Virus record (IMG/VR): IMGVR_UViG_3300045988_139474
Span: 1 to 64,000 of that record
From: a virus
DNA: 64,000 nucleotides
Direction: 5' to 3' (one strand)
In this document: positions 1-64,000 of the stretch, one piece after another
Layout: each line of letters starts with the position of its first letter
How positions within the stretch are numbered: position 1 is the stretch's first letter
Translations under genes and position numbers: made by a program
The notes under the pieces: generated by a model
Database searches by the model: none
Seen by the model: only the letters and a program-made list of their open reading frames with translations
What the model was told of the DNA's origin: nothing

Positions 1-211
1 CATGATTGTCTTTCAGATATTGACGCTTGGCTGCTAGCAGATTCCTGAAGATACGGCGGATTAAGTAGGCTTGAATCGTCTTGCCCTCTTTCGTCTCACC
101 CATCTTGAGCATAAGGGCATGGTGTACCCTCACGGCCTCGAAAACTAGGTCATCATAGCTTGAGGTGATTGATAAGTCAGCCACTATCAATCCAGACAAC
201 CTTGCTCGCAT
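1..211 (-). CDS. hypothetical protein, 3' end runs off the window
   Basis: Minus-strand frame is open from 295 to the window edge. First ATG is at 211 (MRARLSGLIVADL...). Absent from the ORF track because it is truncated. Confidence 0.3.
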   Translation of the reverse strand, partial: MRARLSGLIVADLSITSSYDDLVFEAVRVHHALMLKMGETKEGKTIQAYLIRRIFRNLLAAKRQYLKDNH

Positions 212-295
212 AACAGGGTCAAATGAAGCAGCGTATCGGATAGAATCAAAGCCTGAGTCAAAAATGTATGGCTCAAGGCTCGATTCATTAGGCCT

Positions 296-1246
296 TCAGG
301 CTGGTTGTTTCAACCCAAACAAGTAATAGCCCACGGCATTGTAGTACTCAGCCTGTTCTTTCGGAATCTTGAAGAAAGGGTCAGTAATATCCGACAGGAA
401 ATATGCTCCACCGCCAACAATAAACAGGTTATCAACTTTGTCTAAAATGTCGCCAAACTGGTCTTCAATGATGACTTTCAAATTCCCGATGTAGTCCAAT
501 TTTGCTTCTTGGATGAAGCTTGCTACTTCATAACTCACACCTCTTCGTTTGAAGCTGCCTTCGTTCAGGATTTGTCGGGCTTCAGTCAGGGTCAGATTAA
601 GGCCGTGAGCCTCTTTGACCTTCTCAATCAATGCTGAAGCAATGACGATAGCACCTTGCTTCTCAATACCTCGCAGCATGTTTGCAGAAGTCTTACCATT
701 AACTACATGGCATACATCCAAAGTTAGAAAGCCCACGTCACACAAGACATAGTTCAATTGCGGGTTGAAGTCTTTGCTGACTTGTGGGAATGTAGCACCG
801 TATCGGTCGATAGTCAGCTTGCTGGCTGCGCCTTGAGGTAATACAATCACTCGTACATCCTTGCCTAAGCCTTTGAACAGGTTTTCTACCGTCTCTTTGT
901 AATAGCCTGAATTGCTAACTTGAGCGATAGACAACCCCAAGACAATGATATCAGGCACGGAGATGTCCAAGTCCTTGATAGCCTTGAGCAGGAACAGCGG
1001 TGTCGCTTTCTCAAGGCGTGAGTAGTCGGAGATGTCGATAATGGCTGAGTTTTGAATACCCAATGCTGCATCACCAACATAGAATGAACGGCCTTCGTGC
1101 TCAATCAAGTTCACGTCATTCACCAGCGCATTCTTTTCAACTTGTGCAACGGCTGAGGGAAACTTGAAGATGTTTTTGACGGAATTGCTGTCGCCATAGA
1201 CAACTTTTACATCGCCAAAGCCAGTATCAACTGCTAAAATATTCAT
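296..1246 (-). CDS. ParM/Alp-type actin-like ATPase
   Basis: 316 aa. Actin-fold motifs MNILAVDTGFGDVKV, LCDVGFLTLDV, FIVGGGA and C-terminal NAVGYYLFG are colinear with R1 ParM (IDDGSTNIK / IIDLGGTTLD / VIGGGAE / LVNGMYLIG). Confidence 0.8.
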   Translation of the reverse strand: MNILAVDTGFGDVKVVYGDSNSVKNIFKFPSAVAQVEKNALVNDVNLIEHEGRSFYVGDAALGIQNSAIIDISDYSRLEKATPLFLLKAIKDLDISVPDIIVLGLSIAQVSNSGYYKETVENLFKGLGKDVRVIVLPQGAASKLTIDRYGATFPQVSKDFNPQLNYVLCDVGFLTLDVCHVVNGKTSANMLRGIEKQGAIVIASALIEKVKEAHGLNLTLTEARQILNEGSFKRRGVSYEVASFIQEAKLDYIGNLKVIIEDQFGDILDKVDNLFIVGGGAYFLSDITDPFFKIPKEQAEYYNAVGYYLFGLKQPA

Positions 1247-1263
1247 ATTGTTTTGCCTTTCGT

Positions 1264-1572
1264 TTAAACGGTGAAATTCGCCATGCCTTCGTCAATCTTG
1301 GCCTCACGCTGATTGCCTTCTTCGCCCTCAGTTGACTCGAAGTAGTCATCTTTGACTGTCTTCTGGCCTTTCGGCTGATAAGCAGCAACTGGTTCCATCG
1401 GGGATTCCTCAGGCACTATTTGATGGCGGTGTGGTTCAAACAATCCTTGAGGTACAGTCGATACGGCCTTGACTTCGCCTTTGCGGAGGCTATGCGACTG
1501 ATTCTTGCCTGGTCGTACAAATTCGATATTGACGAATTCAATATCATCTTCGCACTCGATAGTGATTTTCAT
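1264..1572 (-). CDS. hypothetical protein, immediately upstream of the actin-like gene
   Basis: 102-aa ORF on the coding strand, 17 nt from the next start. No recognisable motif. Confidence 0.6.
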   Translation of the reverse strand: MKITIECEDDIEFVNIEFVRPGKNQSHSLRKGEVKAVSTVPQGLFEPHRHQIVPEESPMEPVAAYQPKGQKTVKDDYFESTEGEEGNQREAKIDEGMANFTV

Positions 1573-1582
1573 GTAATTCCTT

Positions 1583-1738
1583 TCATAGGTTAAATCCTGT
1601 AATGATCAAAATTGCGATTATGCAAGCAACATTCATACCACATAGCACCCAATAGGCCGTTGACCACTTTGATTTGACGGCAATAAAGCTGAAGATGCCT
1701 GCATAGATTGAATGAAGCAGAAGTAGCAAGTACAACAT
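1583..1738 (-). CDS. small membrane protein (51 aa, two hydrophobic helices)
   Basis: Hand-translated MLYLLLLLHSIYAGIFSFIAVKSKWSTAYWVLCGMNVACIIAILIITGFNL. ATG lies 5 nt after the ligase stop, preceded by GAGG. Below the track size cutoff. Confidence 0.45.
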   Translation of the reverse strand: MLYLLLLLHSIYAGIFSFIAVKSKWSTAYWVLCGMNVACIIAILIITGFNL

Positions 1739-1742
1739 CGCC

Positions 1743-3533
1743 TCAGCCTTTCAAGATTTCGCTGAATTCCGCCTCAGTTACAATCTTCACACCCAGCTTG
1801 CGGGCTTTTACAGCCTTGCTAGATTGTGCGTCTTTGTCGTCTGTTACCAGATAATGGGCTTTGTTGATAGCAACTTCTGCTACCTTGCTACCCCAGTCAG
1901 CCAGTAATTGATTGCGTGGTTTGCTAAGCTTGCCTGTAAGAGTAACAAAGATTTCGGCTTCCTCTTTCTTAGCAACTTCAGCCAGTACAACGTTGAAGCC
2001 AGTCTCAAAGGCGGATTTGATAAAGTCAAAATTCTCTTCAATAGACTTGGCTGGTACATATGTAGGCAATTCAGCTTCCAGTTCCTTCGGCAATCGGCCT
2101 AATTCTTTCATGCTTGTGAAGAAGTCTTTGCCTGTCTCGGCATAGTATGCGTTGATAATCGCGGTGGCTGTATCGCCTACACCATTTAGATTCATCGCTT
2201 GTAAGAATACAGGCAATGTAATTGTCTTGAGGTTATCCAGCAGTTCATTTCCACGTTGTATGAATGCGGGAGTCAAGACGGCTTCCAGATTGCGGCTATC
2301 AGAGTCAACCAGATTCTTCAGGGCTTGTAGGGTAGTCAGCTGAAAGTGCTCAATCATGGCGTCAATCTTAGCTTCAGCGAAGCCGAAAGGCGCAACAGCA
2401 GTCATCAAAGCCTTAACCATGACTGCTTCGCGGTCGAGTTCATAGGTCAGGTGAACGCCATCCCATTTAGTCGGTTTGCCGTTCCATGTTGTAGGAATGA
2501 TTGCTTCGGTAGATTTGATTGTACCGCACCAATCAGGAATGACTTCATTGGCTTTGGTCACTTGGATGATTGAGCCTTTGCCGATGTTGTTTTCCAAGAT
2601 AGCTTTGAAATTGAAGCCAGAGCACAAGCTGATAACGCTACCAGACATTTCAGTCGGTTGAATGCGGATGACTGGAATCAGACGGCCTTTGTCGGAGGCG
2701 TTAATCTCAACATCTAACACTTCGCATTCATACACTTGAGTAGGAAATTTGACGGCATAGCTGGAACCATCGGCGTTTTGAATAACAACACCGTCAGTCA
2801 AGAACGCATACGCATATTCAGGCTTGTAGTAGTTGAAGAGGCTATCCCCAGAGGTGCGGTCAAGAACCGCTCCAGCGATGAACCGTACAACGTCAAAATC
2901 TGCCGTTAATGCTTGTTTACGCTCAATTGCGTCACCAGCAATATCAGTCTCATAAGCGACAAATTCAATCAGCTCATTCAATTCATTAGGTTTAGCTGTA
3001 TTTGCAAGGCCTGCTACCATATTGCGCACGTTAGCATAGCCCTCAGCCAGTCGGTCTTTTCGGACTACCAGTTCACCGCGCACCCAACTAAGCTTGCCTG
3101 TTAACTCTTCGCTTAATTGCTGTGGAATGTTAGCTTTCGGCAGGTTAGCTGTAACATCATATCCGTATTGCCCGTCATTTCGGGTCAAGACATATTTCAG
3201 ACGGCCTTTGTCGTCATAATACGCAACGGCTGAGATTCCGTCCAGTTTTGAGGATATGCAGTCAACTTCTTCAGCATTGACTGCTTCAGCCCAAGCAGCC
3301 ATCGATTCATGTTTGCGCTTGCTTAACGAACCGACCGTGAAGGAATGTTTGTACTTCTTGAGGTGACTACCAGATTCAGCTTTGTTGCCCCAACCAATCG
3401 TCAAGACTTCTGAATCGGGCTTTTCGGCTCGAAGCTGCTCAACCAAAGCGTCAAATTCAGCGTCAGACATGATAGCTTCGCCATTGTAATAGGCTACAGC
3501 TGCCTGTTTGATTTTGCTTTCTAATGCGTTCAT
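1743..3533 (-). CDS. ligA: NAD-dependent DNA ligase
   Basis: 596 aa. Adenylation motif KxDG (SSKLDGISAV), LigA-like length and domain order, BRCT-like C-terminus (LTGKL...ARKLGVKIVTEAEF). Confidence 0.9.
   Translation of the reverse strand: MNALESKIKQAAVAYYNGEAIMSDAEFDALVEQLRAEKPDSEVLTIGWGNKAESGSHLKKYKHSFTVGSLSKRKHESMAAWAEAVNAEEVDCISSKLDGISAVAYYDDKGRLKYVLTRNDGQYGYDVTANLPKANIPQQLSEELTGKLSWVRGELVVRKDRLAEGYANVRNMVAGLANTAKPNELNELIEFVAYETDIAGDAIERKQALTADFDVVRFIAGAVLDRTSGDSLFNYYKPEYAYAFLTDGVVIQNADGSSYAVKFPTQVYECEVLDVEINASDKGRLIPVIRIQPTEMSGSVISLCSGFNFKAILENNIGKGSIIQVTKANEVIPDWCGTIKSTEAIIPTTWNGKPTKWDGVHLTYELDREAVMVKALMTAVAPFGFAEAKIDAMIEHFQLTTLQALKNLVDSDSRNLEAVLTPAFIQRGNELLDNLKTITLPVFLQAMNLNGVGDTATAIINAYYAETGKDFFTSMKELGRLPKELEAELPTYVPAKSIEENFDFIKSAFETGFNVVLAEVAKKEEAEIFVTLTGKLSKPRNQLLADWGSKVAEVAINKAHYLVTDDKDAQSSKAVKARKLGVKIVTEAEFSEILKG
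3196..3207 (-). other. exact 12-nt AG-type DNA uptake sequence AGGCCGTCTGAA
   Basis: Plus strand TTCAGACGGCCT, inside ligA. Confidence 0.7.
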
Positions 3534-3559
3534 ATAAAATCCTAGTGACAGGGTGTTGA

Positions 3560-3596
3560 TACCTTATATTCTCAACAACCAATCTTAATTTTTCGC
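3560..3596 (-). promoter_or_regulatory. class I phage promoter motif
   Basis: Minus strand GAAAAATTAAGATTGGTTGTTGAGAATATAAGG, ~55 nt upstream of the ligA ATG. Confidence 0.6.
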
Positions 3597-3633
3597 AAAA
3601 ATAAAAGCACCTAACTCAAGGAATCGGGTGCTC
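3597..3633 (-). terminator. rho-independent terminator
   Basis: Minus strand AGCACCC-loop-GGTGCT followed by TTTTATTTTTG, after 3644..4054. Confidence 0.65.
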
Positions 3634-3643
3634 AGCTATCTGG

Positions 3644-4054
3644 TCATTTGCTACATGTGTTCTGCATGCTTTTTGAGTACATGTCGTAGTCAGGAGTGAC
3701 TGTAATCGTGCTGCCTTCAGCCGTCTGAGAGTAGAAAGGATACTGCACTTTCATGTCTGCTAAGCAGCCTGTCTTCAACAGTTGAACGGTTACATGGAAT
3801 TCAGTCTTGAACTCCCTGCTTTCGGCTCGCTTGTATATCACTTTAGCAGGCTGAGACAACTCATTCAATTGCTTCTGGAAGTAGGATTCGGCCTTATTAG
3901 CTGCAAGCCCAGTCAGGATAATAGTTACAGTAGCAATAATCAACGCGCCGATTGGTCTATCTTTTCGTACAAGCAGGAAGATTGCAAGGACTGTTGCTAA
4001 AAATGCGCCTGCGATTACAATTGCAATCCATACGCCTTCTGGATTGAGAATCAT
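3644..4054 (-). CDS. N-terminally membrane-anchored protein, paralog of 4079..4480
   Basis: Starts MILNPEGVW followed by two hydrophobic helices. Same architecture and C-terminal Cys as its neighbour. Confidence 0.75.
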   Translation of the reverse strand: MILNPEGVWIAIVIAGAFLATVLAIFLLVRKDRPIGALIIATVTIILTGLAANKAESYFQKQLNELSQPAKVIYKRAESREFKTEFHVTVQLLKTGCLADMKVQYPFYSQTAEGSTITVTPDYDMYSKSMQNTCSK

Positions 4055-4078
4055 GTTGTTACTCCTTTGTTAGGTTGA

Positions 4079-4480
4079 TTACTTCTTGCAAGCGTGTTCT
4101 AAGGCTTGTTTGTAAAGTGGGAATGTAGGTCTCACGGTTATTGAACCACCTTCAACGACCTCCCTGTAGGAGTTGTAGGTCACTAGCATGTCTGACGTGC
4201 AACCATTCTTAAACGCTAGGGTCAGATAATACTTGTTACCGTATCTTGTAGGCTCAGCCCTCTTGTACTTAACGACCGCTGATTGGGTCAGGGCAGTCAG
4301 TTTAGACTGAAAATGCTTTTCAGCGCGCTCACCCAAGAACCAAACAGTTGAGAAGACAATAATGAAAGAAGCTACTGCCCAGAGTGGCTTGTCTTCTATA
4401 AAATACAGTGCTGTAAAGCCAGCGGACAAGAAAGATAGGATAAAGAATACAAGCCACACTCCTTCAGGATTAAGAATCAT
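4079..4480 (-). CDS. N-terminally membrane-anchored protein, paralog of 3644..4054
   Basis: Starts MILNPEGVW. Shares KRAE...GC..DM.V...Y......G.SITV.P with 3644..4054. Confidence 0.75.
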   Translation of the reverse strand: MILNPEGVWLVFFILSFLSAGFTALYFIEDKPLWAVASFIIVFSTVWFLGERAEKHFQSKLTALTQSAVVKYKRAEPTRYGNKYYLTLAFKNGCTSDMLVTYNSYREVVEGGSITVRPTFPLYKQALEHACKK

Positions 4481-4481
4481 T

Positions 4482-4748
4482 TTAAACCTCCCTCGTGTAA
4501 TGCAAGAAATTGCCGCCCAACTCTAGCTTGTAATGTCGGGTCGTTTCAGGAGCGTTAGCTAAAGCAAGAGCAATAAAAGGGTAACAGTCTTCAGGCAGGG
4601 CAAGGATTGTATCCTCATGCGCTAGGTACACTTTGTTGCCTGACCTTTTAAGGGATTTGATTGACGATACCGGCACCATATGTACCTCGTCAGGCGTAAT
4701 TATGTAAAGCACGCCATTATTTACTTTGGCTGAGTATGGAATATCCAT
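4482..4748 (-). CDS. hypothetical protein, single ~70-aa PH-like module (family E)
   Basis: NNGVLYIITPDEVHMVPVSSIKSL...CYPFIALALANAP matches modules in 4749..5285, 12760..13587, 15327..15935 and 15946..16215. Confidence 0.7.
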   Translation of the reverse strand: MDIPYSAKVNNGVLYIITPDEVHMVPVSSIKSLKRSGNKVYLAHEDTILALPEDCYPFIALALANAPETTRHYKLELGGNFLHYTREV

Positions 4749-5285
4749 TTAAATGTCCTTTTCATCGTAAGGTAGTGATTTCTGCACGTTTTGATAGGCC
4801 TTAACAATGGCTAGGTACATTTCCTCAGGGAATGAAGCTTTTGCGTATTTGCCCCAGTTCCAATATTCAATCTCGGTCTTGCCTTTCGTCAATTTGATTG
4901 TTTTGATACATGAGGCATAGAACCGCGTTGCGCCTTTCTCCGTAAATACCATGAGAATGTCGTCATCACTACCACGCATTTGTATATAAGTTGCGTAAGG
5001 CAAGGAAATTGGAGTTGTGGGCTCAGGTGCTTTCTCAATTTTAGCCGATTCAACCACTGGTCGGTTAGTCGCAGGTGCGCTAGATAAAGCGTCAGCAATC
5101 ATAGCATAGTATTCTCTAGGCAGCTTTATGGTTGAGCGACTGCGTGCGGCATTCGTATAAGTGACCCAAGTCTCGTCACCAGACATAGACAAAGTGATTG
5201 TTTTGGCTGGGAGTGTATACAGGTATGTAGGCGTAGCAATCCAGAGCCAGTTATTGTTCACTCTCGCATAAGGAGGATTCAACAT
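4749..5285 (-). CDS. hypothetical protein, two tandem family E modules
   Basis: NNNWLWIATPTYLYTLPAKTITLS...YYAMIADALSSAP, then ILMVFTEKGATRFYASCIKTIKL...MYLAIVKAYQNV. Confidence 0.75.
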   Translation of the reverse strand: MLNPPYARVNNNWLWIATPTYLYTLPAKTITLSMSGDETWVTYTNAARSRSTIKLPREYYAMIADALSSAPATNRPVVESAKIEKAPEPTTPISLPYATYIQMRGSDDDILMVFTEKGATRFYASCIKTIKLTKGKTEIEYWNWGKYAKASFPEEMYLAIVKAYQNVQKSLPYDEKDI

Positions 5286-5359
5286 TTCTCGGTTTCCTTT
5301 CTTCGTTACCCTCCCAACATCTGTAAGACGTCAGGAGGGATTACAGTCAATATTTCGGC

Positions 5360-6697
5360 TTATTGACGGATTTTCACGGTAGCAGGTACAGGAGCGGCAG
5401 GCACTTCACGCACTACAACCTCTCGTACAACTTCTTTGACTACAACAGGTTGAGCATGAGCTTTAGCAACACCGCCAAATACATAGCTCAGGCCGATAGC
5501 TGCGCCGAAATTACGGCGTGTGTCGTAGTTCAGGCCTGCCTTAGATACCCAACGACCGCTTTCAGAGATATGGCTAACGCCGACAGCAACTGCGCCCTCA
5601 TGTTTGAAACCGCCGACACCCATACCAATGGAGGATTGACCTGGTTGGTAGGCTTGAGGGATGATAGCAATAGCATTCGCGCCTGCTACGCCAGCACGGG
5701 ATTCACGGCGTTGGTCGTGCAAAGCTTTCTCAAAGCCATCTTGACGCGCCAAGAAGCCCTCAGTCAGTTTCTTCAATTCAGCAATCTGAACGTCTTGAGT
5801 TGTATTCCAATTGGTTTGCTGGTTGTTGTACTGGGTAGCAATAGCTTGTACCGTTTCAATCTTGGCTGAATTCTGCTCAATACGGATGGTGTTGTTAGAC
5901 ACCTGACCCGCAACCGCGTACAGCTGAGAACCGTTCACGGCATCAGTTGAAGTTGAGGTTACTTGACCCGCAGCAACGTTTTGCAATTGACGTTCATTAC
6001 CTTTAGAACCGAAAGAAACGGCTGAAGATGGGCGATGACCCGCAAATTTGCCGTATGTTACGCCATTGACTTCTGAAGTTACGGTTTGGGTGACGGTGCT
6101 AGTTGTAGAACCAAAGCCGACAGCCACGTCTTGGTAGTTTTTAGCATGAGCGTTTGTACCGATAGCGGTTGAGAATCGGGATTCCGCAGTCGCACCGCTA
6201 CCAATAGCAGTTGAAGATTGACCTTTAGCAACAGAGGCTTGACCGATAGCGGTAGAATAACCGCCCAAAGCGTTTGCGTGTTGACCGACTGCTACTGATA
6301 CTTCACCCTCAGCTGTAGCGTGAGAACCGCCTGCGAATGAGGCCTTGCCCTTAGCTTGAGTGGCTTTACCGATAGCCGTTGCGCTGTTACCAGTCACGCG
6401 TGAACCGCTACCGATAGCAACGGTCATATTTTCCTCAGAATAGGCCTTAAAGCCTGCTACCACGTTCATGTTACCATAGCTTTCGGCTTGCTGACCGATT
6501 ACAGTTGAAACTTTACCGCCAATTTGGTTGTTTCGACCGATATTTACATGGGATTGACCGACAACGAATTGGTCGTGACCTAATACTACATGGCCTGAGC
6601 CATATACTTCAGTCTTGCCAGTAACATTGACTATGTTTTCGGCCAATACAGGCATTGAGACGGCTGCGATAGCCAATGCGATTACAGAGTGTTTCAT
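5360..6697 (-). CDS. YadA-like trimeric autotransporter adhesin
   Basis: Sec signal MKHSVIALAIAAVSMPVLA; repeated head motifs (STAIG..A.A); neck NVAAGQ..STDAVNGSQLYAV; coiled-coil stalk; C-terminal Gly/Ala-rich beta-barrel anchor (GLNYD...GLSYVF). An extra ~35-aa V/E/P-rich tail follows. Confidence 0.85.
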   Translation of the reverse strand: MKHSVIALAIAAVSMPVLAENIVNVTGKTEVYGSGHVVLGHDQFVVGQSHVNIGRNNQIGGKVSTVIGQQAESYGNMNVVAGFKAYSEENMTVAIGSGSRVTGNSATAIGKATQAKGKASFAGGSHATAEGEVSVAVGQHANALGGYSTAIGQASVAKGQSSTAIGSGATAESRFSTAIGTNAHAKNYQDVAVGFGSTTSTVTQTVTSEVNGVTYGKFAGHRPSSAVSFGSKGNERQLQNVAAGQVTSTSTDAVNGSQLYAVAGQVSNNTIRIEQNSAKIETVQAIATQYNNQQTNWNTTQDVQIAELKKLTEGFLARQDGFEKALHDQRRESRAGVAGANAIAIIPQAYQPGQSSIGMGVGGFKHEGAVAVGVSHISESGRWVSKAGLNYDTRRNFGAAIGLSYVFGGVAKAHAQPVVVKEVVREVVVREVPAAPVPATVKIRQ

Positions 6698-6744
6698 AGT
6701 GTTTTCCTTTCGGGTTAATGTAGCACCATTACGGTGCGGGATTT

Positions 6745-7671
6745 TTAGTCAGTTGTAATAACCATGCCTTTTCGGGCTGCTTCGTCAAGATACCCTTGAT
6801 TTGAGTTAACAAATCGCAGGTAACTGTCGGCTTTCTTGTAGAACGCTTCAAACAACGCAACTACAAGCTCCCTTTGAGTTCTGCGGGCTTCGTCTAATGG
6901 CGGTGAGAAAAGATTGTAAATATGGCCTACAGCCTCTGCCATATTTTCGGTCATACCGCCTAAGGCTCGGAATAGTACTTTGCCGTCTTGATAGACAACA
7001 GGCCAGCATGAGCCGTTTCCGTATGGGTTATCAAGCACCATGAATTGCTTCGTGTCGGTAATAGTGCAGCCGTTAATCTCCAAACGCGGCATGTCGAGGA
7101 TAACTTCACCGCCGACAGTAGCATTGACAAGGTCGCAAGATACCTGTGCTGAGTCTTTCAGGGTGGACTGGATTAGCGTTGCACCGCGATATGCTCGTGA
7201 AACACCCGATACTCGACAGCCACTCACGTCTGAGCCGTTAATCTCGCTCATGCCCTCAATAGTGCTGCGTTGAACGACACTTTGATTGACGACCATTGAA
7301 CTGCCTTGAACCGTTGAACTTCCACGGACAATCGAATCAATCACGCTTGCGCTTCCTTTTACTGTACTGCCTTGTACTAAAGCATGGCCTGAGATAAATG
7401 CGTTATCCCAGATTCTAGCACCCTCAATAGCAGTGGCATCTTCAAAAATCCAAGATTCGCCACAAGGGGAAAGAACCTCTGGACTGTCGACAATACCGCC
7501 GATTGTTCCTTTCGGGATAAAGCCGTTGATATCTTTGAGTGCGCGGATACGGTAACGACCGCTAACATTTGTATGATTGAGTGAAATCAGCTCATACTTA
7601 TCACCCACTCGACAACCGTGCCACCCACCGTTGCCTTCTTGGACGTGTTGATGTAGGATTAACTTAGACAT
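6745..7671 (-). CDS. hypothetical protein with beta-helix-like repeats
   Basis: 308 aa. Iterated short repeats (GSTVKGSASVIDSIVRGSSTVQGSSMVVNQSVVQRSTIEG). Confidence 0.75.
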   Translation of the reverse strand: MSKLILHQHVQEGNGGWHGCRVGDKYELISLNHTNVSGRYRIRALKDINGFIPKGTIGGIVDSPEVLSPCGESWIFEDATAIEGARIWDNAFISGHALVQGSTVKGSASVIDSIVRGSSTVQGSSMVVNQSVVQRSTIEGMSEINGSDVSGCRVSGVSRAYRGATLIQSTLKDSAQVSCDLVNATVGGEVILDMPRLEINGCTITDTKQFMVLDNPYGNGSCWPVVYQDGKVLFRALGGMTENMAEAVGHIYNLFSPPLDEARRTQRELVVALFEAFYKKADSYLRFVNSNQGYLDEAARKGMVITTD

Positions 7672-7686
7672 TCATGTCTCCTATGA

Positions 7687-7968
7687 CTAATTAACTCGCA
7701 TGAGAGATTCCATATTTGTTTCGGCCTTTTTCTCTTCCTTTGAGGCTTCAACGGCTTTCGCACCCGCCACGAAGATTGCGAACATTTGAGCGGTATCCAA
7801 TTTGCGATAAGCAAAGAAGTCACCGCGCAATGGATGTTCTGCTTGTTCTTCTTCACTCATGGCGTAGTATTCCAGTTGAATCTCAGGGTCAAATCCCCAT
7901 TCTTCTGCTTTACGCACCATGAATTCTTCAAAGGCTTCCAGATATTTGTTAACACTCAAATCGTCCAT
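7687..7968 (-). CDS. hypothetical protein
   Basis: 93-aa ORF downstream of class I promoter 8005..8034. Confidence 0.65.
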   Translation of the reverse strand: MDDLSVNKYLEAFEEFMVRKAEEWGFDPEIQLEYYAMSEEEQAEHPLRGDFFAYRKLDTAQMFAIFVAGAKAVEASKEEKKAETNMESLMRVN

Positions 7969-8004
7969 TTCAATACTCCAGTGATAATTGGTTGTTTATA
8001 GGGT

Positions 8005-8034
8005 ATAGTCTCAATCGCCAATCTTAATTTTCTT
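8005..8034 (-). promoter_or_regulatory. class I phage promoter motif
   Basis: GAAAATTAAGATTGGCGATTGAGACTATACC, upstream of 7687..7968. Confidence 0.6.
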
Positions 8035-8035
8035 G

Positions 8036-8395
8036 TTACCAAGAAACTCTGTCAACCACCCGGCCGTAATACTGAATTGTATCCCAATCAATTTCAAAGC
8101 CGTCTGCCTTCAGCCTTTTAGCTAATTGCGCTTGGTCGATTATTGAGGCGATGTAGATAGTGGCGGAGGCTGATCCCTTCTTGTAATGATGATATGAATG
8201 GTCTAAATAAACCAGCTCAGAGTGTGCTCCAGAATCTTCCCATCTCAAGTCCAAGTCAGATGCGCCTTTAGCAGCGATTTCTTGTATGATGCCTAGTAGT
8301 CTTTCATACATCTCATCTGGAGCGCGTTTCTGGAATTCAGCTGTAGCTTGTCGGGCAATATCTGCGGCTTTCGGCTCGGATTTAAATTTTATCAT
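8036..8395 (-). CDS. family A small protein (~115-aa paralog family)
   Basis: Family pattern ...MYERLLGIIQEIAAKGASDLDLRW...LAKRLKADGFEIDW...VVDRVSW. Confidence 0.75.
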   Translation of the reverse strand: MIKFKSEPKAADIARQATAEFQKRAPDEMYERLLGIIQEIAAKGASDLDLRWEDSGAHSELVYLDHSYHHYKKGSASATIYIASIIDQAQLAKRLKADGFEIDWDTIQYYGRVVDRVSW

Positions 8396-8405
8396 ACTAT
8401 TCCTC

Positions 8406-8663
8406 CTAATTGTCTAACAAATCTTCAGGCGACGTAACAAATATGCAAACCAGAGAATTTGAGCCTTCTACAAACTCAAACCAAATGATTGCGTTATAAT
8501 TACCATACTTTCGGTAAAACTCTGCGGAGTTTTTACACTCACGTGCCTTGTAGTCGTCATCATACCAGTTATACATCTCACGGGCACGGCTCATCATAGG
8601 ATAAACATGGTCGATATGATATATGCTACCGTTCAACATCTCCATGGCTTCTTCGCTTGTCAT
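8406..8663 (-). CDS. hypothetical protein
   Basis: Start moved to ATG 8663 (MTSEEAMEML), preceded by AAGGAAG and directly after the upstream stop. Confidence 0.6.
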   Translation of the reverse strand: MTSEEAMEMLNGSIYHIDHVYPMMSRAREMYNWYDDDYKARECKNSAEFYRKYGNYNAIIWFEFVEGSNSLVCIFVTSPEDLLDN

Positions 8664-8673
8664 AATAGCTTCC

Positions 8674-9024
8674 TTATTTATCCCACATGATATAGCCTGC
8701 GAGTTCACACGTATCCCCCCAGTAATCGACTGTGAAGCCTTCCTCGCTCAACCAGCGGCATATTTGGCTGAAATCGACTGTTCCGTGATCAATATACACT
8801 TTAGCGAGAAGGCCATGATAACGGATGCGTTTAGTAGTAACTTTTATTTCCTCGTTGTAGTCATTATCCCACCAAACTTGTAAACCAGCTGCACCTTGAC
8901 TTGAGAATTCTTCAATAATAGACTTAAAACGGTCTTGAATGCTCATGCCTTGTTCTGCAATAGCTTTCTTGTAACAAGATTTGGTACGCTCACCAAAGCT
9001 TAGATTCTCTTTTGAGCTTTCCAT
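8674..9024 (-). CDS. family A small protein
   Basis: Start moved to ATG 9024 (MESSKENL; SD AAGGAAA). Pattern ...FKSIIEEFSSQGAAGLQVWW...WLSEEGFTVDYW...GYIMWDK. Confidence 0.7.
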   Translation of the reverse strand: MESSKENLSFGERTKSCYKKAIAEQGMSIQDRFKSIIEEFSSQGAAGLQVWWDNDYNEEIKVTTKRIRYHGLLAKVYIDHGTVDFSQICRWLSEEGFTVDYWGDTCELAGYIMWDK

Positions 9025-9034
9025 ACGATTTCCT

Positions 9035-9505
9035 TTAGAATAAATGACGCTCCCAGACTTCAACATAGTCTTTGACTTCATCTTCACTCACGTCAGGCTC
9101 GAAAACGTCTGGATTGTCTCCCTTGAGGTTGTATTCCTGCAATAGATGTCCTAAACGGTAGAATCCGCCGTTGTAGGCCACGATTGTATCGTCTTGAAGA
9201 GGGGTCAAACCTCCACAATCTCGGAGCGTAACAGCGCGCAGTTCATGGTCTGATAGTGTGAGGCTGCCGCCCAACTGTTGAAGACTATGGAATATTAAAG
9301 CCAAAGTTTCATACAGTGTAGGGTTATCACCAAATTCTTCGCTTTCTAGCAGATAGGTGAATATCTCATCGGAGCTTTCGGCTTGATAGTCAATCCAGAG
9401 AAAATGCGGAGCAAAGCTAGCATAAGTTTTAGATTCCAAAGGGATATCAGACACTAGCAGATTGAGCTCACTCATGCGGGTATCGCCATTAGGGTGTGAG
9501 GTCAT
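9035..9505 (-). CDS. hypothetical acidic protein
   Basis: 156-aa ORF behind class I promoter 9545..9572. Confidence 0.7.
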   Translation of the reverse strand: MTSHPNGDTRMSELNLLVSDIPLESKTYASFAPHFLWIDYQAESSDEIFTYLLESEEFGDNPTLYETLALIFHSLQQLGGSLTLSDHELRAVTLRDCGGLTPLQDDTIVAYNGGFYRLGHLLQEYNLKGDNPDVFEPDVSEDEVKDYVEVWERHLF

Positions 9506-9544
9506 GATTTAAATTCCTGTTAGAAAGGATTGATTGCATGAGAA

Positions 9545-9572
9545 ATGTCTCACGAACCAATCCTAATTTCGT
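9545..9572 (-). promoter_or_regulatory. class I phage promoter motif (variant)
   Basis: GAAATTAGGATTGGTTCGTGAGACATTTCT, upstream of 9035..9505. Confidence 0.5.
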
Positions 9573-9584
9573 CAATTTTCGGCC

Positions 9585-10223
9585 TTATTCGCAAAGTGCG
9601 TAGCTGAAGATTCTAGCACGAGGGTCAAAAGAGATGACGTTGTTATTGCCTTGCACTTCGTTGTTTTGACCGACCAGAATGACGGTATTATCATTGCCGA
9701 CAATCGTGTTATTGTCGCCGATACAAATAATCAGGTTATCTCTGCTCTCTTTATCGGTCACAAGGCTTTGAGAATTACCGCCAAGAATGATAATGCTGTC
9801 TGAGCCATCTTGGAGTGTGGTATCGCTTTTATAGCCTTGTACGGAGGCCACGCAGCCCAAGCCGTTCAATTTTACTTTTTGTTCGTCCATCGGAAAGGTC
9901 ACGGAATCATAAGTCAGTAGCATGTGCTCCTCAGGCTCAGCGCAAAACTCGCTGCCCATTGCTAGGGTGTCAGCAATCTTGCGAATAGCTCGGAGTGCAG
10001 TTTCACGTTCTCCCTCATCTTCACAACGGAGCGTTTGAACGGCATACGCTTTGATGAATTCAGCGACTGCTGGAGCATTGACTTCTAAGAAGCCTCCCCA
10101 AGTCACCATATGAATGCTGACTGATTTTTCTTGGCCATAACGTTGAACGAACCATTCATGCAAGCCTTTAGACAAGCGACTTACAGCATCGGCATTGACT
10201 CGTACATTAGTTTCAAACTTCAT
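9585..10223 (-). CDS. hypothetical protein with C-terminal beta-helix-like repeats
   Basis: Start moved to ATG 10223 (MKFETN; SD GGAG). Tail IIILGGNSQ...ICIGDNNTIVGNDNTVILVGQNNEVQGNNNVISF. Confidence 0.7.
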   Translation of the reverse strand: MKFETNVRVNADAVSRLSKGLHEWFVQRYGQEKSVSIHMVTWGGFLEVNAPAVAEFIKAYAVQTLRCEDEGERETALRAIRKIADTLAMGSEFCAEPEEHMLLTYDSVTFPMDEQKVKLNGLGCVASVQGYKSDTTLQDGSDSIIILGGNSQSLVTDKESRDNLIICIGDNNTIVGNDNTVILVGQNNEVQGNNNVISFDPRARIFSYALCE

Positions 10224-10261
10224 GATTCTGACTCCAGATAGAAAGATTGGTTGTATATAAT

Positions 10262-10292
10262 GTATTATCTCAACGACCAATCTTTATTTTTA
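10262..10292 (-). promoter_or_regulatory. class I phage promoter motif
   Basis: TAAAAATAAAGATTGGTCGTTGAGATAATACA, upstream of 9585..10223. Confidence 0.6.
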
Positions 10293-10299
10293 CGCCGTC

Positions 10300-10656
10300 T
10301 TAAAAATAGATTGAGCCAATGACTCTAGCACGCTCGTATGGGTGTTTGTACCGCCCCAGCTCAAAGTACTCATCTGTAATCCAGCCGTTGATTGCGTTCA
10401 TGTCCAATACGTGCATGTTGTAAACGGTTACAAACATTGTATCGCAAGTTTGACGGTCAATGGTTAGCACTACTGGTTTAGCAGCCCATTCATCCTCGCC
10501 GTCATAGGCCTCTGCAACCCAATTGATAGCTAGCTCACGGCAGCCAGCTTTCTCAGCTTTCTCGACACATTCTTCTAGAATCTTGAATACCTCGTATGAG
10601 CGCGCACGTCTGCTTATTGCTACCGCCTTGCGCACAATTTCAATTGTTGAGTTCAT
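10300..10656 (-). CDS. family A small protein (divergent member)
   Basis: Start moved to ATG 10656 (MNSTIEIV). Pattern ...VFKILEECVEKAEKAGCRELAINW... Confidence 0.65.
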   Translation of the reverse strand: MNSTIEIVRKAVAISRRARSYEVFKILEECVEKAEKAGCRELAINWVAEAYDGEDEWAAKPVVLTIDRQTCDTMFVTVYNMHVLDMNAINGWITDEYFELGRYKHPYERARVIGSIYF

Positions 10657-10671
10657 GTTTATTCCTAGCAA

Positions 10672-11463
10672 TTAAGCCATGAAGGGCAGTTTGTCGGCCT
10701 TAACGAATCGACCGTCATATGTGCGACAGTACCAAGTATCAGGTTCAAATAGAGGGTTAAACAACGCACCCAAGCTTTCTTCCTTAGAACGCACCTCACG
10801 CCTAGTGCCGTCAATCAATCGGATTTCAGTACCAACGGAGGCTTTGAAGTACAAGCCCAAGTGAATATGATTCAGTCCAGTCATAGTCAAGACATTTCCT
10901 GCGCCCTCCACGCTAACTACACCGCCACGTGTGATGGTAATCTCGTTATCGTTTCCACTGACTTTGATAACACTAAAATCGCCGATAGAATCAATGCGGT
11001 TTCCGTCACCGCGTACAACGGCTAAAGCCTGCCAGATAGGATTGAGGGCGATACGATTTCGCATGCCTTTGCTAAACAGCATGTTTTGGGTGCCAGATAC
11101 GCTGATAAAGCCTTTTGCGCTGTCTTCAAAACAAACACTAGCAACAGCATCAGGGGCAAAATGCGTGTAATCGACTTGCCCTTCAGAAGAGTCAACACCG
11201 TCACCAATGGTGAAATGTCGTTTGAAGCCGTCTTCATCCCGCAACTCTTCTAGGGCTTTAAATACGCCCAGTGTTTGCATCCCATAGCCTTCTGTTACAA
11301 CCATGTTAGCTAATACGCCGAAAAGCTCGGAGCGCGCCATAGCAGATTGTGTCAGAATGTCGGTGAGCAGCTTGCGGGATTTGTCACCCAAGAGGGATTG
11401 CGATGTAAGGTCAGCAAGACCGTCAGGCAGAAGCTCATGAATTAAGCTTTTAGTAATGTCCAT
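10672..11463 (-). CDS. hypothetical protein with beta-helix-like repeats
   Basis: 263 aa. VVRGDGNRIDSIGDFSVIKVSGNDNEITITRGGVVSVEGAGNVLTMTG. Confidence 0.75.
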   Translation of the reverse strand: MDITKSLIHELLPDGLADLTSQSLLGDKSRKLLTDILTQSAMARSELFGVLANMVVTEGYGMQTLGVFKALEELRDEDGFKRHFTIGDGVDSSEGQVDYTHFAPDAVASVCFEDSAKGFISVSGTQNMLFSKGMRNRIALNPIWQALAVVRGDGNRIDSIGDFSVIKVSGNDNEITITRGGVVSVEGAGNVLTMTGLNHIHLGLYFKASVGTEIRLIDGTRREVRSKEESLGALFNPLFEPDTWYCRTYDGRFVKADKLPFMA

Positions 11464-11605
11464 GATAGTTCCTAGTGATATGTTTCTCTGACCGCCTGCT
11501 AGGTATCCCTACAAGCGGTCAGTTAATTGATGATTAATCCTCTGAGAAATACAGGCCGTTTTCAACGAAGTAGCTGTCGCTGAGTTCTTCATCCCAGACT
11601 TTATC

Positions 11606-11950
11606 CTAGTCAATACATTTGCGGAGATAATCAGGCAATACATTCAAAGCAACGTTTTCCAGTTCCTCGCAGATTTCTTGAGCAAATTCGGCCTTGTCGG
11701 AGTATTTGCCCCGATATGCGTCCATGGCTGTACCCAAGTCAAAGATGCCTGTAGCTTCAAAGTAAGCTTCCATGATTTTGCGTTCATCACTTGAGGCTTC
11801 TTCCCATTCTTGAAGCTCATCAAAATACTTCTCAATGCTCAGGCCTTCTGGGTAGTCATCGGCTTCTTCGATACCGCCTGCCTCTTCAATTTCTTCGTAG
11901 TTGCTGAATTCAAACAGGTAGCACCATTCGCCGTTTACTTTGATAGCCAT
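11606..11950 (-). CDS. acidic protein, possible ArdA-like antirestriction protein
   Basis: Start moved to ATG 11950 (MAIKVNGEW; SD AAGGAG). Very acidic. C-terminal AY..A.G......AMDAYRGKYSDKAEFAQEICEEL...LPDYL resembles the ArdA C-terminal region. Confidence 0.45.
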   Translation of the reverse strand: MAIKVNGEWCYLFEFSNYEEIEEAGGIEEADDYPEGLSIEKYFDELQEWEEASSDERKIMEAYFEATGIFDLGTAMDAYRGKYSDKAEFAQEICEELENVALNVLPDYLRKCID

Positions 11951-11989
11951 GTTATTACTCCTTCTTTCGGGTTTAGTTGGTTCATACTT

Positions 11990-12020
11990 GTATATCGCAT
12001 GCGCCAGATTTAATTTTCTA
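11990..12020 (-). promoter_or_regulatory. class I phage promoter motif (variant)
   Basis: GAAAATTAAATCTGGCGCATGCGATATACAAG, directly after terminator 12031..12067. Confidence 0.55.
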
Positions 12021-12030
12021 AAATTTTTAG

Positions 12031-12067
12031 CAAAAATAAAACCTCCCAATCGAAAAGACTGGGAGGC
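12031..12067 (-). terminator. rho-independent terminator
   Basis: CCTCCCA-GTCTTTTCGAT-TGGGAGG followed by TTTTATTTTTG, after 12094..12294. Confidence 0.75.
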
Positions 12068-12093
12068 ATTCACGGTCAAGGTCGGTTGCGGTC

Positions 12094-12294
12094 TTACGCT
12101 TCCTTATCCGATTGATAATTCATCCATGTAACAACTAGTAGCAAGGCAATCATGAAAAGCAATAGCATGATTAGCAAACTTAACTCTAAAGCCGTGGACC
12201 AGGGCACGAAGCCGTTGATATTGGAATACATGTAGATGATACTACTTGTAAGCAACACCGCAGTGATAAAGCCCGATATTCCGCTGAAACTCAT
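12094..12294 (-). CDS. small membrane protein
   Basis: 66 aa with two hydrophobic helices. 4-nt overlap with the upstream gene; terminator directly downstream. Confidence 0.55.
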   Translation of the reverse strand: MSFSGISGFITAVLLTSSIIYMYSNINGFVPWSTALELSLLIMLLLFMIALLLVVTWMNYQSDKEA

Positions 12295-12746
12295 TGATTG
12301 CCTCTCATTTGAGATAAGACTACAACGGCTCTAGCAAGTGCCTCTTCCAAAGAAAGGTCATTCTTTGAAGCCTCACCGACAGGCTTGACGTCAGTTGAGG
12401 GTAGCTCTTCAAGCGGTTTGGTCGGAATTACCTTGACTTCAACCTCACCTGCTTCTGTTCCATTAGGCCAGAAAAACAGCGTGCTACTTATGGGGTCAAA
12501 TGTATAGTATGAACGGCCTTCTTTAAGGTCGTATTTTTGGTGTTTGTTCCAAGTCTTCAAGAAACGCTTATCGCTACTCAAAAGCCCAACCAAGATTGAC
12601 GGGTCTTTTTCGGCTACAGCACGACATAGTCGGCATAAGGCTTCTTCAGCACGCTCACCGCGTTTCTTCATCTTCTTCAGCTTTGCGAGTTCCTCAGGCC
12701 GAATATCAACATAGTCAATTGCAGGTAAATCTACAGTACAAGGCAT
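12291..12746 (-). CDS. hypothetical protein (family D motif KD.SIL..LLS.D..FL..W)
   Basis: AVAEKDPSILVGLLSSDKRFLKTWNKHQ is shared with 12760..13587 and 15327..15935. Confidence 0.7.
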   Translation of the reverse strand: MPCTVDLPAIDYVDIRPEELAKLKKMKKRGERAEEALCRLCRAVAEKDPSILVGLLSSDKRFLKTWNKHQKYDLKEGRSYYTFDPISSTLFFWPNGTEAGEVEVKVIPTKPLEELPSTDVKPVGEASKNDLSLEEALARAVVVLSQMRGNQ

Positions 12747-12759
12747 GATTATTGCTCCT

Positions 12760-13587
12760 TTACATATTAAAACATGACGGGTCAGGTGTAGCCTTAGACG
12801 GCATGTCTGATGGCTCTGTCTTGCTTACCAAGTCTAAAATCTCGGTCAAGAATCGGTAGAACGCGTCACCCTTGCCCTCTCGTTTGACGAAAGTGCGGCT
12901 GGTTGTATCCTTGCTTGAGTCAGCGAAGTAGTCAATATAAAACCAAGATTCACCATCTAGCTCGAAAGGCTTGCTGACTACTTTGATTGTATCAATCAAT
13001 ACGCCCTCCAACTTCGACACGATAGTTTCAACGTCTGCGGAGGCCGTCTGGATTCCGTCTTGTTTCGGTTTCTTAGCTTTCGTCTCGGTTGCTGCTTGTA
13101 AAGCCTTATCAACTTGAGTTTGGGATGAGTTGAAAGTTACAAGCTTTCCGTTTACCTTATCAAACAGGCTGTAAAGCTCCTTTCGTTGACAATTTTGTTT
13201 CTGTACTTCCTCCCAGAGTTCCAAGAAATACGAATCTTTGCTGAGGATTTCGACCAAGATTGTCTTATCTTTCTTAAACAGGATATGGCTGATAAGTTGT
13301 ACCGTGTTGAAAGCTCGCTGAACTTTTGGCTCGGTTACAAGCGTTGCTGCTTGTTTCTGACGGAGGCCAAGATTGACGCGGTCAATGACTTGCTTAGCTA
13401 TTCTACCGTTGCTGCGCTTGGGGCTAAAGTGGATGATGAATGGTCGTCCTTGTCTATTGAATCGGATAGTCGTGGCGTCATAGTCAAAAATGCTATTGAA
13501 GGGTACATGGACTGTTCTGCCGTCAGCCATCGGTACAACCAAAGAATAGCCGTCAGCTGAGGTGTAGGGTGCAAAAGCTTGAGTCAC
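12760..13587 (-). CDS. hypothetical protein (family E module plus family D motif)
   Basis: ISHILFKKDKTILVEILSKDSYFLELWEEVQKQN parallels ISDVLFEKDKSILIKLLSEDAHFLKIWREIQNRN in 15327..15935. Confidence 0.75.
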   Translation of the reverse strand: MTQAFAPYTSADGYSLVVPMADGRTVHVPFNSIFDYDATTIRFNRQGRPFIIHFSPKRSNGRIAKQVIDRVNLGLRQKQAATLVTEPKVQRAFNTVQLISHILFKKDKTILVEILSKDSYFLELWEEVQKQNCQRKELYSLFDKVNGKLVTFNSSQTQVDKALQAATETKAKKPKQDGIQTASADVETIVSKLEGVLIDTIKVVSKPFELDGESWFYIDYFADSSKDTTSRTFVKREGKGDAFYRFLTEILDLVSKTEPSDMPSKATPDPSCFNM

Positions 13588-13604
13588 AGGGATTCTTCCT
13601 TTCT

Positions 13605-14144
13605 TTAGATTGTAGCACTTGTAGGCTGAGTCGGAGCAAGAATTTGAGTTGTTGCTAGCATTTGGTTAATGCTCTCTTCAGTCGCTCGCACCCAATCATT
13701 ACCAGTATCAGGGAAAGCGTGAGTCAATTCGTTCAGTCCAGTTGAGTGTAAAACAACGTACTGGTCATGAATGCGCAGGCGGTTTCGGACAGCAGGTATA
13801 GCAATCTCAGCGCAAGCTTTCAACGGCTTACCACTAACAACGCCCAATACAATGACTGGGTTATCCCCAAGGGATTTCACGGCTTGACCGTTGCGCACTA
13901 GATTGATTGCATCTTCAGCACCAAAGGCTCGGTTGGCCAGTTCTTCATAAGCTACTTGAGCTTGATACGCAAATTCAAGGAGGGCAAAGGCTTCCTGACC
14001 GATTTTGCAGGATTTGAGGAAGCTATCAACGCAGTTTTCGGCTTGAAAAGTTGTAAGCGTGTCTTTGAATTCATGACGGCCATCAATATGCTTTGAGACT
14101 TGCTCGGCGAATTGTTGCCAGTTGTAATCGGCTTTGATATTCAT
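13605..14144 (-). CDS. hypothetical protein, paralog of 14162..14665
   Basis: NWQQFAEQVSKHIDG... versus LWNQFASKVEDYIDA.... Identical RBS context AAAGGAAGAATCCCTATGAA. Confidence 0.75.
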   Translation of the reverse strand: MNIKADYNWQQFAEQVSKHIDGRHEFKDTLTTFQAENCVDSFLKSCKIGQEAFALLEFAYQAQVAYEELANRAFGAEDAINLVRNGQAVKSLGDNPVIVLGVVSGKPLKACAEIAIPAVRNRLRIHDQYVVLHSTGLNELTHAFPDTGNDWVRATEESINQMLATTQILAPTQPTSATI

Positions 14145-14161
14145 AGGGATTCTTCCTTTCT

Positions 14162-14665
14162 TTAGGCTTCTGGTTTCTGTTCTAAGGCTTTGCGGATTTC
14201 TTCGTTGCTAGCAAGTCTCCATTCGCAGTACAGCTCAGGAAAGTTTTTGCGTACAGCAATCTGACCGTTTGGTAGGATAGTCAGATAATGCTTCTTGATA
14301 TCAGACATAGGTACACCGCCAGCAACGCTGTAATTAGCGTTGAGGAAGCCTGTCAATTGATCGCCACTAATCTCAGTCAGTACAAATAGAGGGTTAGCTT
14401 CAGAAGATATGCGGACGGCTCGACCTGCTTGTACGTGTTTGTAAGCAGTAGCGCGGTCAAAGAACGCTGCGTCATAAGCAATCTGGGCCAGTTGAGCCAG
14501 TCTCAAGAGTTGTTGAGAGGCTTCAGGGACTGGTAAGTTAGCCAGATTGTGGATTTCTTTCACACACTGGTCTAAGGTCATTAATTCGACAGTCGGAGGT
14601 TGCGCGTCAATGTAATCTTCGACTTTAGAAGCAAATTGATTCCAGAGTTTCGTTGAGAGTTTCAT
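14162..14665 (-). CDS. hypothetical protein, paralog of 13605..14144
   Basis: Start moved to ATG 14665 (MKLSTKLWNQF). ATGA overlap with the stop of 14662..14844. Confidence 0.75.
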   Translation of the reverse strand: MKLSTKLWNQFASKVEDYIDAQPPTVELMTLDQCVKEIHNLANLPVPEASQQLLRLAQLAQIAYDAAFFDRATAYKHVQAGRAVRISSEANPLFVLTEISGDQLTGFLNANYSVAGGVPMSDIKKHYLTILPNGQIAVRKNFPELYCEWRLASNEEIRKALEQKPEA

Positions 14666-14844
14666 AGGGATTCTTCCTTTCTGTATAGGCTCTTGAATCG
14701 AGGGTCTAGGCGCAATTGTTGTTCGATACGCTTGCGGTGTTCCTCTTGCGTCCATTTTCGCTTGCGCTCACTAGTCTTAGGGAGCCTGCGTGTTTCTCGT
14801 AGCATGTTTTGTCGGGTGTTCTGTTGTTTTGAATCATAGTTCAT
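14662..14844 (-). CDS. small highly basic protein
   Basis: 60 aa, Arg/Lys/Gln-rich. SD GAGGA upstream; stop overlaps the next start (ATGA). Confidence 0.5.
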   Translation of the reverse strand: MNYDSKQQNTRQNMLRETRRLPKTSERKRKWTQEEHRKRIEQQLRLDPRFKSLYRKEESL

Positions 14845-14892
14845 CAGTCTGAATCCTCAGGTTATGTTTGGTCGTCTAAATTTTCGCTCAGT

Positions 14893-15213
14893 TTACTCCC
14901 AACGAATAATATCAATACAGTCTCCGAATACCGTATGATAACACATCTCAACCTCGAAGCCGTCCTCACGTAAGCGGTCAACTACTGCTTGAACGTCAAA
15001 TTGCGTATCTACATTAATGTTTACAAAGATAAGTGAGCCAGTTCGGCGTAACAGGTCGGTATTTGTAACAGCTACTGTAGGCATGTCCAGCCCTGCAGAC
15101 CGCGTAAAGTCTAAACCTTTTGCGCCTAAGCTTGATGCCTCCTTAACAGCTTCGATAATGCCAACATAAACATCTTCTGTTAAGTTAGCTGGGGTCAGAT
15201 TTACTTTGTTCAT
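14893..15213 (-). CDS. family A small protein
   Basis: Start moved to ATG 15213 (MNKVNL; SD AGGAG). ...IIEAVKEASSLGAKGLDF...VVDRLREDGFEVEM...CIDIIRWE. Confidence 0.7.
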   Translation of the reverse strand: MNKVNLTPANLTEDVYVGIIEAVKEASSLGAKGLDFTRSAGLDMPTVAVTNTDLLRRTGSLIFVNINVDTQFDVQAVVDRLREDGFEVEMCYHTVFGDCIDIIRWE

Positions 15214-15249
15214 TTTGTTACTCCTGAAAGGTATTGTTTGGTTATACTT

Positions 15250-15280
15250 GTAAATCTCACTAGCCAATCTTAATTTTTAG
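15250..15280 (-). promoter_or_regulatory. class I phage promoter motif
   Basis: TAAAAATTAAGATTGGCTAGTGAGATTTACAAG, directly after terminator 15282..15316. Confidence 0.6.
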
Positions 15281-15281
15281 C

Positions 15282-15316
15282 AAAAAGAAAACCTCCTAAT
15301 CAAAAGACTAGGAGGC
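15282..15316 (-). terminator. rho-independent terminator
   Basis: CCTCCTA-GTCTTTTGAT-TAGGAGG followed by TTTTCTTTTTG, after 15327..15935. Confidence 0.75.
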
Positions 15317-15326
15317 CGTCTGGGAG

Positions 15327-15935
15327 CTAGTCCTGGTTGCGGGCTGCTTCTTGCGCTAAATGGTCGGCCAATACCTTAGCCAGCGCAGCCGATAAAGACA
15401 AGGAAGAGTTGCTTGCAGGGCATACTGGGCCAACTGTTACTGTCGGCTTTTCCTCAGTCTTTTTCATAGCGGATAACTTGCCGCAGGCTGTAAGCTCTTT
15501 GGTCTTTTCGTTGAAGGTGCACCAAAGCTCCCTGTGCAGAAAATTGCGGTTTTGAATTTCTCGCCAGATTTTCAGGAAGTGTGCATCTTCACTCAAAAGC
15601 TTGATTAGGATTGACTTGTCTTTCTCAAACAGGACATCGCTTATACGGCTTAATGTCTTGATAGTCTGCTCATTCAGCTCAGGTTCAACGGCTTCTTTCG
15701 GCGACAACTCAGGCTTTGAGGGCTGCTTAAGCTCATCTAGCAATTGCTTAGCTATTATGCCGTTGCTCGTCTCAGGGTCAAACAAAAGAGTTGAGGTTTT
15801 GCCTGTTGAATGGTCGATATAGTAGATGGAATCCTCTGTGTAAGATATAATGCTATCAATACAGATGCGCAAATCAGTGGAGGGTAAAATCAAATACGTG
15901 AGGCTATAGGACATAATAAAGGGTGTGTCGGACAT
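15327..15935 (-). CDS. hypothetical protein (family E module plus family D motif)
   Basis: See 12760..13587. N-terminal module LTYLILPSTDLRICIDSIISY. Confidence 0.75.
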   Translation of the reverse strand: MSDTPFIMSYSLTYLILPSTDLRICIDSIISYTEDSIYYIDHSTGKTSTLLFDPETSNGIIAKQLLDELKQPSKPELSPKEAVEPELNEQTIKTLSRISDVLFEKDKSILIKLLSEDAHFLKIWREIQNRNFLHRELWCTFNEKTKELTACGKLSAMKKTEEKPTVTVGPVCPASNSSLSLSAALAKVLADHLAQEAARNQD

Positions 15936-15945
15936 AGATGTCTCC

Positions 15946-16215
15946 TTAATTTACTTTGCTAACAGTTCCTGCTCTGAATTCCTGCAACCATCGTTTGCCC
16001 GCTAAGCAAGATTCCAGCGCATCGCGGATTGCTTGATAATACTCAAGGGCAAGGGTCAAGGTTGTTTCCTCACCGCCTCGAATATAGACAAGGCGCGTAT
16101 GCTCTTCATCCTTGCTAAGGCTTCGTATTGCATACAGGCGCATAGCATATGTTACGCCAGGTGTAAACACAAATAGCAAGTCCTTGCATATTTCAGCCAT
16201 CTTTGTACTTAACAT
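15946..16215 (-). CDS. hypothetical protein, single family E module
   Basis: LLFVFTPGVTYAMRLYAIRSLS...EYYQAIRDALES. Confidence 0.65.
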   Translation of the reverse strand: MLSTKMAEICKDLLFVFTPGVTYAMRLYAIRSLSKDEEHTRLVYIRGGEETTLTLALEYYQAIRDALESCLAGKRWLQEFRAGTVSKVN

Positions 16216-16231
16216 TTCAATTGCCCTATGA

Positions 16232-16849
16232 TTAATTGATCAATTTGTTGCGAAACTCGTCAAAGCCGTCAAACAAGACTTCTTTGATAGCCGTGCAGAC
16301 TTCTTGGCTTAGGCCTTCTGATTCTCGAATCTCAGGGACAATCACGGCAGGCACACCCTTTTCTTGAGAGGCGTTATACATCCAAGCGCAAACGTCCATT
16401 AATTCTTGGTCGACAGGGATATCATCCAAGTACAAGACAATATCGCCTGAGGCCAATTCTTTGCTACGCATCCAGCCAGCTGATTGGGCGAATCGGGTTG
16501 AGCCGTCTCCTGCAGTATTTCGCAAGCCGTCCACAACGTTCAATTCCAGAATGTCTGAGAAAAACGCCTTGTCTTCATCGCTCATATGGCGTCTGCCTAA
16601 GCTTGAGTACCAAGAAGAGATGATTACAACTTCGACATCCTTAATCATTCGGCGGTTCTTGATATCGTCAATCAGCGAATGAAGATTGCTCAAGAGGTCT
16701 CGTGAGATGATGTCGCCACGATTGCGTGAAGCAACTTTGAATTCTTGCTCAATTGCTTTGGTGTCCTTTGCGTCATACAAATCGCAATAGCGGTTGAACG
16801 CCTTGCGATTATTTAAGACACCATCAATATCCAGAAATACAACTAACAT
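16232..16849 (-). CDS. HAD-superfamily phosphatase-like protein
   Basis: N-terminal HAD motif I: MLVVFLDIDGVLNN (DxDGV). Confidence 0.75.
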   Translation of the reverse strand: MLVVFLDIDGVLNNRKAFNRYCDLYDAKDTKAIEQEFKVASRNRGDIISRDLLSNLHSLIDDIKNRRMIKDVEVVIISSWYSSLGRRHMSDEDKAFFSDILELNVVDGLRNTAGDGSTRFAQSAGWMRSKELASGDIVLYLDDIPVDQELMDVCAWMYNASQEKGVPAVIVPEIRESEGLSQEVCTAIKEVLFDGFDEFRNKLIN

Positions 16850-16892
16850 AATGATTCCTTACCCTTACTTTTCAGACATTTCACAGGTTCAA

Positions 16893-17477
16893 TTAGCATA
16901 TCCCTGTCGTCCATTCATGCACACCAGGGTTAAAGATTCTATCAAAGTCAGCGTTAAGGCTTATGCCTTTGCCGTTCAGGTGCGTGACGAAGATTGTTGG
17001 CAGTATTGGAAGCCCTCGAAATAAGAAGTCAACAACGTGTAGTCTTTCATACTTATCTACATATCCGCCGTCCAGAATAACCGCACGGCCTTGAGTATCA
17101 GGCTCATCTAAGTAGTATTCTGCAACCCATTCAATAGCTTTCTCAAAGCGTACAAGGCTATTGTTCGGCTCGTAGATGACGTCAGCATAGTCACACTCAC
17201 GCGCTTTGAGCAGGGCTTGAGTCGCTTCAATAACTCGTTCAGGGTCATGCGGTTCACTACTGCTCGGCATTACTACTAGCTTGGGGCGTAGTTCAAAAAC
17301 AGTCACGAAGTGTCGGAATATCTTGAAGACATCATCCAGAAGCGTCAGCGATATTGGTTTATCAGACAGCTCAGGAATCAGCTTGTAATCATCCAATTCG
17401 ACTTCGCCATTATCTACCTTATTACAAAATATCGGGTCGTTGAGTACTCCGTCTATCCCTAAGAATAGCATTAGCAT
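16893..17477 (-). CDS. HAD-like paralog lacking the nucleophile Asp
   Basis: Start moved to ATG 17477 (MLMLFLGIDGVLND; SD AGGAGG). Motif I reads GIDGV instead of DIDGV. Confidence 0.7.
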   Translation of the reverse strand: MLMLFLGIDGVLNDPIFCNKVDNGEVELDDYKLIPELSDKPISLTLLDDVFKIFRHFVTVFELRPKLVVMPSSSEPHDPERVIEATQALLKARECDYADVIYEPNNSLVRFEKAIEWVAEYYLDEPDTQGRAVILDGGYVDKYERLHVVDFLFRGLPILPTIFVTHLNGKGISLNADFDRIFNPGVHEWTTGIC

Positions 17478-17487
17478 TTCAGGCCTC

Positions 17488-17940
17488 CTACAAATAGCGA
17501 GAACCGACAACAGCGAAGCTATCTGGCGATTTAATTTCAGCATACCAAACACGGTGTCCATAGTAACCGTTATGGTGGTTGTAAACCGCAAAGTTCAAAT
17601 CGCCTTTGTCAGTCTCTACATCGAAGAACATACAGTCATCAATATCAATACCAGTACCAATGCCGTCATCTCCAATCCAGTCAATAAACTCCTTATTGCC
17701 TGAGCTTTCGACAAAGCTGATATTGCGCACTTCAGCACCAATATAGTCGTTGAAGTCTGTATCTTCTTGCCAGCTGATATAGCCGTATGACTCACAGCAT
17801 TGCTGACCGTCTTTGATACCGAAAAAGCTGGCTGTCCCATCTTCGTATTCAATCAACACACCGTCATACCAGCTGAAGCGGTCTGAGCCTGGGATATGGT
17901 AATGGTCTTTATGGGCGATTGCTTTGATAATTCGTTTCAT
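17488..17940 (-). CDS. hypothetical protein
   Basis: Start moved to ATG 17940 (MKRIIKAI; SD AGGAAG). Contains QQCCESYGY and HHNGYYGH. Confidence 0.7.
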   Translation of the reverse strand: MKRIIKAIAHKDHYHIPGSDRFSWYDGVLIEYEDGTASFFGIKDGQQCCESYGYISWQEDTDFNDYIGAEVRNISFVESSGNKEFIDWIGDDGIGTGIDIDDCMFFDVETDKGDLNFAVYNHHNGYYGHRVWYAEIKSPDSFAVVGSRYL

Positions 17941-17950
17941 GCTTCTTCCT

Positions 17951-18250
17951 TTACATGTAAGGGTCACGGCGATACAGGTTATAGCCCAATCTACTACAGG
18001 CGTGCTTTACAATATCATAAGAGGATTCCAAGATGAATTCACTCAATTCAAAACCTGAGCCGACAATGTATTCATCTTCTTTCTTACCGTACATCTGTTT
18101 GCTTAACGGTTTCTTCCATTCCCAGTAGAAGCCGTCAGTATCAACTCGTACAAGCCCTTTAGTTTGAAGCTCATAGACAAGGTGTTCTAGTGTATCGCCC
18201 CTAGCTGCTATGTCTCCATCACGGTTCAGTAGTACCAATTTAGTCTGCAT
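17951..18250 (-). CDS. hypothetical protein
   Basis: 99-aa ORF, tightly packed on the coding strand. Confidence 0.65.
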   Translation of the reverse strand: MQTKLVLLNRDGDIAARGDTLEHLVYELQTKGLVRVDTDGFYWEWKKPLSKQMYGKKEDEYIVGSGFELSEFILESSYDIVKHACSRLGYNLYRRDPYM

Positions 18251-18265
18251 GCTATAATCCTCGAA

Positions 18266-18703
18266 TTAGCCGTAAATCTGTTTGAGTACTTCTTCTGGCT
18301 GGGCTTCTGTATAGAAATGTTCGTCAGCCTCACCTGCTTTGCGGTAGGTGATTTCGCACTCTTGCCGCCCAGAATCAAAGCACCAAATCTGGATGCCGCT
18401 GATGTCGCAAACCTTAAACTTATGGTGCAACGGATAGCTAGGGATACAGGGATGAGGTTTACCTTGCAACTCAATCTCGGTTGAATTCAGCCCAAGCGGT
18501 TTGAACTGACCACCTACACCTAAGTGCGCGTCAATAGCTCGCTTCAACTCAAGCAGTTTGTCTCGGTCTAACCTGGTCACCTCACAACCTGAGTCAGATT
18601 TCACCTGGAAGTAGACAGAATTGAAATTGTCGGTAAATACGGACAGCAGTGAATCGTCATTGCTAGATGAGTCATCAAATAGCAGGTCTTTGATTTCGTT
18701 CAT
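18266..18703 (-). CDS. hypothetical protein
   Basis: Start moved to ATG 18703 (MNEIKDLL), 1 nt after the upstream stop. Confidence 0.7.
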   Translation of the reverse strand: MNEIKDLLFDDSSSNDDSLLSVFTDNFNSVYFQVKSDSGCEVTRLDRDKLLELKRAIDAHLGVGGQFKPLGLNSTEIELQGKPHPCIPSYPLHHKFKVCDISGIQIWCFDSGRQECEITYRKAGEADEHFYTEAQPEEVLKQIYG

Positions 18704-18704
18704 G

Positions 18705-19310
18705 TCAAATGTCCTTATAATCCCAGAATTCAATACACACTTTGTAGGTCTTAACAAAATTCTTCAGGCCTTCTTCGGAGTTGTAGTACAGGGATTTTTC
18801 TAAATCACCATACACTTTACCGTATTCTGGATGAGTCGCTTCAAATTCGTTAATCCAAGAAAATCCCGATTCATCGTTGATATCTGCGCGCAAAGTCCAG
18901 CCAGTTTGAAAGCGGTCACTCAAGCACATAGGATTCAAAGTGATTGCCGGACTCGTGCCGTATTCCCATTCTTTACCTAGTTCAAATCTCTTCAAGAAGT
19001 CTTTGCTGGAAATGCTAAATTCTGGCTCCGCCGATTGTTCAAAAAGGTCATCTGGCTCAGGAATCTTCCAGCTAACAATCATATCAACGCTATGGCTGTT
19101 AGCATCAGGTTCAGACAATATCACGTCATATTCGCAGCTTTCCAGATACAGCTTGAGTGGTTCGACGTATGGAGCCGCAACCCCATTCAGGATAGTTGAG
19201 TCTTCACCCGTCAAAGCCGCACTAGTCAATTCTGCTTTGACGCCTTCAATTACACCTGGCTCGTTCTTGACGAAAGCAGCCATTTCTCTCAAATCGTGAG
19301 CATTAATCAT
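18705..19310 (-). CDS. hypothetical protein carrying the family C domain
   Basis: C-terminal ~105 aa (PEFSISSKDFLKRFELGKEW...IEFWDYKDI) match the C-terminal half of 20073..20726. Confidence 0.75.
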   Translation of the reverse strand: MINAHDLREMAAFVKNEPGVIEGVKAELTSAALTGEDSTILNGVAAPYVEPLKLYLESCEYDVILSEPDANSHSVDMIVSWKIPEPDDLFEQSAEPEFSISSKDFLKRFELGKEWEYGTSPAITLNPMCLSDRFQTGWTLRADINDESGFSWINEFEATHPEYGKVYGDLEKSLYYNSEEGLKNFVKTYKVCIEFWDYKDI

Positions 19311-19365
19311 TCTTGTTTCCTTTGCTATTAGACGGCTGAGACAATCTTCAGCCGTCTCAAATTCT

Positions 19366-19677
19366 TTATGGGCGTTCGATTACATACAGGAATGCGATGT
19401 AGTATTCGTCATCCACAGCAATCGTTTTGCGTTTGTCTGCGTCATTCCATAATTCGCGGTAGTATTCCGCAGGAAAGATACACCACCCAGCTTCATCAAA
19501 TCGGCCTAATCTTTTCTCAACGACTGCAGTCATGTCTGCGATACTCAAGAAATTTTGACCGCTCAATTCTTCTACAATCTGGTGATGATTGCTATCGTCA
19601 GTCGCTGCAACCAAAACATAGTTGTCGATTTTAGGCATGATTACATCTGGCTGGTCGTTGTTAGTTTCGGGTTTCAT
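19366..19677 (-). CDS. family B small protein (~90-aa paralog family)
   Basis: Start moved to ATG 19677. YVLVAATDD...FLSIADMTAVVEKRLGRFDEAGWCIFPAEYYRELWN. Confidence 0.7.
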   Translation of the reverse strand: MKPETNNDQPDVIMPKIDNYVLVAATDDSNHHQIVEELSGQNFLSIADMTAVVEKRLGRFDEAGWCIFPAEYYRELWNDADKRKTIAVDDEYYIAFLYVIERP

Positions 19678-19678
19678 T

Positions 19679-19966
19679 TTATGCTGCCTCTCCAATAACA
19701 GGCTCTTCGCCGATATACATGTAAGTTGCTACGCTGTATTCGTGACCCCATTTGTGGCCTGCACGGTCTAATTCATCGTAGCGGTCAACAGGGTAAATAT
19801 CCCAAGTGTTTTCTTTAAATCTGCCCAAAACTTCTTTTACTTTCTCACGCATTTCTTCCATGTCTTTAAACCACAAACCGCCCAGTTGTTCTGTAGGGAT
19901 GATGGTTTTGAGTTCGTCAGAAGTTGCTACTACAACGAAAGTTTCATATTTAGCTTCAGAGTTCAT
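19679..19966 (-). CDS. family B small protein
   Basis: FVVVATSDE...FKDMEEMREKVKEVLGRFKENTWDIYPVDRYDEL. Confidence 0.7.
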   Translation of the reverse strand: MNSEAKYETFVVVATSDELKTIIPTEQLGGLWFKDMEEMREKVKEVLGRFKENTWDIYPVDRYDELDRAGHKWGHEYSVATYMYIGEEPVIGEAA

Positions 19967-20001
19967 TTTAGTTCCTTTTAGACTATCGGTTGTTCATACT
20001 T

Positions 20002-20030
20002 GTATATTGCATTCGCCAAATTTAATTTTC
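20002..20030 (-). promoter_or_regulatory. class I phage promoter motif (variant)
   Basis: GAAAATTAAATTTGGCGAATGCAATATACA, upstream of 19679..19966. Confidence 0.55.
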
Positions 20031-20072
20031 TAAATTTGGCGATTTATTAGCGTTCCACGTACAACCAAGTAG

Positions 20073-20726
20073 TTACAGGTCACCATAATCCCAAAATTCA
20101 ATACCGCTTCCAAAGGTATCCGCAAAACGTTTCAAGGCTTTCTCGGAGGTGTAGTACAGGGTCTTTTCTAAATCGCCACGCACTTTGCCGTATTTTGGAT
20201 GCTTAGCTAGAAAATCGCTAATCCAAGAAATACCAGCTTCTTCGATGACATCGGCATATAAAGTCCAGCCAGATTTTGAATTATATCCCCAGCAGTCAGG
20301 GTCTAAAGTGATTGCGGCACAAGGTGTACGCACCCAGCCTTCGGCCAGATTAAACTTCTTCAAGAAGTCTTCACCTGAAATCGAAAACTCAGGCTGTTTC
20401 GATTGAGAGGTCTCAGGGATTTCCTCGTGCTGAGGTGTATCAACGCTATGACTGTTAGCATCCACGTACATCCAAGTAGTTTGACGGTGGCCGTATTCTT
20501 TCAGGATTTCGGCTTTCTCTTCTTTCGTCATTTCTTTGTAACGTTCATTCGGCATAATCACCCATTGCGTTGAACGATAGAAACCTAACAGTTCCACGAC
20601 TTTTTCGTTCATTTCTGCAACACTCTTGAAACGCAGGCCAGCTAAGTCAACCACAGGGTTGAGATGTCGCATAACATTAGAAGCAGCTACGATTACATAT
20701 TCATCTTCACGGATTTCAGGTTTCAT
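20073..20726 (-). CDS. fusion of a family B module and the family C domain
   Basis: N-terminus YVIVAASN...FKSVAEMNEKVVELLGFYRSTQWVIMPNERYKEM. C-terminus PEFSISGEDFLKKFNLAEGW...IEFWDYGDL. Confidence 0.75.
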   Translation of the reverse strand: MKPEIREDEYVIVAASNVMRHLNPVVDLAGLRFKSVAEMNEKVVELLGFYRSTQWVIMPNERYKEMTKEEKAEILKEYGHRQTTWMYVDANSHSVDTPQHEEIPETSQSKQPEFSISGEDFLKKFNLAEGWVRTPCAAITLDPDCWGYNSKSGWTLYADVIEEAGISWISDFLAKHPKYGKVRGDLEKTLYYTSEKALKRFADTFGSGIEFWDYGDL

Positions 20727-20761
20727 TTTAGTTCCTTTAAGACTATCGGTTGTTCATACTT

Positions 20762-20791
20762 GTATATCGCATGAGCCAATCCTAATTTTTC
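20762..20791 (-). promoter_or_regulatory. class I phage promoter motif
   Basis: GAAAAATTAGGATTGGCTCATGCGATATACA, upstream of 20073..20726. Its leader is nearly identical to that of 20002..20030. Confidence 0.6.
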
Positions 20792-20808
20792 TGAAATCCG
20801 ATAATTTT

Positions 20809-21060
20809 TTACGGTGCACCAATCTCAAGAATGGCTGCATATGAAATATTTGGGTCAAATGCTGTACCGTCCCAGCCTGTACTATCATTCCAACGGCGGC
20901 AGAAGGCCGAAAGCTCTAACAACTCCCAATAGTCGTGCCCTAAGGTCTCTGCTACAACTTTATCGGCCGTATTTACGTCAGGATATTGATGAGAAGCCAA
21001 TTGGTCCATAACATACTCGCTTGTATCGCCTTCAGCGTCAGCAATCAAAATATATTTCAT
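20809..21060 (-). CDS. family B small protein
   Basis: MKYILIADAEGD...YPDVNTADKVVAETLGHDYWELLELSAFCRRWND. Confidence 0.7.
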   Translation of the reverse strand: MKYILIADAEGDTSEYVMDQLASHQYPDVNTADKVVAETLGHDYWELLELSAFCRRWNDSTGWDGTAFDPNISYAAILEIGAP

Positions 21061-21074
21061 GAGAATTTCTCCTT

Positions 21075-21329
21075 TTAGCTCTCGGATTCCTGCGTCTCAA
21101 TGACTACAGCATAAGTTGTGGTTGTATCGATAGTCATATCCAGCCAGTCAATCCCATTCCAGCGTTCGCAAAGCTCTTCAGGCGTAAACAGCTCCCAGTC
21201 AGAATCGCCCATGGCTTCTTCAATCGCTTCGCTGGCTGTTTGAATGCTAGGATATTTTACAGCGGAAAGCTGCTTCATCTTGTAAAAACGGTCATCACCG
21301 ATTGCTTCCGCAATCAAAATATGTTTCAT
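21075..21329 (-). CDS. family B small protein
   Basis: MKHILIAEAIGD...YPSIQTASEAIEEAMGDSDWELFTPEELCERWNG. Confidence 0.7.
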   Translation of the reverse strand: MKHILIAEAIGDDRFYKMKQLSAVKYPSIQTASEAIEEAMGDSDWELFTPEELCERWNGIDWLDMTIDTTTTYAVVIETQESES

Positions 21330-21706
21330 GAGAGTCTTCCTTCTTTTTCTTCAACCCAGATGATAGCGTCAATAACATCAATACCCTCATCTACCATTCG
21401 TATCCACAAGACAGTTAGCTTTTCTTTCTCCAAGCGTTCAGCCAGATTGTCCCAGTCAATCCAGTGTCCGATATTGACACAAACTTCGGCCAAACCGTCG
21501 ACAAGGTCACCAGGATTTATGAAAGTGGCATAGCCCTCACTAGCATCTTCAGCCTCAAACAAACTCAAGCCTCTAGCTCCGAATGCAGCTGCTTCTGTAA
21601 TACGCTCAACAATATCCTCGTACACGGCATCATTTATCTTAGCCTTAAAGCCTTGCAGAGCTTCACGCGCTACATCGCCAACGGCTTTGTGGGTTTCTTG
21701 TTCCAT
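21326..21706 (-). CDS. family A small protein
   Basis: ...VYEDIVERITEAAAFGARGLSLF...LAERLEKEKLTV...VIDAIIW. ATGA overlap with the next gene. Confidence 0.7.
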   Translation of the reverse strand: MEQETHKAVGDVAREALQGFKAKINDAVYEDIVERITEAAAFGARGLSLFEAEDASEGYATFINPGDLVDGLAEVCVNIGHWIDWDNLAERLEKEKLTVLWIRMVDEGIDVIDAIIWVEEKEGRLS

Positions 21707-21993
21707 TATTTACCTTTCCATTTCTTACGTTTCACTTTCAAGATTGCGAGATATGATGCTTGCGGGCTGATAAGTGATTTATCGCCGACAGCTGAATCAT
21801 TCCATAACTGTCGGAAAGCCTTAGCAGTGAATAGTTTGTAATAGCCAAACTCATTCGGATGGCCTAAAACTCGCTCAATCTCTGCCTTCATTTCAATCTT
21901 ATCAGGATAGCGTTTTGAAGACAGTTCATTCAAGACTTCCTCCGTCTTTTGCCCTACAACGCTCGGAGAAGCCACCAACATGTATGTAGCCAT
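21706..21993 (-). CDS. family B small protein
   Basis: MATYMLVASPS...YPDKIEMKAEIERVLGHPNEFGYYKLFTAKAFRQLWND. Confidence 0.7.
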   Translation of the reverse strand: MATYMLVASPSVVGQKTEEVLNELSSKRYPDKIEMKAEIERVLGHPNEFGYYKLFTAKAFRQLWNDSAVGDKSLISPQASYLAILKVKRKKWKGK

Positions 21994-22008
21994 GATATTT
22001 CCTCCTAT

Positions 22009-22350
22009 TTAGCTCCAGTCAATATGCTTGATTACCCAGTATAAATCGGGATGGTCGCCAATTCTGAGACTGCCGAATGAAGTTTTCATTAGGCGGTCAA
22101 ATATCGTGTCATGGTTGTACGCACGGCTATTGTAGATTTTCACCCTCATGACACTACCTTCAGGCCCACTACAAACCAAAACAGTATCTTCAGGATGTCT
22201 AGCAATCGTCCAGTCCAATTCTATCTTACAGCAACCATTATCCTTAGCTCGCTCAATCGCAGCCGTTAATGCTTCCCATAGTTCGTCTGTCTCTCGCTCC
22301 TCAATCCGTCTAAAGGCCGCAAGAATATCGCTAGGTCTAGCACTTTTCAT
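22009..22350 (-). CDS. family A small protein
   Basis: ...RRIEERETDELWEALTAAIERAKDNGCCKIELDW...VIKHIDWS. Confidence 0.7.
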   Translation of the reverse strand: MKSARPSDILAAFRRIEERETDELWEALTAAIERAKDNGCCKIELDWTIARHPEDTVLVCSGPEGSVMRVKIYNSRAYNHDTIFDRLMKTSFGSLRIGDHPDLYWVIKHIDWS

Positions 22351-22706
22351 TCAGGCTCTCCCCAAAGGATGTAATTGACGACTAAGCCTAATGATGGATG
22401 GTTGATACCTTCCAAAAGGAATCCGTCATCTTTCAAGCGTTGTTCCAACACGTCTCGGTTGATACTATGCGCGTTGTAAATCTTTGCTAGATATGTATAG
22501 GCTTCTGGCGGTTCAGTCGTATCTAAGATAATATCGCCCTCATGCCGTACAATCCGCCATTCCAAGTGCATGCGAGTACAGCATTTATCAGCGGCAAGCT
22601 TAATAGTTGAGGCCAGGTATCGGTACAATTCGTCTGTTTCGCGTTCCTTCGCACGATTGAGGATAGCACGGACATCTGCAGCTAATGGTGTTTGAGTATC
22701 AGTCAT
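22347..22706 (-). CDS. family A small protein
   Basis: Start moved to ATG 22706 (MTDTQTPL). ...NRAKERETDELYRYLASTIKLAADKCCTRMHLEW...LKDDGFLLEG...VVNYILW. Confidence 0.7.
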   Translation of the reverse strand: MTDTQTPLAADVRAILNRAKERETDELYRYLASTIKLAADKCCTRMHLEWRIVRHEGDIILDTTEPPEAYTYLAKIYNAHSINRDVLEQRLKDDGFLLEGINHPSLGLVVNYILWGEPE

Positions 22707-22710
22707 AATG

Positions 22711-23085
22711 CTATTGCTCCCGCCAAGAGATTGTTGAAACGACTTGACCGACCAAGTCTGCGTATTCGTGGAAAGTAAGCTCAAAGCCCTCTGCTTCTAA
22801 ACGCTTTGCCAGTTCAAGGCTATCGAAGCGGTTTGAGTCATAGATGATTACAAATTGCACACTCCCCACGCGGTTTCCGTCCTTATCGAGGATTGCACCC
22901 TTATCGGCGTGATGCGGACTAACCAGCCAAGTAAGATGCACGGTATGGCAACAGCGTTTAGCTGCCTCACGAATAACGTCAAGCAAGAGGTTATACAGCT
23001 TGTCCGTCTCTTTCTCACGTGCTTGCTTCAAGATTTTCAGTACCTGTTTTGCTTCAGGGATAAAGGATACTTGAGTGCCGGCCAT
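22711..23085 (-). CDS. family A small protein
   Basis: Start moved to ATG 23085 (MAGTQ; TAATG overlap). ...KQAREKETDKLYNLLLDVIREAAKRCCHTVHLTW...LEAEGFELTF...VVSTISW. Confidence 0.7.
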   Translation of the reverse strand: MAGTQVSFIPEAKQVLKILKQAREKETDKLYNLLLDVIREAAKRCCHTVHLTWLVSPHHADKGAILDKDGNRVGSVQFVIIYDSNRFDSLELAKRLEAEGFELTFHEYADLVGQVVSTISWREQ

Positions 23086-23432
23086 TATTTTGTCTCCCAA
23101 GAGATAACATCAATCACACGGCCTAAGCTAGAATGGTCATAGCAGCTAACGTTGAAACCGCCGTTCTCAAACCAGTTAATGAGGTCAGAGTGAGTAACCA
23201 GGTGTGAGCCGCAAACGTCAATTCGCATTTCACCGTTTTCAATCTTGCTATACTCTACATGAGGTACAGGGCTATTAAGGCCACCCCAATACACACTCAA
23301 TACTTTCAAGCCTCTGTTTGCGGCGTCAACGACATAGGCCATCAAAGTTTCGCAAACGTCTTGTGTATCTCGGTCTTGAGCTTTCTTCAGGATTTCACGG
23401 GCTTGTTCAGCAGTTACAGGGTTGAATTTCAT
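23085..23432 (-). CDS. family A small protein
   Basis: ...KKAQDRDTQDVCETLMAYVVDAANRGLKVLSVYW...FENGGFNVSC...VIDVISW. Two tandem class I promoters lie upstream. Confidence 0.75.
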   Translation of the reverse strand: MKFNPVTAEQAREILKKAQDRDTQDVCETLMAYVVDAANRGLKVLSVYWGGLNSPVPHVEYSKIENGEMRIDVCGSHLVTHSDLINWFENGGFNVSCYDHSSLGRVIDVISWETK

Positions 23433-23469
23433 GATGTTGACTCCTATTATTAAGTTTGGTTGTATAAGG

Positions 23470-23498
23470 TATTATCTCACAGTCCAATCTTAATTTTC
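23470..23498 (-). promoter_or_regulatory. class I phage promoter motif (proximal copy of a tandem pair)
   Basis: GAAAATTAAGATTGGACTGTGAGATAATACC, upstream of 23085..23432. Confidence 0.6.
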
Positions 23499-23537
23499 TG
23501 CGTTTTAGCTCGTATTGTTAAGATTGGCTGTATAAGG

Positions 23538-23566
23538 TATTATCTCAACGGCCAATCTTAATTTTC
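23538..23566 (-). promoter_or_regulatory. class I phage promoter motif (distal copy of a tandem pair)
   Basis: GAAAATTAAGATTGGCCGTTGAGATAATACC, abutting the stop of 23566..23826. Confidence 0.6.
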
Positions 23567-23826
23567 TATCTGTCGTAAAACGATTTTACCTTTGCAAATT
23601 TCTTGCGCGCTGAATCGTAGTTGATATTGAAGATAACGTGATTAGAATCTTTGTCTGTTAAGAAAATGACTTGCCCGCTAGGCGAAAATCCTACAACATA
23701 GTACACCTTGCCGATACGCAGACCTGTTCCGACCGTCATTTCATAGTCAACATTAGCACCCAGAAACTTGTAATACTTTCCTGCTTTCAAGTCTCTAATG
23801 CTAAGCAATTTTGCCGGTTTCTCCAT
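23566..23826 (-). CDS. hypothetical protein (module shared with the N-terminus of 27382..28026)
   Basis: KAGKYYKFLG...GKVYYVVGFSPSGQVIFLTDK versus GTKYYVVQVE...IFFVGYDMQGDLIFQS. Confidence 0.65.
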   Translation of the reverse strand: MEKPAKLLSIRDLKAGKYYKFLGANVDYEMTVGTGLRIGKVYYVVGFSPSGQVIFLTDKDSNHVIFNINYDSARKKFAKVKSFYDR

Positions 23827-23830
23827 CCTC

Positions 23831-24112
23831 TTAGCCCTCGCTACAAGTCATGTAGGCAATGAAGACCTGGTCTGGAATCTGATTTTTGGCTGCCGCTTCG
23901 TTGCGTAACTCGCAATAATAGGCTGCAGGAAAGATATTCCAGCCAGTCTCATCGAATCGTCCTAAGGCCTCCTCAACGCTATTAGTCATGTCGGCAATGC
24001 TTTCAAAGTGCCGCCCAGTCAACTTCGCCATATCCTCAGGTTTGACGCTTCCTGCATACGGATTGTAGGCCACCAAGATAAAGACAGCAGGCTTTTGAGT
24101 TTCATGGTTCAT
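23831..24112 (-). CDS. family B small protein
   Basis: FILVAYNP...FESIADMTNSVEEALGRFDETGWNIFPAAYYCELRNE. Confidence 0.7.
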   Translation of the reverse strand: MNHETQKPAVFILVAYNPYAGSVKPEDMAKLTGRHFESIADMTNSVEEALGRFDETGWNIFPAAYYCELRNEAAAKNQIPDQVFIAYMTCSEG

Positions 24113-24378
24113 TCGGTTTCTCCTTTATGATAAGCATGGCGCATAGCAGGGCTAATTTTGGATGTTGAAGGCTCTTTCTCTGGAGTCGTACAACGGATGT
24201 CGAATTGATTGCCCGCACTAGCAATTACATGGCATTCGGTTTGAGACGGCTCAGGGCTGCGGAGTGCAAACGACACTGGCAGGTAAATCGTCAAAAAGAA
24301 ACCGACTATCGCAAACACGGGCATAGCGACTTTTAGCACGAAGTCTTTGAGAAACTCCCAATAGAAACTTTTATTCAT
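24109..24378 (-). CDS. membrane-anchored small protein
   Basis: 89 aa with one hydrophobic helix (VAMPVFAIVGFFLTIYLPVSFAL). 4-nt overlaps on both sides. Confidence 0.6.
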   Translation of the reverse strand: MNKSFYWEFLKDFVLKVAMPVFAIVGFFLTIYLPVSFALRSPEPSQTECHVIASAGNQFDIRCTTPEKEPSTSKISPAMRHAYHKGETE

Positions 24379-24860
24379 TCGGCTTCCTCATCGTCCTTAG
24401 TCAACCATTCCATGATTACAAATGTGATGGCGGTAGTCAATTGCTCAATATTTGAGATGTCCTTCTGCTCAATTGCTTTTTCCATCAAAGGTTTCAGGAT
24501 TTTGGGTATGATTTCTTCAGGAGTAGCAACCAATTGCTGGCCTTTGTAGTCGCTGGAGAAATGCATCAGATTTAAGGCAGAATCCCAGCAAACGCCATCT
24601 TCCCAGTCAAAATAGTACACGGTGTCTTTATTTTGGAGGGCTTCGGCAGGATAGTCCATCGCTCGCAATTGTTTGATAACCATTGCGATAGCGCGGTAAT
24701 GCTCACGCGCTGCAGGGAGAAACTCGTCAACTTTGCTAAAGAACGCAGTTTCAACTGTATTGAAAATTTGCTGAGGCTTTAAGCCTAAAGAGGACATATC
24801 CTCAATAAGTTTAGCGCGTTTGGAACTGGCGTCCAGCAATTCTTTTGTATTATCGTCCAT
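24375..24860 (-). CDS. hypothetical protein
   Basis: 161-aa ORF on the coding strand. Confidence 0.7.
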   Translation of the reverse strand: MDDNTKELLDASSKRAKLIEDMSSLGLKPQQIFNTVETAFFSKVDEFLPAAREHYRAIAMVIKQLRAMDYPAEALQNKDTVYYFDWEDGVCWDSALNLMHFSSDYKGQQLVATPEEIIPKILKPLMEKAIEQKDISNIEQLTTAITFVIMEWLTKDDEEAE

Positions 24861-24872
24861 GATATTCCTCTC

Positions 24873-25298
24873 TTACAAATCATACCACAATTGCTCTACC
24901 AAATCAGGAGTTTCGGCTAACGCTTCATCCAGCATGATACTAAAGCGTTGAGCGATTTCAGGCGTGATTTCTTTCTCTTCCAAGAAGTCCTCATCATCGC
25001 CAAATACGCGGTCAATCAGTTTTTCACCTAAGATGTAAACCAGCTCATCGGCAACCCAACAAGGATTAGCATATTGTCCCTGGCTTGAATAATGTGACTC
25101 AGAATTTTCTATCACAGCTTCGATAGCCAAAAATGTTCCGATTTCAGCCAAATCTGCTTCGGCCTTCTGTTTATCGCCATAGATGTCTTGATAGACTTCA
25201 TAGGCAAAGTCCATACCAGCATACTTGCCGTGCAGGTCATGACCGTTCAAAGCGTCAATCAGCGTATTCTCTACTGTTTCAAAAAGTTTGGGTTTCAT
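24873..25298 (-). CDS. hypothetical acidic protein
   Basis: 141 aa, Asp/Glu-rich, behind class I promoter 25325..25357. Confidence 0.7.
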   Translation of the reverse strand: MKPKLFETVENTLIDALNGHDLHGKYAGMDFAYEVYQDIYGDKQKAEADLAEIGTFLAIEAVIENSESHYSSQGQYANPCWVADELVYILGEKLIDRVFGDDEDFLEEKEITPEIAQRFSIMLDEALAETPDLVEQLWYDL

Positions 25299-25324
25299 GA
25301 GATTTCCTCAGTTGTCTATTGATA

Positions 25325-25357
25325 CTGTAATATTGCGGTGACCAATTTTAATTTTTC
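25325..25357 (-). promoter_or_regulatory. class I phage promoter motif
   Basis: GAAAAATTAAAATTGGTCACCGCAATATTACAG, upstream of 24873..25298. Confidence 0.55.
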
Positions 25358-25360
25358 GGT

Positions 25361-25609
25361 TTAAAAGGTTTCTTTCATCCGCTTCGCCCAGTCAACTATT
25401 TCCCTACCCTCGTCACTGGAAGTGTCCAAGTGTTTTATAATGCTGTCTAATAGTGCAGCACAAGTAGGAAATTTGTCTGAGATGTAAGTAGTTTCCCAGG
25501 CATAGCCGTTCCATTCCAGGACTTCCAGACAATAACCCTTAGGGGTCACTTTGATAACGCAGTCAGTACCAGTTCCTGAGCTAAATTCACGTATATGTTT
25601 TGCCATCAC
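25361..25609 (-). CDS. hypothetical protein
   Basis: 82-aa ORF with a 4-nt overlap with the upstream gene. Confidence 0.65.
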   Translation of the reverse strand: MMAKHIREFSSGTGTDCVIKVTPKGYCLEVLEWNGYAWETTYISDKFPTCAALLDSIIKHLDTSSDEGREIVDWAKRMKETF

Positions 25610-25818
25610 TCAATCTCAACTTTGAATGCTTCGATTACCTTTTGTACACGATTTGCCAATTCTTCCAAATCGCCGGCATGAATAATCATAGCTTTTTCAT
25701 GGTAGTCGTTTCTAGTCTTAGTATCGCAAGGCAAATGAATCACGGCTGTAGCCATATCATTCTCATGGACTTTGGTTGAAGCAACAATCGGATATTTCAC
25801 ACGTTTGATTGTAGTCAT
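25606..25818 (-). CDS. hypothetical protein
   Basis: 70-aa ORF in a tight operon. Confidence 0.6.
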   Translation of the reverse strand: MTTIKRVKYPIVASTKVHENDMATAVIHLPCDTKTRNDYHEKAMIIHAGDLEELANRVQKVIEAFKVEIE

Positions 25819-25819
25819 G

Positions 25820-26014
25820 TTATTTGTTCCTCAGGAAAAGGCGTTTAATCCAAGAAAGGCGACACGGTACAGGCACTCTGACTACCAGTTCACCTTCATA
25901 AATCGCAGTTGCCTGCGCTCTGATTTTCAGTTTTGCTTGCTCGGCATTATCCGCGAACACGGAGGCCGACCATTCTTTACCACCAAATCGGTATTTGAAG
26001 AGATATTCTTGCAT
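25820..26014 (-). CDS. hypothetical protein
   Basis: 64-aa ORF in a tight operon. Confidence 0.55.
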   Translation of the reverse strand: MQEYLFKYRFGGKEWSASVFADNAEQAKLKIRAQATAIYEGELVVRVPVPCRLSWIKRLFLRNK

Positions 26015-26286
26015 TAGGCTTCCTCTTTACCCTCAATTTGGGCTGTAAAATAATCGCCCTCACCGTCAACGTATGAGTATTCAATATCTAACTCACAAGG
26101 CGCAAAGCCTTTCATTCTAGCGTGCATTTTGCAATAGCTTAGCACTTTGTCTGCAGACCAACGGCCTTTCAAGGTGACTGTACCGTTGCTAAACAGAAGC
26201 TGACGCGGAATGTATGTGCCACCAGCTGGTTTCAACTCAGGGAACAATACAATGGCTTTGATTTCAGTCCATTCTTGAGTTTTCAT
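26014..26286 (-). CDS. hypothetical protein
   Basis: 90-aa ORF behind class I promoter 26315..26352. Confidence 0.65.
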   Translation of the reverse strand: MKTQEWTEIKAIVLFPELKPAGGTYIPRQLLFSNGTVTLKGRWSADKVLSYCKMHARMKGFAPCELDIEYSYVDGEGDYFTAQIEGKEEA

Positions 26287-26314
26287 TTTGACTCTCCATA
26301 CTACTAAGTGTTGT

Positions 26315-26352
26315 TCATACTGTTATATCTCAATCACCAATCTTAATTTTTC
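26315..26352 (-). promoter_or_regulatory. class I phage promoter motif
   Basis: GAAAAATTAAGATTGGTGATTGAGATATAACAG, upstream of 26014..26286. Confidence 0.6.
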
Positions 26353-26366
26353 GGCCTTCAGAAAAA

Positions 26367-26483
26367 TTACCCAAATATTGAGTACAGCACCCAAGTAACG
26401 ATTAACATCCAGAAGATAGGAAAATCATCCATACACGCCGCAAGTACAAGGGCAGCAATGATAAGAATAGTGAAAACGTCCAT
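26367..26483 (-). CDS. small membrane protein (38 aa), paralog of 27176..27358
   Basis: Hand-translated MDVFTILIIAALVLAACMDDFPIFWMLIVTWVLYSIFG. Start overlaps the upstream stop (TGATG). LYSIFG compares with LLYAIFG. Confidence 0.4.
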   Translation of the reverse strand: MDVFTILIIAALVLAACMDDFPIFWMLIVTWVLYSIFG

Positions 26484-26800
26484 CAAAATTCTCCGCATTT
26501 ATCAGCATATTCTCGACTGCGCTCAAGATTGTGAGTGATTGTAAAGCGAGATTCCTGCACACGTCCGACTTCTTCATCGCACCGCTCAGCAATAAGCTCG
26601 GAGTTATACAACACGTTACTATAACGCGCACTGCAAGCCATAAATGCTTCCTCGTACACTTTAGCCTTAAGCAGCCACAATTGTCTCTCTTGGCACTTCA
26701 ACTTAAGTTCAGAAGGCGTCATGTGTCCGTCACTTGCTATTACCGCAATGGCTATGAGCATGAGCGTGAGGTAGCAAGCAATAAATATCTTAAAGTTCAT
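26483..26800 (-). CDS. signal-anchored protein ending YADKCGEF, paralog of 26797..27165
   Basis: Start moved to ATG 26800 (MNFKIFIACYL; ATGA overlap). N-terminal hydrophobic helix; C-terminus SREYADKCGEF. Confidence 0.65.
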   Translation of the reverse strand: MNFKIFIACYLTLMLIAIAVIASDGHMTPSELKLKCQERQLWLLKAKVYEEAFMACSARYSNVLYNSELIAERCDEEVGRVQESRFTITHNLERSREYADKCGEF

Positions 26801-27165
26801 TGAAACTCTCCGCATTTATCGGCATAGTTGTTAGTCCTGGTTAAGTACTCAGCAGATGAAACAGAAAAGACACCTGTCATAGAAAACGCACTGTCACGAC
26901 ACTCAGCTACAATGTCTGACTCATCGTCTGTACCTGTCGCAACACGGCGTGAACCTGATTGCATACATTGTAGGAAGACAGACTCACTCTGCTTCAATGT
27001 TTGTTTGATAGCTTTCCGTTTCACGCAGGTTTCTTGCAGCTTTTCGGCTTCTACCTTTCCGCTGTCGGCGGTGCGGCTATCTAAAAAGTACAGACTAGCA
27101 GCTGCTATAAGCAGACAGAATGCTAAGCTTGCGACAGCAGAAGCGATAATATGTTTTGGGTTCAT
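26797..27165 (-). CDS. signal-anchored protein ending YADKCGEFQ
   Basis: Start moved to ATG 27165 (MNPKHII; SD AAGGAG). N-terminal helix ASAVASLAFCLLIAAASLYFL; C-terminus NNYADKCGEFQ. Confidence 0.65.
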   Translation of the reverse strand: MNPKHIIASAVASLAFCLLIAAASLYFLDSRTADSGKVEAEKLQETCVKRKAIKQTLKQSESVFLQCMQSGSRRVATGTDDESDIVAECRDSAFSMTGVFSVSSAEYLTRTNNYADKCGEFQ

Positions 27166-27175
27166 GTCAAGCTCC

Positions 27176-27358
27176 TTACCAATAGTCATCGCACGCCACG
27201 GCGATAAAAACAAGCAATACAAACACGCCTAATCCCCACCAGCCAAATATTGCATACAACAGTATGAATATACCGCAAATCAAGAAGAATGAGGCTTCTT
27301 CTATTAGGACGGCCAGCGCGAGGGCTATCACCCATACAATAAGGTAGGTGTTATCCAT
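27176..27358 (-). CDS. small membrane protein
   Basis: 60 aa, almost entirely hydrophobic (two or three helices). Confidence 0.55.
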   Translation of the reverse strand: MDNTYLIVWVIALALAVLIEEASFFLICGIFILLYAIFGWWGLGVFVLLVFIAVACDDYW

Positions 27359-27381
27359 TTCAAATCCCTTAGCGTTCAGTT

Positions 27382-28026
27382 TTAATTCTTGAGTATGACG
27401 CGCACGACAGTCACATAGTTATCACTAGCTCCTGTTTCATCGTCATAGTCTCCGCCCAAATACTGGTACAGACTGAATTTGCGCGGTCGTCCGATAACTG
27501 GGTCATCATAAGTACAAGTGAAGTCCAAGTGAGACCACTCATAGATATGGCCGTGATCAGAGTCACTGCCTGAGAAAGTGTCTCGCTCAAGCGTGAATGT
27601 TCTGGGCGAGTCAGGAAGCATTACAATAAGCTTCTCAACCTCGTCAGGGATTCTGAAGTCAGGATAGCCCAAAGCCCTAATCCCCAGGCCTCCGTTCCAT
27701 CCTTGACCGCAGTATCTAACCAGTTTATTGCCCAGAAATACCTTTTCAACTGAGGGTGTTACGGGTTTTTGATTTGCTTCAGCCTTCGGGGCAGTTCTGC
27801 TCAACTGTAGTTGAATCCCCTTGTCGACTACGAAGCATTTTGAATTTGCGAGGCTTTGGAATATCAAATCCCCTTGCATATCATACCCTACAAAGAATAT
27901 TTGCTCATTAGGGCTCAAGCCTTGTCCGTCTTCAACTTGAACAACATAATATTTTGTACCTGATTTTGTTGTTTTCCATAATATTTCCTCTAATCCGAAT
28001 TTCAGAAATGCACTTGATAATCTCAT
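27382..28026 (-). CDS. hypothetical protein
   Basis: 214-aa ORF. N-terminal module is related to 23566..23826. Confidence 0.7.
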   Translation of the reverse strand: MRLSSAFLKFGLEEILWKTTKSGTKYYVVQVEDGQGLSPNEQIFFVGYDMQGDLIFQSLANSKCFVVDKGIQLQLSRTAPKAEANQKPVTPSVEKVFLGNKLVRYCGQGWNGGLGIRALGYPDFRIPDEVEKLIVMLPDSPRTFTLERDTFSGSDSDHGHIYEWSHLDFTCTYDDPVIGRPRKFSLYQYLGGDYDDETGASDNYVTVVRVILKN

Positions 28027-28043
28027 TTAACATTTTGGCGGTC

Positions 28044-28415
28044 TCACTCCTTAGGCCTTAAAGGATAAACAAGCGCGTCAAACTCTAGCTTGTCTTCTAT
28101 TGAGGCTGCGTGAACAATATCAATTATGTCAGTCTTGCCTTTGCCTGTAAAGTGGATAGGCATTTCCCACTCAGGCCACCATTCTGGTGTATCTGCAAAA
28201 GCAGCTGCCGTAAACTCTGGGACTTCTACAAAGCTGGAACCGTCCCAGTCATTATAGTCGTTCCAATTAGCCGTCCTCCGTATTGTCCCGCAAATAGTAG
28301 CGTGACAACCAGATAAAGGCCACTCGAATCGTACTTGGCAGGCATAAGTCTGAGTCGGTATGTCGATAAGCTCAAAAATCTTGAGAATGACGTAGGGTGA
28401 TTCATATTCAATCAT
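28044..28415 (-). CDS. hypothetical protein
   Basis: 123-aa ORF behind class I promoter 28440..28472. Confidence 0.7.
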   Translation of the reverse strand: MIEYESPYVILKIFELIDIPTQTYACQVRFEWPLSGCHATICGTIRRTANWNDYNDWDGSSFVEVPEFTAAAFADTPEWWPEWEMPIHFTGKGKTDIIDIVHAASIEDKLEFDALVYPLRPKE

Positions 28416-28439
28416 GCAGTCTCCTTAAGGGTGCTGTTA

Positions 28440-28472
28440 CCATAATATCTCAACAACCAATCTTAATTTTTA
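28440..28472 (-). promoter_or_regulatory. class I phage promoter motif
   Basis: TAAAAATTAAGATTGGTTGTTGAGATATTATGG. The TAA stop of 28463..29140 lies inside the motif. Confidence 0.6.
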
Positions 28473-29140
28473 CCTGATAATTCAGCCTTGACTAGCTCAT
28501 CAATCATCAAAGAATCATGAGGCTTCAGTTTATCAAGAATCCTCTTGTGCTCAGGCAATATAATCTTCTCAATCCTAGTCAAGTCAACAGTAGGGTTTTC
28601 AAGCAACATCGTTATATCGGCTAAATCGGGATAATCTCTGCCTGAGGATAGCTTCATTAGAATCAATCCCTCAATGCTAGCAATTCTAACTCCTGAATCT
28701 ACTTCGGCAGTCTTGTAGATATAGGATAAATATTTAACAGGCAAATTGATGAACTCAGGAGTCAATAAGTCAAGGGTAACTCCAGTTGATTTATGCTCAA
28801 TGTAATGACCGTTCAACACTTTGAACTTACTGCTTGCGCCAATCAATATTTTAGCCTTGCTAAGCCGATATTCAGACAAGAAGATAAAGTCAGCATCTTC
28901 GGTGCGCCTATTTCTGGCCCAGTAAGCAATCGCCATGCCTCCTACTAAAATCGGCTTATTCTTCCAGGGGATTCTTGAAAAGTCTTTGATAGCTTCCAGC
29001 ACCTCAGGGAATCCGTGAAGTGACTCAATCAAAGTCCTTTGACCAATGTTAGGGTATCTACATTTATTGGTGACTGTATTTACCCTGCCCATAGCCTCAT
29101 TAATCAGTTTAGTCCTAACCTTACGTTCAATCGGATTCAT
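28463..29140 (-). CDS. AbiEii/DUF1814-like nucleotidyltransferase-fold protein
   Basis: ILVGGMAIAYWARNRRTEDADFIFL fits the GG.A...R.T.D.DF signature of AbiEii-type NTases. 4-nt overlap with the upstream gene. Confidence 0.6.
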   Translation of the reverse strand: MNPIERKVRTKLINEAMGRVNTVTNKCRYPNIGQRTLIESLHGFPEVLEAIKDFSRIPWKNKPILVGGMAIAYWARNRRTEDADFIFLSEYRLSKAKILIGASSKFKVLNGHYIEHKSTGVTLDLLTPEFINLPVKYLSYIYKTAEVDSGVRIASIEGLILMKLSSGRDYPDLADITMLLENPTVDLTRIEKIILPEHKRILDKLKPHDSLMIDELVKAELSGKN

Positions 29141-29784
29141 AGCGATTGCCCTGACTCTTTAGTAATCCCAATCAAATAATTCTGGAATCCTGCGGAAGTT
29201 CCATACAGTTCATCACGCTGGTCATAAAAATCCGCTACTGACTCAAATTTGGTTGCTGACTTGGTCAGTTTATTCCTGTCAATCTTCCACACGGAATAGC
29301 CTAGATTAAACGCCATCTCACACAACTGAAGCCACATACCTGCGCCAGCTTGAGATTGCTCTTTGTCCGTTACAACAGAACCAGTTAGATTGAGAATATA
29401 GTTCAGCATAACATGTAGCGGAATACCTCGATACATATCATTTGACTTGTCTCTCCATACCAGCACCTGATTAGTAGGGACTTTAGGGAATCCCTTATAA
29501 GTGATGCCGTTAAGGGAGCGATAAGCTGCAAAATAGACAACTTCGCCCTCGCTATCAACTGCATAATAGGCCTTGTATTTGGTAGTAACTGGGGCATTGA
29601 TATACTTATCGACTTGATGGATATTAATACCAGAATTCACTTTGCCAACTACCTTGCCAAGCCCCTTATCATGAGCCATCTGAATTTGGTTCTTTACATG
29701 GTTGATTAACCTGTCAGGAATCTCACCAACATACTGAGGGCTCATTTCGTTTAATCCTTGAATTATTTTGGACACCTTATTCAT
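29137..29784 (-). CDS. hypothetical protein, possibly GNAT-like
   Basis: 215 aa. EQSQAGAGMWLQL loosely fits the acetyl-CoA Q/R-x-x-G-x-G/A motif. Co-transcribed with the NTase. Confidence 0.35.
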   Translation of the reverse strand: MNKVSKIIQGLNEMSPQYVGEIPDRLINHVKNQIQMAHDKGLGKVVGKVNSGINIHQVDKYINAPVTTKYKAYYAVDSEGEVVYFAAYRSLNGITYKGFPKVPTNQVLVWRDKSNDMYRGIPLHVMLNYILNLTGSVVTDKEQSQAGAGMWLQLCEMAFNLGYSVWKIDRNKLTKSATKFESVADFYDQRDELYGTSAGFQNYLIGITKESGQSL

Positions 29785-29797
29785 CTGCTACTCCCAA

Positions 29798-30481
29798 TTA
29801 CTTAGCTGAAACCGCAGCACCGCATAATACAACACTAGGATTGCCCGAAACTCGATATTTCATCAGATTCCGATACACTGGTGTAATATTAGGCATACTG
29901 TAATGCTCCTTGATAATACCGTTGAACAGGTACTTACCCATTGTATTAGGGATAGCCACACCGTTCTTGATAGTAGCAGGCTTATTACAATCTACCTCAG
30001 CATAAGTGATGACTTTGAGCTCATTGTATTTAGCAGCCAGTTTCTTTGAATAATCCTCTAAGGCCTTCCAACGGCCTGTATTCATCGAATGATTCTGAGG
30101 TACAATGTTAGTCATCAAAAAGGACTCACTAACAGTTGATAACTCAGACGAATTGCTACTAGCAGCCATATGTCCACGGTCATAGCCAGTTCTGGTGTAA
30201 TCTTTCGGTTGAGCTGAATACCAGCCTACACGATAATCGGCGCGGAAATTGTTAGTGCGTGGCGCATGATTCTTCGCTTCATAGCTAGACAGGGATTCAT
30301 AGGTGACTACAGGAATCTTGAGCTTTTTGTTAAAATAGGACACATATTCCTTATTGCACAACTTCACGACATTCAGGTTGTCGGTAATCTTCACATAATT
30401 ATCTGACTCAACGCATAATTCAGCAGCATTAGCAGACAACGCGAACATCAGCATAGTCATCGGTAACAATTTACATTTCAT
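29798..30481 (-). CDS. secreted DNA/RNA non-specific endonuclease (DRGH beta-beta-alpha-Me family)
   Basis: Signal peptide MKCKLLPMTMLMFALSANA; catalytic YDRGHMAAS and downstream NIVPQNHSMNTGRWKALE, as in NucA/EndoG-type nucleases. Confidence 0.85.
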   Translation of the reverse strand: MKCKLLPMTMLMFALSANAAELCVESDNYVKITDNLNVVKLCNKEYVSYFNKKLKIPVVTYESLSSYEAKNHAPRTNNFRADYRVGWYSAQPKDYTRTGYDRGHMAASSNSSELSTVSESFLMTNIVPQNHSMNTGRWKALEDYSKKLAAKYNELKVITYAEVDCNKPATIKNGVAIPNTMGKYLFNGIIKEHYSMPNITPVYRNLMKYRVSGNPSVVLCGAAVSAK

Positions 30482-30519
30482 AGGTCTAACTCCTTTAATT
30501 TGGGTGAAAGGTGCTGTTA

Positions 30520-30552
30520 CTGTAATATCGCAGCACCCAATCTTAATATCTA
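30520..30552 (-). promoter_or_regulatory. class I phage promoter motif (variant)
   Basis: GATATTAAGATTGGGTGCTGCGATATTACAG, upstream of the nuclease gene. Confidence 0.55.
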
Positions 30553-31227
30553 CCAGCGCCAGAGGAAGCTCAGAGGGATTACATTGGGATAGCCCAATTC
30601 ATCTTCACACTTGCACTTAACATACCAAGACAAACACTCGTTGTCGAAGGTAAAGCAAAAGACGGCTTGATAACGGCTGTAGTCAATATCAAACAGGCCT
30701 TTTATCTTCTCCCAAGCTTCTGCTTCGTCATAAGCCTCAGGCAATATCGACTTATCAAACAAGTTGCGATATTTCCACAAGTTGATAGCATTCGGCAGCT
30801 TCAAGTCCTCAGGGCTTGAGTAGATAACCAGCTGGTCGGAAAACTTAGCCAGAATCTGTACTGTCGTCAAATACAATTCCTGCATCTCGACCGACCGCGT
30901 GGAAGCAAAATCGCATAGCTCAATCAACTCCTCAGGAGGAATCCGAATGCCATTGGGCGTTCTACTCAAGAATGTATAAGCATACATGTCATGCTGATTG
31001 TCTCCGTACATCCGCCCATGAATCCGCTTCACGGCCATCTTGGACTTCTTGTGAAGCTTGAACTGCTTGCCGACCAATTCAATCGGGATAAACAGCTTAG
31101 TCTCGCTTTCGGACAATACGCCCCTATTGTTGACTACAATATTGCTGAAGTAGTCGGTGCTATTGTACTGAGTTACCCCTCGACACAAAATCTTGTTTTC
31201 CAGACAACGATAATGGATCAATCCCAT
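30550..31227 (-). CDS. hypothetical protein immediately downstream of the beta-prime gene
   Basis: 225-aa ORF. Its start abuts the beta-prime stop (TAAATG). Confidence 0.7.
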   Translation of the reverse strand: MGLIHYRCLENKILCRGVTQYNSTDYFSNIVVNNRGVLSESETKLFIPIELVGKQFKLHKKSKMAVKRIHGRMYGDNQHDMYAYTFLSRTPNGIRIPPEELIELCDFASTRSVEMQELYLTTVQILAKFSDQLVIYSSPEDLKLPNAINLWKYRNLFDKSILPEAYDEAEAWEKIKGLFDIDYSRYQAVFCFTFDNECLSWYVKCKCEDELGYPNVIPLSFLWRW

Positions 31228-34200
31228 TTATACTTCCTTTCTGTCGCAATCATGAATTAATTTGCCCATCATCAGTTTCTCAACTGGTAGATGTTGATAG
31301 CCGTCTGCATTCTTCACGCTGTTCTCAAGTGCTTGTCTAGCCCAACCAAAGCCTAATCGTTTCAAGATAGACGGATTTTGGGCGATTGAGTCAACAACTG
31401 TCCTGAACTTAGGATTAGGGTCATTAAATCCCCTGCTCCTCAGGAAGCTCTGGCCGTTGCTTAATACAGATACGTCACTCAAGCCCCTGACGATAACCTC
31501 AAGCAAGGTTGTATAGATATCAATGCCTGACTCGTCAAAGATTCTATGCAGTTCCATCAATACCGCTTTGGCTGACTGGTCGTAAGGCAAGTCATTAAAG
31601 CTCGTAGCAGGCTTGGCCTCAGACGAAGCAATATCAAGAAAGCTCGTTGCTTGCGCGCCTGTAGCCTTGATAAAGTCCGCAATTGCATTACCGACAGTGT
31701 ACTCCAAATCAGCCAAAGTCACACTGCCTGATGTATGTTTTCCTCTTAGGCCAGACTGGTTTAGAGGCTCGCCTGTACTAGTGCCAGCCATTACGCCGAT
31801 GCCTGTTCCTAGTCGGTAGAAGTCTTGAGTAGCAGGATTCAATCCACAACATACCGCGCAAAGGCCGTTATCATGTTCGCACATGATAGGACTGCGTACA
31901 ACAACTGTCTTCGGCAAGTCTTTCAGCATGTGCTTATACAAGATTGTACCGCGTTTCAAATCGCCCACAGGCTCGGCCAATACCTTGCCTTCAGCCTTTG
32001 AGGATTCTAGCTCTATACCTTTCTCAGCCTTACAGTCATGCGTTGTGATATTTAAATCCCTGCACAAGTTAACCAATTGACGCTCAAGATAGCCTGAGGC
32101 TGGTACCATGAAGCTGTTCATAGCCAAGCCACGTCTTGCTGGGCCGCAAGTCCGAATGTAGCTCAACACCGGCAATCCCTCGCTCAGGGCTTCTGGAATC
32201 GGCTCTTCCAAACCGCCTTGCATGGATGTTAACAAGCCTTTTGATACAATCATCTGACGGACTTGAACTGGCGTCACCCTAGCTCCTGAGTTAGCCATAG
32301 CAATCATGGAACTGTTCCTGTCTGTTGACTCGAACCAGTCTTTTACGGCCTTATTGATGTTCGTGTCCCAAGCCTTAATCCGTTCATCAAAGCCCATATC
32401 TTTCGGCAAGGCTTTGACTTCATCAATCAAGGCTTGTTGCTTGGCTGACTTCTTGACGTCATCATATGCTAAGGATAAACCAAACTTGGTTGACGTGCGG
32501 AACCAGAGGCGTTGAAGCTTCGTCAGATACTTGTGAGCATCATTACCATACTTGCGACATAACTCCAAGATGTATTTCTTCACGCCTTTCTTGTCTAACA
32601 CTTGAGTCGGTAGAATATCCGTCAATTCCCAATGGACTAATGCGCCCACGTTAGTCTTGAATCGCTGACCGTCAGTCGTCTTAACAATAATCCAGTCATC
32701 AAAAGCCAACAAGCCCTCATCATATCGGGTCAAGGCTTCCTTAGCCAGGCCGATGAATTTGACTTCCTCAGGCTCTTCAGCCAAAGCTCGTGTTAACAAC
32801 CATGAACCGACAATCTGCTCATGACCAGGTGAAGTTGATACCTTATCCCAAGCGGCAGCTGATAGCAAGTTGCGCTCGAATGATACGACCTCTTTCAATT
32901 CTTGGCAAGCCTCATCCGAAATATGGCGGTGAGTACTCATGGTGTCGCCGTCACAGTCTGCATTGAATGGAGCCATAGCAGCTGGCGGCATATGAATCGC
33001 CTTACCTGAAACAGGAATGACTTGAAAGGCCATTACAGAGTACATATGCAAGCTCGGTGCACGGTTCAAGATGATATATTCATCCTTAACAACACCCTCA
33101 ATAGCCTCCATCGTGTCTGGCGCCAATCGTTTGACCTGCGCTTGAGCCTTGCGGAAAGCCTTGATACTGGGTGTACCTTCTTTTCGGTGCTTTTGAGTGA
33201 GCCAATGAATGATATCAGGCTTAAACAACTCAAGCAGCATAGCATAAGGAATCCCCACGCTGTTGATAGGCATATCAGGAGCGGACAGAATGACTGAACG
33301 GCCTGAAAAATCGACCGTCTTGCCTAACAACGCGCCACGCGGTAATGAGCCCTCCTTACCCTTCAACTTCTCAATACGTGGAATCAGTTTGGCGTTACCA
33401 AATTCACCACCTTCGATAAATTGGATGTTAATCATCTTCTGAACGACACAAGAGGTCATCGACTTAACAACCTGAATCTGCTCAGGGGTCAAGCTATCGG
33501 AGGACATCAAAGCAGCCAGTTTACTCGATTCGCGGATAAGCCTTGAGTAAATCAAGTTTGTCTCGTCATAAAAGATTTTCTCATCAGCACGGCGCAACGG
33601 TCTAGCATCTGGAGGTGTCACGACAACGGTTGAGTTGATAAAAGACAGCAGGTTGTAACCAGCCTTCTGATACTTCTCAGACACCCCTGCATAGCTGAAT
33701 CGCAACGTCTCTACGCAATCAATGTTACGCTCCAACAAGTCGTACAGGCCTGAGATACCGCCTTTCAATTCAGGTGAATCGTCAATAATTAAGCAATAGC
33801 GTTTACCGTCTAGGCCGTACAACGCCCCAGCCGTGTTCTCTTCTAGCTCTAAATTCACTTCACCCAAAGATACCGCTTGCAGGGTTTCTGGTGTAACATC
33901 AATCAATTCCGCAAATGTCTTCAAGAACAACGGATTGATATAGTGGCAATTCAGCTCAATATGGCCGTAACGCTTGCTGCGCTCTTCAGCCTTAACATAG
34001 TCCACACCGCATACTTCGCAAGTCAGGATAGTGTCCGACTTCTTCGCTCTCGGATTATGATGACCGCAAGAACATGTATAGTCATGCTCTGGGCCAAAGA
34101 TATTCTCAGCATACAAGCCGTCTGGAATCGGCTTTGGGTGCTTGTAGTTGAAGTTGTACTTACCCATGTTTATCACTTCGCCATGGGACAACTCCCTAAT

Positions 34201-34236
34201 TCTTTCATCGCTGAGCAAAAACATTTTATCCTCCAA
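31228..34236 (-). CDS. compact RNA polymerase beta-prime (RpoC) homologue
   Basis: 1002 aa, colinear with E. coli RpoC: Zn ribbon (ENIFGPEHDYTCSCG...CEVCGV...RYGHIEL), GKTVDFSGRSVI...ELFKP, NRAPSLH...APFNADCDGDTM (Mg site NADFDGD), bridge helix SGYLERQLVNLCRD, trigger loop GVMAGTSTGEPLNQSGLRGKHTSG. Confidence 0.9.
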   Translation of the reverse strand: MEDKMFLLSDERIRELSHGEVINMGKYNFNYKHPKPIPDGLYAENIFGPEHDYTCSCGHHNPRAKKSDTILTCEVCGVDYVKAEERSKRYGHIELNCHYINPLFLKTFAELIDVTPETLQAVSLGEVNLELEENTAGALYGLDGKRYCLIIDDSPELKGGISGLYDLLERNIDCVETLRFSYAGVSEKYQKAGYNLLSFINSTVVVTPPDARPLRRADEKIFYDETNLIYSRLIRESSKLAALMSSDSLTPEQIQVVKSMTSCVVQKMINIQFIEGGEFGNAKLIPRIEKLKGKEGSLPRGALLGKTVDFSGRSVILSAPDMPINSVGIPYAMLLELFKPDIIHWLTQKHRKEGTPSIKAFRKAQAQVKRLAPDTMEAIEGVVKDEYIILNRAPSLHMYSVMAFQVIPVSGKAIHMPPAAMAPFNADCDGDTMSTHRHISDEACQELKEVVSFERNLLSAAAWDKVSTSPGHEQIVGSWLLTRALAEEPEEVKFIGLAKEALTRYDEGLLAFDDWIIVKTTDGQRFKTNVGALVHWELTDILPTQVLDKKGVKKYILELCRKYGNDAHKYLTKLQRLWFRTSTKFGLSLAYDDVKKSAKQQALIDEVKALPKDMGFDERIKAWDTNINKAVKDWFESTDRNSSMIAMANSGARVTPVQVRQMIVSKGLLTSMQGGLEEPIPEALSEGLPVLSYIRTCGPARRGLAMNSFMVPASGYLERQLVNLCRDLNITTHDCKAEKGIELESSKAEGKVLAEPVGDLKRGTILYKHMLKDLPKTVVVRSPIMCEHDNGLCAVCCGLNPATQDFYRLGTGIGVMAGTSTGEPLNQSGLRGKHTSGSVTLADLEYTVGNAIADFIKATGAQATSFLDIASSEAKPATSFNDLPYDQSAKAVLMELHRIFDESGIDIYTTLLEVIVRGLSDVSVLSNGQSFLRSRGFNDPNPKFRTVVDSIAQNPSILKRLGFGWARQALENSVKNADGYQHLPVEKLMMGKLIHDCDRKEV

Positions 34237-34891
34237 TCAAGTATTCAGCACGTTGGGATAGCCGTGTTCTGTATTTGGTAATGTAATTTCGCAATGGTTG
34301 TTCCTCGTCAGGCCTGAACCTGCTCTTCAACACCTCAATGTCCGAAAACTCAGACACTGTCTTACCCTTCAAGTCCATGAGGCTTTCTAGGGCTTCGACA
34401 ATTTCAATTATTGTTTCAGGCAATTCTGCCTTGATATCGTCATAATAGCCTGAATTCAGGATTATGACTGAAATGCAGCCTGTAATAACGTAGGCTTTTG
34501 TCTCTTCACCAATCGCAACTTTGGCGTGCTTCTCTGGCGTGTTGATTAATTCAGTCGAATACTCGACCAGTTCATCAATCAACATCTTCATCTCAATCGA
34601 ACTCCTGATTGCTGAGCTGATTCTGTATGATTCAAGCTGCTCTGATAACAGGTCTTGGCCTGTAAGTAAGGCCTTGTCCTGTATCTTCACGTCCAGTTGG
34701 GTCTGTATTATCTTAGCCTTATTGCAAGCCGTCTGATAGTTATCAAACACCCGATTGAGCAATGTATCCATTTCCCAAAGGTTGTCCGATTTCAAAGCTC
34801 GCATGTAGAAAGCAGGGTTGAAGAACTCGCTCAACTCCTGCCCTCCAATATCAAGGCCGTGTTGCATATGCACAGGGACTTTTGAAGACAT
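34226..34891 (-). CDS. hypothetical protein overlapping the beta-prime start by 11 nt
   Basis: 221-aa ORF, probably translationally coupled to the beta-prime gene. Confidence 0.7.
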   Translation of the reverse strand: MSSKVPVHMQHGLDIGGQELSEFFNPAFYMRALKSDNLWEMDTLLNRVFDNYQTACNKAKIIQTQLDVKIQDKALLTGQDLLSEQLESYRISSAIRSSIEMKMLIDELVEYSTELINTPEKHAKVAIGEETKAYVITGCISVIILNSGYYDDIKAELPETIIEIVEALESLMDLKGKTVSEFSDIEVLKSRFRPDEEQPLRNYITKYRTRLSQRAEYLIGG

Positions 34892-34897
34892 ACTCTG

Positions 34898-35218
34898 TTA
34901 TCCTAACAGGCTATCCAGTACACTCAAGTCAATCTCAGTCTCTGGCTTCTCAGCCTGTTGATTCTGCAAGTCAGTCAGTCGTTTAGACGTGCCTGTTTCC
35001 AAGCACTCCTTGATTTCCTGTCGGGTTGACGCTCCGACCTTAGGAAGTTTGGGAATGTCGTCAACGGTCTTGAAGTCGTGACCCAACTCAAACCAAGTTT
35101 CCAAGCTTTCAGCTGCAGCCTTGAAGCTAGCAGCACGGTGCTCATCGCCTTGCTTGTAATACAACTCACTCAATTCAGCCAAGTGATTCATAACGGCATC
35201 TGCGGTTTTGATATCCAT
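34898..35218 (-). CDS. stand-alone DNA polymerase beta 8-kDa (HhH / dRP-lyase-like) domain protein
   Basis: 106 aa. VMNHLAELSELYYKQGDEHRAASFKAAAESLE...IPKLPKVGASTRQEIKECLETGTSKRLTDL is colinear with human Pol beta residues ~20-90 (LTELANFE...AYRKAASVIAKY...[30 protein letters not shown]). Confidence 0.6.
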   Translation of the reverse strand: MDIKTADAVMNHLAELSELYYKQGDEHRAASFKAAAESLETWFELGHDFKTVDDIPKLPKVGASTRQEIKECLETGTSKRLTDLQNQQAEKPETEIDLSVLDSLLG

Positions 35219-35244
35219 AAAATAACCTCATTTTGCTACAATAG

Positions 35245-35276
35245 ATGATATTTCAGTCACCAACGTTAATTTTTGC
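35245..35276 (-). promoter_or_regulatory. class I phage promoter motif (variant)
   Basis: CAAAAATTAACGTTGGTGACTGAAATATCATC. The TAA stop of the DNA polymerase gene lies inside the motif. Confidence 0.5.
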
Positions 35277-38200
35277 GATATTTCACTTTGAACGTAGCTT
35301 TGGACTGCTGAATCGTTTTGCCCCACTCATACTTCAAGGCTTTACCAACGCCCCAAAGCTCCGACCAACCATAGTCCTGAGGTTCAGAGGTCTCAACCTC
35401 AATACCCTCCAAGTCATAGGTCTTGGATAGCTTCAGACGGCTTAACAGCCCATCAATTGCTATACTAGTGCCTTTGATAGTAACAGTCCTTTCATCCTGT
35501 TCTCTTGGCGTGAAGTCAATGCTGCAAAGGTCTCGACCGTTAGCAGCCAGTTCATAGTCAATTGAAACTGGGATTCCGACCGACTGACGAACACGGTTCA
35601 CCATTACCTCTTCCATACCCTCCAAGTACTCAAAGATTGTATCGACTGATGTTGAATCGTCATAAGCGTCATGGGTGAACGCATACGGCGCGCAATCATA
35701 GCCCTGTTTCTCGCAATACTCAAGGAACTGATACATGCTAGTGCCTGCCACCAAACTACCAAGTGATTGAATAATCTGGTTTTGGGCTTGACGGTATTTA
35801 GCACCGCCTCCTGCATTTACATCAATCGGCACTTTGTTCCCCAGCATAGTCGTAACATAGGCATTCGTGCGGTCAATCTCGGCATGAGCCTTATGAATGA
35901 ACTCCTTAATGCCTGGGAATTGCTTGAAGAACGCGTCAAAGATTGCCTGAGCTTTCTGAACGTCACCGCCTGTATTGTCAAAAGCAAAGGATTCCACACC
36001 CTTTCCATATAGGATTGAAAAACTGCATGCCTTGCTGAATCGCCTTTCTTCGCTGGTGATTTCAGCCTCAGGCTTCTCAAAGATTTTTGAAGCAGCATAT
36101 CGGTGAATGTCCTTACCGTCCAAAAATACCTGAATCAGATTGCGGTCACCTGTTACCCTTGCCAGCACTGTAACCTCAAGCGCAGAGTAGTCAGCATGAA
36201 CCAATACGTGATTAGGCCGTCTAGGAATCATGATGGCTCGCATTGGTGAACCCGCACTAATGCTATGGAATGCAGCTGACCAACGTCCACTGTTTGCGGC
36301 CAAAGAGTTAAACTCAACATTCGTCAGCAAGCTTCCTGTCCGTTTTTCTTCAGCCGTCAAACTTTCATACGGCTTCTTGCGGAGCCAAATATTGTCGCCA
36401 TAGGTAGTGTCTGTTGTATCTACCAAATGTACGCTGCCTCGACCTTGTACACCGTTGATATTGGCTGAGATGACTTTCAAGATTTTCTTGAGTAGAAACA
36501 AGTCAAACAACAGTTTGAACTCTTTTGTCCAAGTCTCAGGCTTGTCGGAATCGACACCCAAGTAGCGTGAGTGAATCTGATACTGATACTTAATGGTATC
36601 AGAAGCATAACGCCCGATATAATTGGGTAATTCCTCAATGGCGGTCTTCAACATGCTACCAATAAAATTAGCCGTCTTGTTCTTGTTGCCTTTGACATAA
36701 GCCGACAAGAAAGACAAAATGTCCTTAATGCTGTTGGACTTCAAGAAGTCATCACTCGGAAACACACTCATGACCTCAGGCAATCTACCCATCAAGTCGC
36801 TAGTCTCCAAGAATAGGTTGAGGATTACACCCAAGCGCAATTCCTCTGTTAAGTAGGTTTTCCAGAAAAAGTCTCTACTTGCCGCAGTATTGCTACCAGG
36901 ATTCCAGAACCTTTTCAGCCACTCAATCTCTTTCTCTGGTGTATCTACCAGCATGACTTTTTCTTTTTGCGTCTTGCCCGTATAGTACACGAAATTGAAT
37001 GGAATCTTTTGCTGCCCATAGGTAGCCCAATCCATAGCCAATTCAGGGCTGAGGTTAGCTTTGCAGGCCTCGATAATGTTGCGCATCAGCGGTACAGCCT
37101 CAGCATACATCTCTTGTTCCAAAGCATTAGCAGCATTCTCATCCCACATGAAGCCATGTAATTCAAACTTAACAGCCATCCACGGTTGACGCAGACAGAA
37201 ATGGTAGCTAGGCATCACCTCAGGATACTCAAGCTGATAGTGGTGAGCCAATACAACAGTGTAAGCAGCGTCAAGCGCGCAATACACACCCAGAATCGTC
37301 TTGGGAGTAGCACCCCAAGCAGAAGGGAAATGACGCAAGGCTTCAACGATTTCAGACGGCTCGAAATTTGCCTCAGCATACTCCAAGAACGCAAGAATGC
37401 CTGCGTTTCCACTCGCTCGCAACGTCTCAATATCGCCAGCATAACAAGCTTCTCGCAAGGCTGCGTTTCGACCGACTTTGCTTACAAACTTCTTGTACTC
37501 AGCCTGAAATTCCTTAACGTCAGCCTCCCAGATTGCAGCACCAAATTTCTTGCGCAGCAGGTCTTTCAGGCTGGAACGCTCAGCATTCACAGAAGCCATG
37601 ACTATCACGTCTTGGAACTTGTAAAACTTCTTAACAATTCGGAAAGCAACAGCAATCTCAAACGTGCAGTTGTATGTGTAAATGCGCTGATAATTGGCGT
37701 CCAAGAACGCCTCAAACGCTTTCAATGCTCGCTCAGACAACCCTTCAAAAGGTACATCATAGTGGTAGCCATAAGCATGATTGATGTCGGCGGAAAAGCT
37801 CAGGCCGATTTCAGTCAGCTTGAATCCCTCACTCATCGGCTCGACCGCGTTTGTCTCAAAGTCCAGCCCCAACTTGCCCTCTTGAGCCGTTAACACTTCC
37901 AACAGCTTCAGGAATTGCTCTTCACCGTCAATCTTGGTTGTCTTGATTTTCACTTGAGACTTGAACTCATGGAGATAATCAATCCGCTGACGATACTCAA
38001 TAGCATCTTCACCCGATTTAACCGTGAAATATGATTTGACGGCAGCAGCTGAGATTTCAGGTATCTCAAGCGTTGGGATAGCCTGAGACACTACCAGCTG
38101 AGACATCATCTTACCCTTACTGATTGACGGGAACAGGCAGTCAACGGCTGTACGACCGACGCAAATGACCTTTGTAATCCCCTGCTCTTTCAAGAAAGCC

Positions 38201-38409
38201 AAGATTTCTTCGCGGTCTTTGTTTGAGATTTCCTCGTTGATAGTCGTGAACTCAATCAGATACGGCAGGAAGCTCAGGGAATTGACTGTTGTGCGCATAA
38301 CGGCAGAGGCCGTCTCGCTAGATGTAAAACAGTCAGTCACTGTAATCGCTTGGTTGTCTAAGTTTGAAATGATGGCTGTCTTTGCTGATCCTAATTCTTT
38401 AATCCACAT
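35266..38409 (-). CDS. family A DNA polymerase with 3'-5' exonuclease domain and an extra ~170-aa N-terminal domain
   Basis: Exo I LGLDFETNAV; motif A HADYSALEVTVLA; motif B RRFSKACSFSILYGKG; motif C FTHDAYD. Confidence 0.9.
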   Translation of the reverse strand: MWIKELGSAKTAIISNLDNQAITVTDCFTSSETASAVMRTTVNSLSFLPYLIEFTTINEEISNKDREEILAFLKEQGITKVICVGRTAVDCLFPSISKGKMMSQLVVSQAIPTLEIPEISAAAVKSYFTVKSGEDAIEYRQRIDYLHEFKSQVKIKTTKIDGEEQFLKLLEVLTAQEGKLGLDFETNAVEPMSEGFKLTEIGLSFSADINHAYGYHYDVPFEGLSERALKAFEAFLDANYQRIYTYNCTFEIAVAFRIVKKFYKFQDVIVMASVNAERSSLKDLLRKKFGAAIWEADVKEFQAEYKKFVSKVGRNAALREACYAGDIETLRASGNAGILAFLEYAEANFEPSEIVEALRHFPSAWGATPKTILGVYCALDAAYTVVLAHHYQLEYPEVMPSYHFCLRQPWMAVKFELHGFMWDENAANALEQEMYAEAVPLMRNIIEACKANLSPELAMDWATYGQQKIPFNFVYYTGKTQKEKVMLVDTPEKEIEWLKRFWNPGSNTAASRDFFWKTYLTEELRLGVILNLFLETSDLMGRLPEVMSVFPSDDFLKSNSIKDILSFLSAYVKGNKNKTANFIGSMLKTAIEELPNYIGRYASDTIKYQYQIHSRYLGVDSDKPETWTKEFKLLFDLFLLKKILKVISANINGVQGRGSVHLVDTTDTTYGDNIWLRKKPYESLTAEEKRTGSLLTNVEFNSLAANSGRWSAAFHSISAGSPMRAIMIPRRPNHVLVHADYSALEVTVLARVTGDRNLIQVFLDGKDIHRYAASKIFEKPEAEITSEERRFSKACSFSILYGKGVESFAFDNTGGDVQKAQAIFDAFFKQFPGIKEFIHKAHAEIDRTNAYVTTMLGNKVPIDVNAGGGAKYRQAQNQIIQSLGSLVAGTSMYQFLEYCEKQGYDCAPYAFTHDAYDDSTSVDTIFEYLEGMEEVMVNRVRQSVGIPVSIDYELAANGRDLCSIDFTPREQDERTVTIKGTSIAIDGLLSRLKLSKTYDLEGIEVETSEPQDYGWSELWGVGKALKYEWGKTIQQSKATFKVKYRKN

Positions 38410-38421
38410 TAGGGTGGCCTC

Positions 38422-40146
38422 CTATTTGACAGGTAATTCTTTCATGGTGTTGAAAAACCAATTGGGCACGTAACGTTTGACTTGACCTAACAACCAGCCA
38501 AAGGTAGGGTCAAGCATGAAAGTGTATGATTTATCGGTTGACGAACGGACACCACGGCCTGAGCCTTGAATAATCGCCAAGACAGTTGCATAAGCATACC
38601 AACCTGCGTCCATGTCTTTCTTCTTAACGACCCAAGGGTCACCAAGGAACGGATAAGGACATTTCATGAAGATGTTTACAGCAGCCAAGCCCTTACCCAA
38701 GTCAACACCCTCTGTAATGCTTGGAGACACGCAGATAGTGCCTGGCTTCAAGATTTCCTTGAGTTTGCGTATCTCTTCTGTTGTCGGGATGAAGATACGG
38801 TCTTTCAAGGCTGAAAGCTCCTTGTACTTGTTCGCATTGACGTAGGATACCGAATGAATAATCACATTAGTGTCGGCTGGGTACTTGCTAATGATTGAGT
38901 CAATAATCTTGACGTAATCGGGAAAAGCTGATTCAAATGTATCCTTGTTCAGTTTCGGCATGCCTGTAACCGCAAAGAATGGTCTGTTCTCCAGCGGAAA
39001 GATGTAGTCACCATTGTAAACAAAGGTATCCTCATCACTCAAGCCTAAGCTATCCTTCACGCGCTCAGCAGTAGCAGACATGAAGATGATAGCTTGAGGA
39101 CGGCCAAACAATTGGTTGTAGTACTCACGCGGAATGAATACAGGCTTGAGGCTGAACTGGTATTTCTCCTTATCCCACTCAATTACCCATTCATCAAAGT
39201 TGCTACCAACCAATACATCCAGCTTGAACGCTAATGATGAGTAAGCATTCACTCTTGGCGTCAGGGTCTTTTCAATATCCCGATTCAAGGCCTTAGCCCA
39301 GTCAGCAATTTGACGGCCTTCTAAACTCGCTTGAATCGCCTCTGCTTTGATTTCATTCGTCTTACTCTCAATCTCAATATTAATTTTGCGCAGGGCTGAA
39401 CGTAAGGCTAAAGACACTTGAGAAGCATAGTGCTTAGTCAAGGCTTTGATTGAGGTAACAGGAACGCCTAAGCGGTCATCCAAATCCTCTTCATACTCAA
39501 GCAATTCTCTAGCCAGCTTGATAAGATTCAAGTCAAAGGCAATGCTAGCAATACAGGCTTCCTCAAAGTTGTGCGCCTCATCAACTACCAATAAGCCGTC
39601 TGTGTTGAAGAACTGGAAGCCTGTAAAGAAGAAGGCATAGTTCAGATTCTTCAGTTTGGAATGAATATAGGCTTGCTGCGCAGGACGATAGGAACACATA
39701 TTGTCTTCCTTAGAATAGCGACAATTAGCGTGATGTTTCTCGCTTCTTGGAATCCCTGTGTCTTCCTCTGTATAGCAATCAAAGTTAGTGGCTGAAATCA
39801 GCTTCTTCATACCATGAATCTGGAAGTCATCCATGTATTGATTTTGCAGCAAGATTGTCTTAGTCAGAATCAGCGACTCGTCTGCATACTTTGGGTCATC
39901 CTCTAAGGCTTGTTCTTGATACCTCTGAATCAGCTCAGTATAGACAGCGGAAATTTGAACCGCAACCCAAGATTTACCAGTACCAGTCTCAAGGCTCAAC
40001 ACTACTCGTTTCTTGTCCTTATTGAAGATAGCATCCAGAGACAGCATGATAGCTTCCAACTGGTGTGGACGGTATTGAAAATTGGGGAATCTAGCTTTCA
40101 AGATTTCCATGATTTCATTAGGTGTGACTAGATGGTCTAACAGCAT
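38422..40146 (-). CDS. DinG/XPD-like superfamily 2 DNA helicase
   Basis: Walker A LETGTGKSWVA; DEAH box LVVDEAHNF; Cys-rich insert between them (FDCY...HANCRYSKEDNMCSY), as in Fe-S helicases. Confidence 0.8.
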   Translation of the reverse strand: MLLDHLVTPNEIMEILKARFPNFQYRPHQLEAIMLSLDAIFNKDKKRVVLSLETGTGKSWVAVQISAVYTELIQRYQEQALEDDPKYADESLILTKTILLQNQYMDDFQIHGMKKLISATNFDCYTEEDTGIPRSEKHHANCRYSKEDNMCSYRPAQQAYIHSKLKNLNYAFFFTGFQFFNTDGLLVVDEAHNFEEACIASIAFDLNLIKLARELLEYEEDLDDRLGVPVTSIKALTKHYASQVSLALRSALRKINIEIESKTNEIKAEAIQASLEGRQIADWAKALNRDIEKTLTPRVNAYSSLAFKLDVLVGSNFDEWVIEWDKEKYQFSLKPVFIPREYYNQLFGRPQAIIFMSATAERVKDSLGLSDEDTFVYNGDYIFPLENRPFFAVTGMPKLNKDTFESAFPDYVKIIDSIISKYPADTNVIIHSVSYVNANKYKELSALKDRIFIPTTEEIRKLKEILKPGTICVSPSITEGVDLGKGLAAVNIFMKCPYPFLGDPWVVKKKDMDAGWYAYATVLAIIQGSGRGVRSSTDKSYTFMLDPTFGWLLGQVKRYVPNWFFNTMKELPVK

Positions 40147-41143
40147 TGTTCTTTTCCTTTGCTAAAGTTTGCAACCGTGTCAGCAGGCTCTGCAATTTCT
40201 CAGGGTCATCAGCCCACTTGACTAACATTCGGCCTAAATATTCCTCAGGGTCTTCATAAGCAGGCATTACATTGACTTTTGAGCAAGTCGGAAATGTCCG
40301 TTTAATCTTATGATACAACTTCCAGCTCAAATGCGTCTCATCCAGCAGGATATTGATTTTGCTAGGAGATATGCGACGCAACATAGCTATCTGAAGACTG
40401 GTGATTGTCGAACCGAAAACACACAACGGATTCGGCAATCCTAAAATTGTCGCAGCAATAGCGTCAAACACGCCCTCAACTAAGGTCACCTCGCAATATT
40501 CATTGTCGGGTCTGAAGACGTTAGTTGGGCTGTATAGATACTTGACGCCAGCTGGAATGTAGTATTTCATCTTGCCCTTCGGTTTATAGAAGCGCAGATT
40601 ATAGCTGATAACTCTCCCAAAGTAAAGGCTGGGTACAGTCACACCGCTGTCGGGTAATTGTCTGAAGCCAAAGTAGTCCGCCAGTTGAACGTAGAACGGA
40701 ATGCGTGAAGCAAGATAAGCCTTTGCGGTATCGTCCAGCGGTTGGAATAAGGCCGTGTAATCTATCGGCGGAATGTTATCAAAATTGAATGGCGTGTCTG
40801 TTACCATCTTGGACTTGAAAGCCGTCAAGACTGCGTCATACCGCACTTCTTCTAAAGGCCGTCCATCGTCCACGATACCGACTGCGTCACACTTAAAACA
40901 GTGTCCTACTTGCTTCTCGCGGTCAAAATAGAATTTGCCGTCATCATCTTCCTTGCCTCGTAATTCAAGGCAATAAGGGCAATCATACCTGTCGTGAGTC
41001 TCTGTTTGGCCGACAATATCATGGTCGTCAGGATTGAATACCTTCACCCTATGAGACAGCGCAGATTTCCTACTGGCTGCATAGCTCGGTATCTTCCTGC
41101 TGGCTTCGTCAACAGTGCGCCAAAGCTCTGTTATATTCGACAT
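40118..41143 (-). CDS. DnaG-type DNA primase (zinc finger plus TOPRIM)
   Basis: Zn finger CPYC...(18)...CFKC; TOPRIM LVEGVFDAIA and ILLDET. Confidence 0.8.
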   Translation of the reverse strand: MSNITELWRTVDEASRKIPSYAASRKSALSHRVKVFNPDDHDIVGQTETHDRYDCPYCLELRGKEDDDGKFYFDREKQVGHCFKCDAVGIVDDGRPLEEVRYDAVLTAFKSKMVTDTPFNFDNIPPIDYTALFQPLDDTAKAYLASRIPFYVQLADYFGFRQLPDSGVTVPSLYFGRVISYNLRFYKPKGKMKYYIPAGVKYLYSPTNVFRPDNEYCEVTLVEGVFDAIAATILGLPNPLCVFGSTITSLQIAMLRRISPSKINILLDETHLSWKLYHKIKRTFPTCSKVNVMPAYEDPEEYLGRMLVKWADDPEKLQSLLTRLQTLAKEKNNAVRPSSHT

Positions 41144-41194
41144 TATTGATTTATCCCTCCAATTGTACTTAAAAACGGCATCTGGCTTGCGTTA

Positions 41195-41236
41195 AAAAAG
41201 CCCTGATGAGCTTTGATATTTCACTCACCAGGGCTA
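41195..41236 (-). terminator. rho-independent terminator
   Basis: AGCCCTGGTGAG-loop-CTCATCAGGGCT followed by TTTTTT, after 41248..42444. Confidence 0.75.
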
Positions 41237-41243
41237 ATTTTTA
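41212..41243 (-). promoter_or_regulatory. class I-like promoter motif overlapping a terminator
   Basis: TAAAAATTAGCCCTGGTGAGTGAAATATCAAAG, upstream of the primase gene. Degenerate core. Confidence 0.4.
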
Positions 41244-41247
41244 GCAA

Positions 41248-42444
41248 TTACACTTTCTTGCGAACCATCTTATCAAACATTGGCGCCAACAACATAGCTT
41301 GAACGCGTGCAGCGTTGTATGGCTTATTAGTCTTAGCCAAGTCAAAGTAGTAGCGTGCAGCATCCTTAACAGAACCGCCGAAAACAGGGGATTTCTGAGC
41401 CAGATAGGTCTTAGCACGCATATTCAGCGCAACGCCGTTAACAATAACGCTCAACAGGTCTTTGGCTGATACTTTCTTGCCTTGCAAGTAGTCACCCAAA
41501 GCTTTCAGGCCGTCTCGATTCGTTGCAGCTTCTTTCAAGGCTTTGCCCTTAGATTGTTTCGATTCAGACAGAACCCATTTGATAGCATCTTCAACGGTGG
41601 AATAACCGCTGATTGCTTTCATGGCTGCTTGAACCTCTTTCTGAGCTGGGCCAATCTTGACGGTGCTTGAAATCAGGCCTTTAATCGGCTTGCCGTTGTT
41701 AGTGTCTTCAGCCTTAACGCCTGAATAGACGTGGGAAGCACTAACAGTATGGATACCTGCTTTCAAGATTTCCTCAACCTTGTCGGAAACCTCAAACCAT
41801 TCTTTCGGCGTTTCATTACCCAACAACTCTTCAACATCCAAGCCTGAGCCTGTTTGTTGCATAGCGCGTTTTGAGTTTGCGCCAATAGTATTGATGGTAG
41901 CGTCACTCGAAGCTCGAACACGCATGCCTGGGCCAGAACCAATCAGGAGATAGGTTGACAAGACGATAGCACCGTCATGGCCGACTTTAGCGTACAATTT
42001 CTTGAGTAAGTCAACCAGTTCATACTCTTTCTCCGTATCAACTTGAAGATTGCCGGTCACGAACATACCCTTGTCCAGATTCAAGTCAATCAGGCTATCC
42101 AGGTTGACGCTTGAGATGTCCTCATCGTCAATCTCTGAGCCTAAGTTCAGCTCAATGCCTGGATAGTCACCAGCACGTGAGTAGAAGTTGCGCGCCAAGT
42201 TCATAGCAGCCTCTTTACTCATGTACATGCGATACTCATAGTACAAGGCTTCAACAGGGTTTCGGGCTTCCTGAGCCAGTTTCTCATAACGCTTGCGCGC
42301 TTGGAGATAACGTTTCTTGCCTTCAGGTGTCGACATGTACTTATTCATCGTGTCAATCATCTCAGGCGAAAACATCTTATCAAAAGAGGCACTCTCACCA
42401 AACTTTGCAGCTTGAGCGATTGCACCCTTTAGTCTTTCAGTCAT
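41248..42444 (-). CDS. hypothetical protein (398 aa) followed by its own strong terminator
   Basis: Long ORF on the coding strand with no recognisable motif. Hairpin plus T-run at 41195..41236. Confidence 0.75.
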   Translation of the reverse strand: MTERLKGAIAQAAKFGESASFDKMFSPEMIDTMNKYMSTPEGKKRYLQARKRYEKLAQEARNPVEALYYEYRMYMSKEAAMNLARNFYSRAGDYPGIELNLGSEIDDEDISSVNLDSLIDLNLDKGMFVTGNLQVDTEKEYELVDLLKKLYAKVGHDGAIVLSTYLLIGSGPGMRVRASSDATINTIGANSKRAMQQTGSGLDVEELLGNETPKEWFEVSDKVEEILKAGIHTVSASHVYSGVKAEDTNNGKPIKGLISSTVKIGPAQKEVQAAMKAISGYSTVEDAIKWVLSESKQSKGKALKEAATNRDGLKALGDYLQGKKVSAKDLLSVIVNGVALNMRAKTYLAQKSPVFGGSVKDAARYYFDLAKTNKPYNAARVQAMLLAPMFDKMVRKKV

Positions 42445-43147
42445 TGTTGTCCTTTCGGGCTAAGACATCCAAGGCCGTCTCAATCAAAGCGATTCTGGCT
42501 TCTCGTGAGAATATGCCTGCGGCTGTATTAGCCTCATTCAGTACCAGCACTGAGAACAGGTTGCCTACTGTAATCAAATCAGCCGTGCAACCGTAAACAG
42601 CAATGGTCTGGTTGGTTATCGGATAGTTTTGGTTATACATCGCCAGAGCAGCCCGCACTTGAGATGAAAGCGTTGCAGCATAAGCAGCATAGTAGGCAGG
42701 TGAGCTTACTCGCATTCCATCATCTTCAGCCTTCTCAAGTCTTGGGGCAATCATAACCAACAGGTCAGACAGTCTCAAGCTATCGGAGGCCAATTGACTC
42801 AACTCATTGTCCTTTTCAATATCTGCATTGAACGGAGCGTTATGCATGCTGTAATAAGCAAGGCTATCAAACACGCTCCTGTCCGATACAAAACCTGAGC
42901 CGAAATTGCGGAACAGCTCATAGCGATTCTTGATTAGCAACTCTTGGAACGCTATGCCCTTTTCAGGTTCATTGGCTGCTAATCGTAAAATGTCCTGATG
43001 CGTCTTAGTGCCTTCAGGCATATGGTCTCGACTAGCGAAGCGCGCAACAGGCACGCCATGCTTCTCCGACCAATCAGTCATCAGTGTCGTCTTTCCTGCT
43101 CCGTGTGAGCCGCAGATAACGACCTTAAAATCCTTGTAATTTTTCAT
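42437..43147 (-). CDS. P-loop NTPase, candidate (deoxy)nucleoside monophosphate kinase
   Basis: Walker A VICGSHGAGKTTL near the N-terminus. 236 aa. Overlaps both neighbours within the nucleotide-metabolism operon. Confidence 0.55.
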   Translation of the reverse strand: MKNYKDFKVVICGSHGAGKTTLMTDWSEKHGVPVARFASRDHMPEGTKTHQDILRLAANEPEKGIAFQELLIKNRYELFRNFGSGFVSDRSVFDSLAYYSMHNAPFNADIEKDNELSQLASDSLRLSDLLVMIAPRLEKAEDDGMRVSSPAYYAAYAATLSSQVRAALAMYNQNYPITNQTIAVYGCTADLITVGNLFSVLVLNEANTAAGIFSREARIALIETALDVLARKDNND

Positions 43148-43706
43148 ATAAATAATTTTCCGTTAAGAAAGCCTCACCAATAGCCAGCAAGTCTTTATCC
43201 AGCATCTGGTATTTCTTGAATGTTGTCTCTTGAATCTTCGCTACATTAGCCCAATCAAATTCACCGTCTGGTGTCTTGTCCTTGTAGCCTCGCAAATTAA
43301 GCTCTTCTACAATCTCATGCTCAACCGCCAATAAATCGGCTAATTTGACGATGAACTTGGTAACATCAGATACTTCAGACACGCCTAAGTCAGCAAGCAC
43401 CTTGTCCTCAATAACGCCCAAGGCCTTAACCAAATCAGGGTTTTCTCGTTTGACTACATACTTAACATCGCCAGTAACGACTTCAGGCAAATCATGACTT
43501 GCAGCATACTGGACGATTTCAAACTTCAAGTCATCCGTGAACGTGATACCGTGTTGGGCATAGAAGTCGATGATATCAAGGCAGATAGCCACTACCTCAG
43601 CATGGTGCTGAGATAAAGAACGGCGGTGTGCTCGAACGTTAACACCAGACCAACGGTCAACGTGATGAGAGGCTTTTGTTAAATCGAAGAAATTGTTGTA
43701 AGTCAT
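43125..43706 (-). CDS. HD-domain phosphohydrolase (YfbR-like 5'-deoxynucleotidase)
   Basis: H...HD...D metal ligands: SQHHAEVV...AASHDLPEVVTGD. Confidence 0.75.
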   Translation of the reverse strand: MTYNNFFDLTKASHHVDRWSGVNVRAHRRSLSQHHAEVVAICLDIIDFYAQHGITFTDDLKFEIVQYAASHDLPEVVTGDVKYVVKRENPDLVKALGVIEDKVLADLGVSEVSDVTKFIVKLADLLAVEHEIVEELNLRGYKDKTPDGEFDWANVAKIQETTFKKYQMLDKDLLAIGEAFLTENYLYEKLQGF

Positions 43707-43734
43707 GATATTTGTCCTATATGTAAACGATATG

Positions 43735-44892
43735 TTATTTGATTGGGCAGAACATGTCTGAGTGTTTAAAGGCTGTCTTCAAGTCAGAATTGACGATATT
43801 GTCTAAGGCTTCAAGCATCAATCCCTCTAACTCGGCCTTATCGCTTTCGGTTGTTGTCTTGGTCCAGATTTTACGAATCATTTCATAAGCAAGAATCGCC
43901 AGATAGTCCTTAACCAAAGAAGAATTTTGGAAGACAGTGCGATTAGTCAAGCCTAAGGCGATTTCCAGCAGCTTGTGAGGGACATGACGGTTGACGTACA
44001 AGAATGAAATTGCATTAGTCATGAACACCCTTACAGCATTGACGAATTCATCAGCTGTTTCAAACGGTGCAAGATAGCCCGTCAGATTATCCAGTCCAGG
44101 ATAAGACAAAGCAACCTTGTTATCCAAGACGGCCTTGAATTGCTTCTCAGCCAAATTATTGCCCTTCTCAACTGCTACTGGGTCGTTAGCCAGATACACG
44201 TGCAGATTGTTTGAGAACAGCGTGTAATTACCAATTCCCTCAGCAAATTCCTCAGGGTGTTTTTGGTGTAAGTACAGAGCAGTCAGTTCCTGCAGGAAGC
44301 TGAACTCAAAGAAGTTGATAGTAAACACACCATAGCTGACGTCATTTGACCGATTGATTACAGTCACATCAAGCTGTTTCGTCTCTTGATTGACGTCAAA
44401 GTACAGCATGTTATTACATGACCTGTCCTTGATATGCGGTGTTCCATGATTGAATTTGATAGCGTCATACGATTCTTGGGCTGGGTCAAAGATACTCAAG
44501 ACGGCTTGACGGGTCTGAGGGTTGGCCTCAAGATACTTGATAACGCCAGCCCATTGATTATGCTGATACAACATTGGGCCATAGGCTCTAGTCCATGTAA
44601 CGCCATCGTCTGAATACAAAGGTGCGCGGTGTAGGAAGTATTCCAACCAGCCTGAAATTACCTTAGAACCCGATAACACCCAAAAGGTCTCTGCAATAGC
44701 AGCAGCGATTGAGTTATTGCGTCCGTCAAGTGTAACATAACGCTCTTTTGGGTTAGTAACGCAGATTGTAGCTCGCTTTACGGCCTTAGTTGTACCCTTC
44801 TCAGATTGAGTTACTGCGCCGTGAGAGTCAATCAATCTCGCAGCTTGGATATACGCGTCATTTACATTCAACGCATTGATTAAGTGTGGCAT
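43735..44892 (-). CDS. thymidylate-synthase-fold enzyme (ThyA or dUMP hydroxymethylase homologue)
   Basis: Start moved to ATG 44892 (MPHLINAL; SD AAAGGA). Colinear with ThyA: RQAVLSIFDP, nucleophile Cys in DRSCNNMLYFDV (ThyA APCHAFFQFYV), INRSNDVSYGVFTINFF (QRSCDVFLGLPFNIAS, Asn kept), NNLHVY (GDTHLY). Confidence 0.8.
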   Translation of the reverse strand: MPHLINALNVNDAYIQAARLIDSHGAVTQSEKGTTKAVKRATICVTNPKERYVTLDGRNNSIAAAIAETFWVLSGSKVISGWLEYFLHRAPLYSDDGVTWTRAYGPMLYQHNQWAGVIKYLEANPQTRQAVLSIFDPAQESYDAIKFNHGTPHIKDRSCNNMLYFDVNQETKQLDVTVINRSNDVSYGVFTINFFEFSFLQELTALYLHQKHPEEFAEGIGNYTLFSNNLHVYLANDPVAVEKGNNLAEKQFKAVLDNKVALSYPGLDNLTGYLAPFETADEFVNAVRVFMTNAISFLYVNRHVPHKLLEIALGLTNRTVFQNSSLVKDYLAILAYEMIRKIWTKTTTESDKAELEGLMLEALDNIVNSDLKTAFKHSDMFCPIK

Positions 44893-44914
44893 GGTTATCC
44901 TTTCTGTTTGCCTG

Positions 44915-44978
44915 TTCATTATACACAAAGAACGATAAGGCCGAAAAACGCATTCACGAAGAAATTATTTTTCGGCCA
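44915..44978 (-). promoter_or_regulatory. class II promoter-like repeat (sigma70-like, perfect TATAAT)
   Basis: Minus strand GAATGCGTTTTTCGGCCTTATCGTTCTTTGTGTATAATGAAC, upstream of the ThyA-fold gene. Overlaps hairpin GGCCGAAAAA..TTTTTCGGCC, which may terminate dcd. Confidence 0.5.
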
Positions 44979-44983
44979 GTTAG

Positions 44984-45544
44984 CTAGACAGTAGAATCTT
45001 CTGAGAGGACAGCTGCCGATACGGCGTTGTACCCTTGATAGTGTCCGTTGTATCCGTCTGCTTCTAGCAACGGAATATCCAGCTGGTTGAACTTGAGCTG
45101 ACCTATACGCTGGCCAGCCTTCAACACGATAGGATACGGCGCGGAATTATACAATTCAAGAGTGACTGAGCCGTTGAAGCCTGGGTCAATGAAGCCTGCT
45201 AGTTGATGTTCCAACCCGACACGGCCTAATCTTGACTTCAAGCAAAAGTCAGCACATATATCCAGAGGGATTGAAAAGATTTCCGCAGTATGAGCCAGAA
45301 TGAACTGTTGAGGCTGGAGGGTGAATGTTCCTCCCTCCTCAAGCTTAACCCAGTCAAAGTATTCCTCATTGCCTTCCAGCCAGCTTTTCAACGGCTCGGA
45401 TTTACCATTGGGAACCATTAGCTCACAACCAAGAGTTACATCCAAGCTTGCAGGATTGATTAGCTTGCGCAGGTCAAATACATCTCTGTTCTCAACCAGC
45501 CCTTTAGTAATCAACCGCTCGATATTGTAGCGCGACAGAATCAT
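44984..45544 (-). CDS. dcd: dCTP deaminase family protein
   Basis: KSRLGRVGLEHQLAGFIDPGFNGSVTLELYNSAPYPIVLKAGQRIGQLKF parallels E. coli Dcd SSLARLGL...[34 protein letters not shown]. Confidence 0.85.
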   Translation of the reverse strand: MILSRYNIERLITKGLVENRDVFDLRKLINPASLDVTLGCELMVPNGKSEPLKSWLEGNEEYFDWVKLEEGGTFTLQPQQFILAHTAEIFSIPLDICADFCLKSRLGRVGLEHQLAGFIDPGFNGSVTLELYNSAPYPIVLKAGQRIGQLKFNQLDIPLLEADGYNGHYQGYNAVSAAVLSEDSTV

Positions 45545-45545
45545 G

Positions 45546-46280
45546 TTATTCTCCAGTCAGGATACGGTGAACGGACAAGGCTTGGAATTGAGCGTCAGTC
45601 AAAGCGTTATGAGCAGCATCTACAGGAGGTCTAACTCGCGCAATCTTAGGAAACAACAGGGTGGCTGTACGCATATCAAACACGTGATAGTATTCCCAAG
45701 GCACTTCATGACCTAGAATCTGAAGCCAAGCAGAAATGATTGAGATGTCGTATCCACTGCCATTTCCCCAGACACCAATATCCTCTGAGATAACATTAGG
45801 CTCACCAGCTGCTGCTTTCTCGCCAATCAGACGGCGCAAGGCTTCTTTGCACTTGCGGAAATACTCAAGGAATACCAATGCAGCATCTTCGTGCGACATT
45901 GTACCTGATAAAGCTTCGTTTCTGACTTCAGTATTCTGACTGCGCCACCAATTCAAGGTATCTTCATCATGAGTAAAGCGTGAGTCCAGAGCAGGTCTGA
46001 TTTTGATATAGCCGTCTGGAATCAGTCCTTTCAAGACACCCATAGTAGCAATACCAATAGTCAGAATCTGTACGCCATCTCTACCTTTCGATGGACGGCC
46101 TACAGTCTCTAAGTCAATCATCAAATGCGCAGAAGGCATCTTATTGTCGGTGAACTGTTTAAGGACTGGGACGTGAGCCAGACCAGGGTATTTCACCATA
46201 CCTTCAGGCGTTTCCCTGTCCTTTTCCGTGATCAGAATTTCAAGGCAAGCAGGGTCTTGGCTAGTGAACGAATGCAGCAT
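45546..46280 (-). CDS. DEDDh 3'-5' exonuclease
   Basis: Start moved to ATG 46280 (MLHSFTSQ; SD GGGAGGG). Exo I MIDLETVG, Exo II GNGSGYDISI, Exo III HNALTDAQ. Confidence 0.75.
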   Translation of the reverse strand: MLHSFTSQDPACLEILITEKDRETPEGMVKYPGLAHVPVLKQFTDNKMPSAHLMIDLETVGRPSKGRDGVQILTIGIATMGVLKGLIPDGYIKIRPALDSRFTHDEDTLNWWRSQNTEVRNEALSGTMSHEDAALVFLEYFRKCKEALRRLIGEKAAAGEPNVISEDIGVWGNGSGYDISIISAWLQILGHEVPWEYYHVFDMRTATLLFPKIARVRPPVDAAHNALTDAQFQALSVHRILTGE

Positions 46281-46665
46281 AAATAGCCCTCCCTGCGAAG
46301 TACAGACCAACCAGCAATACAACCGCAATAATCGCAATATGCAATTTGTTGAACTCGCTAGTGTCTAACAATCCTTTAGGCTGTTCCGCTTCGGTCTTCG
46401 CCAAGTCCTTCAAAGCCAATGCTGAACGGTACAAGTCATAGCTACCAGACAAACTGTCTGCGGCCTTACTGGCTGTAAAGCAATCGTAAGCCAGTTGAGT
46501 CAGGTCGGTAGGAATATTCAGTGTACGACCACTTGCGGAAAGCTCGGTCAGGCTTTGAATAGCAGCTTCTTCCAAGATAGTCCGATTAGCCTGCTTGAGT
46601 ACACGGTGAGCAGCCAATAACAAGGCAGCTTGCTCAGCGGTCAAATTTGGATACACAACAATCAT
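46261..46665 (-). CDS. hypothetical protein with C-terminal membrane helix
   Basis: 134 aa. C-terminus HIAIIAVVLLVGLYFAGRAIYAAFV. Confidence 0.65.
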   Translation of the reverse strand: MIVVYPNLTAEQAALLLAAHRVLKQANRTILEEAAIQSLTELSASGRTLNIPTDLTQLAYDCFTASKAADSLSGSYDLYRSALALKDLAKTEAEQPKGLLDTSEFNKLHIAIIAVVLLVGLYFAGRAIYAAFVH

Positions 46666-46668
46666 ATA

Positions 46669-47100
46669 TCACTCCTTGTCGGTAATCCCATACGGCAATA
46701 CAAGTCGAATGATTGCGGGTATAGGGATTCTAAACATCTTGTTGACCTCAGTCAAGTCCTCAGTCTTCACTAGCAGGTCAGTCGTTTTCGGGTCAACATC
46801 TACACGCAAGTTGCTTACGGCAAATGGTGTCTGTATTCTAGCTCGGTGAATTGGTGTTCCCAGTTCAGTCATCGGCTCGAATCGGCCTAACGCTTCCAAT
46901 GGCGCCAGCCCTAATCGGTTACAAGCAACCTTAGACAACAGCAATATCTCTTCTGCGTCTGCCTCAGGATACTCAGCAAAGATTTTGGGCAGTTCAAGGT
47001 CTGTATATTGCTTATCATCAATCTTTACAAGAAAGCCTGTTACTGTCTTCTCAAGCGTCATAGTGAAGCCTGTTGAACCGCAATTATCAAACTTAATCAT
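46669..47100 (-). CDS. hypothetical protein
   Basis: 143-aa ORF in a tight operon. Confidence 0.7.
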   Translation of the reverse strand: MIKFDNCGSTGFTMTLEKTVTGFLVKIDDKQYTDLELPKIFAEYPEADAEEILLLSKVACNRLGLAPLEALGRFEPMTELGTPIHRARIQTPFAVSNLRVDVDPKTTDLLVKTEDLTEVNKMFRIPIPAIIRLVLPYGITDKE

Positions 47101-47474
47101 GCTACTTTCATCCCCTTCGCTCGGAGTGACTCAATCATCTCCTTGTCGATAGCGTCAATCTGGTCTTGGTACATGATTGGGATTGAGCTCAGCTTCAAAC
47201 GGAAACTCAATGCGCCCAAGTCCTGCTCCAGATAAACGAAGCGCAGGCCGTCTCGGTCGAAACGATAGCCGATGACTTCATTTGTACCAGCCGTTCCTGC
47301 GAAATGCAATTCACCAGAGTTATTGAGTACATCACGCGCTTCTGTAAACTGTTGCATAGTCAGGCGTGTTGAGCTCAAGTCAGTAAAAATCAGGTTTCGG
47401 GCTTCGTGTAAGCCTTTTGCTTTCACCAGCCAATCAAAGAATCGGGGGAAATTGTTATTGCTAGTGATTTTCAT
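47097..47474 (-). CDS. hypothetical protein
   Basis: 125-aa ORF with 4-nt overlaps on both sides. Confidence 0.7.
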   Translation of the reverse strand: MKITSNNNFPRFFDWLVKAKGLHEARNLIFTDLSSTRLTMQQFTEARDVLNNSGELHFAGTAGTNEVIGYRFDRDGLRFVYLEQDLGALSFRLKLSSIPIMYQDQIDAIDKEMIESLRAKGMKVA

Positions 47475-47770
47475 GACTCAACCTTATCGAATCTATGGAA
47501 TTCTTCAAACCATACACCATAGTGTCGGGATATAAAGGCATGGTCAAACAACTCAACAAACTTCAAGTCTCTATTGACTTGCGGTTCATAAGGGCTGAAA
47601 TAACAGCTTCTCAAGCTCAGGTTGTCGTGATGGTTAAGGTATTTTCCAAATGGGATCATTTGAGCGGGCAGGCAATAAATAACCACATGCTTGCCTTCAG
47701 CTAAAAGGCGTTCAGCCTCTTGTAGCATGCGTTCTGTACGGCCTGTTTGTCTGTTAGGGTCTTGAAACAT
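47471..47770 (-). CDS. hypothetical protein
   Basis: 99-aa ORF in a tight operon. Confidence 0.65.
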   Translation of the reverse strand: MFQDPNRQTGRTERMLQEAERLLAEGKHVVIYCLPAQMIPFGKYLNHHDNLSLRSCYFSPYEPQVNRDLKFVELFDHAFISRHYGVWFEEFHRFDKVES

Positions 47771-47772
47771 AG

Positions 47773-48516
47773 TCAGTTCCTTTCATAAGGTTTTGCTTGA
47801 AAAACATAAACGATTGATTCTAACCAATCAACAATCTCAGGATTCAACGGCATAGTTTTGAATCCGCATCTGTATAGCATTGCGGAATCGTAGATTTCAA
47901 TAGGCAATCGGACAGGCAAAGTCTCAAAGCCTGCTTGAGCGGTTTTCATCTTATCAACAATTGCTTTTGAATTATGATAAGCCTGTTTCGTGCTGAATGG
48001 GACGGTCGGTTGCTCATAGCCGATGTCGTGACCAAACAATTCCTTATAGACGGCGTACATGTCGACACCTAAGGAATACGCACGCGCAATATAGACAGCT
48101 ACTGTATCTTGATTAGGACTCAGCGCAATCATCCCTTGAACATTCTTCGTACTGGCTGCTGCAATACAAGTAGCACCTTTCAAATTCCAGAAGTCGTCAA
48201 GCTGCGACACCTCTTTCCATTTCACATAAATATATGGCTTCTCAGCTGTAATCAATTTCAAGTTAAGGCAGACAATAGCAATCAGAAAAGTAAACGCAAT
48301 GCTGAAAGCAGCCCAATCACCCTTTAGGAGCGCGTTACAGGCCGTGAACGCAGAAATGATTGAAAACGATATGGCTGCTGGTTGTTCCCAGATAGCCGAC
48401 CAATCAATCCGCGTTTTCACGATACGCATTGACTTGAGTGAGACAGCATGGTTGAAAGTCTCAGCTGTAAGCAGCTTTCCAGTCTGCACGTCAAAAATAA
48501 ATTTGTTGATAGACAT
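47773..48516 (-). CDS. membrane protein
   Basis: 247 aa with two central hydrophobic helices (PAAISFSIISAFTACNALL / FSIAFTFLIAIVCLNL). Confidence 0.7.
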   Translation of the reverse strand: MSINKFIFDVQTGKLLTAETFNHAVSLKSMRIVKTRIDWSAIWEQPAAISFSIISAFTACNALLKGDWAAFSIAFTFLIAIVCLNLKLITAEKPYIYVKWKEVSQLDDFWNLKGATCIAAASTKNVQGMIALSPNQDTVAVYIARAYSLGVDMYAVYKELFGHDIGYEQPTVPFSTKQAYHNSKAIVDKMKTAQAGFETLPVRLPIEIYDSAMLYRCGFKTMPLNPEIVDWLESIVYVFQAKPYERN

Positions 48517-48563
48517 TTTGAGTTTCCTTTTTCACTGGGTCTAGTGCGAATTTTACTTAATGG

Positions 48564-49388
48564 TTATCTGAGAACATGATATCTTTTTATCTGCTTCAGA
48601 AATTCGATTTGTTCGGTTGTAGGCTTGAGTAATCCCATGAAAGCGGCACCGCTGTAGTAAAAATGCGAGTTGTGCCTACGGTCTCTTAAGGAATACTTGT
48701 CAAGAAGTACATAATAAAACACAGGATTAAAGTTTTTATCGAAAATACGCAATTTAGCTACATAGTCTCTTAACTCGATGGTGACTGGGAATAAAAGCCT
48801 ATCAGTAAAAGCACCCTTTTCAGCTACTTCAAATGTTCTTGAGTAATAAAACTTTTCGTCTGCAGTTAGCTTTAAAATGTCTTCGCCTGACCTGCTGAAA
48901 ACACAAATGCCATAATTGCCCAAGGCAGGCATTTGTGTTAAGTCTTTAGTGACTTCAAAAATCCTTATGTGAGTCTTGCCCTTAGTCGGCCAAGAAGTAT
49001 TCCTATGACTTTCATCCGCTTTAATAATGAGACCATTATAAAAGTTTTGAATAGAAAGGACTGAATAAGGGTCATCCGTCATATTTTGTATGAAGAATGC
49101 GCGTGGTTTCATTAGGCCTTGTATTAAATATTGATAATTGATATTAGCTGTAAGCTCAGGGTGTTTTTCTCTAATCTTATTAAAGAATTTAAGGTGCTTG
49201 CCGTGAACTGTTAAATCAAAAAATCCTCCTGAATAGTTTTCAGGCAAGTCTTTAGAATCAACTGTTGACCTGTCAAACTCAAAATTTTTTAATCTGGCGT
49301 AATCTACATCCAATTCGTATATTCTGGAAAGAACCCATGGAGTGTCTCTATCCGCAGCATCAACGCCGTCTATCTCAATACCATACAT
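48564..49388 (-). CDS. hypothetical protein (AT-rich module, gene 2)
   Basis: 274-aa ORF. Sampled 60-nt lines are 32-37% GC. 19-nt overlap with gene 1. Confidence 0.7.
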   Translation of the reverse strand: MYGIEIDGVDAADRDTPWVLSRIYELDVDYARLKNFEFDRSTVDSKDLPENYSGGFFDLTVHGKHLKFFNKIREKHPELTANINYQYLIQGLMKPRAFFIQNMTDDPYSVLSIQNFYNGLIIKADESHRNTSWPTKGKTHIRIFEVTKDLTQMPALGNYGICVFSRSGEDILKLTADEKFYYSRTFEVAEKGAFTDRLLFPVTIELRDYVAKLRIFDKNFNPVFYYVLLDKYSLRDRRHNSHFYYSGAAFMGLLKPTTEQIEFLKQIKRYHVLR

Positions 49389-49900
49389 CCTATTACCCCT
49401 CTTGATACCATATATGTGTCTGCCTGAACTACTCTTGAGCCTGTAACAGGTATTTTCGGGTAATCCTCAAGGATTTCTCTTTTTTGACCTGTATCAAAAA
49501 TTATATTGTATTCTGGATTGTTCCAATTAGCTCTATTGTAATTTGTAGGCAATAACACTTGCTGAGGGTGAACGAATCCTCCAAAATCGGTTTTCCCTAT
49601 CTCGTTGCTGTTAACATTAGCAAGTTTTAGTATCTTGAGCCCTTGCCCCTCGACATTCAGCACAAGATAATCCTGTATGCTATCATATTTCTCATTTAGC
49701 TGAAACGGATTAGAATATACAATGAACTTCTCACCAAATTCTATTTCAGGAAGATTTGGGACGATACCGACATCAATGACCTTCGGATACCCCCCCCGCA
49801 ACATTACAGATGAGACCGTAACAATATGCTCAGTTATTGATTTGATATCAAATTGATTTCTGAATTCTAAGTCAGAAAGATACAAGCCGTAGCCTGGCAT
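49370..49900 (-). CDS. hypothetical protein (AT-rich module, gene 1)
   Basis: 176-aa ORF preceded by a 456-nt non-coding structured region, not by a class I promoter. Confidence 0.7.
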   Translation of the reverse strand: MPGYGLYLSDLEFRNQFDIKSITEHIVTVSSVMLRGGYPKVIDVGIVPNLPEIEFGEKFIVYSNPFQLNEKYDSIQDYLVLNVEGQGLKILKLANVNSNEIGKTDFGGFVHPQQVLLPTNYNRANWNNPEYNIIFDTGQKREILEDYPKIPVTGSRVVQADTYMVSRGVIGCMVLR

Positions 49901-49951
49901 ATCTTTTCCTTTCTTAAAGTTTGAGATTGATTGAAAAAGATTTCCTCTTTA

Positions 49952-50058
49952 GGAATCGCCCTAACCCTGTTGCTAGCAGAAGCGTTGGAGAGTGAACGCT
50001 GACCTAGCATACTGCATGGAGGTAGGAGAGGTAATTGATACAAGGTCAAAGCGATTCC
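49952..50058. ncRNA. candidate structured RNA element (three nested helices); strand unresolved
   Basis: GGAATCGC 49952-59 pairs with GCGATTCC 50051-58. Inside it, TGCTAG 49971-76 pairs with CTAGCA 50004-09. Inside that, AGCGTT 49981-86 pairs with AACGCT 49995-50000. Confidence 0.3.
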
Positions 50059-50356
50059 GAAAAAGAACTGGTTACCATTATCCAGCGTCACTGAGCTTTC
50101 GCCATGACGGATTTTCTATACATTAAGTCTGGAGTGATAGTAGGCTTTATTTTACTTTGCGCCTACCAGACAAAGTTCAGGAGTCAACTTGCTCAGCACA
50201 GCCAGCTAGAAAATAGGCTAAACTAACAGGCTGCACTCAACAGGTTTAACTGTTGAAAAACAAAAGGAACTTAATATGCTAAAACAAGGCCAATATTACC
50301 ATTTATGTCTCCCGCATATTGGCGGACGGGATATGCAACCCCTTGCAGAAAATCAA

Positions 50357-50980
50357 TCAGCTACAGATTTCAGTCATCATAGCTTTATACAGCTGGTTTC
50401 TTTTGCGAACAGATTCAATTGAGTCGTTCATAAATACAGGATGTTTGTCGACAATTATTTCCGCAATTTCGCTCGGAGTTTTCGAACAAAATTCATAGTC
50501 AATCATCCTAGTATGACCGTCAACTACCAGATAGCTCTTGCCTTCTCCCCATGCAGACCATTTAAAGAAGTCACAATCTAGTCCGTCTAACAAATAGGCA
50601 TTGTCCTTGTCTTCAATGTAAAAGTATGTTATGCCTCTTCTCCCTCTAATAGGCAGATGCATCACAAAATACGGATTTACGCATGAATCTAACAAGGCCT
50701 TTGGCTCTACTGGAACTTTCTTGTAAGAAGCTCCCTCCATAAATACTACACCGACGAAGACGATAAGCAAACTCAGGCCAATTATTAGCAGCAACATAGC
50801 TTCAGGCGCAAATTGGGTTTTGGTAAAATACCAGCCTATCAAAACACAAGCTGCCATAATAACCCCAGCCCCTATGACCCCAGTATTGAGTACATACGTG
50901 TGCCATCTCGTTGAGGATTTGCTGTAATACGCTCGAAACTCGCCTGTTTGACGGTTCATTTTCAGTAGCGTATCAGTCAT
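50357..50980 (-). CDS. membrane protein
   Basis: Start moved to ATG 50980 (MTDTLLKMNRQ; SD GGAG; 8-nt overlap). Two hydrophobic helices, then a soluble domain. Confidence 0.7.
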   Translation of the reverse strand: MTDTLLKMNRQTGEFRAYYSKSSTRWHTYVLNTGVIGAGVIMAACVLIGWYFTKTQFAPEAMLLLIIGLSLLIVFVGVVFMEGASYKKVPVEPKALLDSCVNPYFVMHLPIRGRRGITYFYIEDKDNAYLLDGLDCDFFKWSAWGEGKSYLVVDGHTRMIDYEFCSKTPSEIAEIIVDKHPVFMNDSIESVRKRNQLYKAMMTEICS

Positions 50981-51563
50981 TGAGTGACTCCATGTATTTT
51001 GCAAACTCTTCTGAGTCGGAGCTTTGAGCAGGCTCAATCGCGTCATAGTATTTTGAAGTGCCCTCTACAGTCACGGACAATTCTTTGATAAACTCGTCAA
51101 CATCCATGTTAACATCACGGAAATTGTTGATTGAGATACCGGCAGAAATACGGCTTCGCTCAAATTTCAATTCGTCAATCTTCGCAAGGATTGAAGATTT
51201 TGATTCCTCCCAAGAGTCAATCTGGGATTGAATGCGTGCCAAGAAGTCTTGTTTCTTACCTAACAACACTTTAATGCGGAATGCTTCACGCGCTTTGCGA
51301 GGGTCTTTAGATTCAGCTGCGCGCAACTCTTGCTCCAGTCCTTTCAAGATACTTGTATGCTGCTTCACTTGTTCTTGAGTATCCGACTCAACGGACTTGA
51401 GTTGGGCTTGCTCGATACAAATGCTCTTGAGATGTTTATTCAGCTTGTCGATTTCACCCTGAATATACTGTTTCGCTGCGGAAGAATCAGAGCTAATCAT
51501 GTCCTTAACAGCACCGTTAGTTTTAGAAGTGAAAATGGCTTTTACAGCTTTAAATACGTTCAT
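50973..51563 (-). CDS. coiled-coil protein, possibly PspA/IM30-like
   Basis: N-terminus MNVFKAVKAIFTSKTNGAVKDM resembles PspA [22 protein letters not shown]. The rest is long heptad-rich helix. Confidence 0.4.
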   Translation of the reverse strand: MNVFKAVKAIFTSKTNGAVKDMISSDSSAAKQYIQGEIDKLNKHLKSICIEQAQLKSVESDTQEQVKQHTSILKGLEQELRAAESKDPRKAREAFRIKVLLGKKQDFLARIQSQIDSWEESKSSILAKIDELKFERSRISAGISINNFRDVNMDVDEFIKELSVTVEGTSKYYDAIEPAQSSDSEEFAKYMESLND

Positions 51564-51599
51564 TTGATATGTCTCCTGACTAGGTTGATAATAGGTAGC

Positions 51600-51631
51600 T
51601 TTAAATCTCGCTCACCAATTTTAATTTTTAA
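51600..51631 (-). promoter_or_regulatory. class I phage promoter motif
   Basis: TAAAAATTAAAATTGGTGAGCGAGATTTAAAG, upstream of 50973..51563. Confidence 0.55.
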
Positions 51632-51663
51632 GCTTTCCGCAAGAATCTTAGCGTTGAGACACT

Positions 51664-51834
51664 TTATGTCGCTTCGCGCAAGACTTTCAAGGCTGAAGCG
51701 TCAACATTGTAGCGTTTCAGCAACATCTTTTTAACAGATGACTTGCTAGGCAATTCATTCGGGTCAACTGTAATCTTGTCTTCAATCAGCTTTGCGCCTT
51801 GTTGAATCTTGAAATACCAAGTTTGAAACATCAT
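51664..51834 (-). CDS. hypothetical small protein
   Basis: Track ORF 51664..51915 overlaps the tRNA. Start moved to ATG 51834 (MMFQTWYF; SD GAGGAAG). Confidence 0.5.
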   Translation of the reverse strand: MMFQTWYFKIQQGAKLIEDKITVDPNELPSKSSVKKMLLKRYNVDASALKVLREAT

Positions 51835-51857
51835 GACTTCCTCAATCGTTATTAATC

Positions 51858-51935
51858 TGGTGGGTGCCGCAGGACTCGAACCTGTCTGCCTACCGTTTAT
51901 GAGACGGCTGCTCATACCTCATGAGCTTGACACCC
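51858..51935 (-). tRNA. tRNA with anticodon CAT (elongator Met or Ile2), CCA encoded
   Basis: Minus strand folds as a cloverleaf: GGGTGTC AA GCTC ATGAGGTAT GAGC A GCCGT CTCATAA ACGGT AGGCAG ACAGG TTCGAGT CCTGC GGCACCC A CCA. 7-bp acceptor, T-loop TTCGAGT. One A-C mismatch in the T stem, and A instead of U at position 8. Confidence 0.8.
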
Positions 51936-51981
51936 TCTGCTTAATCTGGTGCTTGGGATACTTTATCGCTCAAGCTATGAC

Positions 51982-52012
51982 TGTATATTCTGTTCACCAA
52001 TTCTAATTTTTA
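51982..52012 (-). promoter_or_regulatory. class I phage promoter motif driving the tRNA
   Basis: TAAAAATTAGAATTGGTGAACAGAATATACAG, ~45 nt upstream of the tRNA 5' end. Confidence 0.55.
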
Positions 52013-52028
52013 TGAATCGGCGAAATTT

Positions 52029-52406
52029 TCATTTCAAGTCCAATTCTTCTTTCACGCGTTTGACTACATCTGGAACAAAACCGTCCAAGACTTCAGCCGC
52101 ATCAGAAAGAATGTAAGTGTCAAAACGCATTTGCAATTCTTTCAAGGCCGTGCTAGTTTTGCGTTTACCGCCTTCTGAATTGAAAATATCAACCATTGTC
52201 TCTGCTACTGCTTGAGACAGATAGTAATTTGTCTGATGAATAGCACCCTCAAGGATTTCCATGCGGGTCTCATAGGCTTTAGTCTCAGCAATAACCTCAT
52301 CTCGTATTGCGTCTGGGATTCGTTCCAAGATAGCCAAAGCCAATTTGTTATCGGCGCATTCGGCTTCTCTACGAAGCTCCTCTAAAGTCATATTGCTGAA
52401 ATACAC
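52029..52406 (-). CDS. hypothetical protein
   Basis: 125-aa ORF behind class I promoter 52436..52466. GTG at 52406 or ATG 15 nt downstream. Confidence 0.7.
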   Translation of the reverse strand: MYFSNMTLEELRREAECADNKLALAILERIPDAIRDEVIAETKAYETRMEILEGAIHQTNYYLSQAVAETMVDIFNSEGGKRKTSTALKELQMRFDTYILSDAAEVLDGFVPDVVKRVKEELDLK

Positions 52407-52435
52407 GGTGTTTCCTTAAAAGTGCTATTCATAAG

Positions 52436-52466
52436 CTGATATTCCATCAGCCAATCTTAATTTTTA
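52436..52466 (-). promoter_or_regulatory. class I phage promoter motif
   Basis: TAAAAATTAAGATTGGCTGATGGAATATCAGC, upstream of 52029..52406. Confidence 0.6.
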
Positions 52467-52669
52467 ATTGACCACTTCTGCTCAAGAACTAAGGCGCACA
52501 GCCCAAGCATACGGTCGGTTGTCGTCTTGAGATAAACAAGTTTTCCGCTAGGATAAGCATACAAGTCACCTGTTTCTTGAATGCTTAACACTGTTGCTTG
52601 AATGCCGTATGAGTCAGACACTACTTGAGTGCCCTCTCGCAGTTCATCAATCCTTAGCATTGCCGTCAT
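52457..52669 (-). CDS. hypothetical small protein
   Basis: Start placed at ATG 52669 (or 52660), overlapping the end of the upstream gene. Its stop lies inside class I promoter 52436..52466. Confidence 0.5.
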   Translation of the reverse strand: MTAMLRIDELREGTQVVSDSYGIQATVLSIQETGDLYAYPSGKLVYLKTTTDRMLGLCALVLEQKWSIKN

Positions 52670-53330
52670 TGTGCTTGTAGAAGGCTTCATAGGCCTTGTA
52701 AACAGAATCAACGGTCACTTCGGATAACCCCTCAGCCAGACGCAAGGCTTGGGCGTTATCTTCAAGGCCGTTCACGAATTTGCGATATGTACCGTCATTG
52801 TAGCCGTTATTCTGGCGGAATCTGTTCAACGCATTCTTGACGACATATCGGGTGTACAACTCATCAAAACCCATTCCGATTCGTTGGCAAAGACGCAAAA
52901 ATTGCTTCACGGTATCGGGGCTTCGATTAATCATGGAATTGATGAACGGTGTAACATTCTTGTCGTATTCAGTATTGAGTTTGAGTGGCTTCTCTTCTAC
53001 ACCGTCAACCACAAATGCGATATGATGTCCCAACGGTCTCACGCGGTCTTCAAAGTCAAATTGCGCGGTCGGTCGGAATAACAACTCAGGCTCAATCAGG
53101 TCAGACAACAAGAAGTGCCAGATATCAACCAGTTCAGTCTTAGCATTCTCAATATCAATCTCCTGTTGCTTCCACCATTTGTAGCCTACTGATTCAAGGT
53201 ATTCACCTGTTTCAGCAATGATTGCATTAGCCCAAGAATTGCCCTTAGCATACCATTCTGCGCCCTGCGTTACAACATTGTTCTCGTGCTGCAATCGTAG
53301 CATCGTCAGCACTTTATTGAGTGTGTTCAT
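52647..53330 (-). CDS. all-alpha NTP pyrophosphohydrolase of the dimeric dUTPase family
   Basis: LQHENNVV...EWYAKGNSWANAIIAETGEYLESVGYKWWKQQ...ELVDIWHFLLS matches the dimeric dUTPase / dCTPase-type helical core. Confidence 0.7.
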   Translation of the reverse strand: MNTLNKVLTMLRLQHENNVVTQGAEWYAKGNSWANAIIAETGEYLESVGYKWWKQQEIDIENAKTELVDIWHFLLSDLIEPELLFRPTAQFDFEDRVRPLGHHIAFVVDGVEEKPLKLNTEYDKNVTPFINSMINRSPDTVKQFLRLCQRIGMGFDELYTRYVVKNALNRFRQNNGYNDGTYRKFVNGLEDNAQALRLAEGLSEVTVDSVYKAYEAFYKHNDGNAKD

Positions 53331-53345
53331 AGTTTTCCTTTCGGT

Positions 53346-54275
53346 CTATCGTTTATGCTTGATAAGTATTCGTTTGTAGATTTCTTTACCGCCAATCGTA
53401 ACAGCCATATCAATATCCTCCGCCCAACCTTTAGGACGGCCATGGTTGTTCGAACAGCCAATCACTTCAAATTGGTCGGGATTATGTTTGAGAAAGAATG
53501 TAATAGGTACACCCATCACGCCATCATAGTCATGCGGGATGTTAGCAACTTTAGATACCTCAATAGCATCATAGTTGTCGTACTTCGGATGAGTTTCAGG
53601 GCTGTAGGCTTGTTGAAGAACCAACTTCTCAGGCCGTTTAGCATGGTCTAGGTTAGTGAACCAACTAACATTGCCTAGACTTCGCCACTTTCGGCCTTCC
53701 TCATCTTGACGATAACGTGTTGCTTTCGGCTCGTAGTAATCAGGCACTAAGAACTCCATATCATTCTTATTCGCACCTGCCCACATCTTATTGTCTCGCA
53801 ACAATTGAAAGATTCCATTATATGCAAAGGCATTCTGGTTACCAATTATCAAGAACTTCTTGTTATATTCAACCAATTGCGCTACATATTCCCGAAACAG
53901 AGAAAATGGCGGATTGGTTACAACAATGTCCGCTTGTTTCAGCAACTCGACGCACTCATCGCTGCGAAAGTCTCCGTCACCTTTCAACGGCTCGATTACC
54001 GCATTGCCCTCACCCCAGTATTCCGCCCGAACACCGTGCTCAGAATTTTCAGTTTTGTAACCGCTCGCAATCAGCTTCTTCAAGCCCAGCTGTTTGAAGT
54101 TGTCGAAGAAGTAACGAAAGAAGTTGCTAGCATTCGGGTCATCGCAATTGCAGTAAACAACTTTGGCCTTGAAATGTTGTTTGTAATGCTGCAATTCCTT
54201 TTCAATATCCGACAGCTGAGTGTAAAATTCATCATTCTCGTTTACTTTGGCTGCGTTGAGGAATTTATTAGTCAT
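53346..54275 (-). CDS. N6-adenine DNA methyltransferase (EcoRI-methylase-like family)
   Basis: N-terminal NDEFYTQLSDIEKEL and catalytic motif IV VVTNPPFSLF. Confidence 0.8.
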   Translation of the reverse strand: MTNKFLNAAKVNENDEFYTQLSDIEKELQHYKQHFKAKVVYCNCDDPNASNFFRYFFDNFKQLGLKKLIASGYKTENSEHGVRAEYWGEGNAVIEPLKGDGDFRSDECVELLKQADIVVTNPPFSLFREYVAQLVEYNKKFLIIGNQNAFAYNGIFQLLRDNKMWAGANKNDMEFLVPDYYEPKATRYRQDEEGRKWRSLGNVSWFTNLDHAKRPEKLVLQQAYSPETHPKYDNYDAIEVSKVANIPHDYDGVMGVPITFFLKHNPDQFEVIGCSNNHGRPKGWAEDIDMAVTIGGKEIYKRILIKHKR

Positions 54276-54335
54276 ACCAAATCCCTTGTGTGTTCATAGT
54301 GGCTTCCTTTCTTGTTTCCTGCGGTTGTTCCGCTT

Positions 54336-54402
54336 CTCACAATACACAAAGAACGAAAGGGCGCAAAAGCGCATTTATTTTAAAATATTTTCGATTTTTC
54401 TA
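54336..54402 (-). promoter_or_regulatory. class II promoter-like repeat
   Basis: AAATGCGCTTTTGCGCCCTTTCGTTCTTTGTGTATTGTGAG (TTGCGC-16-TATTGT), upstream of the methyltransferase gene. Confidence 0.45.
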
Positions 54403-54467
54403 TAAGTCGTTGTTTTGCTTAAGAAGAAAGTTTATTCAGGCTTCAGTCTCTGCTCTTGACTGAACCC

Positions 54468-54535
54468 ACTCACAATACACAAAGCACCGTGAGATGAAAA
54501 AGCGCATTTAGCGGAAAATATTTTTCGATTTTCTT
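54468..54535 (-). promoter_or_regulatory. class II promoter-like repeat
   Basis: AAATGCGCTTTTTCATCTCACGGTGCTTTGTGTATTGTGAG. Second copy, 130 nt upstream of the first. Confidence 0.45.
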
Positions 54536-54590
54536 GCAGCATTTTCGGAGCGGTCGGAGGGCTGGGTAGAGGGGACAGCATGCACTGCTA

Positions 54591-54765
54591 ATTTGCAATA
54601 TGAATCTTGTAACGGTTGGGATTCCGTACATAAAGACAAGATTTTGACTAAAAATTTCCTTGCGAAAACAATCGACTATCCACGAAATATACGATTTCAA
54701 TGTCATAGATGTGATACACAATATACACACAAGTATTATATATCTAATAATTAATAAAACAGACA
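54591..54765 (+). repeat. ~170-bp repeat unit U1 (plus orientation)
   Basis: TTGCAATATGAATCTTGTAACGGTTGGGATTCCGTACATAAAG..GATTTTGACTAAAAATTTCC..CTATCCACGAAATATACGATTTCAATGTCATAGATGTGATAC, then AT-rich TATTATATATCTAAT. Confidence 0.85.
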
Positions 54766-54968
54766 CTCACCCCAATATCCGTGAGACTGCTACAGCCATG
54801 AGAGTGAAATCAGTCATTCATCCTTCTGCTGAGTCTCTCTTCTTACAATCATGAGCCCAAGCAAGGATTCCTCCGACCGAAAACAAGCATACACTGAGAT
54901 TGAAACAAGGACTGTTCTGCTTGCGTTGTGATGATTGAGCAAGCTAGAACTGAAACCAGTCAAGCAGT
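54766..54968 (+). ncRNA. candidate non-coding transcript L1 downstream of U1
   Basis: No credible ORF. Shares blocks (ACAGCCATGAG, CATCCTTCTGCTGA, GACTGTTCTGC.TGCGT, CTCCGACCG) with the minus-strand leaders downstream of U4 and U5. Confidence 0.3.
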
Positions 54969-55170
54969 CATGAATCTTGAGGCGTGAGCTACTGATTTGA
55001 AAACTGAAGCCTGTAGGGAACAGGAATCGGAACATAAATACAGGATTTTGGCTAAAAATTTCCCTGATTTATTAGAAACTTATCCACGAAATATACGATT
55101 TCAATGTCATAGATGTGATACAAATAGATAACACACAAGTATATATAGATTATAGAAAGAAAACAGACAC
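54969..55170 (+). repeat. ~170-bp repeat unit U2 (plus orientation)
   Basis: ..GGAATCGGAACATAAATACAGGATTTTGGCTAAAAATTTCCCTGATTTATTAGAAACTTATCCACGAAATATACGATTTCAATGTCATAGATGTGATAC, then TATATATAGATTAT. Confidence 0.85.
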
Positions 55171-55310
55171 TGATATTCTTCTGCTGCACACTCACTCAAC
55201 TAAGGAATCAGACGGCCTAAAGACTGAAATCAATCATCATGAAAGATTCTTCTCAATCCTGCTGAAGCATGAAAACAGCCCTGCTGTGTTACCAGAGGGC
55301 TGATGTTTTC
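55171..55310 (+). ncRNA. candidate ~140-nt non-coding transcript L2 downstream of U2
   Basis: Runs from the AT-rich end of U2 to the terminator hairpin 55276-55302. Only a motif-less 62-codon ORF overlaps it. Confidence 0.3.
55271..55310. terminator. bidirectional terminator hairpin
   Basis: CAGCCCT (55276-82) pairs with AGGGCTG (55296-302). A T-run follows on both strands (plus ATGTTTTCGG; minus TTTTCATGC). It lies between convergent units. Confidence 0.6.
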
Positions 55311-55444
55311 GGCCTGATTAAAATTAAGCCAAAATTCCGCGAAAATTAGCTGGGTCGGGATTCTGCCCAAGTCGTTTACCATTCAAGGTCGCTAAAATCG
55401 AAACTAGACTGCTCTGCGCTTGAATACGGCTGTGAAGCTTAAAA

Positions 55445-55951
55445 TTAGCGACTTAAGAATTCTCTGCTGGAGGCCTGTTTGGCTTCGTCTAGCAACTTGT
55501 ACGCCAATTTTCGGCCTGCTGTACTAATGGCCAGCTTGACGGTCGGTGCGAGATTGGGTTCATATGCTCCGTCCATAGTCTTGATGTAGCAGATTCTGAA
55601 ATTCAACTGTTGATTAGCAGCTGTCTGTCTCAAGATACTTTCAAATGCTGGCGGGGTCATGATTTCATACACCGACAAGACGATTGACCGCAACAACTCT
55701 GCATTCGTCTCATCCAGCCGTACATTCAACAATTCCTGGGGCAACTGGATGTATCTGTCCAAGTCCAGCGGTCGGATACCGCAGGGGATGTTAATCAGAT
55801 TGCTTTCAGGCAACAGCTTGTTGTATTCCTCAATTGATGAAAACAGCTTGGCGGATAGCCTGTTCTGCCAATAGCGTGATGATTTCATGTAGTGCAGCTG
55901 CTCTTCTGAAAGCTCAGCCCATTGTTCCTTGACGGGTCTCAATAACGTCAT
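55445..55951 (-). CDS. hypothetical protein
   Basis: 168-aa ORF. Last gene before the bidirectional terminator 55271..55310. Confidence 0.7.
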   Translation of the reverse strand: MTLLRPVKEQWAELSEEQLHYMKSSRYWQNRLSAKLFSSIEEYNKLLPESNLINIPCGIRPLDLDRYIQLPQELLNVRLDETNAELLRSIVLSVYEIMTPPAFESILRQTAANQQLNFRICYIKTMDGAYEPNLAPTVKLAISTAGRKLAYKLLDEAKQASSREFLSR

Positions 55952-56253
55952 GATTCCTCCCTCCCAAAATTGGGGTGACGCAATCTTCTTGGGACATTGT
56001 ATCTCGGAGCAAACTGAGGGTCACCAACAGCAACAGCCGTCCAGTATCCGTTGCGCTGAACTATCTGGTATTTGCAACCTAGCTCAACATCGCCAAATCG
56101 GCCAGCTAGAAACTCGAATAGCAACTGGTGAGCTTTAGTCATAGCTTGAGGTGTCGTAACGTTAGGAACAGCCGATATAGCCCGATAGCCGTCAAGTAGC
56201 TTGACTTCTGTATCGGGGTCTATCTCAACCGTCATAATCTCGTGAAACAGCAT
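55948..56253 (-). CDS. hypothetical protein
   Basis: Start moved to ATG 56253 (MLFHEIMTVE; SD AAGGAG). Confidence 0.65.
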   Translation of the reverse strand: MLFHEIMTVEIDPDTEVKLLDGYRAISAVPNVTTPQAMTKAHQLLFEFLAGRFGDVELGCKYQIVQRNGYWTAVAVGDPQFAPRYNVPRRLRHPNFGREES

Positions 56254-56263
56254 GTACGACTCC

Positions 56264-56428
56264 TTACTGGCGGTTGTGTTGTTTCCATAGTGCAAACATA
56301 TCATCCCATGAACCTAATTCCATGAGCAATACGCTGAATTCAACTGGCTTACCGTCAATCAGGTACATGCCAGGACATGTTCTGTTCAGGTGTTCGTTGA
56401 ATTGGGTTGTTTGATTTGCGTTCATCAT
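56264..56428 (-). CDS. hypothetical small protein (54 aa)
   Basis: Hand-translated MMNANQTTQFNEHLNRTCPGMYLIDGKPVEFSVLLMELGSWDDMFALWKQHNRQ. ATGA overlap with the upstream stop. Confidence 0.45.
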   Translation of the reverse strand: MMNANQTTQFNEHLNRTCPGMYLIDGKPVEFSVLLMELGSWDDMFALWKQHNRQ

Positions 56429-56880
56429 TTGCCTCCTAAAGATTGAATGGCCTGGTTGAAGTCGATAGCTAGCTGTACGGCCTTAACAACTAGCTCCTTG
56501 TTAGTCATCCTGCTGTACTCACCTGAGGTAACCATGCTATTGAGCAAGACATTAGCCCTTGACTCAACAGACTTGTCAGACGGTAGGATAGCGGTATTGT
56601 AATCAATCTGACTAGCAGCCCAGATAGTCTCAATCTGAGCATGCTTGAAAGAGATAGGCTGGCCTGAATAGCTCTTGCCTGTCTTCTCACGAATCTTGAA
56701 GACACCATAGCAGTAGCAATCATCAATGCTAATCTGATTGACGGCCAGTATGCAGTCTGAACCTGCTAACTGGACGAAGAACCATGCACCGTGACTACAA
56801 GTCATATACTTCCAAGTGCTGAAATCTCTGGCTGCTGTTCCCTCGTCTGGGACAGTCGTGATTCTGTTAACAACTTGCAT
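56425..56880 (-). CDS. hypothetical protein
   Basis: 151-aa ORF in a tight operon. Confidence 0.7.
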   Translation of the reverse strand: MQVVNRITTVPDEGTAARDFSTWKYMTCSHGAWFFVQLAGSDCILAVNQISIDDCYCYGVFKIREKTGKSYSGQPISFKHAQIETIWAASQIDYNTAILPSDKSVESRANVLLNSMVTSGEYSRMTNKELVVKAVQLAIDFNQAIQSLGGK

Positions 56881-56881
56881 T

Positions 56882-57130
56882 TCAGCCTCCTTTCGTCCAG
56901 TTATCCTGTTCTGGATGATATGGAATCTTTTTCCTGAGCGGGCCAGGGGCAGTAGGTTGAGTTGACTTACGCGGCAACTGCTTAACCACTAGGCCAAGAT
57001 GCTTCTGCATTTTATGCATCTGCTCATACAACTCGTCAATTTCCTGACGTTGCTCTCTTACTTGACGGCGCAAGCTTCTCAGCTCAATATCTATCGACTT
57101 CAGGTCAAATTCTAATTCTGACTGTTTCAT
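56882..57130 (-). CDS. small coiled-coil protein
   Basis: Start moved to ATG 57130 (MKQSELEFDL). Heptad-rich, Arg/Gln-rich helix. Confidence 0.6.
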   Translation of the reverse strand: MKQSELEFDLKSIDIELRSLRRQVREQRQEIDELYEQMHKMQKHLGLVVKQLPRKSTQPTAPGPLRKKIPYHPEQDNWTKGG

Positions 57131-57144
57131 CTTCAGCCTACCTT

Positions 57145-58641
57145 TCAATTAACGCGTTCGTGTATCGTCTTGAATTTTACAATCAGCCCATTATCGGCCT
57201 TGAAATGTCTCGGCTTAATCCATGTCATAGCAGCTGTAGCCAAATTATTGAACAGCAGAATCTCCATGACTACCTTGCCTAGCTCTAGTGTCGCTAAAGC
57301 AAACTGTTTGTCTTTCTCACGCTTCATCTCAATCAGATGAAAGGTCTTTTCGGCCTTTAGCTCTTCATAAATCTCATGCTGCAACTTAGTGCCTGGAACT
57401 TTCGGAGTGCGTTGCAAGGCTTCTTTCAAGTATGATTGAGTCGGTAATGTCGCATAGCCCTCAACCGTGATATTGACACTCGGCACTTCGATATATGGCT
57501 GAGGCTCTGCAAAAGGCTCAGAAACCGTTTTTGGCTTATAGAAGCCGTTAGCGTCAACGCCGTATCCCGACAACTCATAGTATGGCGAAGGCGTTTTGAG
57601 CTTATCCTCGTCTCGTTTTGACAGGATAAATCGGATTACTTCCAATTCTGCTTTTAGTCGGTAGGCGTTCATATAAACCGCTTTGATACCGTCAAAATCA
57701 TTCGGCTTCAAGTCTTCTTGACTGACGATATCAAGCCCGCACAGAGGGATATGTACTTCATCATCACGCACCTTGTACACATACCCATTCTCATCCAGAT
57801 AAGGCAGCAATTCCTTGCTTGTAACCAATGTCGGCATATTCAGTTTGCCGTCTCGGATAATCGACAGATTGCGATAAACACGGACAACATGTTTCTTGCC
57901 GTTAGGTTGAGTAAGGATAGCGTCAGCTGCATACATCAGATTGAGGTTAGCGCGTGAACGATTCGGCACGATTTCAACACGGTACAGTTTGTCTCGGACA
58001 ATATCAACTGTTTCACCCTGCCAGTCGGTCGTTTCGGCCTTAGCTCGCTGAGTTATCACTTTTGACTTGTAGGGGTTCACCAATGCCTTATGCTCAATAA
58101 TAGCAGCCATGAGGTTCATGAGTGTCTTCTTGTTTGAGTAAGCCAGCACTTTATCTTCGCAAGGCTTTTCGGCTTCCTCTTCGCTTTGAGTATCACCCAA
58201 GATAGCTTCAATCGCCTTATCGGGATTCTGCAATGCTTCTGAGCTCAACACGAAATTAGCTAAGTCTTTGCGACGCAGATTGTAGGCGCAAACATTAGCA
58301 GCTGAAACAGGTCTGCGTTTGAAGATAGCAACAGCAATCTTACGGATGACGCTATCAGGCACATCTTTACAATTCATGTAAACAGCTTCAGGCGCACCCA
58401 ACAGGCTTGAGAAAGACTTGCCCTTGTAATTGCGACTGCGGTATTGACGCGGAATCAGAAACAATTTGGCAGTATCTGACTGAGCCAAGTCTTTGAGGTC
58501 AGTAGCAAATTCCATTTCATCTAGGTCAATGCCTGAAATGCTACTGTCTGTTGTTTGCAGTTTGAATCGGGTATCAGCATCCATTAGGACAGCTTCAAAC
58601 CGTACACCTGAAAGCTGTATCAGGAAGAGTGTTGGGTTCAT
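57145..58641 (-). CDS. hypothetical protein (498 aa)
   Basis: Long ORF behind class I promoter 58672..58703. No recognisable motif. Confidence 0.75.
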   Translation of the reverse strand: MNPTLFLIQLSGVRFEAVLMDADTRFKLQTTDSSISGIDLDEMEFATDLKDLAQSDTAKLFLIPRQYRSRNYKGKSFSSLLGAPEAVYMNCKDVPDSVIRKIAVAIFKRRPVSAANVCAYNLRRKDLANFVLSSEALQNPDKAIEAILGDTQSEEEAEKPCEDKVLAYSNKKTLMNLMAAIIEHKALVNPYKSKVITQRAKAETTDWQGETVDIVRDKLYRVEIVPNRSRANLNLMYAADAILTQPNGKKHVVRVYRNLSIIRDGKLNMPTLVTSKELLPYLDENGYVYKVRDDEVHIPLCGLDIVSQEDLKPNDFDGIKAVYMNAYRLKAELEVIRFILSKRDEDKLKTPSPYYELSGYGVDANGFYKPKTVSEPFAEPQPYIEVPSVNITVEGYATLPTQSYLKEALQRTPKVPGTKLQHEIYEELKAEKTFHLIEMKREKDKQFALATLELGKVVMEILLFNNLATAAMTWIKPRHFKADNGLIVKFKTIHERVN

Positions 58642-58671
58642 AATTCATCACCTATCTGTCGGGTTGTAGGT

Positions 58672-58703
58672 TGTTATCTTTCAACAGCCAGTGGTAATTT
58701 TTA
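58672..58703 (-). promoter_or_regulatory. class I-like promoter motif (degenerate)
   Basis: TAAAAATTACCACTGGCTGTTGAAAGATAACAAC, upstream of 57145..58641. Confidence 0.4.
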
Positions 58704-58979
58704 AATCAGTCGTTGTTGTCCTGCTTTCAAGTACCAAGTCAGTACTCCTGCAGACACGCAGAGGAAAGACTCAACGGCTCGTTGTTTTGAGAGTGTAGCG
58801 AAGTTAGCAGGGTCGCAGAACATGATTTCAGGCTCATCTGCCTCAGGGTATTTCAGCTTCACAAGAAACAAGTTATCCTCAAGTTCATGTTCAGAAAAGA
58901 CTTCAGTCATTTCAGGTAATGTTTGCTCAACCATCAATTGATGTTTGAAGCGTGGTAGCAGTGTATTGTTCATTCGCAT
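58701..58979 (-). CDS. hypothetical protein
   Basis: 92-aa ORF behind class I promoter 59012..59042 and repeat unit U3. Confidence 0.65.
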   Translation of the reverse strand: MRMNNTLLPRFKHQLMVEQTLPEMTEVFSEHELEDNLFLVKLKYPEADEPEIMFCDPANFATLSKQRAVESFLCVSAGVLTWYLKAGQQRLI

Positions 58980-59011
58980 GTTTGTTATTTCCTTGTCTGG
59001 TTATTCATGAT

Positions 59012-59042
59012 TTATAGTCTCAGCAACCAATTATAATTTTTA
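59012..59042 (-). promoter_or_regulatory. class I phage promoter motif (variant)
   Basis: TAAAAATTATAATTGGTTGCTGAGACTATAAATC, upstream of 58701..58979. Confidence 0.55.
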
Positions 59043-59169
59043 TCAGCCCTGTCAGCACAGGGTTCAGTCGGTCGGATAGCTGAGGATTGAGATTTCAGTT
59101 TCATGGCTGTTAGTCGATTAAGTGGTGATTGAGGTCTGATTGTGAGGGCTGAGGAATGATTGTTTTCCG

Positions 59170-59335
59170 TCTAGTTAATATAATATAGAACGTTGTATTT
59201 GGGTTTGGTATCACATCTATGAGTTTGGAATTGGATATTTCGTTGATAACTCGTTGAAATAAAGCAGGAATTTTTAGCCAAAATCTTGGTTTTATGTACG
59301 GAATCCCAACTATTACAAGATTCAGTTTCCAATTC
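59170..59335 (-). repeat. ~170-bp repeat unit U3 (minus orientation, most diverged)
   Basis: The reverse complement aligns with U1/U2: ..GAATCTTGTAATAGTTGGGATTCCGTACATAAAACCAAGATTTTGGCTAAAAATTCC..TTATCAACGAAATATCCAATTCCAAACTCATAGATGTGATAC. Confidence 0.8.
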
Positions 59336-59350
59336 CTGCTATTGCGTTGC

Positions 59351-60169
59351 TTAAAGCTCTGAATTAGTCATGCTTGAGTCGATGTAATTCAGCACAGGCC
59401 GTCTCAGCTTCTCACTCACTGTACCAGAAGTCATCTCAGCTTGCTGTCCTGGTACAGGCTTGTCGCTTGAGGGCTTCTTGTAGTTGCGTTTGTTCTTCTG
59501 AGCTCGTTTGAACTCTTCCTTATCAATCCCTAGCTTCTTCTGCAAGTCCTCTTGAACTTCACCCCATGTAAGGGACTTACCCTCAGCCAGATAGCCGTCA
59601 TAGATTTTAGCATAAGTCTTAGACAGGCCTAAAGCAGGGTCAGACACTTTGATTTCTCGCAACAGTTTATCCTTGTCAACCAGGCCTGCTTTCATGTAGG
59701 TTACGAAGTCTGTCTGTGATTGAAGCTTCTGAGGAGCAGCAACCAGCCACATGAGTGCAAGGTCTAATGGCTGAGCAACTGGGACTTTGACTCCAAACAT
59801 CATGCGCGGTTTAGCTCGGTGAACGGCTGAGGCGTAAGGGTCAAAGCCGATATTGAACAGCAGGTCATAAGTCTTAGTCTTACCACCGCCTTGAGCAGCT
59901 TTCATCTGATACTGCCCAGCACCTACTTCCTTGAAGTCAAATTCGTCTGCTAAGGCTTCCATGACTTCATCTTCGTCTGAGATGACTAGCAAGTCTAGGT
60001 CTTGAGTTGCTCTCGGTTTGGGTGCATATTCGTTGTAGGCTAATCCACCCACGATACAGTACTCAAAGTCATTCTCAGTCATGACTGCTATCAGTCGCTT
60101 GAACTGGGACTTGAAGTCTTTGTAGCCTAATGCTTCATATGCTTTGAGTAGCTCGGCACTTCTGGACAT
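59351..60169 (-). CDS. AbiEii-like nucleotidyltransferase-fold protein with basic C-terminal tail
   Basis: CIVGGLAYNEYAPKPRATQDLDLLVI fits the same GG.A...R.T.D.D signature as 28463..29140. Lys-rich tail (KRAQKNKRNYKKPSSDK). Confidence 0.55.
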   Translation of the reverse strand: MSRSAELLKAYEALGYKDFKSQFKRLIAVMTENDFEYCIVGGLAYNEYAPKPRATQDLDLLVISDEDEVMEALADEFDFKEVGAGQYQMKAAQGGGKTKTYDLLFNIGFDPYASAVHRAKPRMMFGVKVPVAQPLDLALMWLVAAPQKLQSQTDFVTYMKAGLVDKDKLLREIKVSDPALGLSKTYAKIYDGYLAEGKSLTWGEVQEDLQKKLGIDKEEFKRAQKNKRNYKKPSSDKPVPGQQAEMTSGTVSEKLRRPVLNYIDSSMTNSEL

Positions 60170-60256
60170 ACATTTCCTTTCAATTTTGAAAACTGGCTAA
60201 AATCGCCAAAATTAACGCGGTTAGAACGCTGCTTGGGCGAATGCTTGCTCAACTCG

Positions 60257-60640
60257 TTAAAAGTTGCTCTCGGTCGCTGCTAGGCCGTCTATTACGCGTT
60301 TGCGGTAAATCCTCATCACTCGGTCTTGAACAACGTCTCCGTGACAGGGATGAGGGCTACACCAGCAGAAAAGTCGGATATCATAGCCTTTCAGCAATTC
60401 TTCAACTAATCTACTGATAATCTTGTATTCTCTTGATTGGGTATCAGCCAGCTGCTTATCAAGATATTCAGCATACAAAGGGATACACTTGCCTCTTCCA
60501 TGTTCTTCAACAGTGAAAGGATTTCCTAAGCCTAATGCTTCATAAGGCGGTGTTGAGCCCCTTCCTATGTAATACTGTTTAACTTGAGGATTCTGGTCGT
60601 AGCTCATCTTGCGGATATTTTCAACTGTAATCCTGCTCAT
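60257..60640 (-). CDS. DUF4326-like protein
   Basis: YYIGRGS...LGNPF...YAEYL...RLFCWCSPHPCHGDVV fits the DUF4326 pattern (YvGR...GNPf...L.C.C.p..CHgdvl). Confidence 0.6.
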   Translation of the reverse strand: MSRITVENIRKMSYDQNPQVKQYYIGRGSTPPYEALGLGNPFTVEEHGRGKCIPLYAEYLDKQLADTQSREYKIISRLVEELLKGYDIRLFCWCSPHPCHGDVVQDRVMRIYRKRVIDGLAATESNF

Positions 60641-60659
60641 ATTGTCCCTCCTTGAGTCT

Positions 60660-60689
60660 TGATATCTGTTCAGCCAATTCTAATTTTTC
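60660..60689 (-). promoter_or_regulatory. class I phage promoter motif (variant)
   Basis: GAAAAATTAGAATTGGCTGAACAGATATCAAG, upstream of 60257..60640. Confidence 0.55.
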
Positions 60690-60905
60690 AGTCAGTTCAG
60701 TCTCAGGTTTCGTGTTAACATGACTGATTGAGAGCTCAGTCAGCAGAAGGATGTATGATTGTTTTCATCTCTAGGCTGACCAATCATCAGTCAGCCAGAC
60801 GGTCTAAGCTAGGGATTTTCGGCTCATGACTGTTAGTTTCCTTGTTCTTCTGATTCTAGCCTGCTACTCACACACGCAGGCAGAACAGTCTCATGTTTTT
60901 CATTC

Positions 60906-61000
60906 TCATGGTTTGAGATTCTGTTTTCAATTTCATGATTTCAGCCTCATGGCTTGAGATTCTGTTTTCAATTTCATGATTTCAGTCTCATGGCTGTTTG
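60906..61000. repeat. 41-nt direct tandem repeat, ~2.3 copies
   Basis: TCATGG(T/C)TTGAGATTCTGTTTTCAATTTCATGATTTCAG(C/T)C at 60906-60946 and 60947-60987. A partial third copy starts at 60988. Confidence 0.85.
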
Positions 61001-61044
61001 TTAGATTGAGGATTTCTATGCATGACTGTTCTCAAGTCTCAAAG

Positions 61045-61212
61045 ATTAATTTATTAGTTATATAATACCTGTGGTGTTGATATTGTATCACATCTATGAC
61101 ATTGAAATCGTATATTTCGTGGATAACTCGTTGTAACTCAATAGAAATTTTTAGACAAAATCTTGGACTTATGTACGGAATCTTGGCGGGTACAGAATCT
61201 AGATTGCAGTTT
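61045..61212 (-). repeat. ~170-bp repeat unit U4 (minus orientation)
   Basis: Reverse complement: ..GATTCCGTACATAAGTCCAAGATTTTGTCTAAAAATTTC..TTATCCACGAAATATACGATTTCAATGTCATAGATGTGATAC, then GGTATTATATAACTAAT. Confidence 0.85.
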
Positions 61213-61424
61213 CTGTATCCCAGCAGCAAGATTCATCAGTCAATCATTGATTTCCCTCTAATTGCTCAAGCAAGGATTTCAGTTTGTTCCCTTCCTGCTG
61301 ACTCAGGCTCCATACGGTCGGAGAAAGCCTCAGCAGTCTCAAATTTCTGTTTTTCATGCTCATGGCTGTAAAGTCTCAATTCAGGGCTTGGTTGAGTGTT
61401 GAAGAGGGTGTCAGGGTTGTTATT

Positions 61425-61592
61425 CTTCTATTAGATAATATATAATCTGTGGTTGTGTATTTGTATCACATCTATGACATTGAAATCGTATATTTCGTGG
61501 ATAAGTTTCTAATAAATCAGGGGAATTTTTAGACAAAATCCTGTCTTTATGTTCCGATTCCCAGCCGTTACAAGATTCATATTGCAAATCAG
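61425..61592 (-). repeat. ~170-bp repeat unit U5 (minus orientation)
   Basis: Reverse complement: TTGCAATATGAATCTTGTAACGGCTGGGAATCGGAACATAAAGACAGGATTTTGTCTAAAAATTCCCCTGATTTATTAGAAACTTATCCACGAAATATACGATTTCAATGTCATAGATGTGATAC. Confidence 0.85.
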
Positions 61593-61594
61593 CA

Positions 61595-61631
61595 ATAAAA
61601 AAGCCCTGCTAGCATGAAACTAACAGGGCTG
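61595..61631 (-). terminator. rho-independent terminator
   Basis: AGCCCTG-loop-CAGGGCT followed by TTTTTTATTG on the minus strand, after 61653..61943. Confidence 0.75.
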
Positions 61632-61652
61632 GGGTTGGGGTATGACTGTAGG

Positions 61653-61943
61653 CTAACGGAACAGCTCAGGGTGAGCTATCTCAAGGTCGATACAAGTGTT
61701 GCGGTAGTCAGGGTCAATGAAGGCATCTACTGACTCATTGCCCTCTTCGTCCACGATTGTCCGTTTCAAGCCTAAGACTGCTGAGTGTGTATTATTCATG
61801 TAATACTCTTCCATTACAATCAGCTTCTCACCATCACGGGATTCCACTTGGTCTTGAGAAAACTCGCAGTCAAGATTGCCGGCATATCGCTCTAACTCGG
61901 AAAGCTCGCATTCTACCATCACGTCATCTAATTGCTCATCCAT
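61653..61943 (-). CDS. small, very acidic protein
   Basis: 96 aa, roughly a quarter Asp/Glu. Followed by terminator 61595..61631. Confidence 0.65.
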   Translation of the reverse strand: MDEQLDDVMVECELSELERYAGNLDCEFSQDQVESRDGEKLIVMEEYYMNNTHSAVLGLKRTIVDEEGNESVDAFIDPDYRNTCIDLEIAHPELFR

Positions 61944-61959
61944 GCTTACGCTCCGTTGA

Positions 61960-63084
61960 TTATTCAGGTTTACCTTCTACAACTTTACCAGAGTGTACAC
62001 CCAATACGGTATAAGCGCAAGTGCGGGCTTTCTGGCCGTTGTAGTCGGTCGGTACAGACACGAAGTCCTCAGGAGCAACAGACACCTCAAGGATTACGCT
62101 GTCTCGGCCACTGCCATATTGCTCAGCGTATTCCAACGCGCCGACATGTAAGCCATGAGAACAGGTCTGATCTGGGTCATCGTTGACTTCTTCACGCGGC
62201 ATGGTAATAGTTGCGCCGATTTTGTTCTTAATCTTGTTTGAGTACAAGTCATACAAGTCTGGTCGTACAGCCTTGTAAGCCAAGACTGAGCCGTCTTCAC
62301 GCAATTTGATACAGTTATGCTCCAAGAACATGAACAGGGTCTCAAACACGCGTTTGCTAGGGTTCTTCGCCAGACGGTTGAAGAAGGCAATCACTCGGTC
62401 GGAATCCTCAGGCTGAGAAGCCAGTACAGGTTTGATAGTGCTGTAAACTTCTTCAGGGACTTTCTTGTCTTGAATATACAATACGCCGTCTTTTACAACC
62501 CAGCCATCAATTCCTAAGCTGTCCGCAATTTCAGCGACTGTAGCGGATTCAAAGTAAACAGCCAATTGCTCAGGTTTGAAGTTTTCACTAGCAACCAATT
62601 CTTCAATCTCTTTGAATGATGGTTCAGCAGTCGTAAAGACTTTAGTGGCGATGTCTGAGCCTAATTCACGGAACAGGTACACGGTTGAGGTGAACATGCT
62701 GTAGGAATATTTCGGCTTTGGTGCGGCCTTTTTAGCCTTAGATTTTGCCTTCGGTTTTGCTTTAGATTTGGGCGCGGATTTGTCCTTGGTATTCCCTACA
62801 GAAGCCGTATTTTTGGCCTCAGAAGCTGAACGTTTTGTTGGGGCTTTACCAGCCACTTTTTTCGATTTAGTTGATTTTCGGGCTTTTGTAGGGCGGTCTG
62901 CTTTCGGTTTGTCGGGTGCTGGGGTATCAGCTGTTTCAGGGTTTTGTCGGGCTAACTCGGCATAACGGCGCAGGGAGCGGTCTGAAACGCCAGACTGCTC
63001 AACAAATTCTTTCTTGGTACCAGCTTCGACAGCCGCAATGTAATCACGGCCAAGCTGGATGCGTTGTTCAGTTGTTAATTTCAT
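61960..63084 (-). CDS. putative DNA-binding protein (N-terminal HTH, Lys/Ala/Pro-rich linker, conserved C-terminal domain)
   Basis: Start moved to ATG 63084 (MKLTTEQR). HTH-like SGVSDRSLRRYAELARQ; histone-H1-like KAKPKAKSKAKKAAPKPK linker. Confidence 0.6.
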   Translation of the reverse strand: MKLTTEQRIQLGRDYIAAVEAGTKKEFVEQSGVSDRSLRRYAELARQNPETADTPAPDKPKADRPTKARKSTKSKKVAGKAPTKRSASEAKNTASVGNTKDKSAPKSKAKPKAKSKAKKAAPKPKYSYSMFTSTVYLFRELGSDIATKVFTTAEPSFKEIEELVASENFKPEQLAVYFESATVAEIADSLGIDGWVVKDGVLYIQDKKVPEEVYSTIKPVLASQPEDSDRVIAFFNRLAKNPSKRVFETLFMFLEHNCIKLREDGSVLAYKAVRPDLYDLYSNKIKNKIGATITMPREEVNDDPDQTCSHGLHVGALEYAEQYGSGRDSVILEVSVAPEDFVSVPTDYNGQKARTCAYTVLGVHSGKVVEGKPE

Positions 63085-63156
63085 GGTGTTTTGTCCTTTG
63101 ATCAAGAGGATTATTCAACAGCCTCAATCTACAACAGACTGAGGCTCAGAATTCAG

Positions 63157-63375
63157 TTATGCGGGCTTGCAGATAGGAAACCAACGGTCATGTTTGGTGT
63201 CGTAGAATTTACCGTTATTCTGGAAGAACATAGCATTCGTTACAGCCAGAGGCGCATTCAGTTCACGGCGGTCTTTCAATTTTGCTAACGCCCAAGCTTT
63301 GAATTCATCGGTCAGGTCAGACACTTTGAGATTGAAGCTTTCGGCGATTTGGCGGAGGGTTGTTTGCGGTTTCAT
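63157..63375 (-). CDS. hypothetical small protein
   Basis: Start moved to ATG 63375 (MKPQTTLRQI; SD AAGGAAA), downstream of class I promoter 63420..63446. Confidence 0.6.
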   Translation of the reverse strand: MKPQTTLRQIAESFNLKVSDLTDEFKAWALAKLKDRRELNAPLAVTNAMFFQNNGKFYDTKHDRWFPICKPA

Positions 63376-63419
63376 ATTGATTTCCTTTAAGTAGGTTGAG
63401 ATACCATGTTTATAAGCTG

Positions 63420-63446
63420 ATATCTCAACCGCCAATCTTAATTTTC
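63420..63446 (-). promoter_or_regulatory. class I phage promoter motif
   Basis: GAAAATTAAGATTGGCGGTTGAGATATCAGC, upstream of 63157..63375. Confidence 0.6.
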
Positions 63447-63923
63447 TGCTTTCTTAGTGACTTCTAAGCCGTGTTTGTCCATGTAGGTGTTGAAGCTTTC
63501 GGGCAGGTGTAGTCGGAGGACATTTTCAGGCTTCTTCACGTATTCTTTCAGCCATTCGGTCGCTTCAGCTACTGTTTTCTCAAAGTCGAAGCCAATCAAT
63601 TCGTCACGCATCGCAGTATGGTTTAGGCCGTCTGAATAGCAAGTCAGCATGAATTTGCTTCGCAGCAGAATGCTAAGATTGCCACGGATATGCCAAACAT
63701 CAATAGGCAGCTCAGGGACTAACTTCAGTAGCAGGTCTCCTGCATAGAAGCCTTTTGATTTTACAAACTCACGGTACTCGTTTGCATAAGGCTTCAAGTC
63801 AATATCCCGCAGATGTTTACCACCAATCTTAATCAGGGCTTCATGCATAGTCTTAGGGAATTCAATTTGAGTGAATCCCAAGTCTTTCAGCACTCTAGCT
63901 TTATCCCAGTCATATCTCGACAT
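63438..63923 (-). CDS. hypothetical protein; may extend upstream beyond the window
   Basis: The frame stays open from 63923 to 64000 (..NNRSEYIRDTKRFFFFAPSETKQ-MSRYDW) and no SD precedes ATG 63923. Its stop TAA lies inside the class I motif. Confidence 0.6.
   Translation of the reverse strand: MSRYDWDKARVLKDLGFTQIEFPKTMHEALIKIGGKHLRDIDLKPYANEYREFVKSKGFYAGDLLLKLVPELPIDVWHIRGNLSILLRSKFMLTCYSDGLNHTAMRDELIGFDFEKTVAEATEWLKEYVKKPENVLRLHLPESFNTYMDKHGLEVTKKAEN
63625..63636 (+). other. exact 12-nt AG-type DNA uptake sequence AGGCCGTCTGAA
   Basis: Plus strand AGGCCGTCTGAA, inside 63438..63923. Confidence 0.7.
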
Positions 63924-64000
63924 CTGCTTAGTTTCAGACGGCGCAAAGAAGAAAAAGCGTTTTGTGTCTCGGATGTACTCTGACCTGTTATTGCCGCAGT

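What the first reader, a model, noticed from the sequence alone, without database searches (positions are those of the whole stretch)
31228..34236. A compact, clearly bacterial-type RNAP beta-prime homologue with no beta subunit in 64 kb
The 1002-aa product is colinear with RpoC through all catalytic elements: the N-terminal zinc ribbon, the GKxVDFSGRSVI block, NRAPSLH, the Mg-binding loop as NADCDGD (canonical NADFDGD), the bridge helix (SGYLERQLVNLCRD) and the trigger loop (GEPLNQSGLRGKHTSG). It is about 400 aa shorter than E. coli beta-prime. It sits inside the replication module. The upstream 221-aa ORF overlaps it by 11 nt, and the downstream 225-aa ORF abuts its stop. No ORF in the window shows beta-subunit signatures. 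Known phage multisubunit RNAPs (phiKZ and AR9 groups) are far more diverged and split, and YonO-type enzymes lack this degree of colinearity. Either a beta gene lies elsewhere in the genome, or this protein replaces host beta-prime in the host core enzyme to retarget transcription, for instance to the class I motif.
Basis: partly seen in the sequence, partly recalled or inferred. Interest (0 to 1): 0.85.

Follow-up and report, generated by a model that had tools for sequence, protein, structure and literature searches.

The report
Phage RNA polymerase β′ without β
A phage found in metagenome assemblies encodes a complete, strongly conserved catalytic β′ subunit of a bacterial-style RNA polymerase but, like its cultured relatives, no β subunit, so it must borrow the host's β or use a partner nobody has recognised.

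Summary
The ORF is real. It is 998 aa from ATG 34224; the 1002-aa TTG start and the 11-nt overlap are artefacts. It hits Pfam Rpb1 domains 1/2/4/5 and is about 28% identical to bacterial β′. Both Zn sites, clamp helices, NADxDGD, bridge helix and trigger loop are present. Missing are SI3, jaw pieces and the termini. Selection is strongly purifying (ω 0.055). Allelic copies carry inteins inside the Mg loop (NAD|CDGD, which explains F→C) and directly after the trigger-loop His.

No β was found in the window, in about 99 kb of the 154-kb source genome, or in the genomes of EP_H11 (complete) and RP13 (nearly complete). The profile used detects AR9 and phiR1-37 β at 1e-68 and 7e-51. tblastn found none in IME392 or the Rhizobium TM30 group. 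By contrast, 74 of 80 IMG/VR β′ loci carry β immediately downstream.

The β-less phages form their own clade (bootstrap 90%), outside bacteria, among thymidine-hypermodifying phages. β′ sits in a four-gene unit with two small, constrained, orphan proteins. The unit is bracketed by a roughly 40-nt strand-specific promoter-like motif (22 matches to its 13-nt core). The source of the second catalytic barrel is unresolved; host β (a hybrid core) is the leading, unproven reading.

The parts
31228..34224 (-). β′-type RNA polymerase large-subunit gene, 998 aa (stop codon included). Start is ATG 34224-34222.
   Evidence: ORF. Pfam Rpb1 domains 1, 2, 4 and 5. Gene call on ENA contig k119_126914. RpoC tblastn 3e-81. 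dN/dS 0.055 against allele L022.
34229..34234 (-). Shine-Dalgarno GGAGGA for β′. It overlaps the end of the upstream gene, whose stop TAA is at 34226-34228, which suggests translational coupling.
   Evidence: Sequence read directly.
34009..34074 (-). N-terminal Zn ribbon CSCGHHNPRAKKSDTILTCEVC, equivalent to E. coli C70/C72/C85/C88.
   Evidence: Alignment and regex search.
33424..33558 (-). Clamp-helix coiled coil, which is the σ-binding element in bacterial β′. It is present, with a short insertion at the tip.
   Evidence: Alignment to Salmonella RpoC 266-306. The functional assignment comes from established knowledge of bacterial RNAP.
32944..32964 (-). Mg-binding loop NADCDGD. The intein homing site lies between D423 (32956-32958) and C424 (32953-32955).
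   Evidence: Motif. Alleles P0002, P0003, L021 and L022 read NAD|C..intein..HN|CDGD.
32056..32097 (-). Bridge helix SGYLERQLVNLCRD.
31849..31881 (-). C-terminal cysteines of the second Zn site, CEHDNGLCAVC.
31663..31773 (-). Trigger loop without SI3. The N-arm is GEPLNQSGLRGKHTSG (31726-31773) and the likely C-arm is GNAIADFIKA (31663-31692). A second intein site lies between H830 (31735-31737) and T831 (31732-31734).
   Evidence: Allele P0001 reads GLRGKH|C..intein..SHN|TSGS. The C-arm assignment is by eye against PRVADLFEAR and is an inference.
34226..34891 (-). 'up221': a 221-aa, predicted all-helical orphan protein, co-transcribed immediately upstream of β′. Weakly related ORFs sit next to β′ genes in RP13, EP_H11, TM30, Va2 and YerA41.
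   Evidence: Weak family links. Syntenic ~210-aa ORFs in L019 and L020. dN/dS 0.049. No Pfam, PHROG or PDB match. No relatives at whole-library significance. AF2 pLDDT 42.
30550..31227 (-). 'dn225': a 225-aa orphan α/β protein that starts on the base after the β′ stop codon.
   Evidence: Syntenic ~206-aa homologues in L019 and L020 (9e-8, 2e-6) and a weak match to RP13 ORF145. dN/dS 0.030. Only three clusters in 5.8 billion proteins. AF2 pLDDT 50 and no fold match. hhalign against β gives probability <1%.
34898..35218 (-). 106-aa helix-hairpin-helix (HHH_8) protein, the first gene of the unit.
   Evidence: Pfam PF14716, 2.4e-9. dN/dS 0.13.
35235..35277 (-). Promoter-like motif aAAAATTAagATTGG-N4-TGagATat.a...tAt.aa, located upstream of the HHH_8 / up221 / β′ / dn225 unit. 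The 13-mer core is at 35272..35260.
   Evidence: 22 matches on the sense strand and 0 on the antisense strand.
30500..30554 (-). Next copy of the same motif, directly after the dn225 stop (core 30549..30537). It marks the end of the unit and the start of the Endonuclease_NS gene.
   Evidence: No intrinsic terminator and no σ70-type site above chance inside the unit.
35266..38409 (-). Family A DNA polymerase. It is the conserved upstream neighbour of the β′ cassette in L019, L020 and TM30; in EP_H11 and IME392 it lies about 4 kb upstream, and in RP13 it is elsewhere on the opposite strand.
   Evidence: Pfam. Synteny.

Best explanation
SHOWN. The gene encodes a functional, catalytically complete β′-type large subunit of a two-barrel RNA polymerase. 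It belongs to a distinct phage clade that carries β′ but no β: this species, L019/L020, RP13, EP_H11/IME392, the Rhizobium TM30 group and L109. The members for which it was examined or is reported belong to the thymidine-hypermodifying group: Pfam here for this species and EP_H11, PMC12686479 for RP13, TM30, IME392 and EP_H11.

INFERRED FROM ANATOMY. β′ is expressed as one unit, HHH_8 / up221 / β′ / dn225. The unit is bracketed by a phage-specific, roughly 40-nt promoter-like motif.

INFERRED MECHANISM. A β′ alone lacks the second double-psi barrel, the one that supplies the two lysines. No phage protein supplies it in recognisable form. The phage β′ therefore most likely assembles with host β (and α2) into a hybrid core. 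Possibly with help from the two small co-transcribed proteins, this core transcribes the hypermodified phage DNA from the phage promoter class. In this reading the DNA-contacting half of the cleft (clamp, jaw-less downstream channel, lid and rudder) is replaced by a phage version suited to bulky thymidine adducts.
For: Identity and integrity:
- Pfam Rpb1 domains, all catalytic motifs and best PDB matches to bacterial β′.
- ω = 0.055 at dS 0.61.
- Orthologues of 995-999 aa at 46-47% identity in the same synteny.
- Inteins sit exactly in the Mg loop and after the trigger-loop His, which are typical sites of indispensable enzymes.

Absence of β:
- Pfam on 85 window ORFs.
- A β profile HMM with controls at 2e-240 to 9e-183, AR9 at 1e-68 and phiR1-37 at 7e-51. 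Its best scores were E=0.22 in about 99 kb of this species plus complete EP_H11, and E=0.15 in the 171 kb of RP13.
- Three tblastn β queries hit no Escherichia or Rhizobium phage.
- The flanking ORFs are not β fragments.

Contrast: 74 of 80 IMG/VR β′ loci, and YerA41, have β immediately downstream.

Clade: bootstrap 90%; subclade 99.5%.

Hypermodification genes: ADDT and 5-hmdU DNA kinase in the flank, dCTP deaminase-like, thymidylate synthase-like and dUTPase genes in the window, and PMC12686479 for the relatives.

Operon and motif.

A slight excess of bacterial-invariant residues is retained in the N-terminal 200 aa, relative to phage β′ proteins with their own β: 59% and 39% against 44% and 24%.
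Against: - There is no direct evidence for contact with host β.
- Overall the β-less β′ keeps only 47-63% of the 278 columns invariant in 9 bacterial β′ sequences. That is no more than mReC β′ (50-52%), whose β co-evolves with it.
- It is about 28% identical to every bacterium tested, and known hosts span Alpha-, Beta- and Gammaproteobacteria.
- From general knowledge, assembled bacterial core does not exchange subunits. A hybrid would need newly made or free α2β.
- No precedent for a phage β′ replacing host β′ was found in the searchable literature.
- About 55 kb of this particular genome was not seen.
- The roles assigned to up221 and dn225 are guesses; structure prediction failed.
Confidence: 0.4

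Rival explanations
1. A phage-encoded second-barrel partner exists but was not recognised. Either it lies in the roughly 55 kb of this genome that could not be read, or it has diverged (or been replaced) beyond detection by sequence profiles. The enzyme would then be a self-contained phage RNAP, like the mReC, YerA41 or phiKZ types.
For: The other phage β′ lineages examined (mReC-type loci, YerA41/Carin-5, the D69 group) carry their own β. The β-less β′ shows no extra conservation of bacterial-invariant positions. Two conserved orphan proteins always accompany β′. A conserved 398-aa unknown (41248-42444) has a homologue in EP_H11. Only about 64% of this genome was inspected.
Against: EP_H11 (111 kb, complete) and RP13 (171 kb, nearly complete) have no β at E<0.1, using a profile that finds AR9 and phiR1-37 β at 1e-68 and 7e-51. 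The profile-profile comparison of up221 and dn225 with β is negative. The weak Rpb2_3 hit in the EP_H11 483-aa protein (E=0.089, 'YETPDG') is not conserved in the window homologue. A β that diverged beyond recognition while its β′ stayed at 1e-80 to bacteria would be unusual.
Confidence: 0.3
2. The β′ homologue is not a polymerase subunit during infection. Instead it acts as a decoy or poison that sequesters host β/α (or σ) to shut off host transcription.
For: No partner β is encoded. The clamp helices, which form the σ-binding element, are retained.
Against: A decoy would not need the Asp triad, bridge helix, trigger-loop His and both Zn sites, yet all are conserved across a clade whose members share only 29-47% identity. 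Inteins target exactly the catalytic motifs. ω is 0.055 over the whole length.
Confidence: 0.1
3. A novel minimal enzyme: β′ works without any β-type barrel, as a homodimer or with up221 and dn225 only.
For: The β′ cassette with its two small partners is conserved. Two-barrel polymerases are thought to descend from a homodimeric ancestor (general knowledge; PMC5467207 and PMC7824862 discuss the ancestry).
Against: All characterised two-barrel polymerases, including single-chain YonO, contain both barrels (PMC5467207). This protein is colinear with β′ and has no room for a second barrel. The small proteins show no β-like profile.
Confidence: 0.1
4. A recently captured host rpoC, bacterial contamination of the contig, or a decaying pseudogene.
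For: Contaminating bacterial rpoB/rpoC do occur in phage collections.
Against: Identity to any bacterium is only about 28%. The gene lies in a phage-only clade and is embedded in a phage replication module on more than 10 independent contigs of 140-156 kb. The ORF is intact and under purifying selection.
Confidence: 0.02

Closest known systems
mReC clade: multi-subunit-RNAP-encoding Caudovirales (Weinheimer & Aylward 2020, PMC7481178). Represented here by 72 of the 74 β-bearing IMG/VR loci (the other two are a bacterial-type rpoBC and a β-β′ fusion).
   Same: Tailed phages with an unsplit, bacterial-architecture β′ of about 900-1000 aa. It retains NADFDGD, bridge helix and trigger loop, and branches outside cellular lineages.
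   Different: mReC was defined by having both β and β′. In the IMG/VR loci assigned to that type here, β (about 1000 aa) lies immediately downstream of β′. Here that position is occupied by a 225-aa orphan gene and no β is detectable. In the NJ tree the β-less clade is separate from mReC (mReC bootstrap 100%, β-less clade 90%).
YerA41 / Carin-5 RNAP (thymidine-hypermodified Yersinia and Cobetia phages; PMC7354516, PMC12686479)
   Same: Same biological setting: a 5-hmdU-derived hypermodified genome, a family A DNA polymerase, a helicase and a small ORF upstream of β′. The β′ shares 23-26% identity.
   Different: In YerA41, β′ is split into N and C halves and is followed directly by a 924-aa β. 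Its RNAP subunits and a σ factor are virion-associated. No β and no σ-family protein was found here.
Annotated β′ genes of Ralstonia phage RP13, Escherichia phages EP_H11 and IME392, and the Rhizobium phage RHph_TM30 group (GenBank)
   Same: True relatives (29-45% identity), no β, and accompanying small ORFs of the up221 type (also the dn225 type in RP13). The neighbourhood is the same in TM30 and looser in EP_H11; in RP13 the DNA polymerase lies elsewhere.
   Different: RP13 and EP_H11/IME392 have β′ split into two genes, and in EP_H11/IME392 the C-half gene precedes the N-half gene. The window gene is unsplit. None of these has been studied functionally in the literature available here. The IME392 record labels one β′ half 'beta subunit'.
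phiKZ / AR9-type jumbo-phage multisubunit RNAPs (PMC7598289, PMC7824862)
   Same: Phage-encoded two-barrel RNAPs. No α or ω homologues are encoded (none found here either; for the jumbo phages this is from general knowledge).
   Different: Those enzymes have β and β′ each split into two or more polypeptides and are far more diverged. tblastn of this β′ against phiR1-37 gives only 3e-7. They always include β pieces.
YonO / crAss-like single-chain two-barrel RNAPs (PMC5467207)
   Same: A phage RNAP of the two-barrel superfamily that works without a separate β gene.
   Different: YonO carries both barrels in one chain and has no detectable homology to the trigger loop or most β′ domains. This protein is colinear with β′ over about 850 aa and has a single barrel.
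Bacterial RpoC
   Same: Domain order and both Zn sites, lid/rudder/clamp helices, Mg loop, bridge helix and trigger loop.
   Different: About 28% identity, against 53-63% between bacteria of different groups and Salmonella. It lacks SI3, jaw segments, the rim-helix tip and both termini. It is not accompanied by rpoB.

Membership tests
RNAP largest-subunit superfamily (β′ / Rpb1 / A′) | Rpb1 domains 1, 2, 4 and 5 in colinear order, above the Pfam gathering scores | tested here: met
   88.4, 52.0, 49.3 and 24.9 bits against cut-offs of 25.3, 39.7, 28.5 and 24.8.
RNAP largest-subunit superfamily (β′ / Rpb1 / A′) | Catalytic Asp triad D-x-D-x-D in the double-psi barrel, plus bridge helix and trigger loop with the catalytic His | tested here: met
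   NADCDGD, SGYLERQLVNLCRD and LRGKH. These are invariant in alignment A8.
RNAP largest-subunit superfamily (β′ / Rpb1 / A′) | Works with a second-largest subunit (β / Rpb2) encoded by the same genome | tested here: not met
   No Rpb2 or β in the window, in about 99 kb of the species genome, or in EP_H11 and RP13. About 55 kb of this genome was not inspected.
mReC clade (PMC7481178) | The contig encodes both β and β′ | tested here: not met
   74 of 80 IMG/VR β′ loci have β within a few hundred bases downstream (72 of them of the β′→β type assigned here to mReC). L021 and L022, which are the same species as the window, have none within ±10 kb.
mReC clade (PMC7481178) | β′ groups with mReC sequences in a phylogeny | tested here: not met
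   In an NJ tree with 200 bootstraps, the six loci taken to represent mReC are monophyletic at 100% and exclude the window. The β-less clade has 90% support. This is distance-based only; no ML tree was made.
phiKZ / AR9-type split msRNAP | β′ and β each split into two or more polypeptides, highly diverged from cellular enzymes | tested here: not met
   A single 998-aa chain, 3e-81 to RpoC. Jumbo-phage homologues reach only 3e-7 to 3e-9.
YonO-like single-chain two-barrel RNAP | Both double-psi barrels in one polypeptide, with no homology beyond the barrels | tested here: not met
   Colinear with RpoC 21-950. The remaining roughly 150 aa align with β′ regions G and H. Definition taken from PMC5467207.
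'RP13-like' thymidine-hypermodifying phages (PMC12686479) | 5-hmdU pathway: thymidylate synthase-like enzyme, dCTP/dCMP deaminase, 5-hmdU DNA kinase and amino acid:DNA transferase, plus a YerA41-type family A polymerase | tested here: met
   Thymidylate synthase-like, dCTP deaminase-like, dUTPase and DNA_pol_A in the window. HMUDK_hel (2e-41), HMUD2 and ADDT (2e-16) in the same-species flank L025. The actual DNA modification cannot be tested here.
Intein-bearing host protein | Class 1 intein boundaries: Cys1 ... HN followed by a +1 Cys, Ser or Thr | tested here: met
   In alleles, not in the window copy: NAD|CLTGD...VYVHN|CDGD and GKH|CEFG...IVSHN|TSGS, with Pfam Intein_splicing and HNH.

The most novel reading that the evidence does not exclude
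A whole clade of thymidine-hypermodifying phages, including cultured E. coli, Ralstonia and Rhizobium phages, has dispensed with its own β. It builds a chimeric RNA polymerase from a phage β′ and the host β/α. This swaps the DNA-binding half of the enzyme so that it can read bulky modified DNA from a phage-specific promoter class. It would be the first case of a virus replacing a catalytic core subunit of the cellular RNAP.
Probability: 0.33. Interest if true: 0.92.

Novelty: new variant of a known kind. Interest (0 to 1): 0.7.

Why it matters
Two-barrel RNA polymerases need two barrels. A conserved, selected, catalytically intact β′ in genomes with no β of any known type forces one of two unusual answers.

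One is a virus-host chimeric core polymerase. No precedent was found in the literature that could be searched here. It would be a new way of taking over transcription, and a new determinant of rifampicin sensitivity and host range.

The other is a second-barrel protein that escapes all current profiles, which would bear on the origin of RNAP.

The question is directly testable, because E. coli phages EP_H11 and IME392 belong to the clade.

The association with thymidine hypermodification also suggests why a phage would replace the DNA-contacting half of RNAP. The inteins give natural markers of the two catalytic loops.

Tried and rejected
- **Near-identical DNA in GenBank phages:** none. An exact 40-mer in IMG/VR: none.
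- **Walking the source contig:** The look-up of encoding contigs accepts only window proteins. I therefore reached only about 6.4-105.5 kb of 154 kb. The rest is unseen.
- **Concatenated up221+dn225 query to the 5.8-billion protein index:** returned nothing, although both proteins are in the collection. One search was wasted.
- **up221:** only itself in 1.84 billion representatives. No PHROG. No Pfam even at E≤10. PDB profile search gave noise. AF2 single-sequence pLDDT was 41.7.
- **dn225:** three clusters only. AF2 pLDDT 50.3. Foldseek gave no match at E≤0.001. PDB profile search gave noise.
- **Flanking ORFs as β fragments:** considered and rejected. hhalign probability is below 1%.
- **The 398-aa ORF / EP_H11 483-aa protein as a β remnant:** considered because of a PF04565 Rpb2_3 hit (E=0.089, 'YETPDGSAMGM'). 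Rejected because the motif is absent from the window homologue and the score is at chance level.
- **The promoter motif as an ordinary σ70 promoter:** considered. I found no pairing of its conserved blocks that gives TTGACA-like and TATAAT-like hexamers 17±1 bp apart (by eye, on a few copies), and σ70-like sites in the cassette are at chance level.
- **Recent capture from the host:** considered and rejected.
- **Pfam listing for EP_H11:** truncated at 25 families, so it only excludes strong β matches. The HMM searches cover the rest.

Full report
**1. The observation**

The minus strand carries an uninterrupted ORF at 31228..34236. It hits Pfam RNA_pol_Rpb1 domains 2, 1, 5 and 4, all above their gathering scores. 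Salmonella RpoC aligns to it over RpoC residues 21-950 (tblastn E=3e-81, 28.6% identity). The best solved-structure matches are exclusively bacterial β′ chains (7l7b_D, 4e-87).

These are the N-terminal Zn ribbon, the clamp helices, GKTVDFSGRSVI, NRAPSLH, the Mg loop NADCDGD, the bridge helix, the second Zn site and the trigger loop with its catalytic His.

The roughly 400-aa deficit relative to enterobacterial β′ is accounted for by:
- SI3 (RpoC 953-1136)
- the first 21 and last 42 residues
- jaw segments
- the tip of the secondary-channel rim helices
- a few short loops

Together these total 393 aa.

Two details need correction. The real start is ATG 34224, giving 998 aa. It is preceded by GGAGGA, which overlaps the stop codon of the upstream gene. 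The reported 11-nt overlap is therefore an artefact of the upstream TTG. The downstream 225-aa ORF does start on the base after the β′ stop codon.

**2. Source and reality of the gene**

The window is the reverse complement of positions 22420-86419 of a 154,035-bp ENA metagenome contig. The same proteins occur on many contigs of 140-156 kb.

Against a diverged allele of the same species (IMG/VR L022, dS 0.61), β′ has dN/dS 0.055. The two flanking small genes have 0.049 and 0.030, and the DNA polymerase 0.095.

Orthologues of 995-999 aa at 46-47% identity sit in the same gene order on two other long contigs.

Allelic copies of this very gene carry inteins. A 409-aa HNH intein, or a 148-aa mini-intein, is inserted as NAD|C...HN|CDGD. 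A roughly 480-aa intein is inserted as GLRGKH|C...SHN|TSGS. The 'odd' Cys in NADCDGD is therefore the +1 extein nucleophile of an intein homing site; the 47%-identical relatives keep NADFDGD. The two inteins mark the two catalytic loops. The gene is functional and important to the phage.

**3. Is there a β?**

None of 85 window ORFs matches an Rpb2 family. Nothing matches RpoB by tblastn or phmmer --max.

I extended the view of the species genome to about 6.4-105.5 kb of the 154 kb. I then built a β profile from 72 phage β sequences taken from IMG/VR loci, plus YerA41, D69 and Salmonella. The profile scores its controls at 2e-240 to 9e-183. It also scores two β sequences not used in training, AR9 g089 and phiR1-37 g261, at 1e-68 and 7e-51 in the same database. 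Its best hit in all the sequence of this species was E=0.22.

The same holds for the complete 111-kb genome of Escherichia phage EP_H11 and the nearly complete 171-kb genome of Ralstonia phage RP13 (best E=0.15).

Three tblastn searches of 50,697 phage records, using Salmonella RpoB, YerA41 β and D69 β, returned no Escherichia or Rhizobium phage. Yet EP_H11, IME392 and ten Rhizobium records carry this β′.

About 55 kb of this particular genome remains unseen. By synteny it is probably mostly structural genes.

**4. How unusual is that?**

A scan of IMG/VR with a β′ alignment returned 80 loci. In 74 of them a β reading frame of roughly 1000 aa lies next to the β′ gene. In 72 it is immediately downstream of a ~900-aa β′, the arrangement I assign to the mReC clade described by Weinheimer & Aylward (PMC7481178). 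The other two are a bacterial-type rpoBC and a β-β′ fusion.

The six exceptions are:
- three bacterial rpoC fragments at contig edges
- two contigs of the window species
- L109, whose β′ is closest to that of the Rhizobium phage

YerA41 has β′N-β′C-β contiguous, and D69 has a β-β′ fusion.

In a distance tree (813 columns, 200 bootstraps) the β-less proteins form a clade with 90% support. The subclade of window, L019, L020, RP13 and EP_H11 has 99.5%. mReC and bacteria each have 100%. The window protein is about 28% identical to every bacterium tested, whereas those bacteria are 53-63% identical to Salmonella over the same columns. It is therefore bacterial in architecture but not a recent bacterial acquisition.

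**5. Context**

β′ follows the helicase, primase and family A polymerase block. The unit HHH_8 (106 aa) / up221 / β′ / dn225 is bracketed by two copies of a strand-specific motif: aAAAATTAagATTGG-N4-TGagATat.a...tAt.aa.

Its 13-nt core has 22 matches on the gene strand and none on the other. It lies upstream of many genes. I found no pairing of its conserved blocks that fits σ70 spacing. It is present in same-species loci but not in the 47%-identical relatives.

Small ORFs weakly related to up221 lie next to β′ genes in RP13, EP_H11, TM30, Va2 and even YerA41. dn225 relatives occur in L019, L020 and RP13. Both are orphans with no Pfam, PHROG or PDB match, no usable structure model and no profile similarity to β.

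The same-species flank encodes amino acid:DNA transferase and 5-hmdU DNA kinase. The window encodes a thymidylate synthase-like enzyme, a dCTP deaminase-like enzyme and dUTPases. The phage therefore belongs to the thymidine-hypermodifying 'RP13-like' group of PMC12686479. RP13, TM30, IME392, EP_H11, YerA41 and Carin-5 of that group's table carry this kind of β′.

**6. Mechanism**

Shown:
- a functional catalytic β′
- a β-less clade
- a cassette with two constrained small proteins
- a phage-specific promoter-like motif
- a hypermodification gene set

Inferred: a single barrel cannot form the active centre, since all known two-barrel enzymes, including YonO, have both (PMC5467207). No phage protein supplies the second barrel in recognisable form. 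The most economical reading is therefore a hybrid core that uses host β/α. In that reading the phage supplies the clamp and cleft half, adapted to modified DNA, and perhaps specificity factors.

Against this reading:
- The β-less β′ retains no more of the 278 bacterial-invariant positions (47-63%) than mReC β′ (50-52%). The only exception is a modest excess in the first 200 residues.
- Known hosts span several proteobacterial classes.
- Core assembly would need free α2β.

I put the hybrid at about 0.4. An unrecognised phage partner gets about 0.3. Decoy and β-independent models get about 0.1 each.

**7. Novelty**

Phage β′ genes of this clade are already annotated in GenBank. In IME392 one β′ half is mislabelled 'beta subunit', and in YerA41 both halves are. 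Phage multisubunit RNAPs are well known.

In the searchable literature I found no description of a clade that keeps β′ but lacks β. The mReC study selected contigs that had both subunits. The jumbo-phage survey states that phages outside its group 1 and two of its group 3 phages encode no RNAP (PMC7824862). Further searches found nothing.

I therefore file it as a new variant of a known kind. The open mechanistic question can be tested in E. coli phages.

Noticed in passing
Window 32953-32958 and 31732-31737 (homing sites). Alleles: L021:11283-12500, L022 at about 11272-11717, and proteins P0001-P0003.: Other isolates of the same phage carry inteins in β′. An HNH intein or a mini-intein sits inside the Mg loop (NAD|CDGD), and a roughly 480-aa intein sits directly after the trigger-loop His. 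The window allele is intein-free but keeps the +1 Cys. This explains NADCDGD in place of NADFDGD.
   Followed up: yes
Window minus strand. 13-mer cores at 63444, 60686, 59039, 52463, 52009, 51627, 35272, 30549, 28469, 26349, 25354, 23564, 23496, 20788, 20028, 15276, 10289, 9569, 8030 and 3591.: A roughly 40-nt promoter-like motif, aAAAATTAagATTGG-N4-TGagATat.a...tAt.aa. Its 13-nt core has 22 matches on the sense strand and 0 on the antisense strand; I found no σ70-like spacing in it. It is species-specific and absent from the 47%-identical relatives.
   Followed up: partly
L016 (EP_H11) 26582-28096 and 29676-31244; L001 (IME392); L005 (RP13) 10687-12240 and 14956-16416.: In EP_H11 and IME392 the β′ is split into two genes and the C-terminal half is encoded before the N-terminal half. 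In RP13 the order is N then C, with five small ORFs between. The IME392 record labels one β′ half 'beta subunit'; YerA41 labels both β′ halves 'beta subunit'.
   Followed up: partly
L025:39-3074 (same-species flank, about 10 kb beyond window position 64000). Window 43735-44928, 44984-45544 and 52647-53330.: A thymidine-hypermodification gene set. The flank has amino acid:DNA transferase (ADDT), 5-hmdU DNA kinase (HMUDK_hel, HMUD2) and the RNR small subunit. The window has a thymidylate synthase-like enzyme, a dCTP deaminase-like enzyme and a dUTPase_2.
   Followed up: partly
L013:1009-1485, compared with L025.: The ribonucleotide reductase large-subunit gene of the source contig carries a 477-nt in-frame insertion that is absent from another isolate. 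Together with a faint Pfam Intein_splicing hit, this indicates a mini-intein. It is a second intein-polymorphic gene in this phage.
   Followed up: partly
L025 (one ORF within 1-9914; the member was not identified).: A Tad2-like domain (anti-Thoeris; PF11195, 9e-24) is encoded in the early region next to the window.
   Followed up: no
Window 296-1246 (-).: An actin-like ParM/ALP protein (ALP_N 3e-12). It is conserved in Vibrio phage Va2 (1e-78). A ParM/StbA protein is also annotated in RP13 (ORF17), which suggests a phage-encoded DNA-segregation or positioning filament.
   Followed up: no
Window 5360-6697 (-).: A 445-aa protein with YadA head, stalk and anchor domains of trimeric autotransporter adhesins. 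This is unusual in a phage early/middle region.
   Followed up: no
Window 53346-54275 (-) and 29798-30481 (-).: An EcoRI-type adenine methyltransferase (1.7e-124). Also a DNA/RNA non-specific endonuclease (1.6e-27) with a hydrophobic N-terminus, located just downstream of the β′ unit. RP13 also encodes such an endonuclease (ORF241).
   Followed up: no
Window 51858-51935 (-).: A single tRNA-Met (CAT) gene. RP13 also has a tRNA-Met among its four tRNAs.
   Followed up: no
L016:23475-24926 (EP_H11 483-aa protein); window 41248-42444.: A conserved unknown protein of the replication module. The EP_H11 member has a chance-level Pfam Rpb2_3 hit (E=0.089) at 'YETPDGSAMGM'. The motif is absent from the window homologue, so this was not taken as a β remnant.
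   Followed up: yes
L027-L106 (IMG/VR).: The 208-aa structural-module protein beyond the window start has 145 relatives in IMG/VR (the best 80, at 54-94% identity, were kept as loci), so this phage lineage is well represented there.
   Followed up: no

What the first reader, a model, noticed from the sequence alone, without database searches (positions are those of the whole stretch)
42437..53330. Gene set resembling the thymidine-replacement (5-hydroxymethyl-dU type) pathway
Consecutive overlapping genes encode a dCTP deaminase (44984..45544), a ThyA-fold enzyme of 385 aa (43735..44892), an HD 5'-deoxynucleotidase (43125..43706) and a P-loop kinase-like protein (42437..43147). A dimeric-dUTPase-family pyrophosphohydrolase (52647..53330) lies nearby. 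The ThyA-fold enzyme retains the catalytic Cys and keeps Asn at the base-specifying position (FTINFF versus ThyA PFNIAS; dCMP hydroxymethylases have Asp there), so it should act on dUMP. The enzyme list parallels that described for SPO1-type phages: a dCTP/dCMP deaminase feeds dUMP, a ThyA homologue makes 5-hm-dUMP, a dedicated kinase phosphorylates it, and a dTMPase plus dUTPase/dTTPase exclude T. The same set could also merely boost dTTP supply. A large insertion relative to ThyA and the accompanying nucleotidase and kinase favour a modified base. Modified DNA would also fit the anti-restriction flavour of the region.
Basis: partly seen in the sequence, partly recalled or inferred. Interest (0 to 1): 0.7.

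Follow-up and report, generated by a model that had tools for sequence, protein, structure and literature searches.

The report
Phage thymidine-replacement and hypermodification gene set
An uncultured human oral phage carries the enzymes that replace thymidine with 5-hydroxymethyl-deoxyuridine, and the same genome just outside the window carries the DNA kinase and transferases that modify that base further, so this is a new example of a known anti-restriction strategy.

Summary
All five ORFs exist at the stated coordinates and match the stated families: dCTP deaminase, ThyA-fold enzyme, YfbR/DatZ-like HD hydrolase, P-loop kinase and dimeric dUTPase.

The ThyA-fold enzyme keeps the catalytic Cys and the uracil-specifying Asn. 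It is much closer to pyrimidine hydroxymethylases than to thymidylate synthases. Its best phage relatives come from phages whose thymidine modifications derive from 5-hmdU (ViI-like, PhiW-14, PaMx11/M6-like, SPO1-like).

The kinase is not a 5-hmdU DNA kinase. It has a deoxynucleoside/thymidylate-kinase fold and belongs to a small family that sits next to ThyA/HD genes in RP13, IME392 and metagenomic relatives.

The decisive evidence lies outside the window. The same 154-kb genome (human oral metagenome) encodes three further genes 12.6-15.8 kb beyond the window's right end: an amino-acid:DNA transferase, a 5-hmdU DNA kinase of type 2 and a clade-1 Pplase.

The cluster is therefore the pre-replicative half of a thymidine hypermodification pathway. 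It is neither a dTTP booster nor, most likely, a plain SPO1-type 5-hmdU genome.

The phage's DNA polymerase places it in the SP15/RP13-like clade of phages with modified T. Verdict: new member of a known kind, moderate interest. The final base is unknown.

The parts
44984..45544 (-). dCTP deaminase (186 aa). Inferred role: supplies dUTP from dCTP.
   Evidence: Pfam DCD 2.4e-33. TIGR02274 equivalog 118.9 bits, above its cut-off of 92.8. Kept at the same position in the distant relative L007.
43735..44892 (-). ThyA-fold enzyme (385 aa), predicted dUMP hydroxymethylase that makes 5-hmdUMP.
   Evidence: PF00303 3.3e-11 and phrog_3676 1.8e-72. Best PDB match is MilA, a CMP 5-hydroxymethylase: 3.9e-15 for the single protein, and 1.9e-28 for the family profile against 2.3e-11 for E. 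coli TS. C159, N193, E68, R181/S182/D184 and H231/Y233 align with E. coli C146, N177, E58, R166/S167/D169 and H207/Y209. Best phage hits are ViI-like Ackermannviridae (42-44%), PhiW-14 (38%), PaMx11/M6-like and SPO1-like phages. No pairwise BLASTP hit to E. coli ThyA.
43125..43706 (-). HD phosphohydrolase (193 aa), YfbR/DatZ-like. Inferred role: removes thymidine nucleotides, as a dTMP nucleotidase or a dTTP triphosphohydrolase.
   Evidence: PF12917 39.4 bits against a cut-off of 25.9. phrog_7076 'dATP triphosphohydrolase' 2.2e-20. Best PDB matches are DatZ at 0.017 and YfbR at 0.071. An HD gene follows or flanks the ThyA homologue in L007, IME392 and RP13, and a different HD subfamily does so in PaMx11.
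42437..43147 (-). P-loop kinase (236 aa) with a deoxynucleoside/thymidylate-kinase fold. Inferred role: 5-hmdUMP kinase.
   Evidence: AAA_28 1.8e-12 and no hit to PF18748. The family conserves GxxGxGKT, H50, D52, F67-Q68, D89-R90-S..D94..Y98, R146 and R218. The AF2 model has pLDDT 95.6. Foldseek best matches are deoxyadenosine kinases, AbmG, thymidylate kinases and the NadR kinase domain, with TM about 0.5. The family is small: 467 representatives at E<=1e-3 out of 1.84 billion. Homologues lie next to ThyA and/or HD genes in RP13, IME392 and L007.
52647..53330 (-). Dimeric (all-alpha) dUTPase-family pyrophosphohydrolase (227 aa). Inferred role: dUTP to dUMP, possibly also dTTP to dTMP.
   Evidence: PF08761 2e-22. 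Full-length match to C. jejuni dUTPase 1w2y at 6.4e-22. NF049964 scores 103 bits, below its cut-off of 300. A dUTPase/dCTP-pyrophosphatase-fold enzyme of the T-hypermodifying phage SH-Ab 15599 was shown to be a dTTPase/dUTPase that spares 5hmdUTP (PMC13458397). AG3 (ViI-like) also has a dUTPase_2 gene two genes after its ThyA homologue.
41248..42444 (-). Conserved 398-aa protein of unknown function. Its gene overlaps the end of the kinase gene by 8 nt. Whether it belongs to the pathway is undecided.
   Evidence: No Pfam, PHROG or NCBIfam hit. Homologues are at the same position in L007 (32%) and in RP13 as ORF87, next to the RP13 ThyA homologue (30%, 1e-42). The AF2 model is unusable, pLDDT 39.5.
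35266..38409 (-). Family-A DNA polymerase (1047 aa) of the SP15/RP13-like clade. Inferred role: incorporates 5-hmdUTP.
   Evidence: Best phage hit is the RP13 polymerase: 34.5% identity over 97% of the query, E-value 0. Next come Ab1-TPeters, Rhizobium RHph phages, EP_H11/IME392, phiLo and SP-15. Two papers describe this clade as belonging to T-hypermodified phages (PMC12686479; bioRxiv 10.1101/2025.03.26.645540).

Best explanation
The cluster is the pre-replicative, nucleotide-pool half of a thymidine hypermodification pathway in an uncultured ~154-kb phage from human oral metagenomes.

Inferred steps in the window:
1. dCTP deaminase converts dCTP to dUTP.
2. The dimeric dUTPase-family enzyme makes dUMP, and may also destroy dTTP.
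3. The ThyA-fold enzyme hydroxymethylates dUMP to 5-hmdUMP, using methylene-THF and water.
4. The dNK/TMPK-like kinase phosphorylates 5-hmdUMP. Host NDP kinase completes 5-hmdUTP.
5. The YfbR/DatZ-like HD hydrolase depletes dTMP or dTTP.
6. The SP15/RP13-clade polymerase incorporates 5-hmdU into DNA.

Inferred steps outside the window, in the same genome:
7. An HMUD2-type 5-hmdU DNA kinase phosphorylates the hydroxymethyl group in DNA.
8. An amino-acid:DNA transferase (clade-2 Pplase, with the ExxLC Cys/Glu motif intact) replaces the phosphate with an amine- or hydroxyl-bearing donor.
9. A clade-1 Pplase paralogue has an unknown role.

Shown here: gene presence, family membership, conserved catalytic residues, the kinase fold, conserved gene order, and that both halves lie in one genome. 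Inferred: every substrate and product, and the identity of the final base.
For: - ORFs and family matches.
- ThyA homologue. It is closer to the hydroxymethylase MilA than to TS, with Cys and Asn retained. Its phage relatives are ViI-like, PhiW-14, PaMx11/M6-like and SPO1-like, all phages with 5-hmdU-derived bases (PMC5889632, PMC8989533).
- Kinase. It conserves the dNK/TMPK-type DRS and FQ motifs. Its high-confidence model matches deoxynucleoside and thymidylate kinases.
- Conserved gene order. In a relative with only 41-46% protein identity the order is exonuclease, dCTP deaminase, ThyA, HD, kinase, 394-aa protein, primase, helicase, PolA.
- IME392 has Pplase1, this kinase family, ThyA and HD as four adjacent genes.
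- PaMx11, whose pathway was reconstituted in vitro, has an HD gene right after its dUMP hydroxymethylase.
- Same genome. L017 is the start of a 154,039-bp contig and is 100% identical to the window's own contig over their 5,380-bp overlap. It carries ADDT (62.6 bits), HMUD2 (39.2 bits) and HMUDK_hel/Pplase1 (144 bits), all above the Pfam gathering cut-offs.
- The transferase keeps E258 and C262, aligned with the glycine:DNA transferase PaMx11 gp46.
- The published pre-replicative scheme lists the same enzyme classes: deaminase, dUMP hydroxymethylase, dTTPase, dTMPase and dNMP kinase (PMC8989533).
- The polymerase belongs to the T-modified SP15/RP13-like clade.
Against: - No enzyme was assayed and no virion DNA was analysed.
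- No sequence signature is known that separates hydroxymethylases from methylating TS. The call rests on relatedness and genomic context.
- The HD and kinase substrates are inferred only. E. coli co-expression in PMC13458397 produced a hypermodified T without a dedicated dNMP kinase, so the kinase may be dispensable or may do something else.
- The HMUD2 match is modest (E 6e-10) and its Walker A motif is atypical (GISATGKG).
- No tailoring enzyme (PLP-dependent, radical SAM, FAD-dependent or acetyltransferase) was seen next to the transferase.
- About 50 kb of the genome, mostly the late region, was not examined.
Confidence: 0.75

Rival explanations
1. Plain SPO1-type replacement. T is replaced by unmodified 5-hmdU, and the kinase and transferase genes outside the window are inactive or modify only rare sites.
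For: The enzyme list in the window matches the classical SPO1/phi-e scheme on its own (PMC8989533). The HMUD2 match is weak and its P-loop is atypical. No tailoring enzymes flank the transferase. Full-length contigs assemble readily from short-read metagenomes.
Against: All three post-replicative genes pass their Pfam cut-offs. They are conserved at 87-100% nucleotide identity in related contigs and keep intact reading frames. The transferase has its Cys and Glu. According to PMC8989533, virion DNA of SP10, PhiW-14, M6 and ViI, all of which use these enzymes, contains no 5-hmdU.
Confidence: 0.1
2. SP-15/YerA41-type modification. The base carries a long linker with phosphate and sugars, built partly at the nucleotide level. 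The AAA_28 kinase or the 398-aa protein would take part in that chemistry.
For: The polymerase belongs to the SP15/RP13-like clade, in which SP-15, YerA41 and Carin-5 have phospho-glycosylated T (PMC12686479; bioRxiv 10.1101/2025.03.26.645540). The kinase family and the 398-aa protein are shared with RP13.
Against: No glycosyltransferase or sugar-nucleotide gene was found in the 64 window ORFs screened at E<=1e-3, nor in the pre-computed Pfam tables of the flanking loci. In YerA41 and Carin-5 such genes sit next to the polymerase gene. Genomes of 138-156 kb assemble from many Illumina metagenomes, whereas YerA41, RP13 and Carin-5 DNA resisted standard sequencing. This second point is a weak inference.
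Confidence: 0.1
3. Ordinary nucleotide metabolism. The ThyA homologue is a true thymidylate synthase, and the set only boosts dTTP supply for a canonical-T genome.
For: The Pfam and NCBIfam models that match are named thymidylate synthase. Many phages carry dCTP deaminase, dUTPase, ThyA and RNR genes for this purpose.
Against: The NCBIfam TS equivalog scores are far below their cut-offs (45.7 against 327). There is no BLASTP hit to E. coli ThyA. The nearest relatives are hydroxymethylases from phages with modified T. The genome encodes enzymes whose only known substrate is 5-hmdU in DNA, and no TET/JBP alternative source of 5-hmdU was seen.
Confidence: 0.04
4. PBS2-type uracil DNA. dCTP deaminase, a dTMP nucleotidase and a dUMP kinase would fill the pool with dUTP.
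For: dCTP deaminase, an HD nucleotidase candidate and a nucleotide kinase are the classical PBS2-induced activities (own knowledge, not checked against a paper here).
Against: A dUTPase-family enzyme and a ThyA homologue are present. The polymerase clade is reported to carry an active uracil-DNA glycosylase domain (bioRxiv 10.1101/2025.03.26.645540); that was not tested for this protein. 5-hmdU-specific enzymes are present.
Confidence: 0.01

Closest known systems
Thymidine hypermodification pathways of phages ViI, M6, PaMx11, PhiW-14 and SH-Ab 15599: 5-hmdU, then 5-HMUDK, then amino-acid/amine:DNA transferase (PMC5889632, PMC8989533, PMC13458397)
   Same: It has a dUMP hydroxymethylase homologue (42-44% identity to ViI-like enzymes), a dimeric dUTPase-family enzyme, a 5-hmdU DNA kinase family member (HMUD2, the Pfam family for the second kinase type), a clade-2 Pplase/AADT with the conserved Cys and Glu, and a clade-1 Pplase. 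An HD gene follows the hydroxymethylase gene, as in PaMx11.
   Different: dUMP comes from a dCTP deaminase, not a dCMP deaminase. The two halves of the pathway lie about 30 kb apart. No HMUD1-type kinase was found, and no PLP, radical SAM, FAD or acetyltransferase tailoring gene lies next to the transferase. The nucleotide kinase belongs to a different, small AAA_28/dNK-like family. The donor molecule and the final base are unknown.
SP15/RP13-like phages: RP13, IME392, EP_H11, YerA41, Carin-5, SP-15 (PMC12686479; bioRxiv 10.1101/2025.03.26.645540)
   Same: The polymerase clade is shared (34.5% identity to RP13). The gene order HD, kinase, primase, helicase, PolA matches RP13. Pplase1 is 41% identical to RP13 ORF120. 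IME392 has the same kinase, ThyA and HD families. The literature reports dCTP deaminase, dUTPase and a ThyA homologue in all members of the clade.
   Different: No glycosyltransferase block lies near the polymerase gene. The genome assembles from ordinary metagenomes. An HMUD2-type DNA kinase is detectable by Pfam here, whereas the preprint reports that no 5-HMUDK could be detected in RP13, EP_H11 or IME392. The source is a human oral metagenome and the host is unknown.
SPO1/SP8/phi-e type 5-hmdU phages of Bacillus
   Same: The classes of pre-replicative enzyme are the same: deaminase, dUMP hydroxymethylase, dTTPase/dUTPase, dTMPase and a dedicated nucleotide kinase. SPO1-like hydroxymethylases are detectable homologues at 29-32% identity.
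   Different: Those phages stop at 5-hmdU and use a dCMP deaminase. This genome adds the post-replicative kinase and transferases.
DatZ of the Z-genome cyanophage S-2L, an HD dATP triphosphohydrolase that excludes a canonical nucleotide
   Same: The HD protein's best PDB match is DatZ (E 0.017) and its best PHROG is named dATP triphosphohydrolase (2.2e-20). The logic of removing the canonical nucleotide that competes with the modified one is the same.
   Different: The similarity is weak and YfbR, a dNMP nucleotidase, scores about as well. The target here would be a thymidine nucleotide, not dATP. No activity data exist.

Membership tests
dUMP hydroxymethylase (hydroxymethylase branch of the ThyA superfamily) | ThyA fold with the catalytic Cys and the dUMP phosphate- and ribose-binding residues | tested here: met
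   PF00303 3.3e-11. C159, R181/S182/D184, H231/Y233 and E68 align with E. coli C146, R166/S167/D169, H207/Y209 and E58.
dUMP hydroxymethylase (hydroxymethylase branch of the ThyA superfamily) | Asn (uracil), not Asp (cytosine), at the base-specifying position (E. coli N177) | tested here: met
   N193 aligns with N177 of E. coli TS and with the Asp of the CMP hydroxymethylase MilA.
dUMP hydroxymethylase (hydroxymethylase branch of the ThyA superfamily) | Closer to known hydroxymethylases than to methyl-transferring TS | tested here: met
   The family profile scores 1.9e-28 against MilA and 2.3e-11 against E. coli TS. TS equivalog models score far below their cut-offs. Top phage hits are ViI-like, PhiW-14, PaMx11/M6-like and SPO1-like. 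No BLASTP hit to E. coli ThyA.
dUMP hydroxymethylase (hydroxymethylase branch of the ThyA superfamily) | Product is 5-hmdUMP plus THF, not dTMP plus DHF | not testable with these tools
   Needs an enzyme assay.
[quoted passage not shown] | Match to the HMUDK profile beyond the P-loop | tested here: not met
   No PF18748 or PF18747 hit at E<=0.01, whereas AG3 gp060 scores 3e-107. BLASTP and hhalign similarity is limited to the P-loop, 26 columns at 59% probability.
Deoxynucleoside / dNMP (thymidylate) kinase fold family - window kinase | Walker A motif, a DR(S/Y)-type motif, a base-contacting Phe-Gln or equivalent, and the matching fold | tested here: met
   GxxGxGKT, F67-Q68, D89-R90-S91, R146 and R218 are conserved over 38 family members. 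The AF2 model has pLDDT 95.6. Top Foldseek matches are dAK, AbmG, TMPK, dNK and the NadR kinase domain, with probability 1.0 and TM 0.4-0.57. The model has an extra C-terminal beta-meander at residues 177-203.
Deoxynucleoside / dNMP (thymidylate) kinase fold family - window kinase | Substrate is 5-hmdUMP | not testable with these tools
   Inferred only from gene neighbourhood.
dCTP deaminase (TIGR02274) | Score above the curated equivalog cut-off | tested here: met
   118.9 bits against 92.8. Whether it also has dUTPase activity was not tested.
Dimeric all-alpha dUTPase (PF08761) | Full-length match to a solved dimeric dUTPase | tested here: met
   PF08761 80.6 bits against a cut-off of 22.9. 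C. jejuni 1w2y at 6.4e-22 over residues 7-219. dTTPase activity is not testable here.
YfbR-like HD 5'-deoxynucleotidase (PF12917) | HD metal-binding residues and the R-W substrate motif | tested here: met
   39.4 bits against a cut-off of 25.9. H34, H71-D72, D123 and R18-W19 were read from the sequence. The NCBIfam YfbR equivalog scores far below its cut-off (20.5 against 122), so it is not an orthologue of YfbR. Nucleotidase versus DatZ-like triphosphohydrolase activity is undecided.
Amino-acid:DNA transferase (clade-2 aGPT-Pplase, PF18724) - gene outside the window, same genome | Profile match above cut-off plus the conserved catalytic Cys and neighbouring Glu | tested here: met
   62.6 bits against a cut-off of 26.2. 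E258 and C262 (ExxLC) align with PaMx11 gp46 and gp50. The donor substrate is unknown.
5-hmdU DNA kinase type 2 (PF18747 HMUD2) - gene outside the window, same genome | Profile match above cut-off and a P-loop | tested here: inconclusive
   39.2 bits against a cut-off of 25, covering model positions 7-167 of 298. The Walker A-like motif GISATGKG is atypical. No PDB relative was found by phmmer.
SP-15/YerA41-type phospho-glycosylated long-linker thymidine | SP15-like polymerase clade | tested here: met
   The best hits are RP13 and the other clade members. [quoted passage not shown]
SP-15/YerA41-type phospho-glycosylated long-linker thymidine | Glycosyltransferase and sugar-nucleotide genes near the polymerase gene | tested here: not met
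   No such Pfam family was found among the 64 window ORFs screened, nor in the pre-computed Pfam tables of the flanking loci. About 50 kb of the genome was not examined.

The most novel reading that the evidence does not exclude
A lineage of ~150-kb phages, recovered in many human metagenome assemblies (oral where the source is named), carries a thymidine hypermodification that has not been chemically described. It would be installed by an HMUD2-type DNA kinase and two Pplase paralogues with no recognisable tailoring enzymes. It would be fed by two enzyme families with no assigned gene in this pathway so far. One is a dNK-like kinase with a C-terminal beta-meander, acting as the dedicated 5-hmdUMP kinase. 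The other is a DatZ-like HD hydrolase that excludes thymidine nucleotides, a T-specific counterpart of the Z-genome dATPase.
Probability: 0.3. Interest if true: 0.6.

Novelty: new member of a known kind. Interest (0 to 1): 0.4.

Why it matters
Phages with modified thymidine resist restriction enzymes and some other DNA-targeting defences, and they can be hard to sequence or amplify.

- This lineage was found in many human metagenome assemblies, oral where the source is named. Knowing that it carries the full pathway tells virome studies that it may be miscounted. It also offers a new set of DNA-modifying enzymes (kinase, transferase) for biotechnology.
- Two activities known only from classical biochemistry, 5-hmdUMP kinase and dTMPase/dTTPase, now have concrete candidate genes. 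These genes are conserved next to the hydroxymethylase gene in several phage groups and could be tested directly.
- The finding links the SP15/RP13-like polymerase clade to the kinase/transferase type of thymidine modification.

Tried and rejected
- Nucleotide search against GenBank phages. Megablast of the cluster gave no match. Sensitive blastn gave only a 185-nt stretch in RP13. The phage is not in the cultured-phage collection.
- Kinase as the 'missing' 5-HMUDK of RP13-like phages: rejected. There is no PF18748 hit and the similarity is limited to the P-loop. The AG3 189-aa P-loop protein downstream of its ThyA homologue is not a homologue either.
- Word-index protein search gave only 3 kinase relatives and 1 relative of the 398-aa protein. 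The exhaustive search recovered the kinase family.
- Structure of the 398-aa protein. The near-single-sequence model has pLDDT 39.5 and was not used.
- tblastn of RP13 Pplase1 and AG3 5-HMUDK against the window and its two flanks found nothing. The genes lie further out and were found by walking through a related IMG/VR contig, then confirmed in the window's own genome.
- The first IMG/VR walk with a small flank protein failed.
- phmmer of the transferase and the HMUD2 protein against PDB found no relatives.
- The window HD and PaMx11 gp52 HD are not detectably homologous beyond the HD motif.
- The host search with the YadA-like protein in genome contigs found nothing.
- No sequence motif could be found that separates hydroxymethylases from TS. 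The position of E. coli Y94 differs between the HMMER and MAFFT alignments.

Full report
**1. Observation**

The window is transcribed almost entirely on the minus strand.

| Coordinates | Size | Family evidence |
|---|---|---|
| 44984-45544 | 186 aa | dCTP deaminase; Pfam DCD 2.4e-33; TIGR02274 118.9 bits, above its cut-off of 92.8 |
| 43735-44892 | 385 aa | ThyA fold; PF00303 3.3e-11; phrog_3676 1.8e-72 |
| 43125-43706 | 193 aa | HD hydrolase, YfbR-like; 39.4 bits against a cut-off of 25.9 |
| 42437-43147 | 236 aa | P-loop protein; AAA_28 1.8e-12 |
| 52647-53330 | 227 aa | Dimeric dUTPase; PF08761 2e-22; full-length match to C. jejuni dUTPase 1w2y at 6.4e-22 |

Only HD/kinase (23 nt) and kinase/next gene (8 nt) overlap. 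The other junctions have short gaps.

The N-termini of the RP13 and L007 homologues align with the ATG at 44892. This supports the 385-aa form of the ThyA homologue.

**2. The ThyA-fold enzyme**

Alignments to solved structures place C159 on E. coli C146 and N193 on E. coli N177. N193 also aligns with the Asp of the CMP hydroxymethylase MilA. The dUMP-binding residues R166/S167/D169, H207/Y209 and E58 are all conserved.

The enzyme is far closer to a hydroxymethylase than to thymidylate synthase:
- The best PDB hit is MilA. A profile built from the window enzyme and its AG3, RP13 and IME392 homologues scores 1.9e-28 against MilA and 2.3e-11 against E. coli TS.
- The NCBIfam TS equivalog models score far below their cut-offs.
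- There is no pairwise BLASTP hit to E. coli ThyA. Residues 51-217 agree with the PDB alignments.

In cultured phages the 536 tblastn hits are led by these groups:
- ViI-like Ackermannviridae at 42-44% identity
- PhiW-14 at 38%
- IME392
- PaMx11 and M6-like phages
- SPO1-like Bacillus phages

All of these groups carry 5-hmdU or bases derived from it (PMC5889632, PMC8989533).

The extra length is not one large insertion. It is a C-terminal extension of about 150 aa, and the ~350-aa homologues have a shorter one. Two short inserts are specific to this clade.

**3. The kinase**

It does not match the 5-hmdU DNA kinase profile PF18748, which AG3 gp060 hits at 3e-107. hhalign against that kinase aligns only the P-loop.

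An exhaustive search found a small family: 467 representatives at E<=1e-3 and 32 at E<=1e-30, out of 1.84 billion proteins.

The family conserves GxxGxGKT, H50, D52, F67-Q68, D89-R90-S, D94, Y98, R146 and R218. A DR(S/Y) motif and a base-contacting aromatic/Gln pair are typical of deoxynucleoside and thymidylate kinases (own knowledge).

The AlphaFold model is confident (pLDDT 95.6). Its best PDB matches are deoxyadenosine kinases, the nucleoside kinase AbmG, thymidylate kinases and the NadR ribosylnicotinamide kinase domain, with TM about 0.5. The model has an extra C-terminal beta-meander. Viral matches tell the same story.

It is therefore a small-molecule nucleoside or nucleotide kinase.

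**4. The HD enzyme and the dUTPase**

The HD protein has intact H..HD..D residues and the R-W motif. Its best PDB matches are DatZ (0.017) and the nucleotidase YfbR (0.071). DatZ is the dATP triphosphohydrolase that excludes A from Z-genomes. Its best PHROG is named dATP triphosphohydrolase. It could therefore be either a dTMP nucleotidase or a dTTP triphosphohydrolase.

The dUTPase-family protein is a full-length relative of dimeric dUTPases. In phage SH-Ab 15599 a dUTPase/dCTP-pyrophosphatase-fold enzyme was shown to hydrolyse dTTP and dUTP but not 5hmdUTP (PMC13458397). The same dual role is plausible here.

**5. Context and relatives**

The window is a stretch of ENA contig ERZ27263344:k119_126914 (154,035 bp), positions 22420-86419 in reverse complement. 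Identical proteins occur on contigs of 138-156 kb from many assemblies and in third-party-annotated 'Caudoviricetes sp.' MAGs. One of these is a 154,039-bp contig from a human oral metagenome.

The DNA polymerase is most similar to that of Ralstonia phage RP13 (34.5%). The next hits are Ab1-TPeters, the Rhizobium RHph phages, EP_H11/IME392, phiLo and SP-15. This is the SP15/RP13-like clade, described as belonging to T-hypermodified phages. All its members are reported to have a dCTP deaminase, a dUTPase and a ThyA homologue (PMC12686479; bioRxiv 10.1101/2025.03.26.645540).

Gene order is conserved across relatives:
- RP13: HD, kinase, primase, a small ORF, helicase, PolA.
- A metagenomic relative with only 41-46% protein identity: exonuclease, dCTP deaminase, ThyA, HD, kinase, 394-aa protein, primase, helicase, PolA, RNAP beta'.
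- IME392: Pplase1, this kinase family, ThyA and HD as four adjacent genes.
- PaMx11: an HD gene of another subfamily directly follows the dUMP hydroxymethylase gene. The PaMx11 pathway was reconstituted in vitro.

**6. The decisive evidence lies outside the window**

No transferase, DNA kinase, glycosyltransferase, PLP-dependent or radical SAM family was found among the 64 other window ORFs.

I walked upstream through a related IMG/VR contig that is 80-91% identical in nucleotide sequence. This revealed the order topoisomerase II B/A, ADDT (amino-acid:DNA transferase), HMUD2 (5-hmdU DNA kinase 2), HMUDK_hel (clade-1 Pplase), then RNR.

The same three genes are in the window's own genome:
- Protein P0244 lies on the 154,039-bp oral contig (locus L017).
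- L017 is 100% identical to the window's contig over their 5,380-bp overlap.
- The scores are 62.6, 39.2 and 144 bits, all above the Pfam gathering cut-offs.
- Extrapolated to window coordinates the genes would lie at about 76,564-79,755, which is 12.6-15.8 kb past the right end of the window.
- The transferase keeps the ExxLC Glu/Cys pair, aligned with the glycine:DNA transferase PaMx11 gp46.

Pplase1 is 41% identical to RP13 ORF120, the gene the preprint calls aGPT-Pplase. The preprint states that no 5-HMUDK could be detected in RP13-like phages. Here an HMUD2-type match is detectable, although it is modest and its P-loop is atypical.

**7. Mechanism**

Best explanation, confidence 0.75:
1. 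dCTP deaminase and the dUTPase-family enzyme feed dUMP.
2. The ThyA homologue makes 5-hmdUMP.
3. The dNK-like kinase and host NDP kinase give 5-hmdUTP.
4. The HD enzyme, and perhaps the dUTPase-family enzyme, deplete thymidine nucleotides.
5. The clade-specific polymerase incorporates 5-hmdU into DNA.
6. After replication the HMUD2 kinase phosphorylates the hydroxymethyl group, and the transferase substitutes a donor molecule.

Gene presence, family membership, residues, the kinase fold, gene order and common genome were shown here. Every substrate and product is inferred. The final base cannot be predicted, because no tailoring enzyme flanks the transferase.

Rivals:
- Plain 5-hmdU, confidence 0.1.
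- SP-15/YerA41-like glycosylated long-linker base, confidence 0.1. No glycosyltransferase genes were found in the parts of the genome examined, and the genome assembles readily from short reads.
- Ordinary dTTP supply, confidence 0.04.
- Uracil DNA, confidence 0.01.

**8. Novelty**

The pathway type is well described. The literature already notes the pre-replicative genes in this polymerase clade, and a public MAG annotation already names the Pplase1. This is a new member of a known kind.

Three things are modestly new:
- The pathway occurs in a phage lineage found in many human metagenome assemblies. 145 IMG/VR loci encode relatives of one late-region protein.
- There are candidate genes for the 5-hmdUMP kinase and for the dTMPase/dTTPase, conserved next to the hydroxymethylase gene.
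- The kinase/transferase chemistry is tied to the SP15/RP13-like clade.

**9. Limits**

- About 50 kb of the genome was not read. It is the late region, and a 2,260-aa ORF at its start suggests structural genes.
- The 398-aa conserved protein that overlaps the end of the kinase gene remains unexplained.
- The host is unknown.

Noticed in passing
window 41248-42444 (-): A conserved 398-aa protein with no family match. Its gene overlaps the end of the kinase gene by 8 nt. Homologues sit at the same position in L007 and, in RP13 (ORF87), directly next to the ThyA homologue. It may belong to the replication or nucleotide module.
   Followed up: partly
window 31228-34236 (-): A 1002-aa protein with RNA polymerase Rpb1 (beta'-like) domains 1, 2, 4 and 5, lying two genes downstream of the DNA polymerase gene. 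It is conserved in the distant relative L007. The phage seems to encode its own multisubunit-type RNA polymerase subunit.
   Followed up: partly
window 5360-6697 (-): A phage-encoded 445-aa protein with YadA head, stalk and membrane-anchor domains, that is, the architecture of a trimeric autotransporter adhesin. This is unusual in a phage. No relative was found in the genome-contig scan.
   Followed up: partly
window 296-1246 (-) and 1743-3533 (-): An actin-like protein (ALP_N plus MreB-like_C) and an NAD-dependent DNA ligase. One further screened ORF has an HHH_8 domain and may be a PolX; its position was not determined. Ligase plus PolX is the repair kit reported for the UDG-fused polymerase clade.
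   Followed up: no
window 53346-54275 (-): An EcoRI-type N6-adenine DNA methyltransferase (PF13651, 1.7e-124) directly upstream of the dUTPase gene. It is a second, independent DNA modification. GAATTC is not depleted in the window (25 sites against 22.6 expected).
   Followed up: partly
window 45546-46337 (-): An Rv2179c-like 3'-5' exoribonuclease domain protein immediately upstream of the dCTP deaminase gene. It is kept at nearly the same position in L007, with an 89-aa ORF in between.
   Followed up: no
L006:1991-4156, L015:16178-19009, L013:9998-11695: The RNR large-subunit gene varies among close relatives. It is 721 aa with a faint intein signal in the window's own genome, 943 aa with an intein plus an HNH endonuclease in L015, and 565 aa with no intein in L013.
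   Followed up: no
L006:1113-1382 (about 6.5 kb beyond the window's right end); L005:16212-16454: A Tad2-like (anti-Thoeris) gene upstream of the RNR gene. One relative also has a weak Lar-type restriction-alleviation hit. Together with the rIIA/rIIB-like genes (rIIB at window 61960-63105) this fits a counter-defence region.
   Followed up: no
L002:8940-12476 (Escherichia phage IME392): Pplase1, the AAA_28 kinase, the ThyA homologue and an HD (YfbR-like) gene are four adjacent genes. The two ORFs upstream (344 and 359 aa) have no Pfam hit. They may be diverged counterparts of the transferase and the DNA kinase.
   Followed up: partly
L008:1306-2418 and 10879-12159 (Ralstonia phage RP13): RP13 has a weak glycosyltransferase-1 hit (ORF112). 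It also has a gene annotated in the record as myo-inositol-1-phosphate synthase (ORF125). Both lie within a few kb of its Pplase1 (ORF120). They are possible clues to the unknown RP13 modification.
   Followed up: no
window 51858-51935 (-): A single tRNA-Met (CAT) gene.
   Followed up: no
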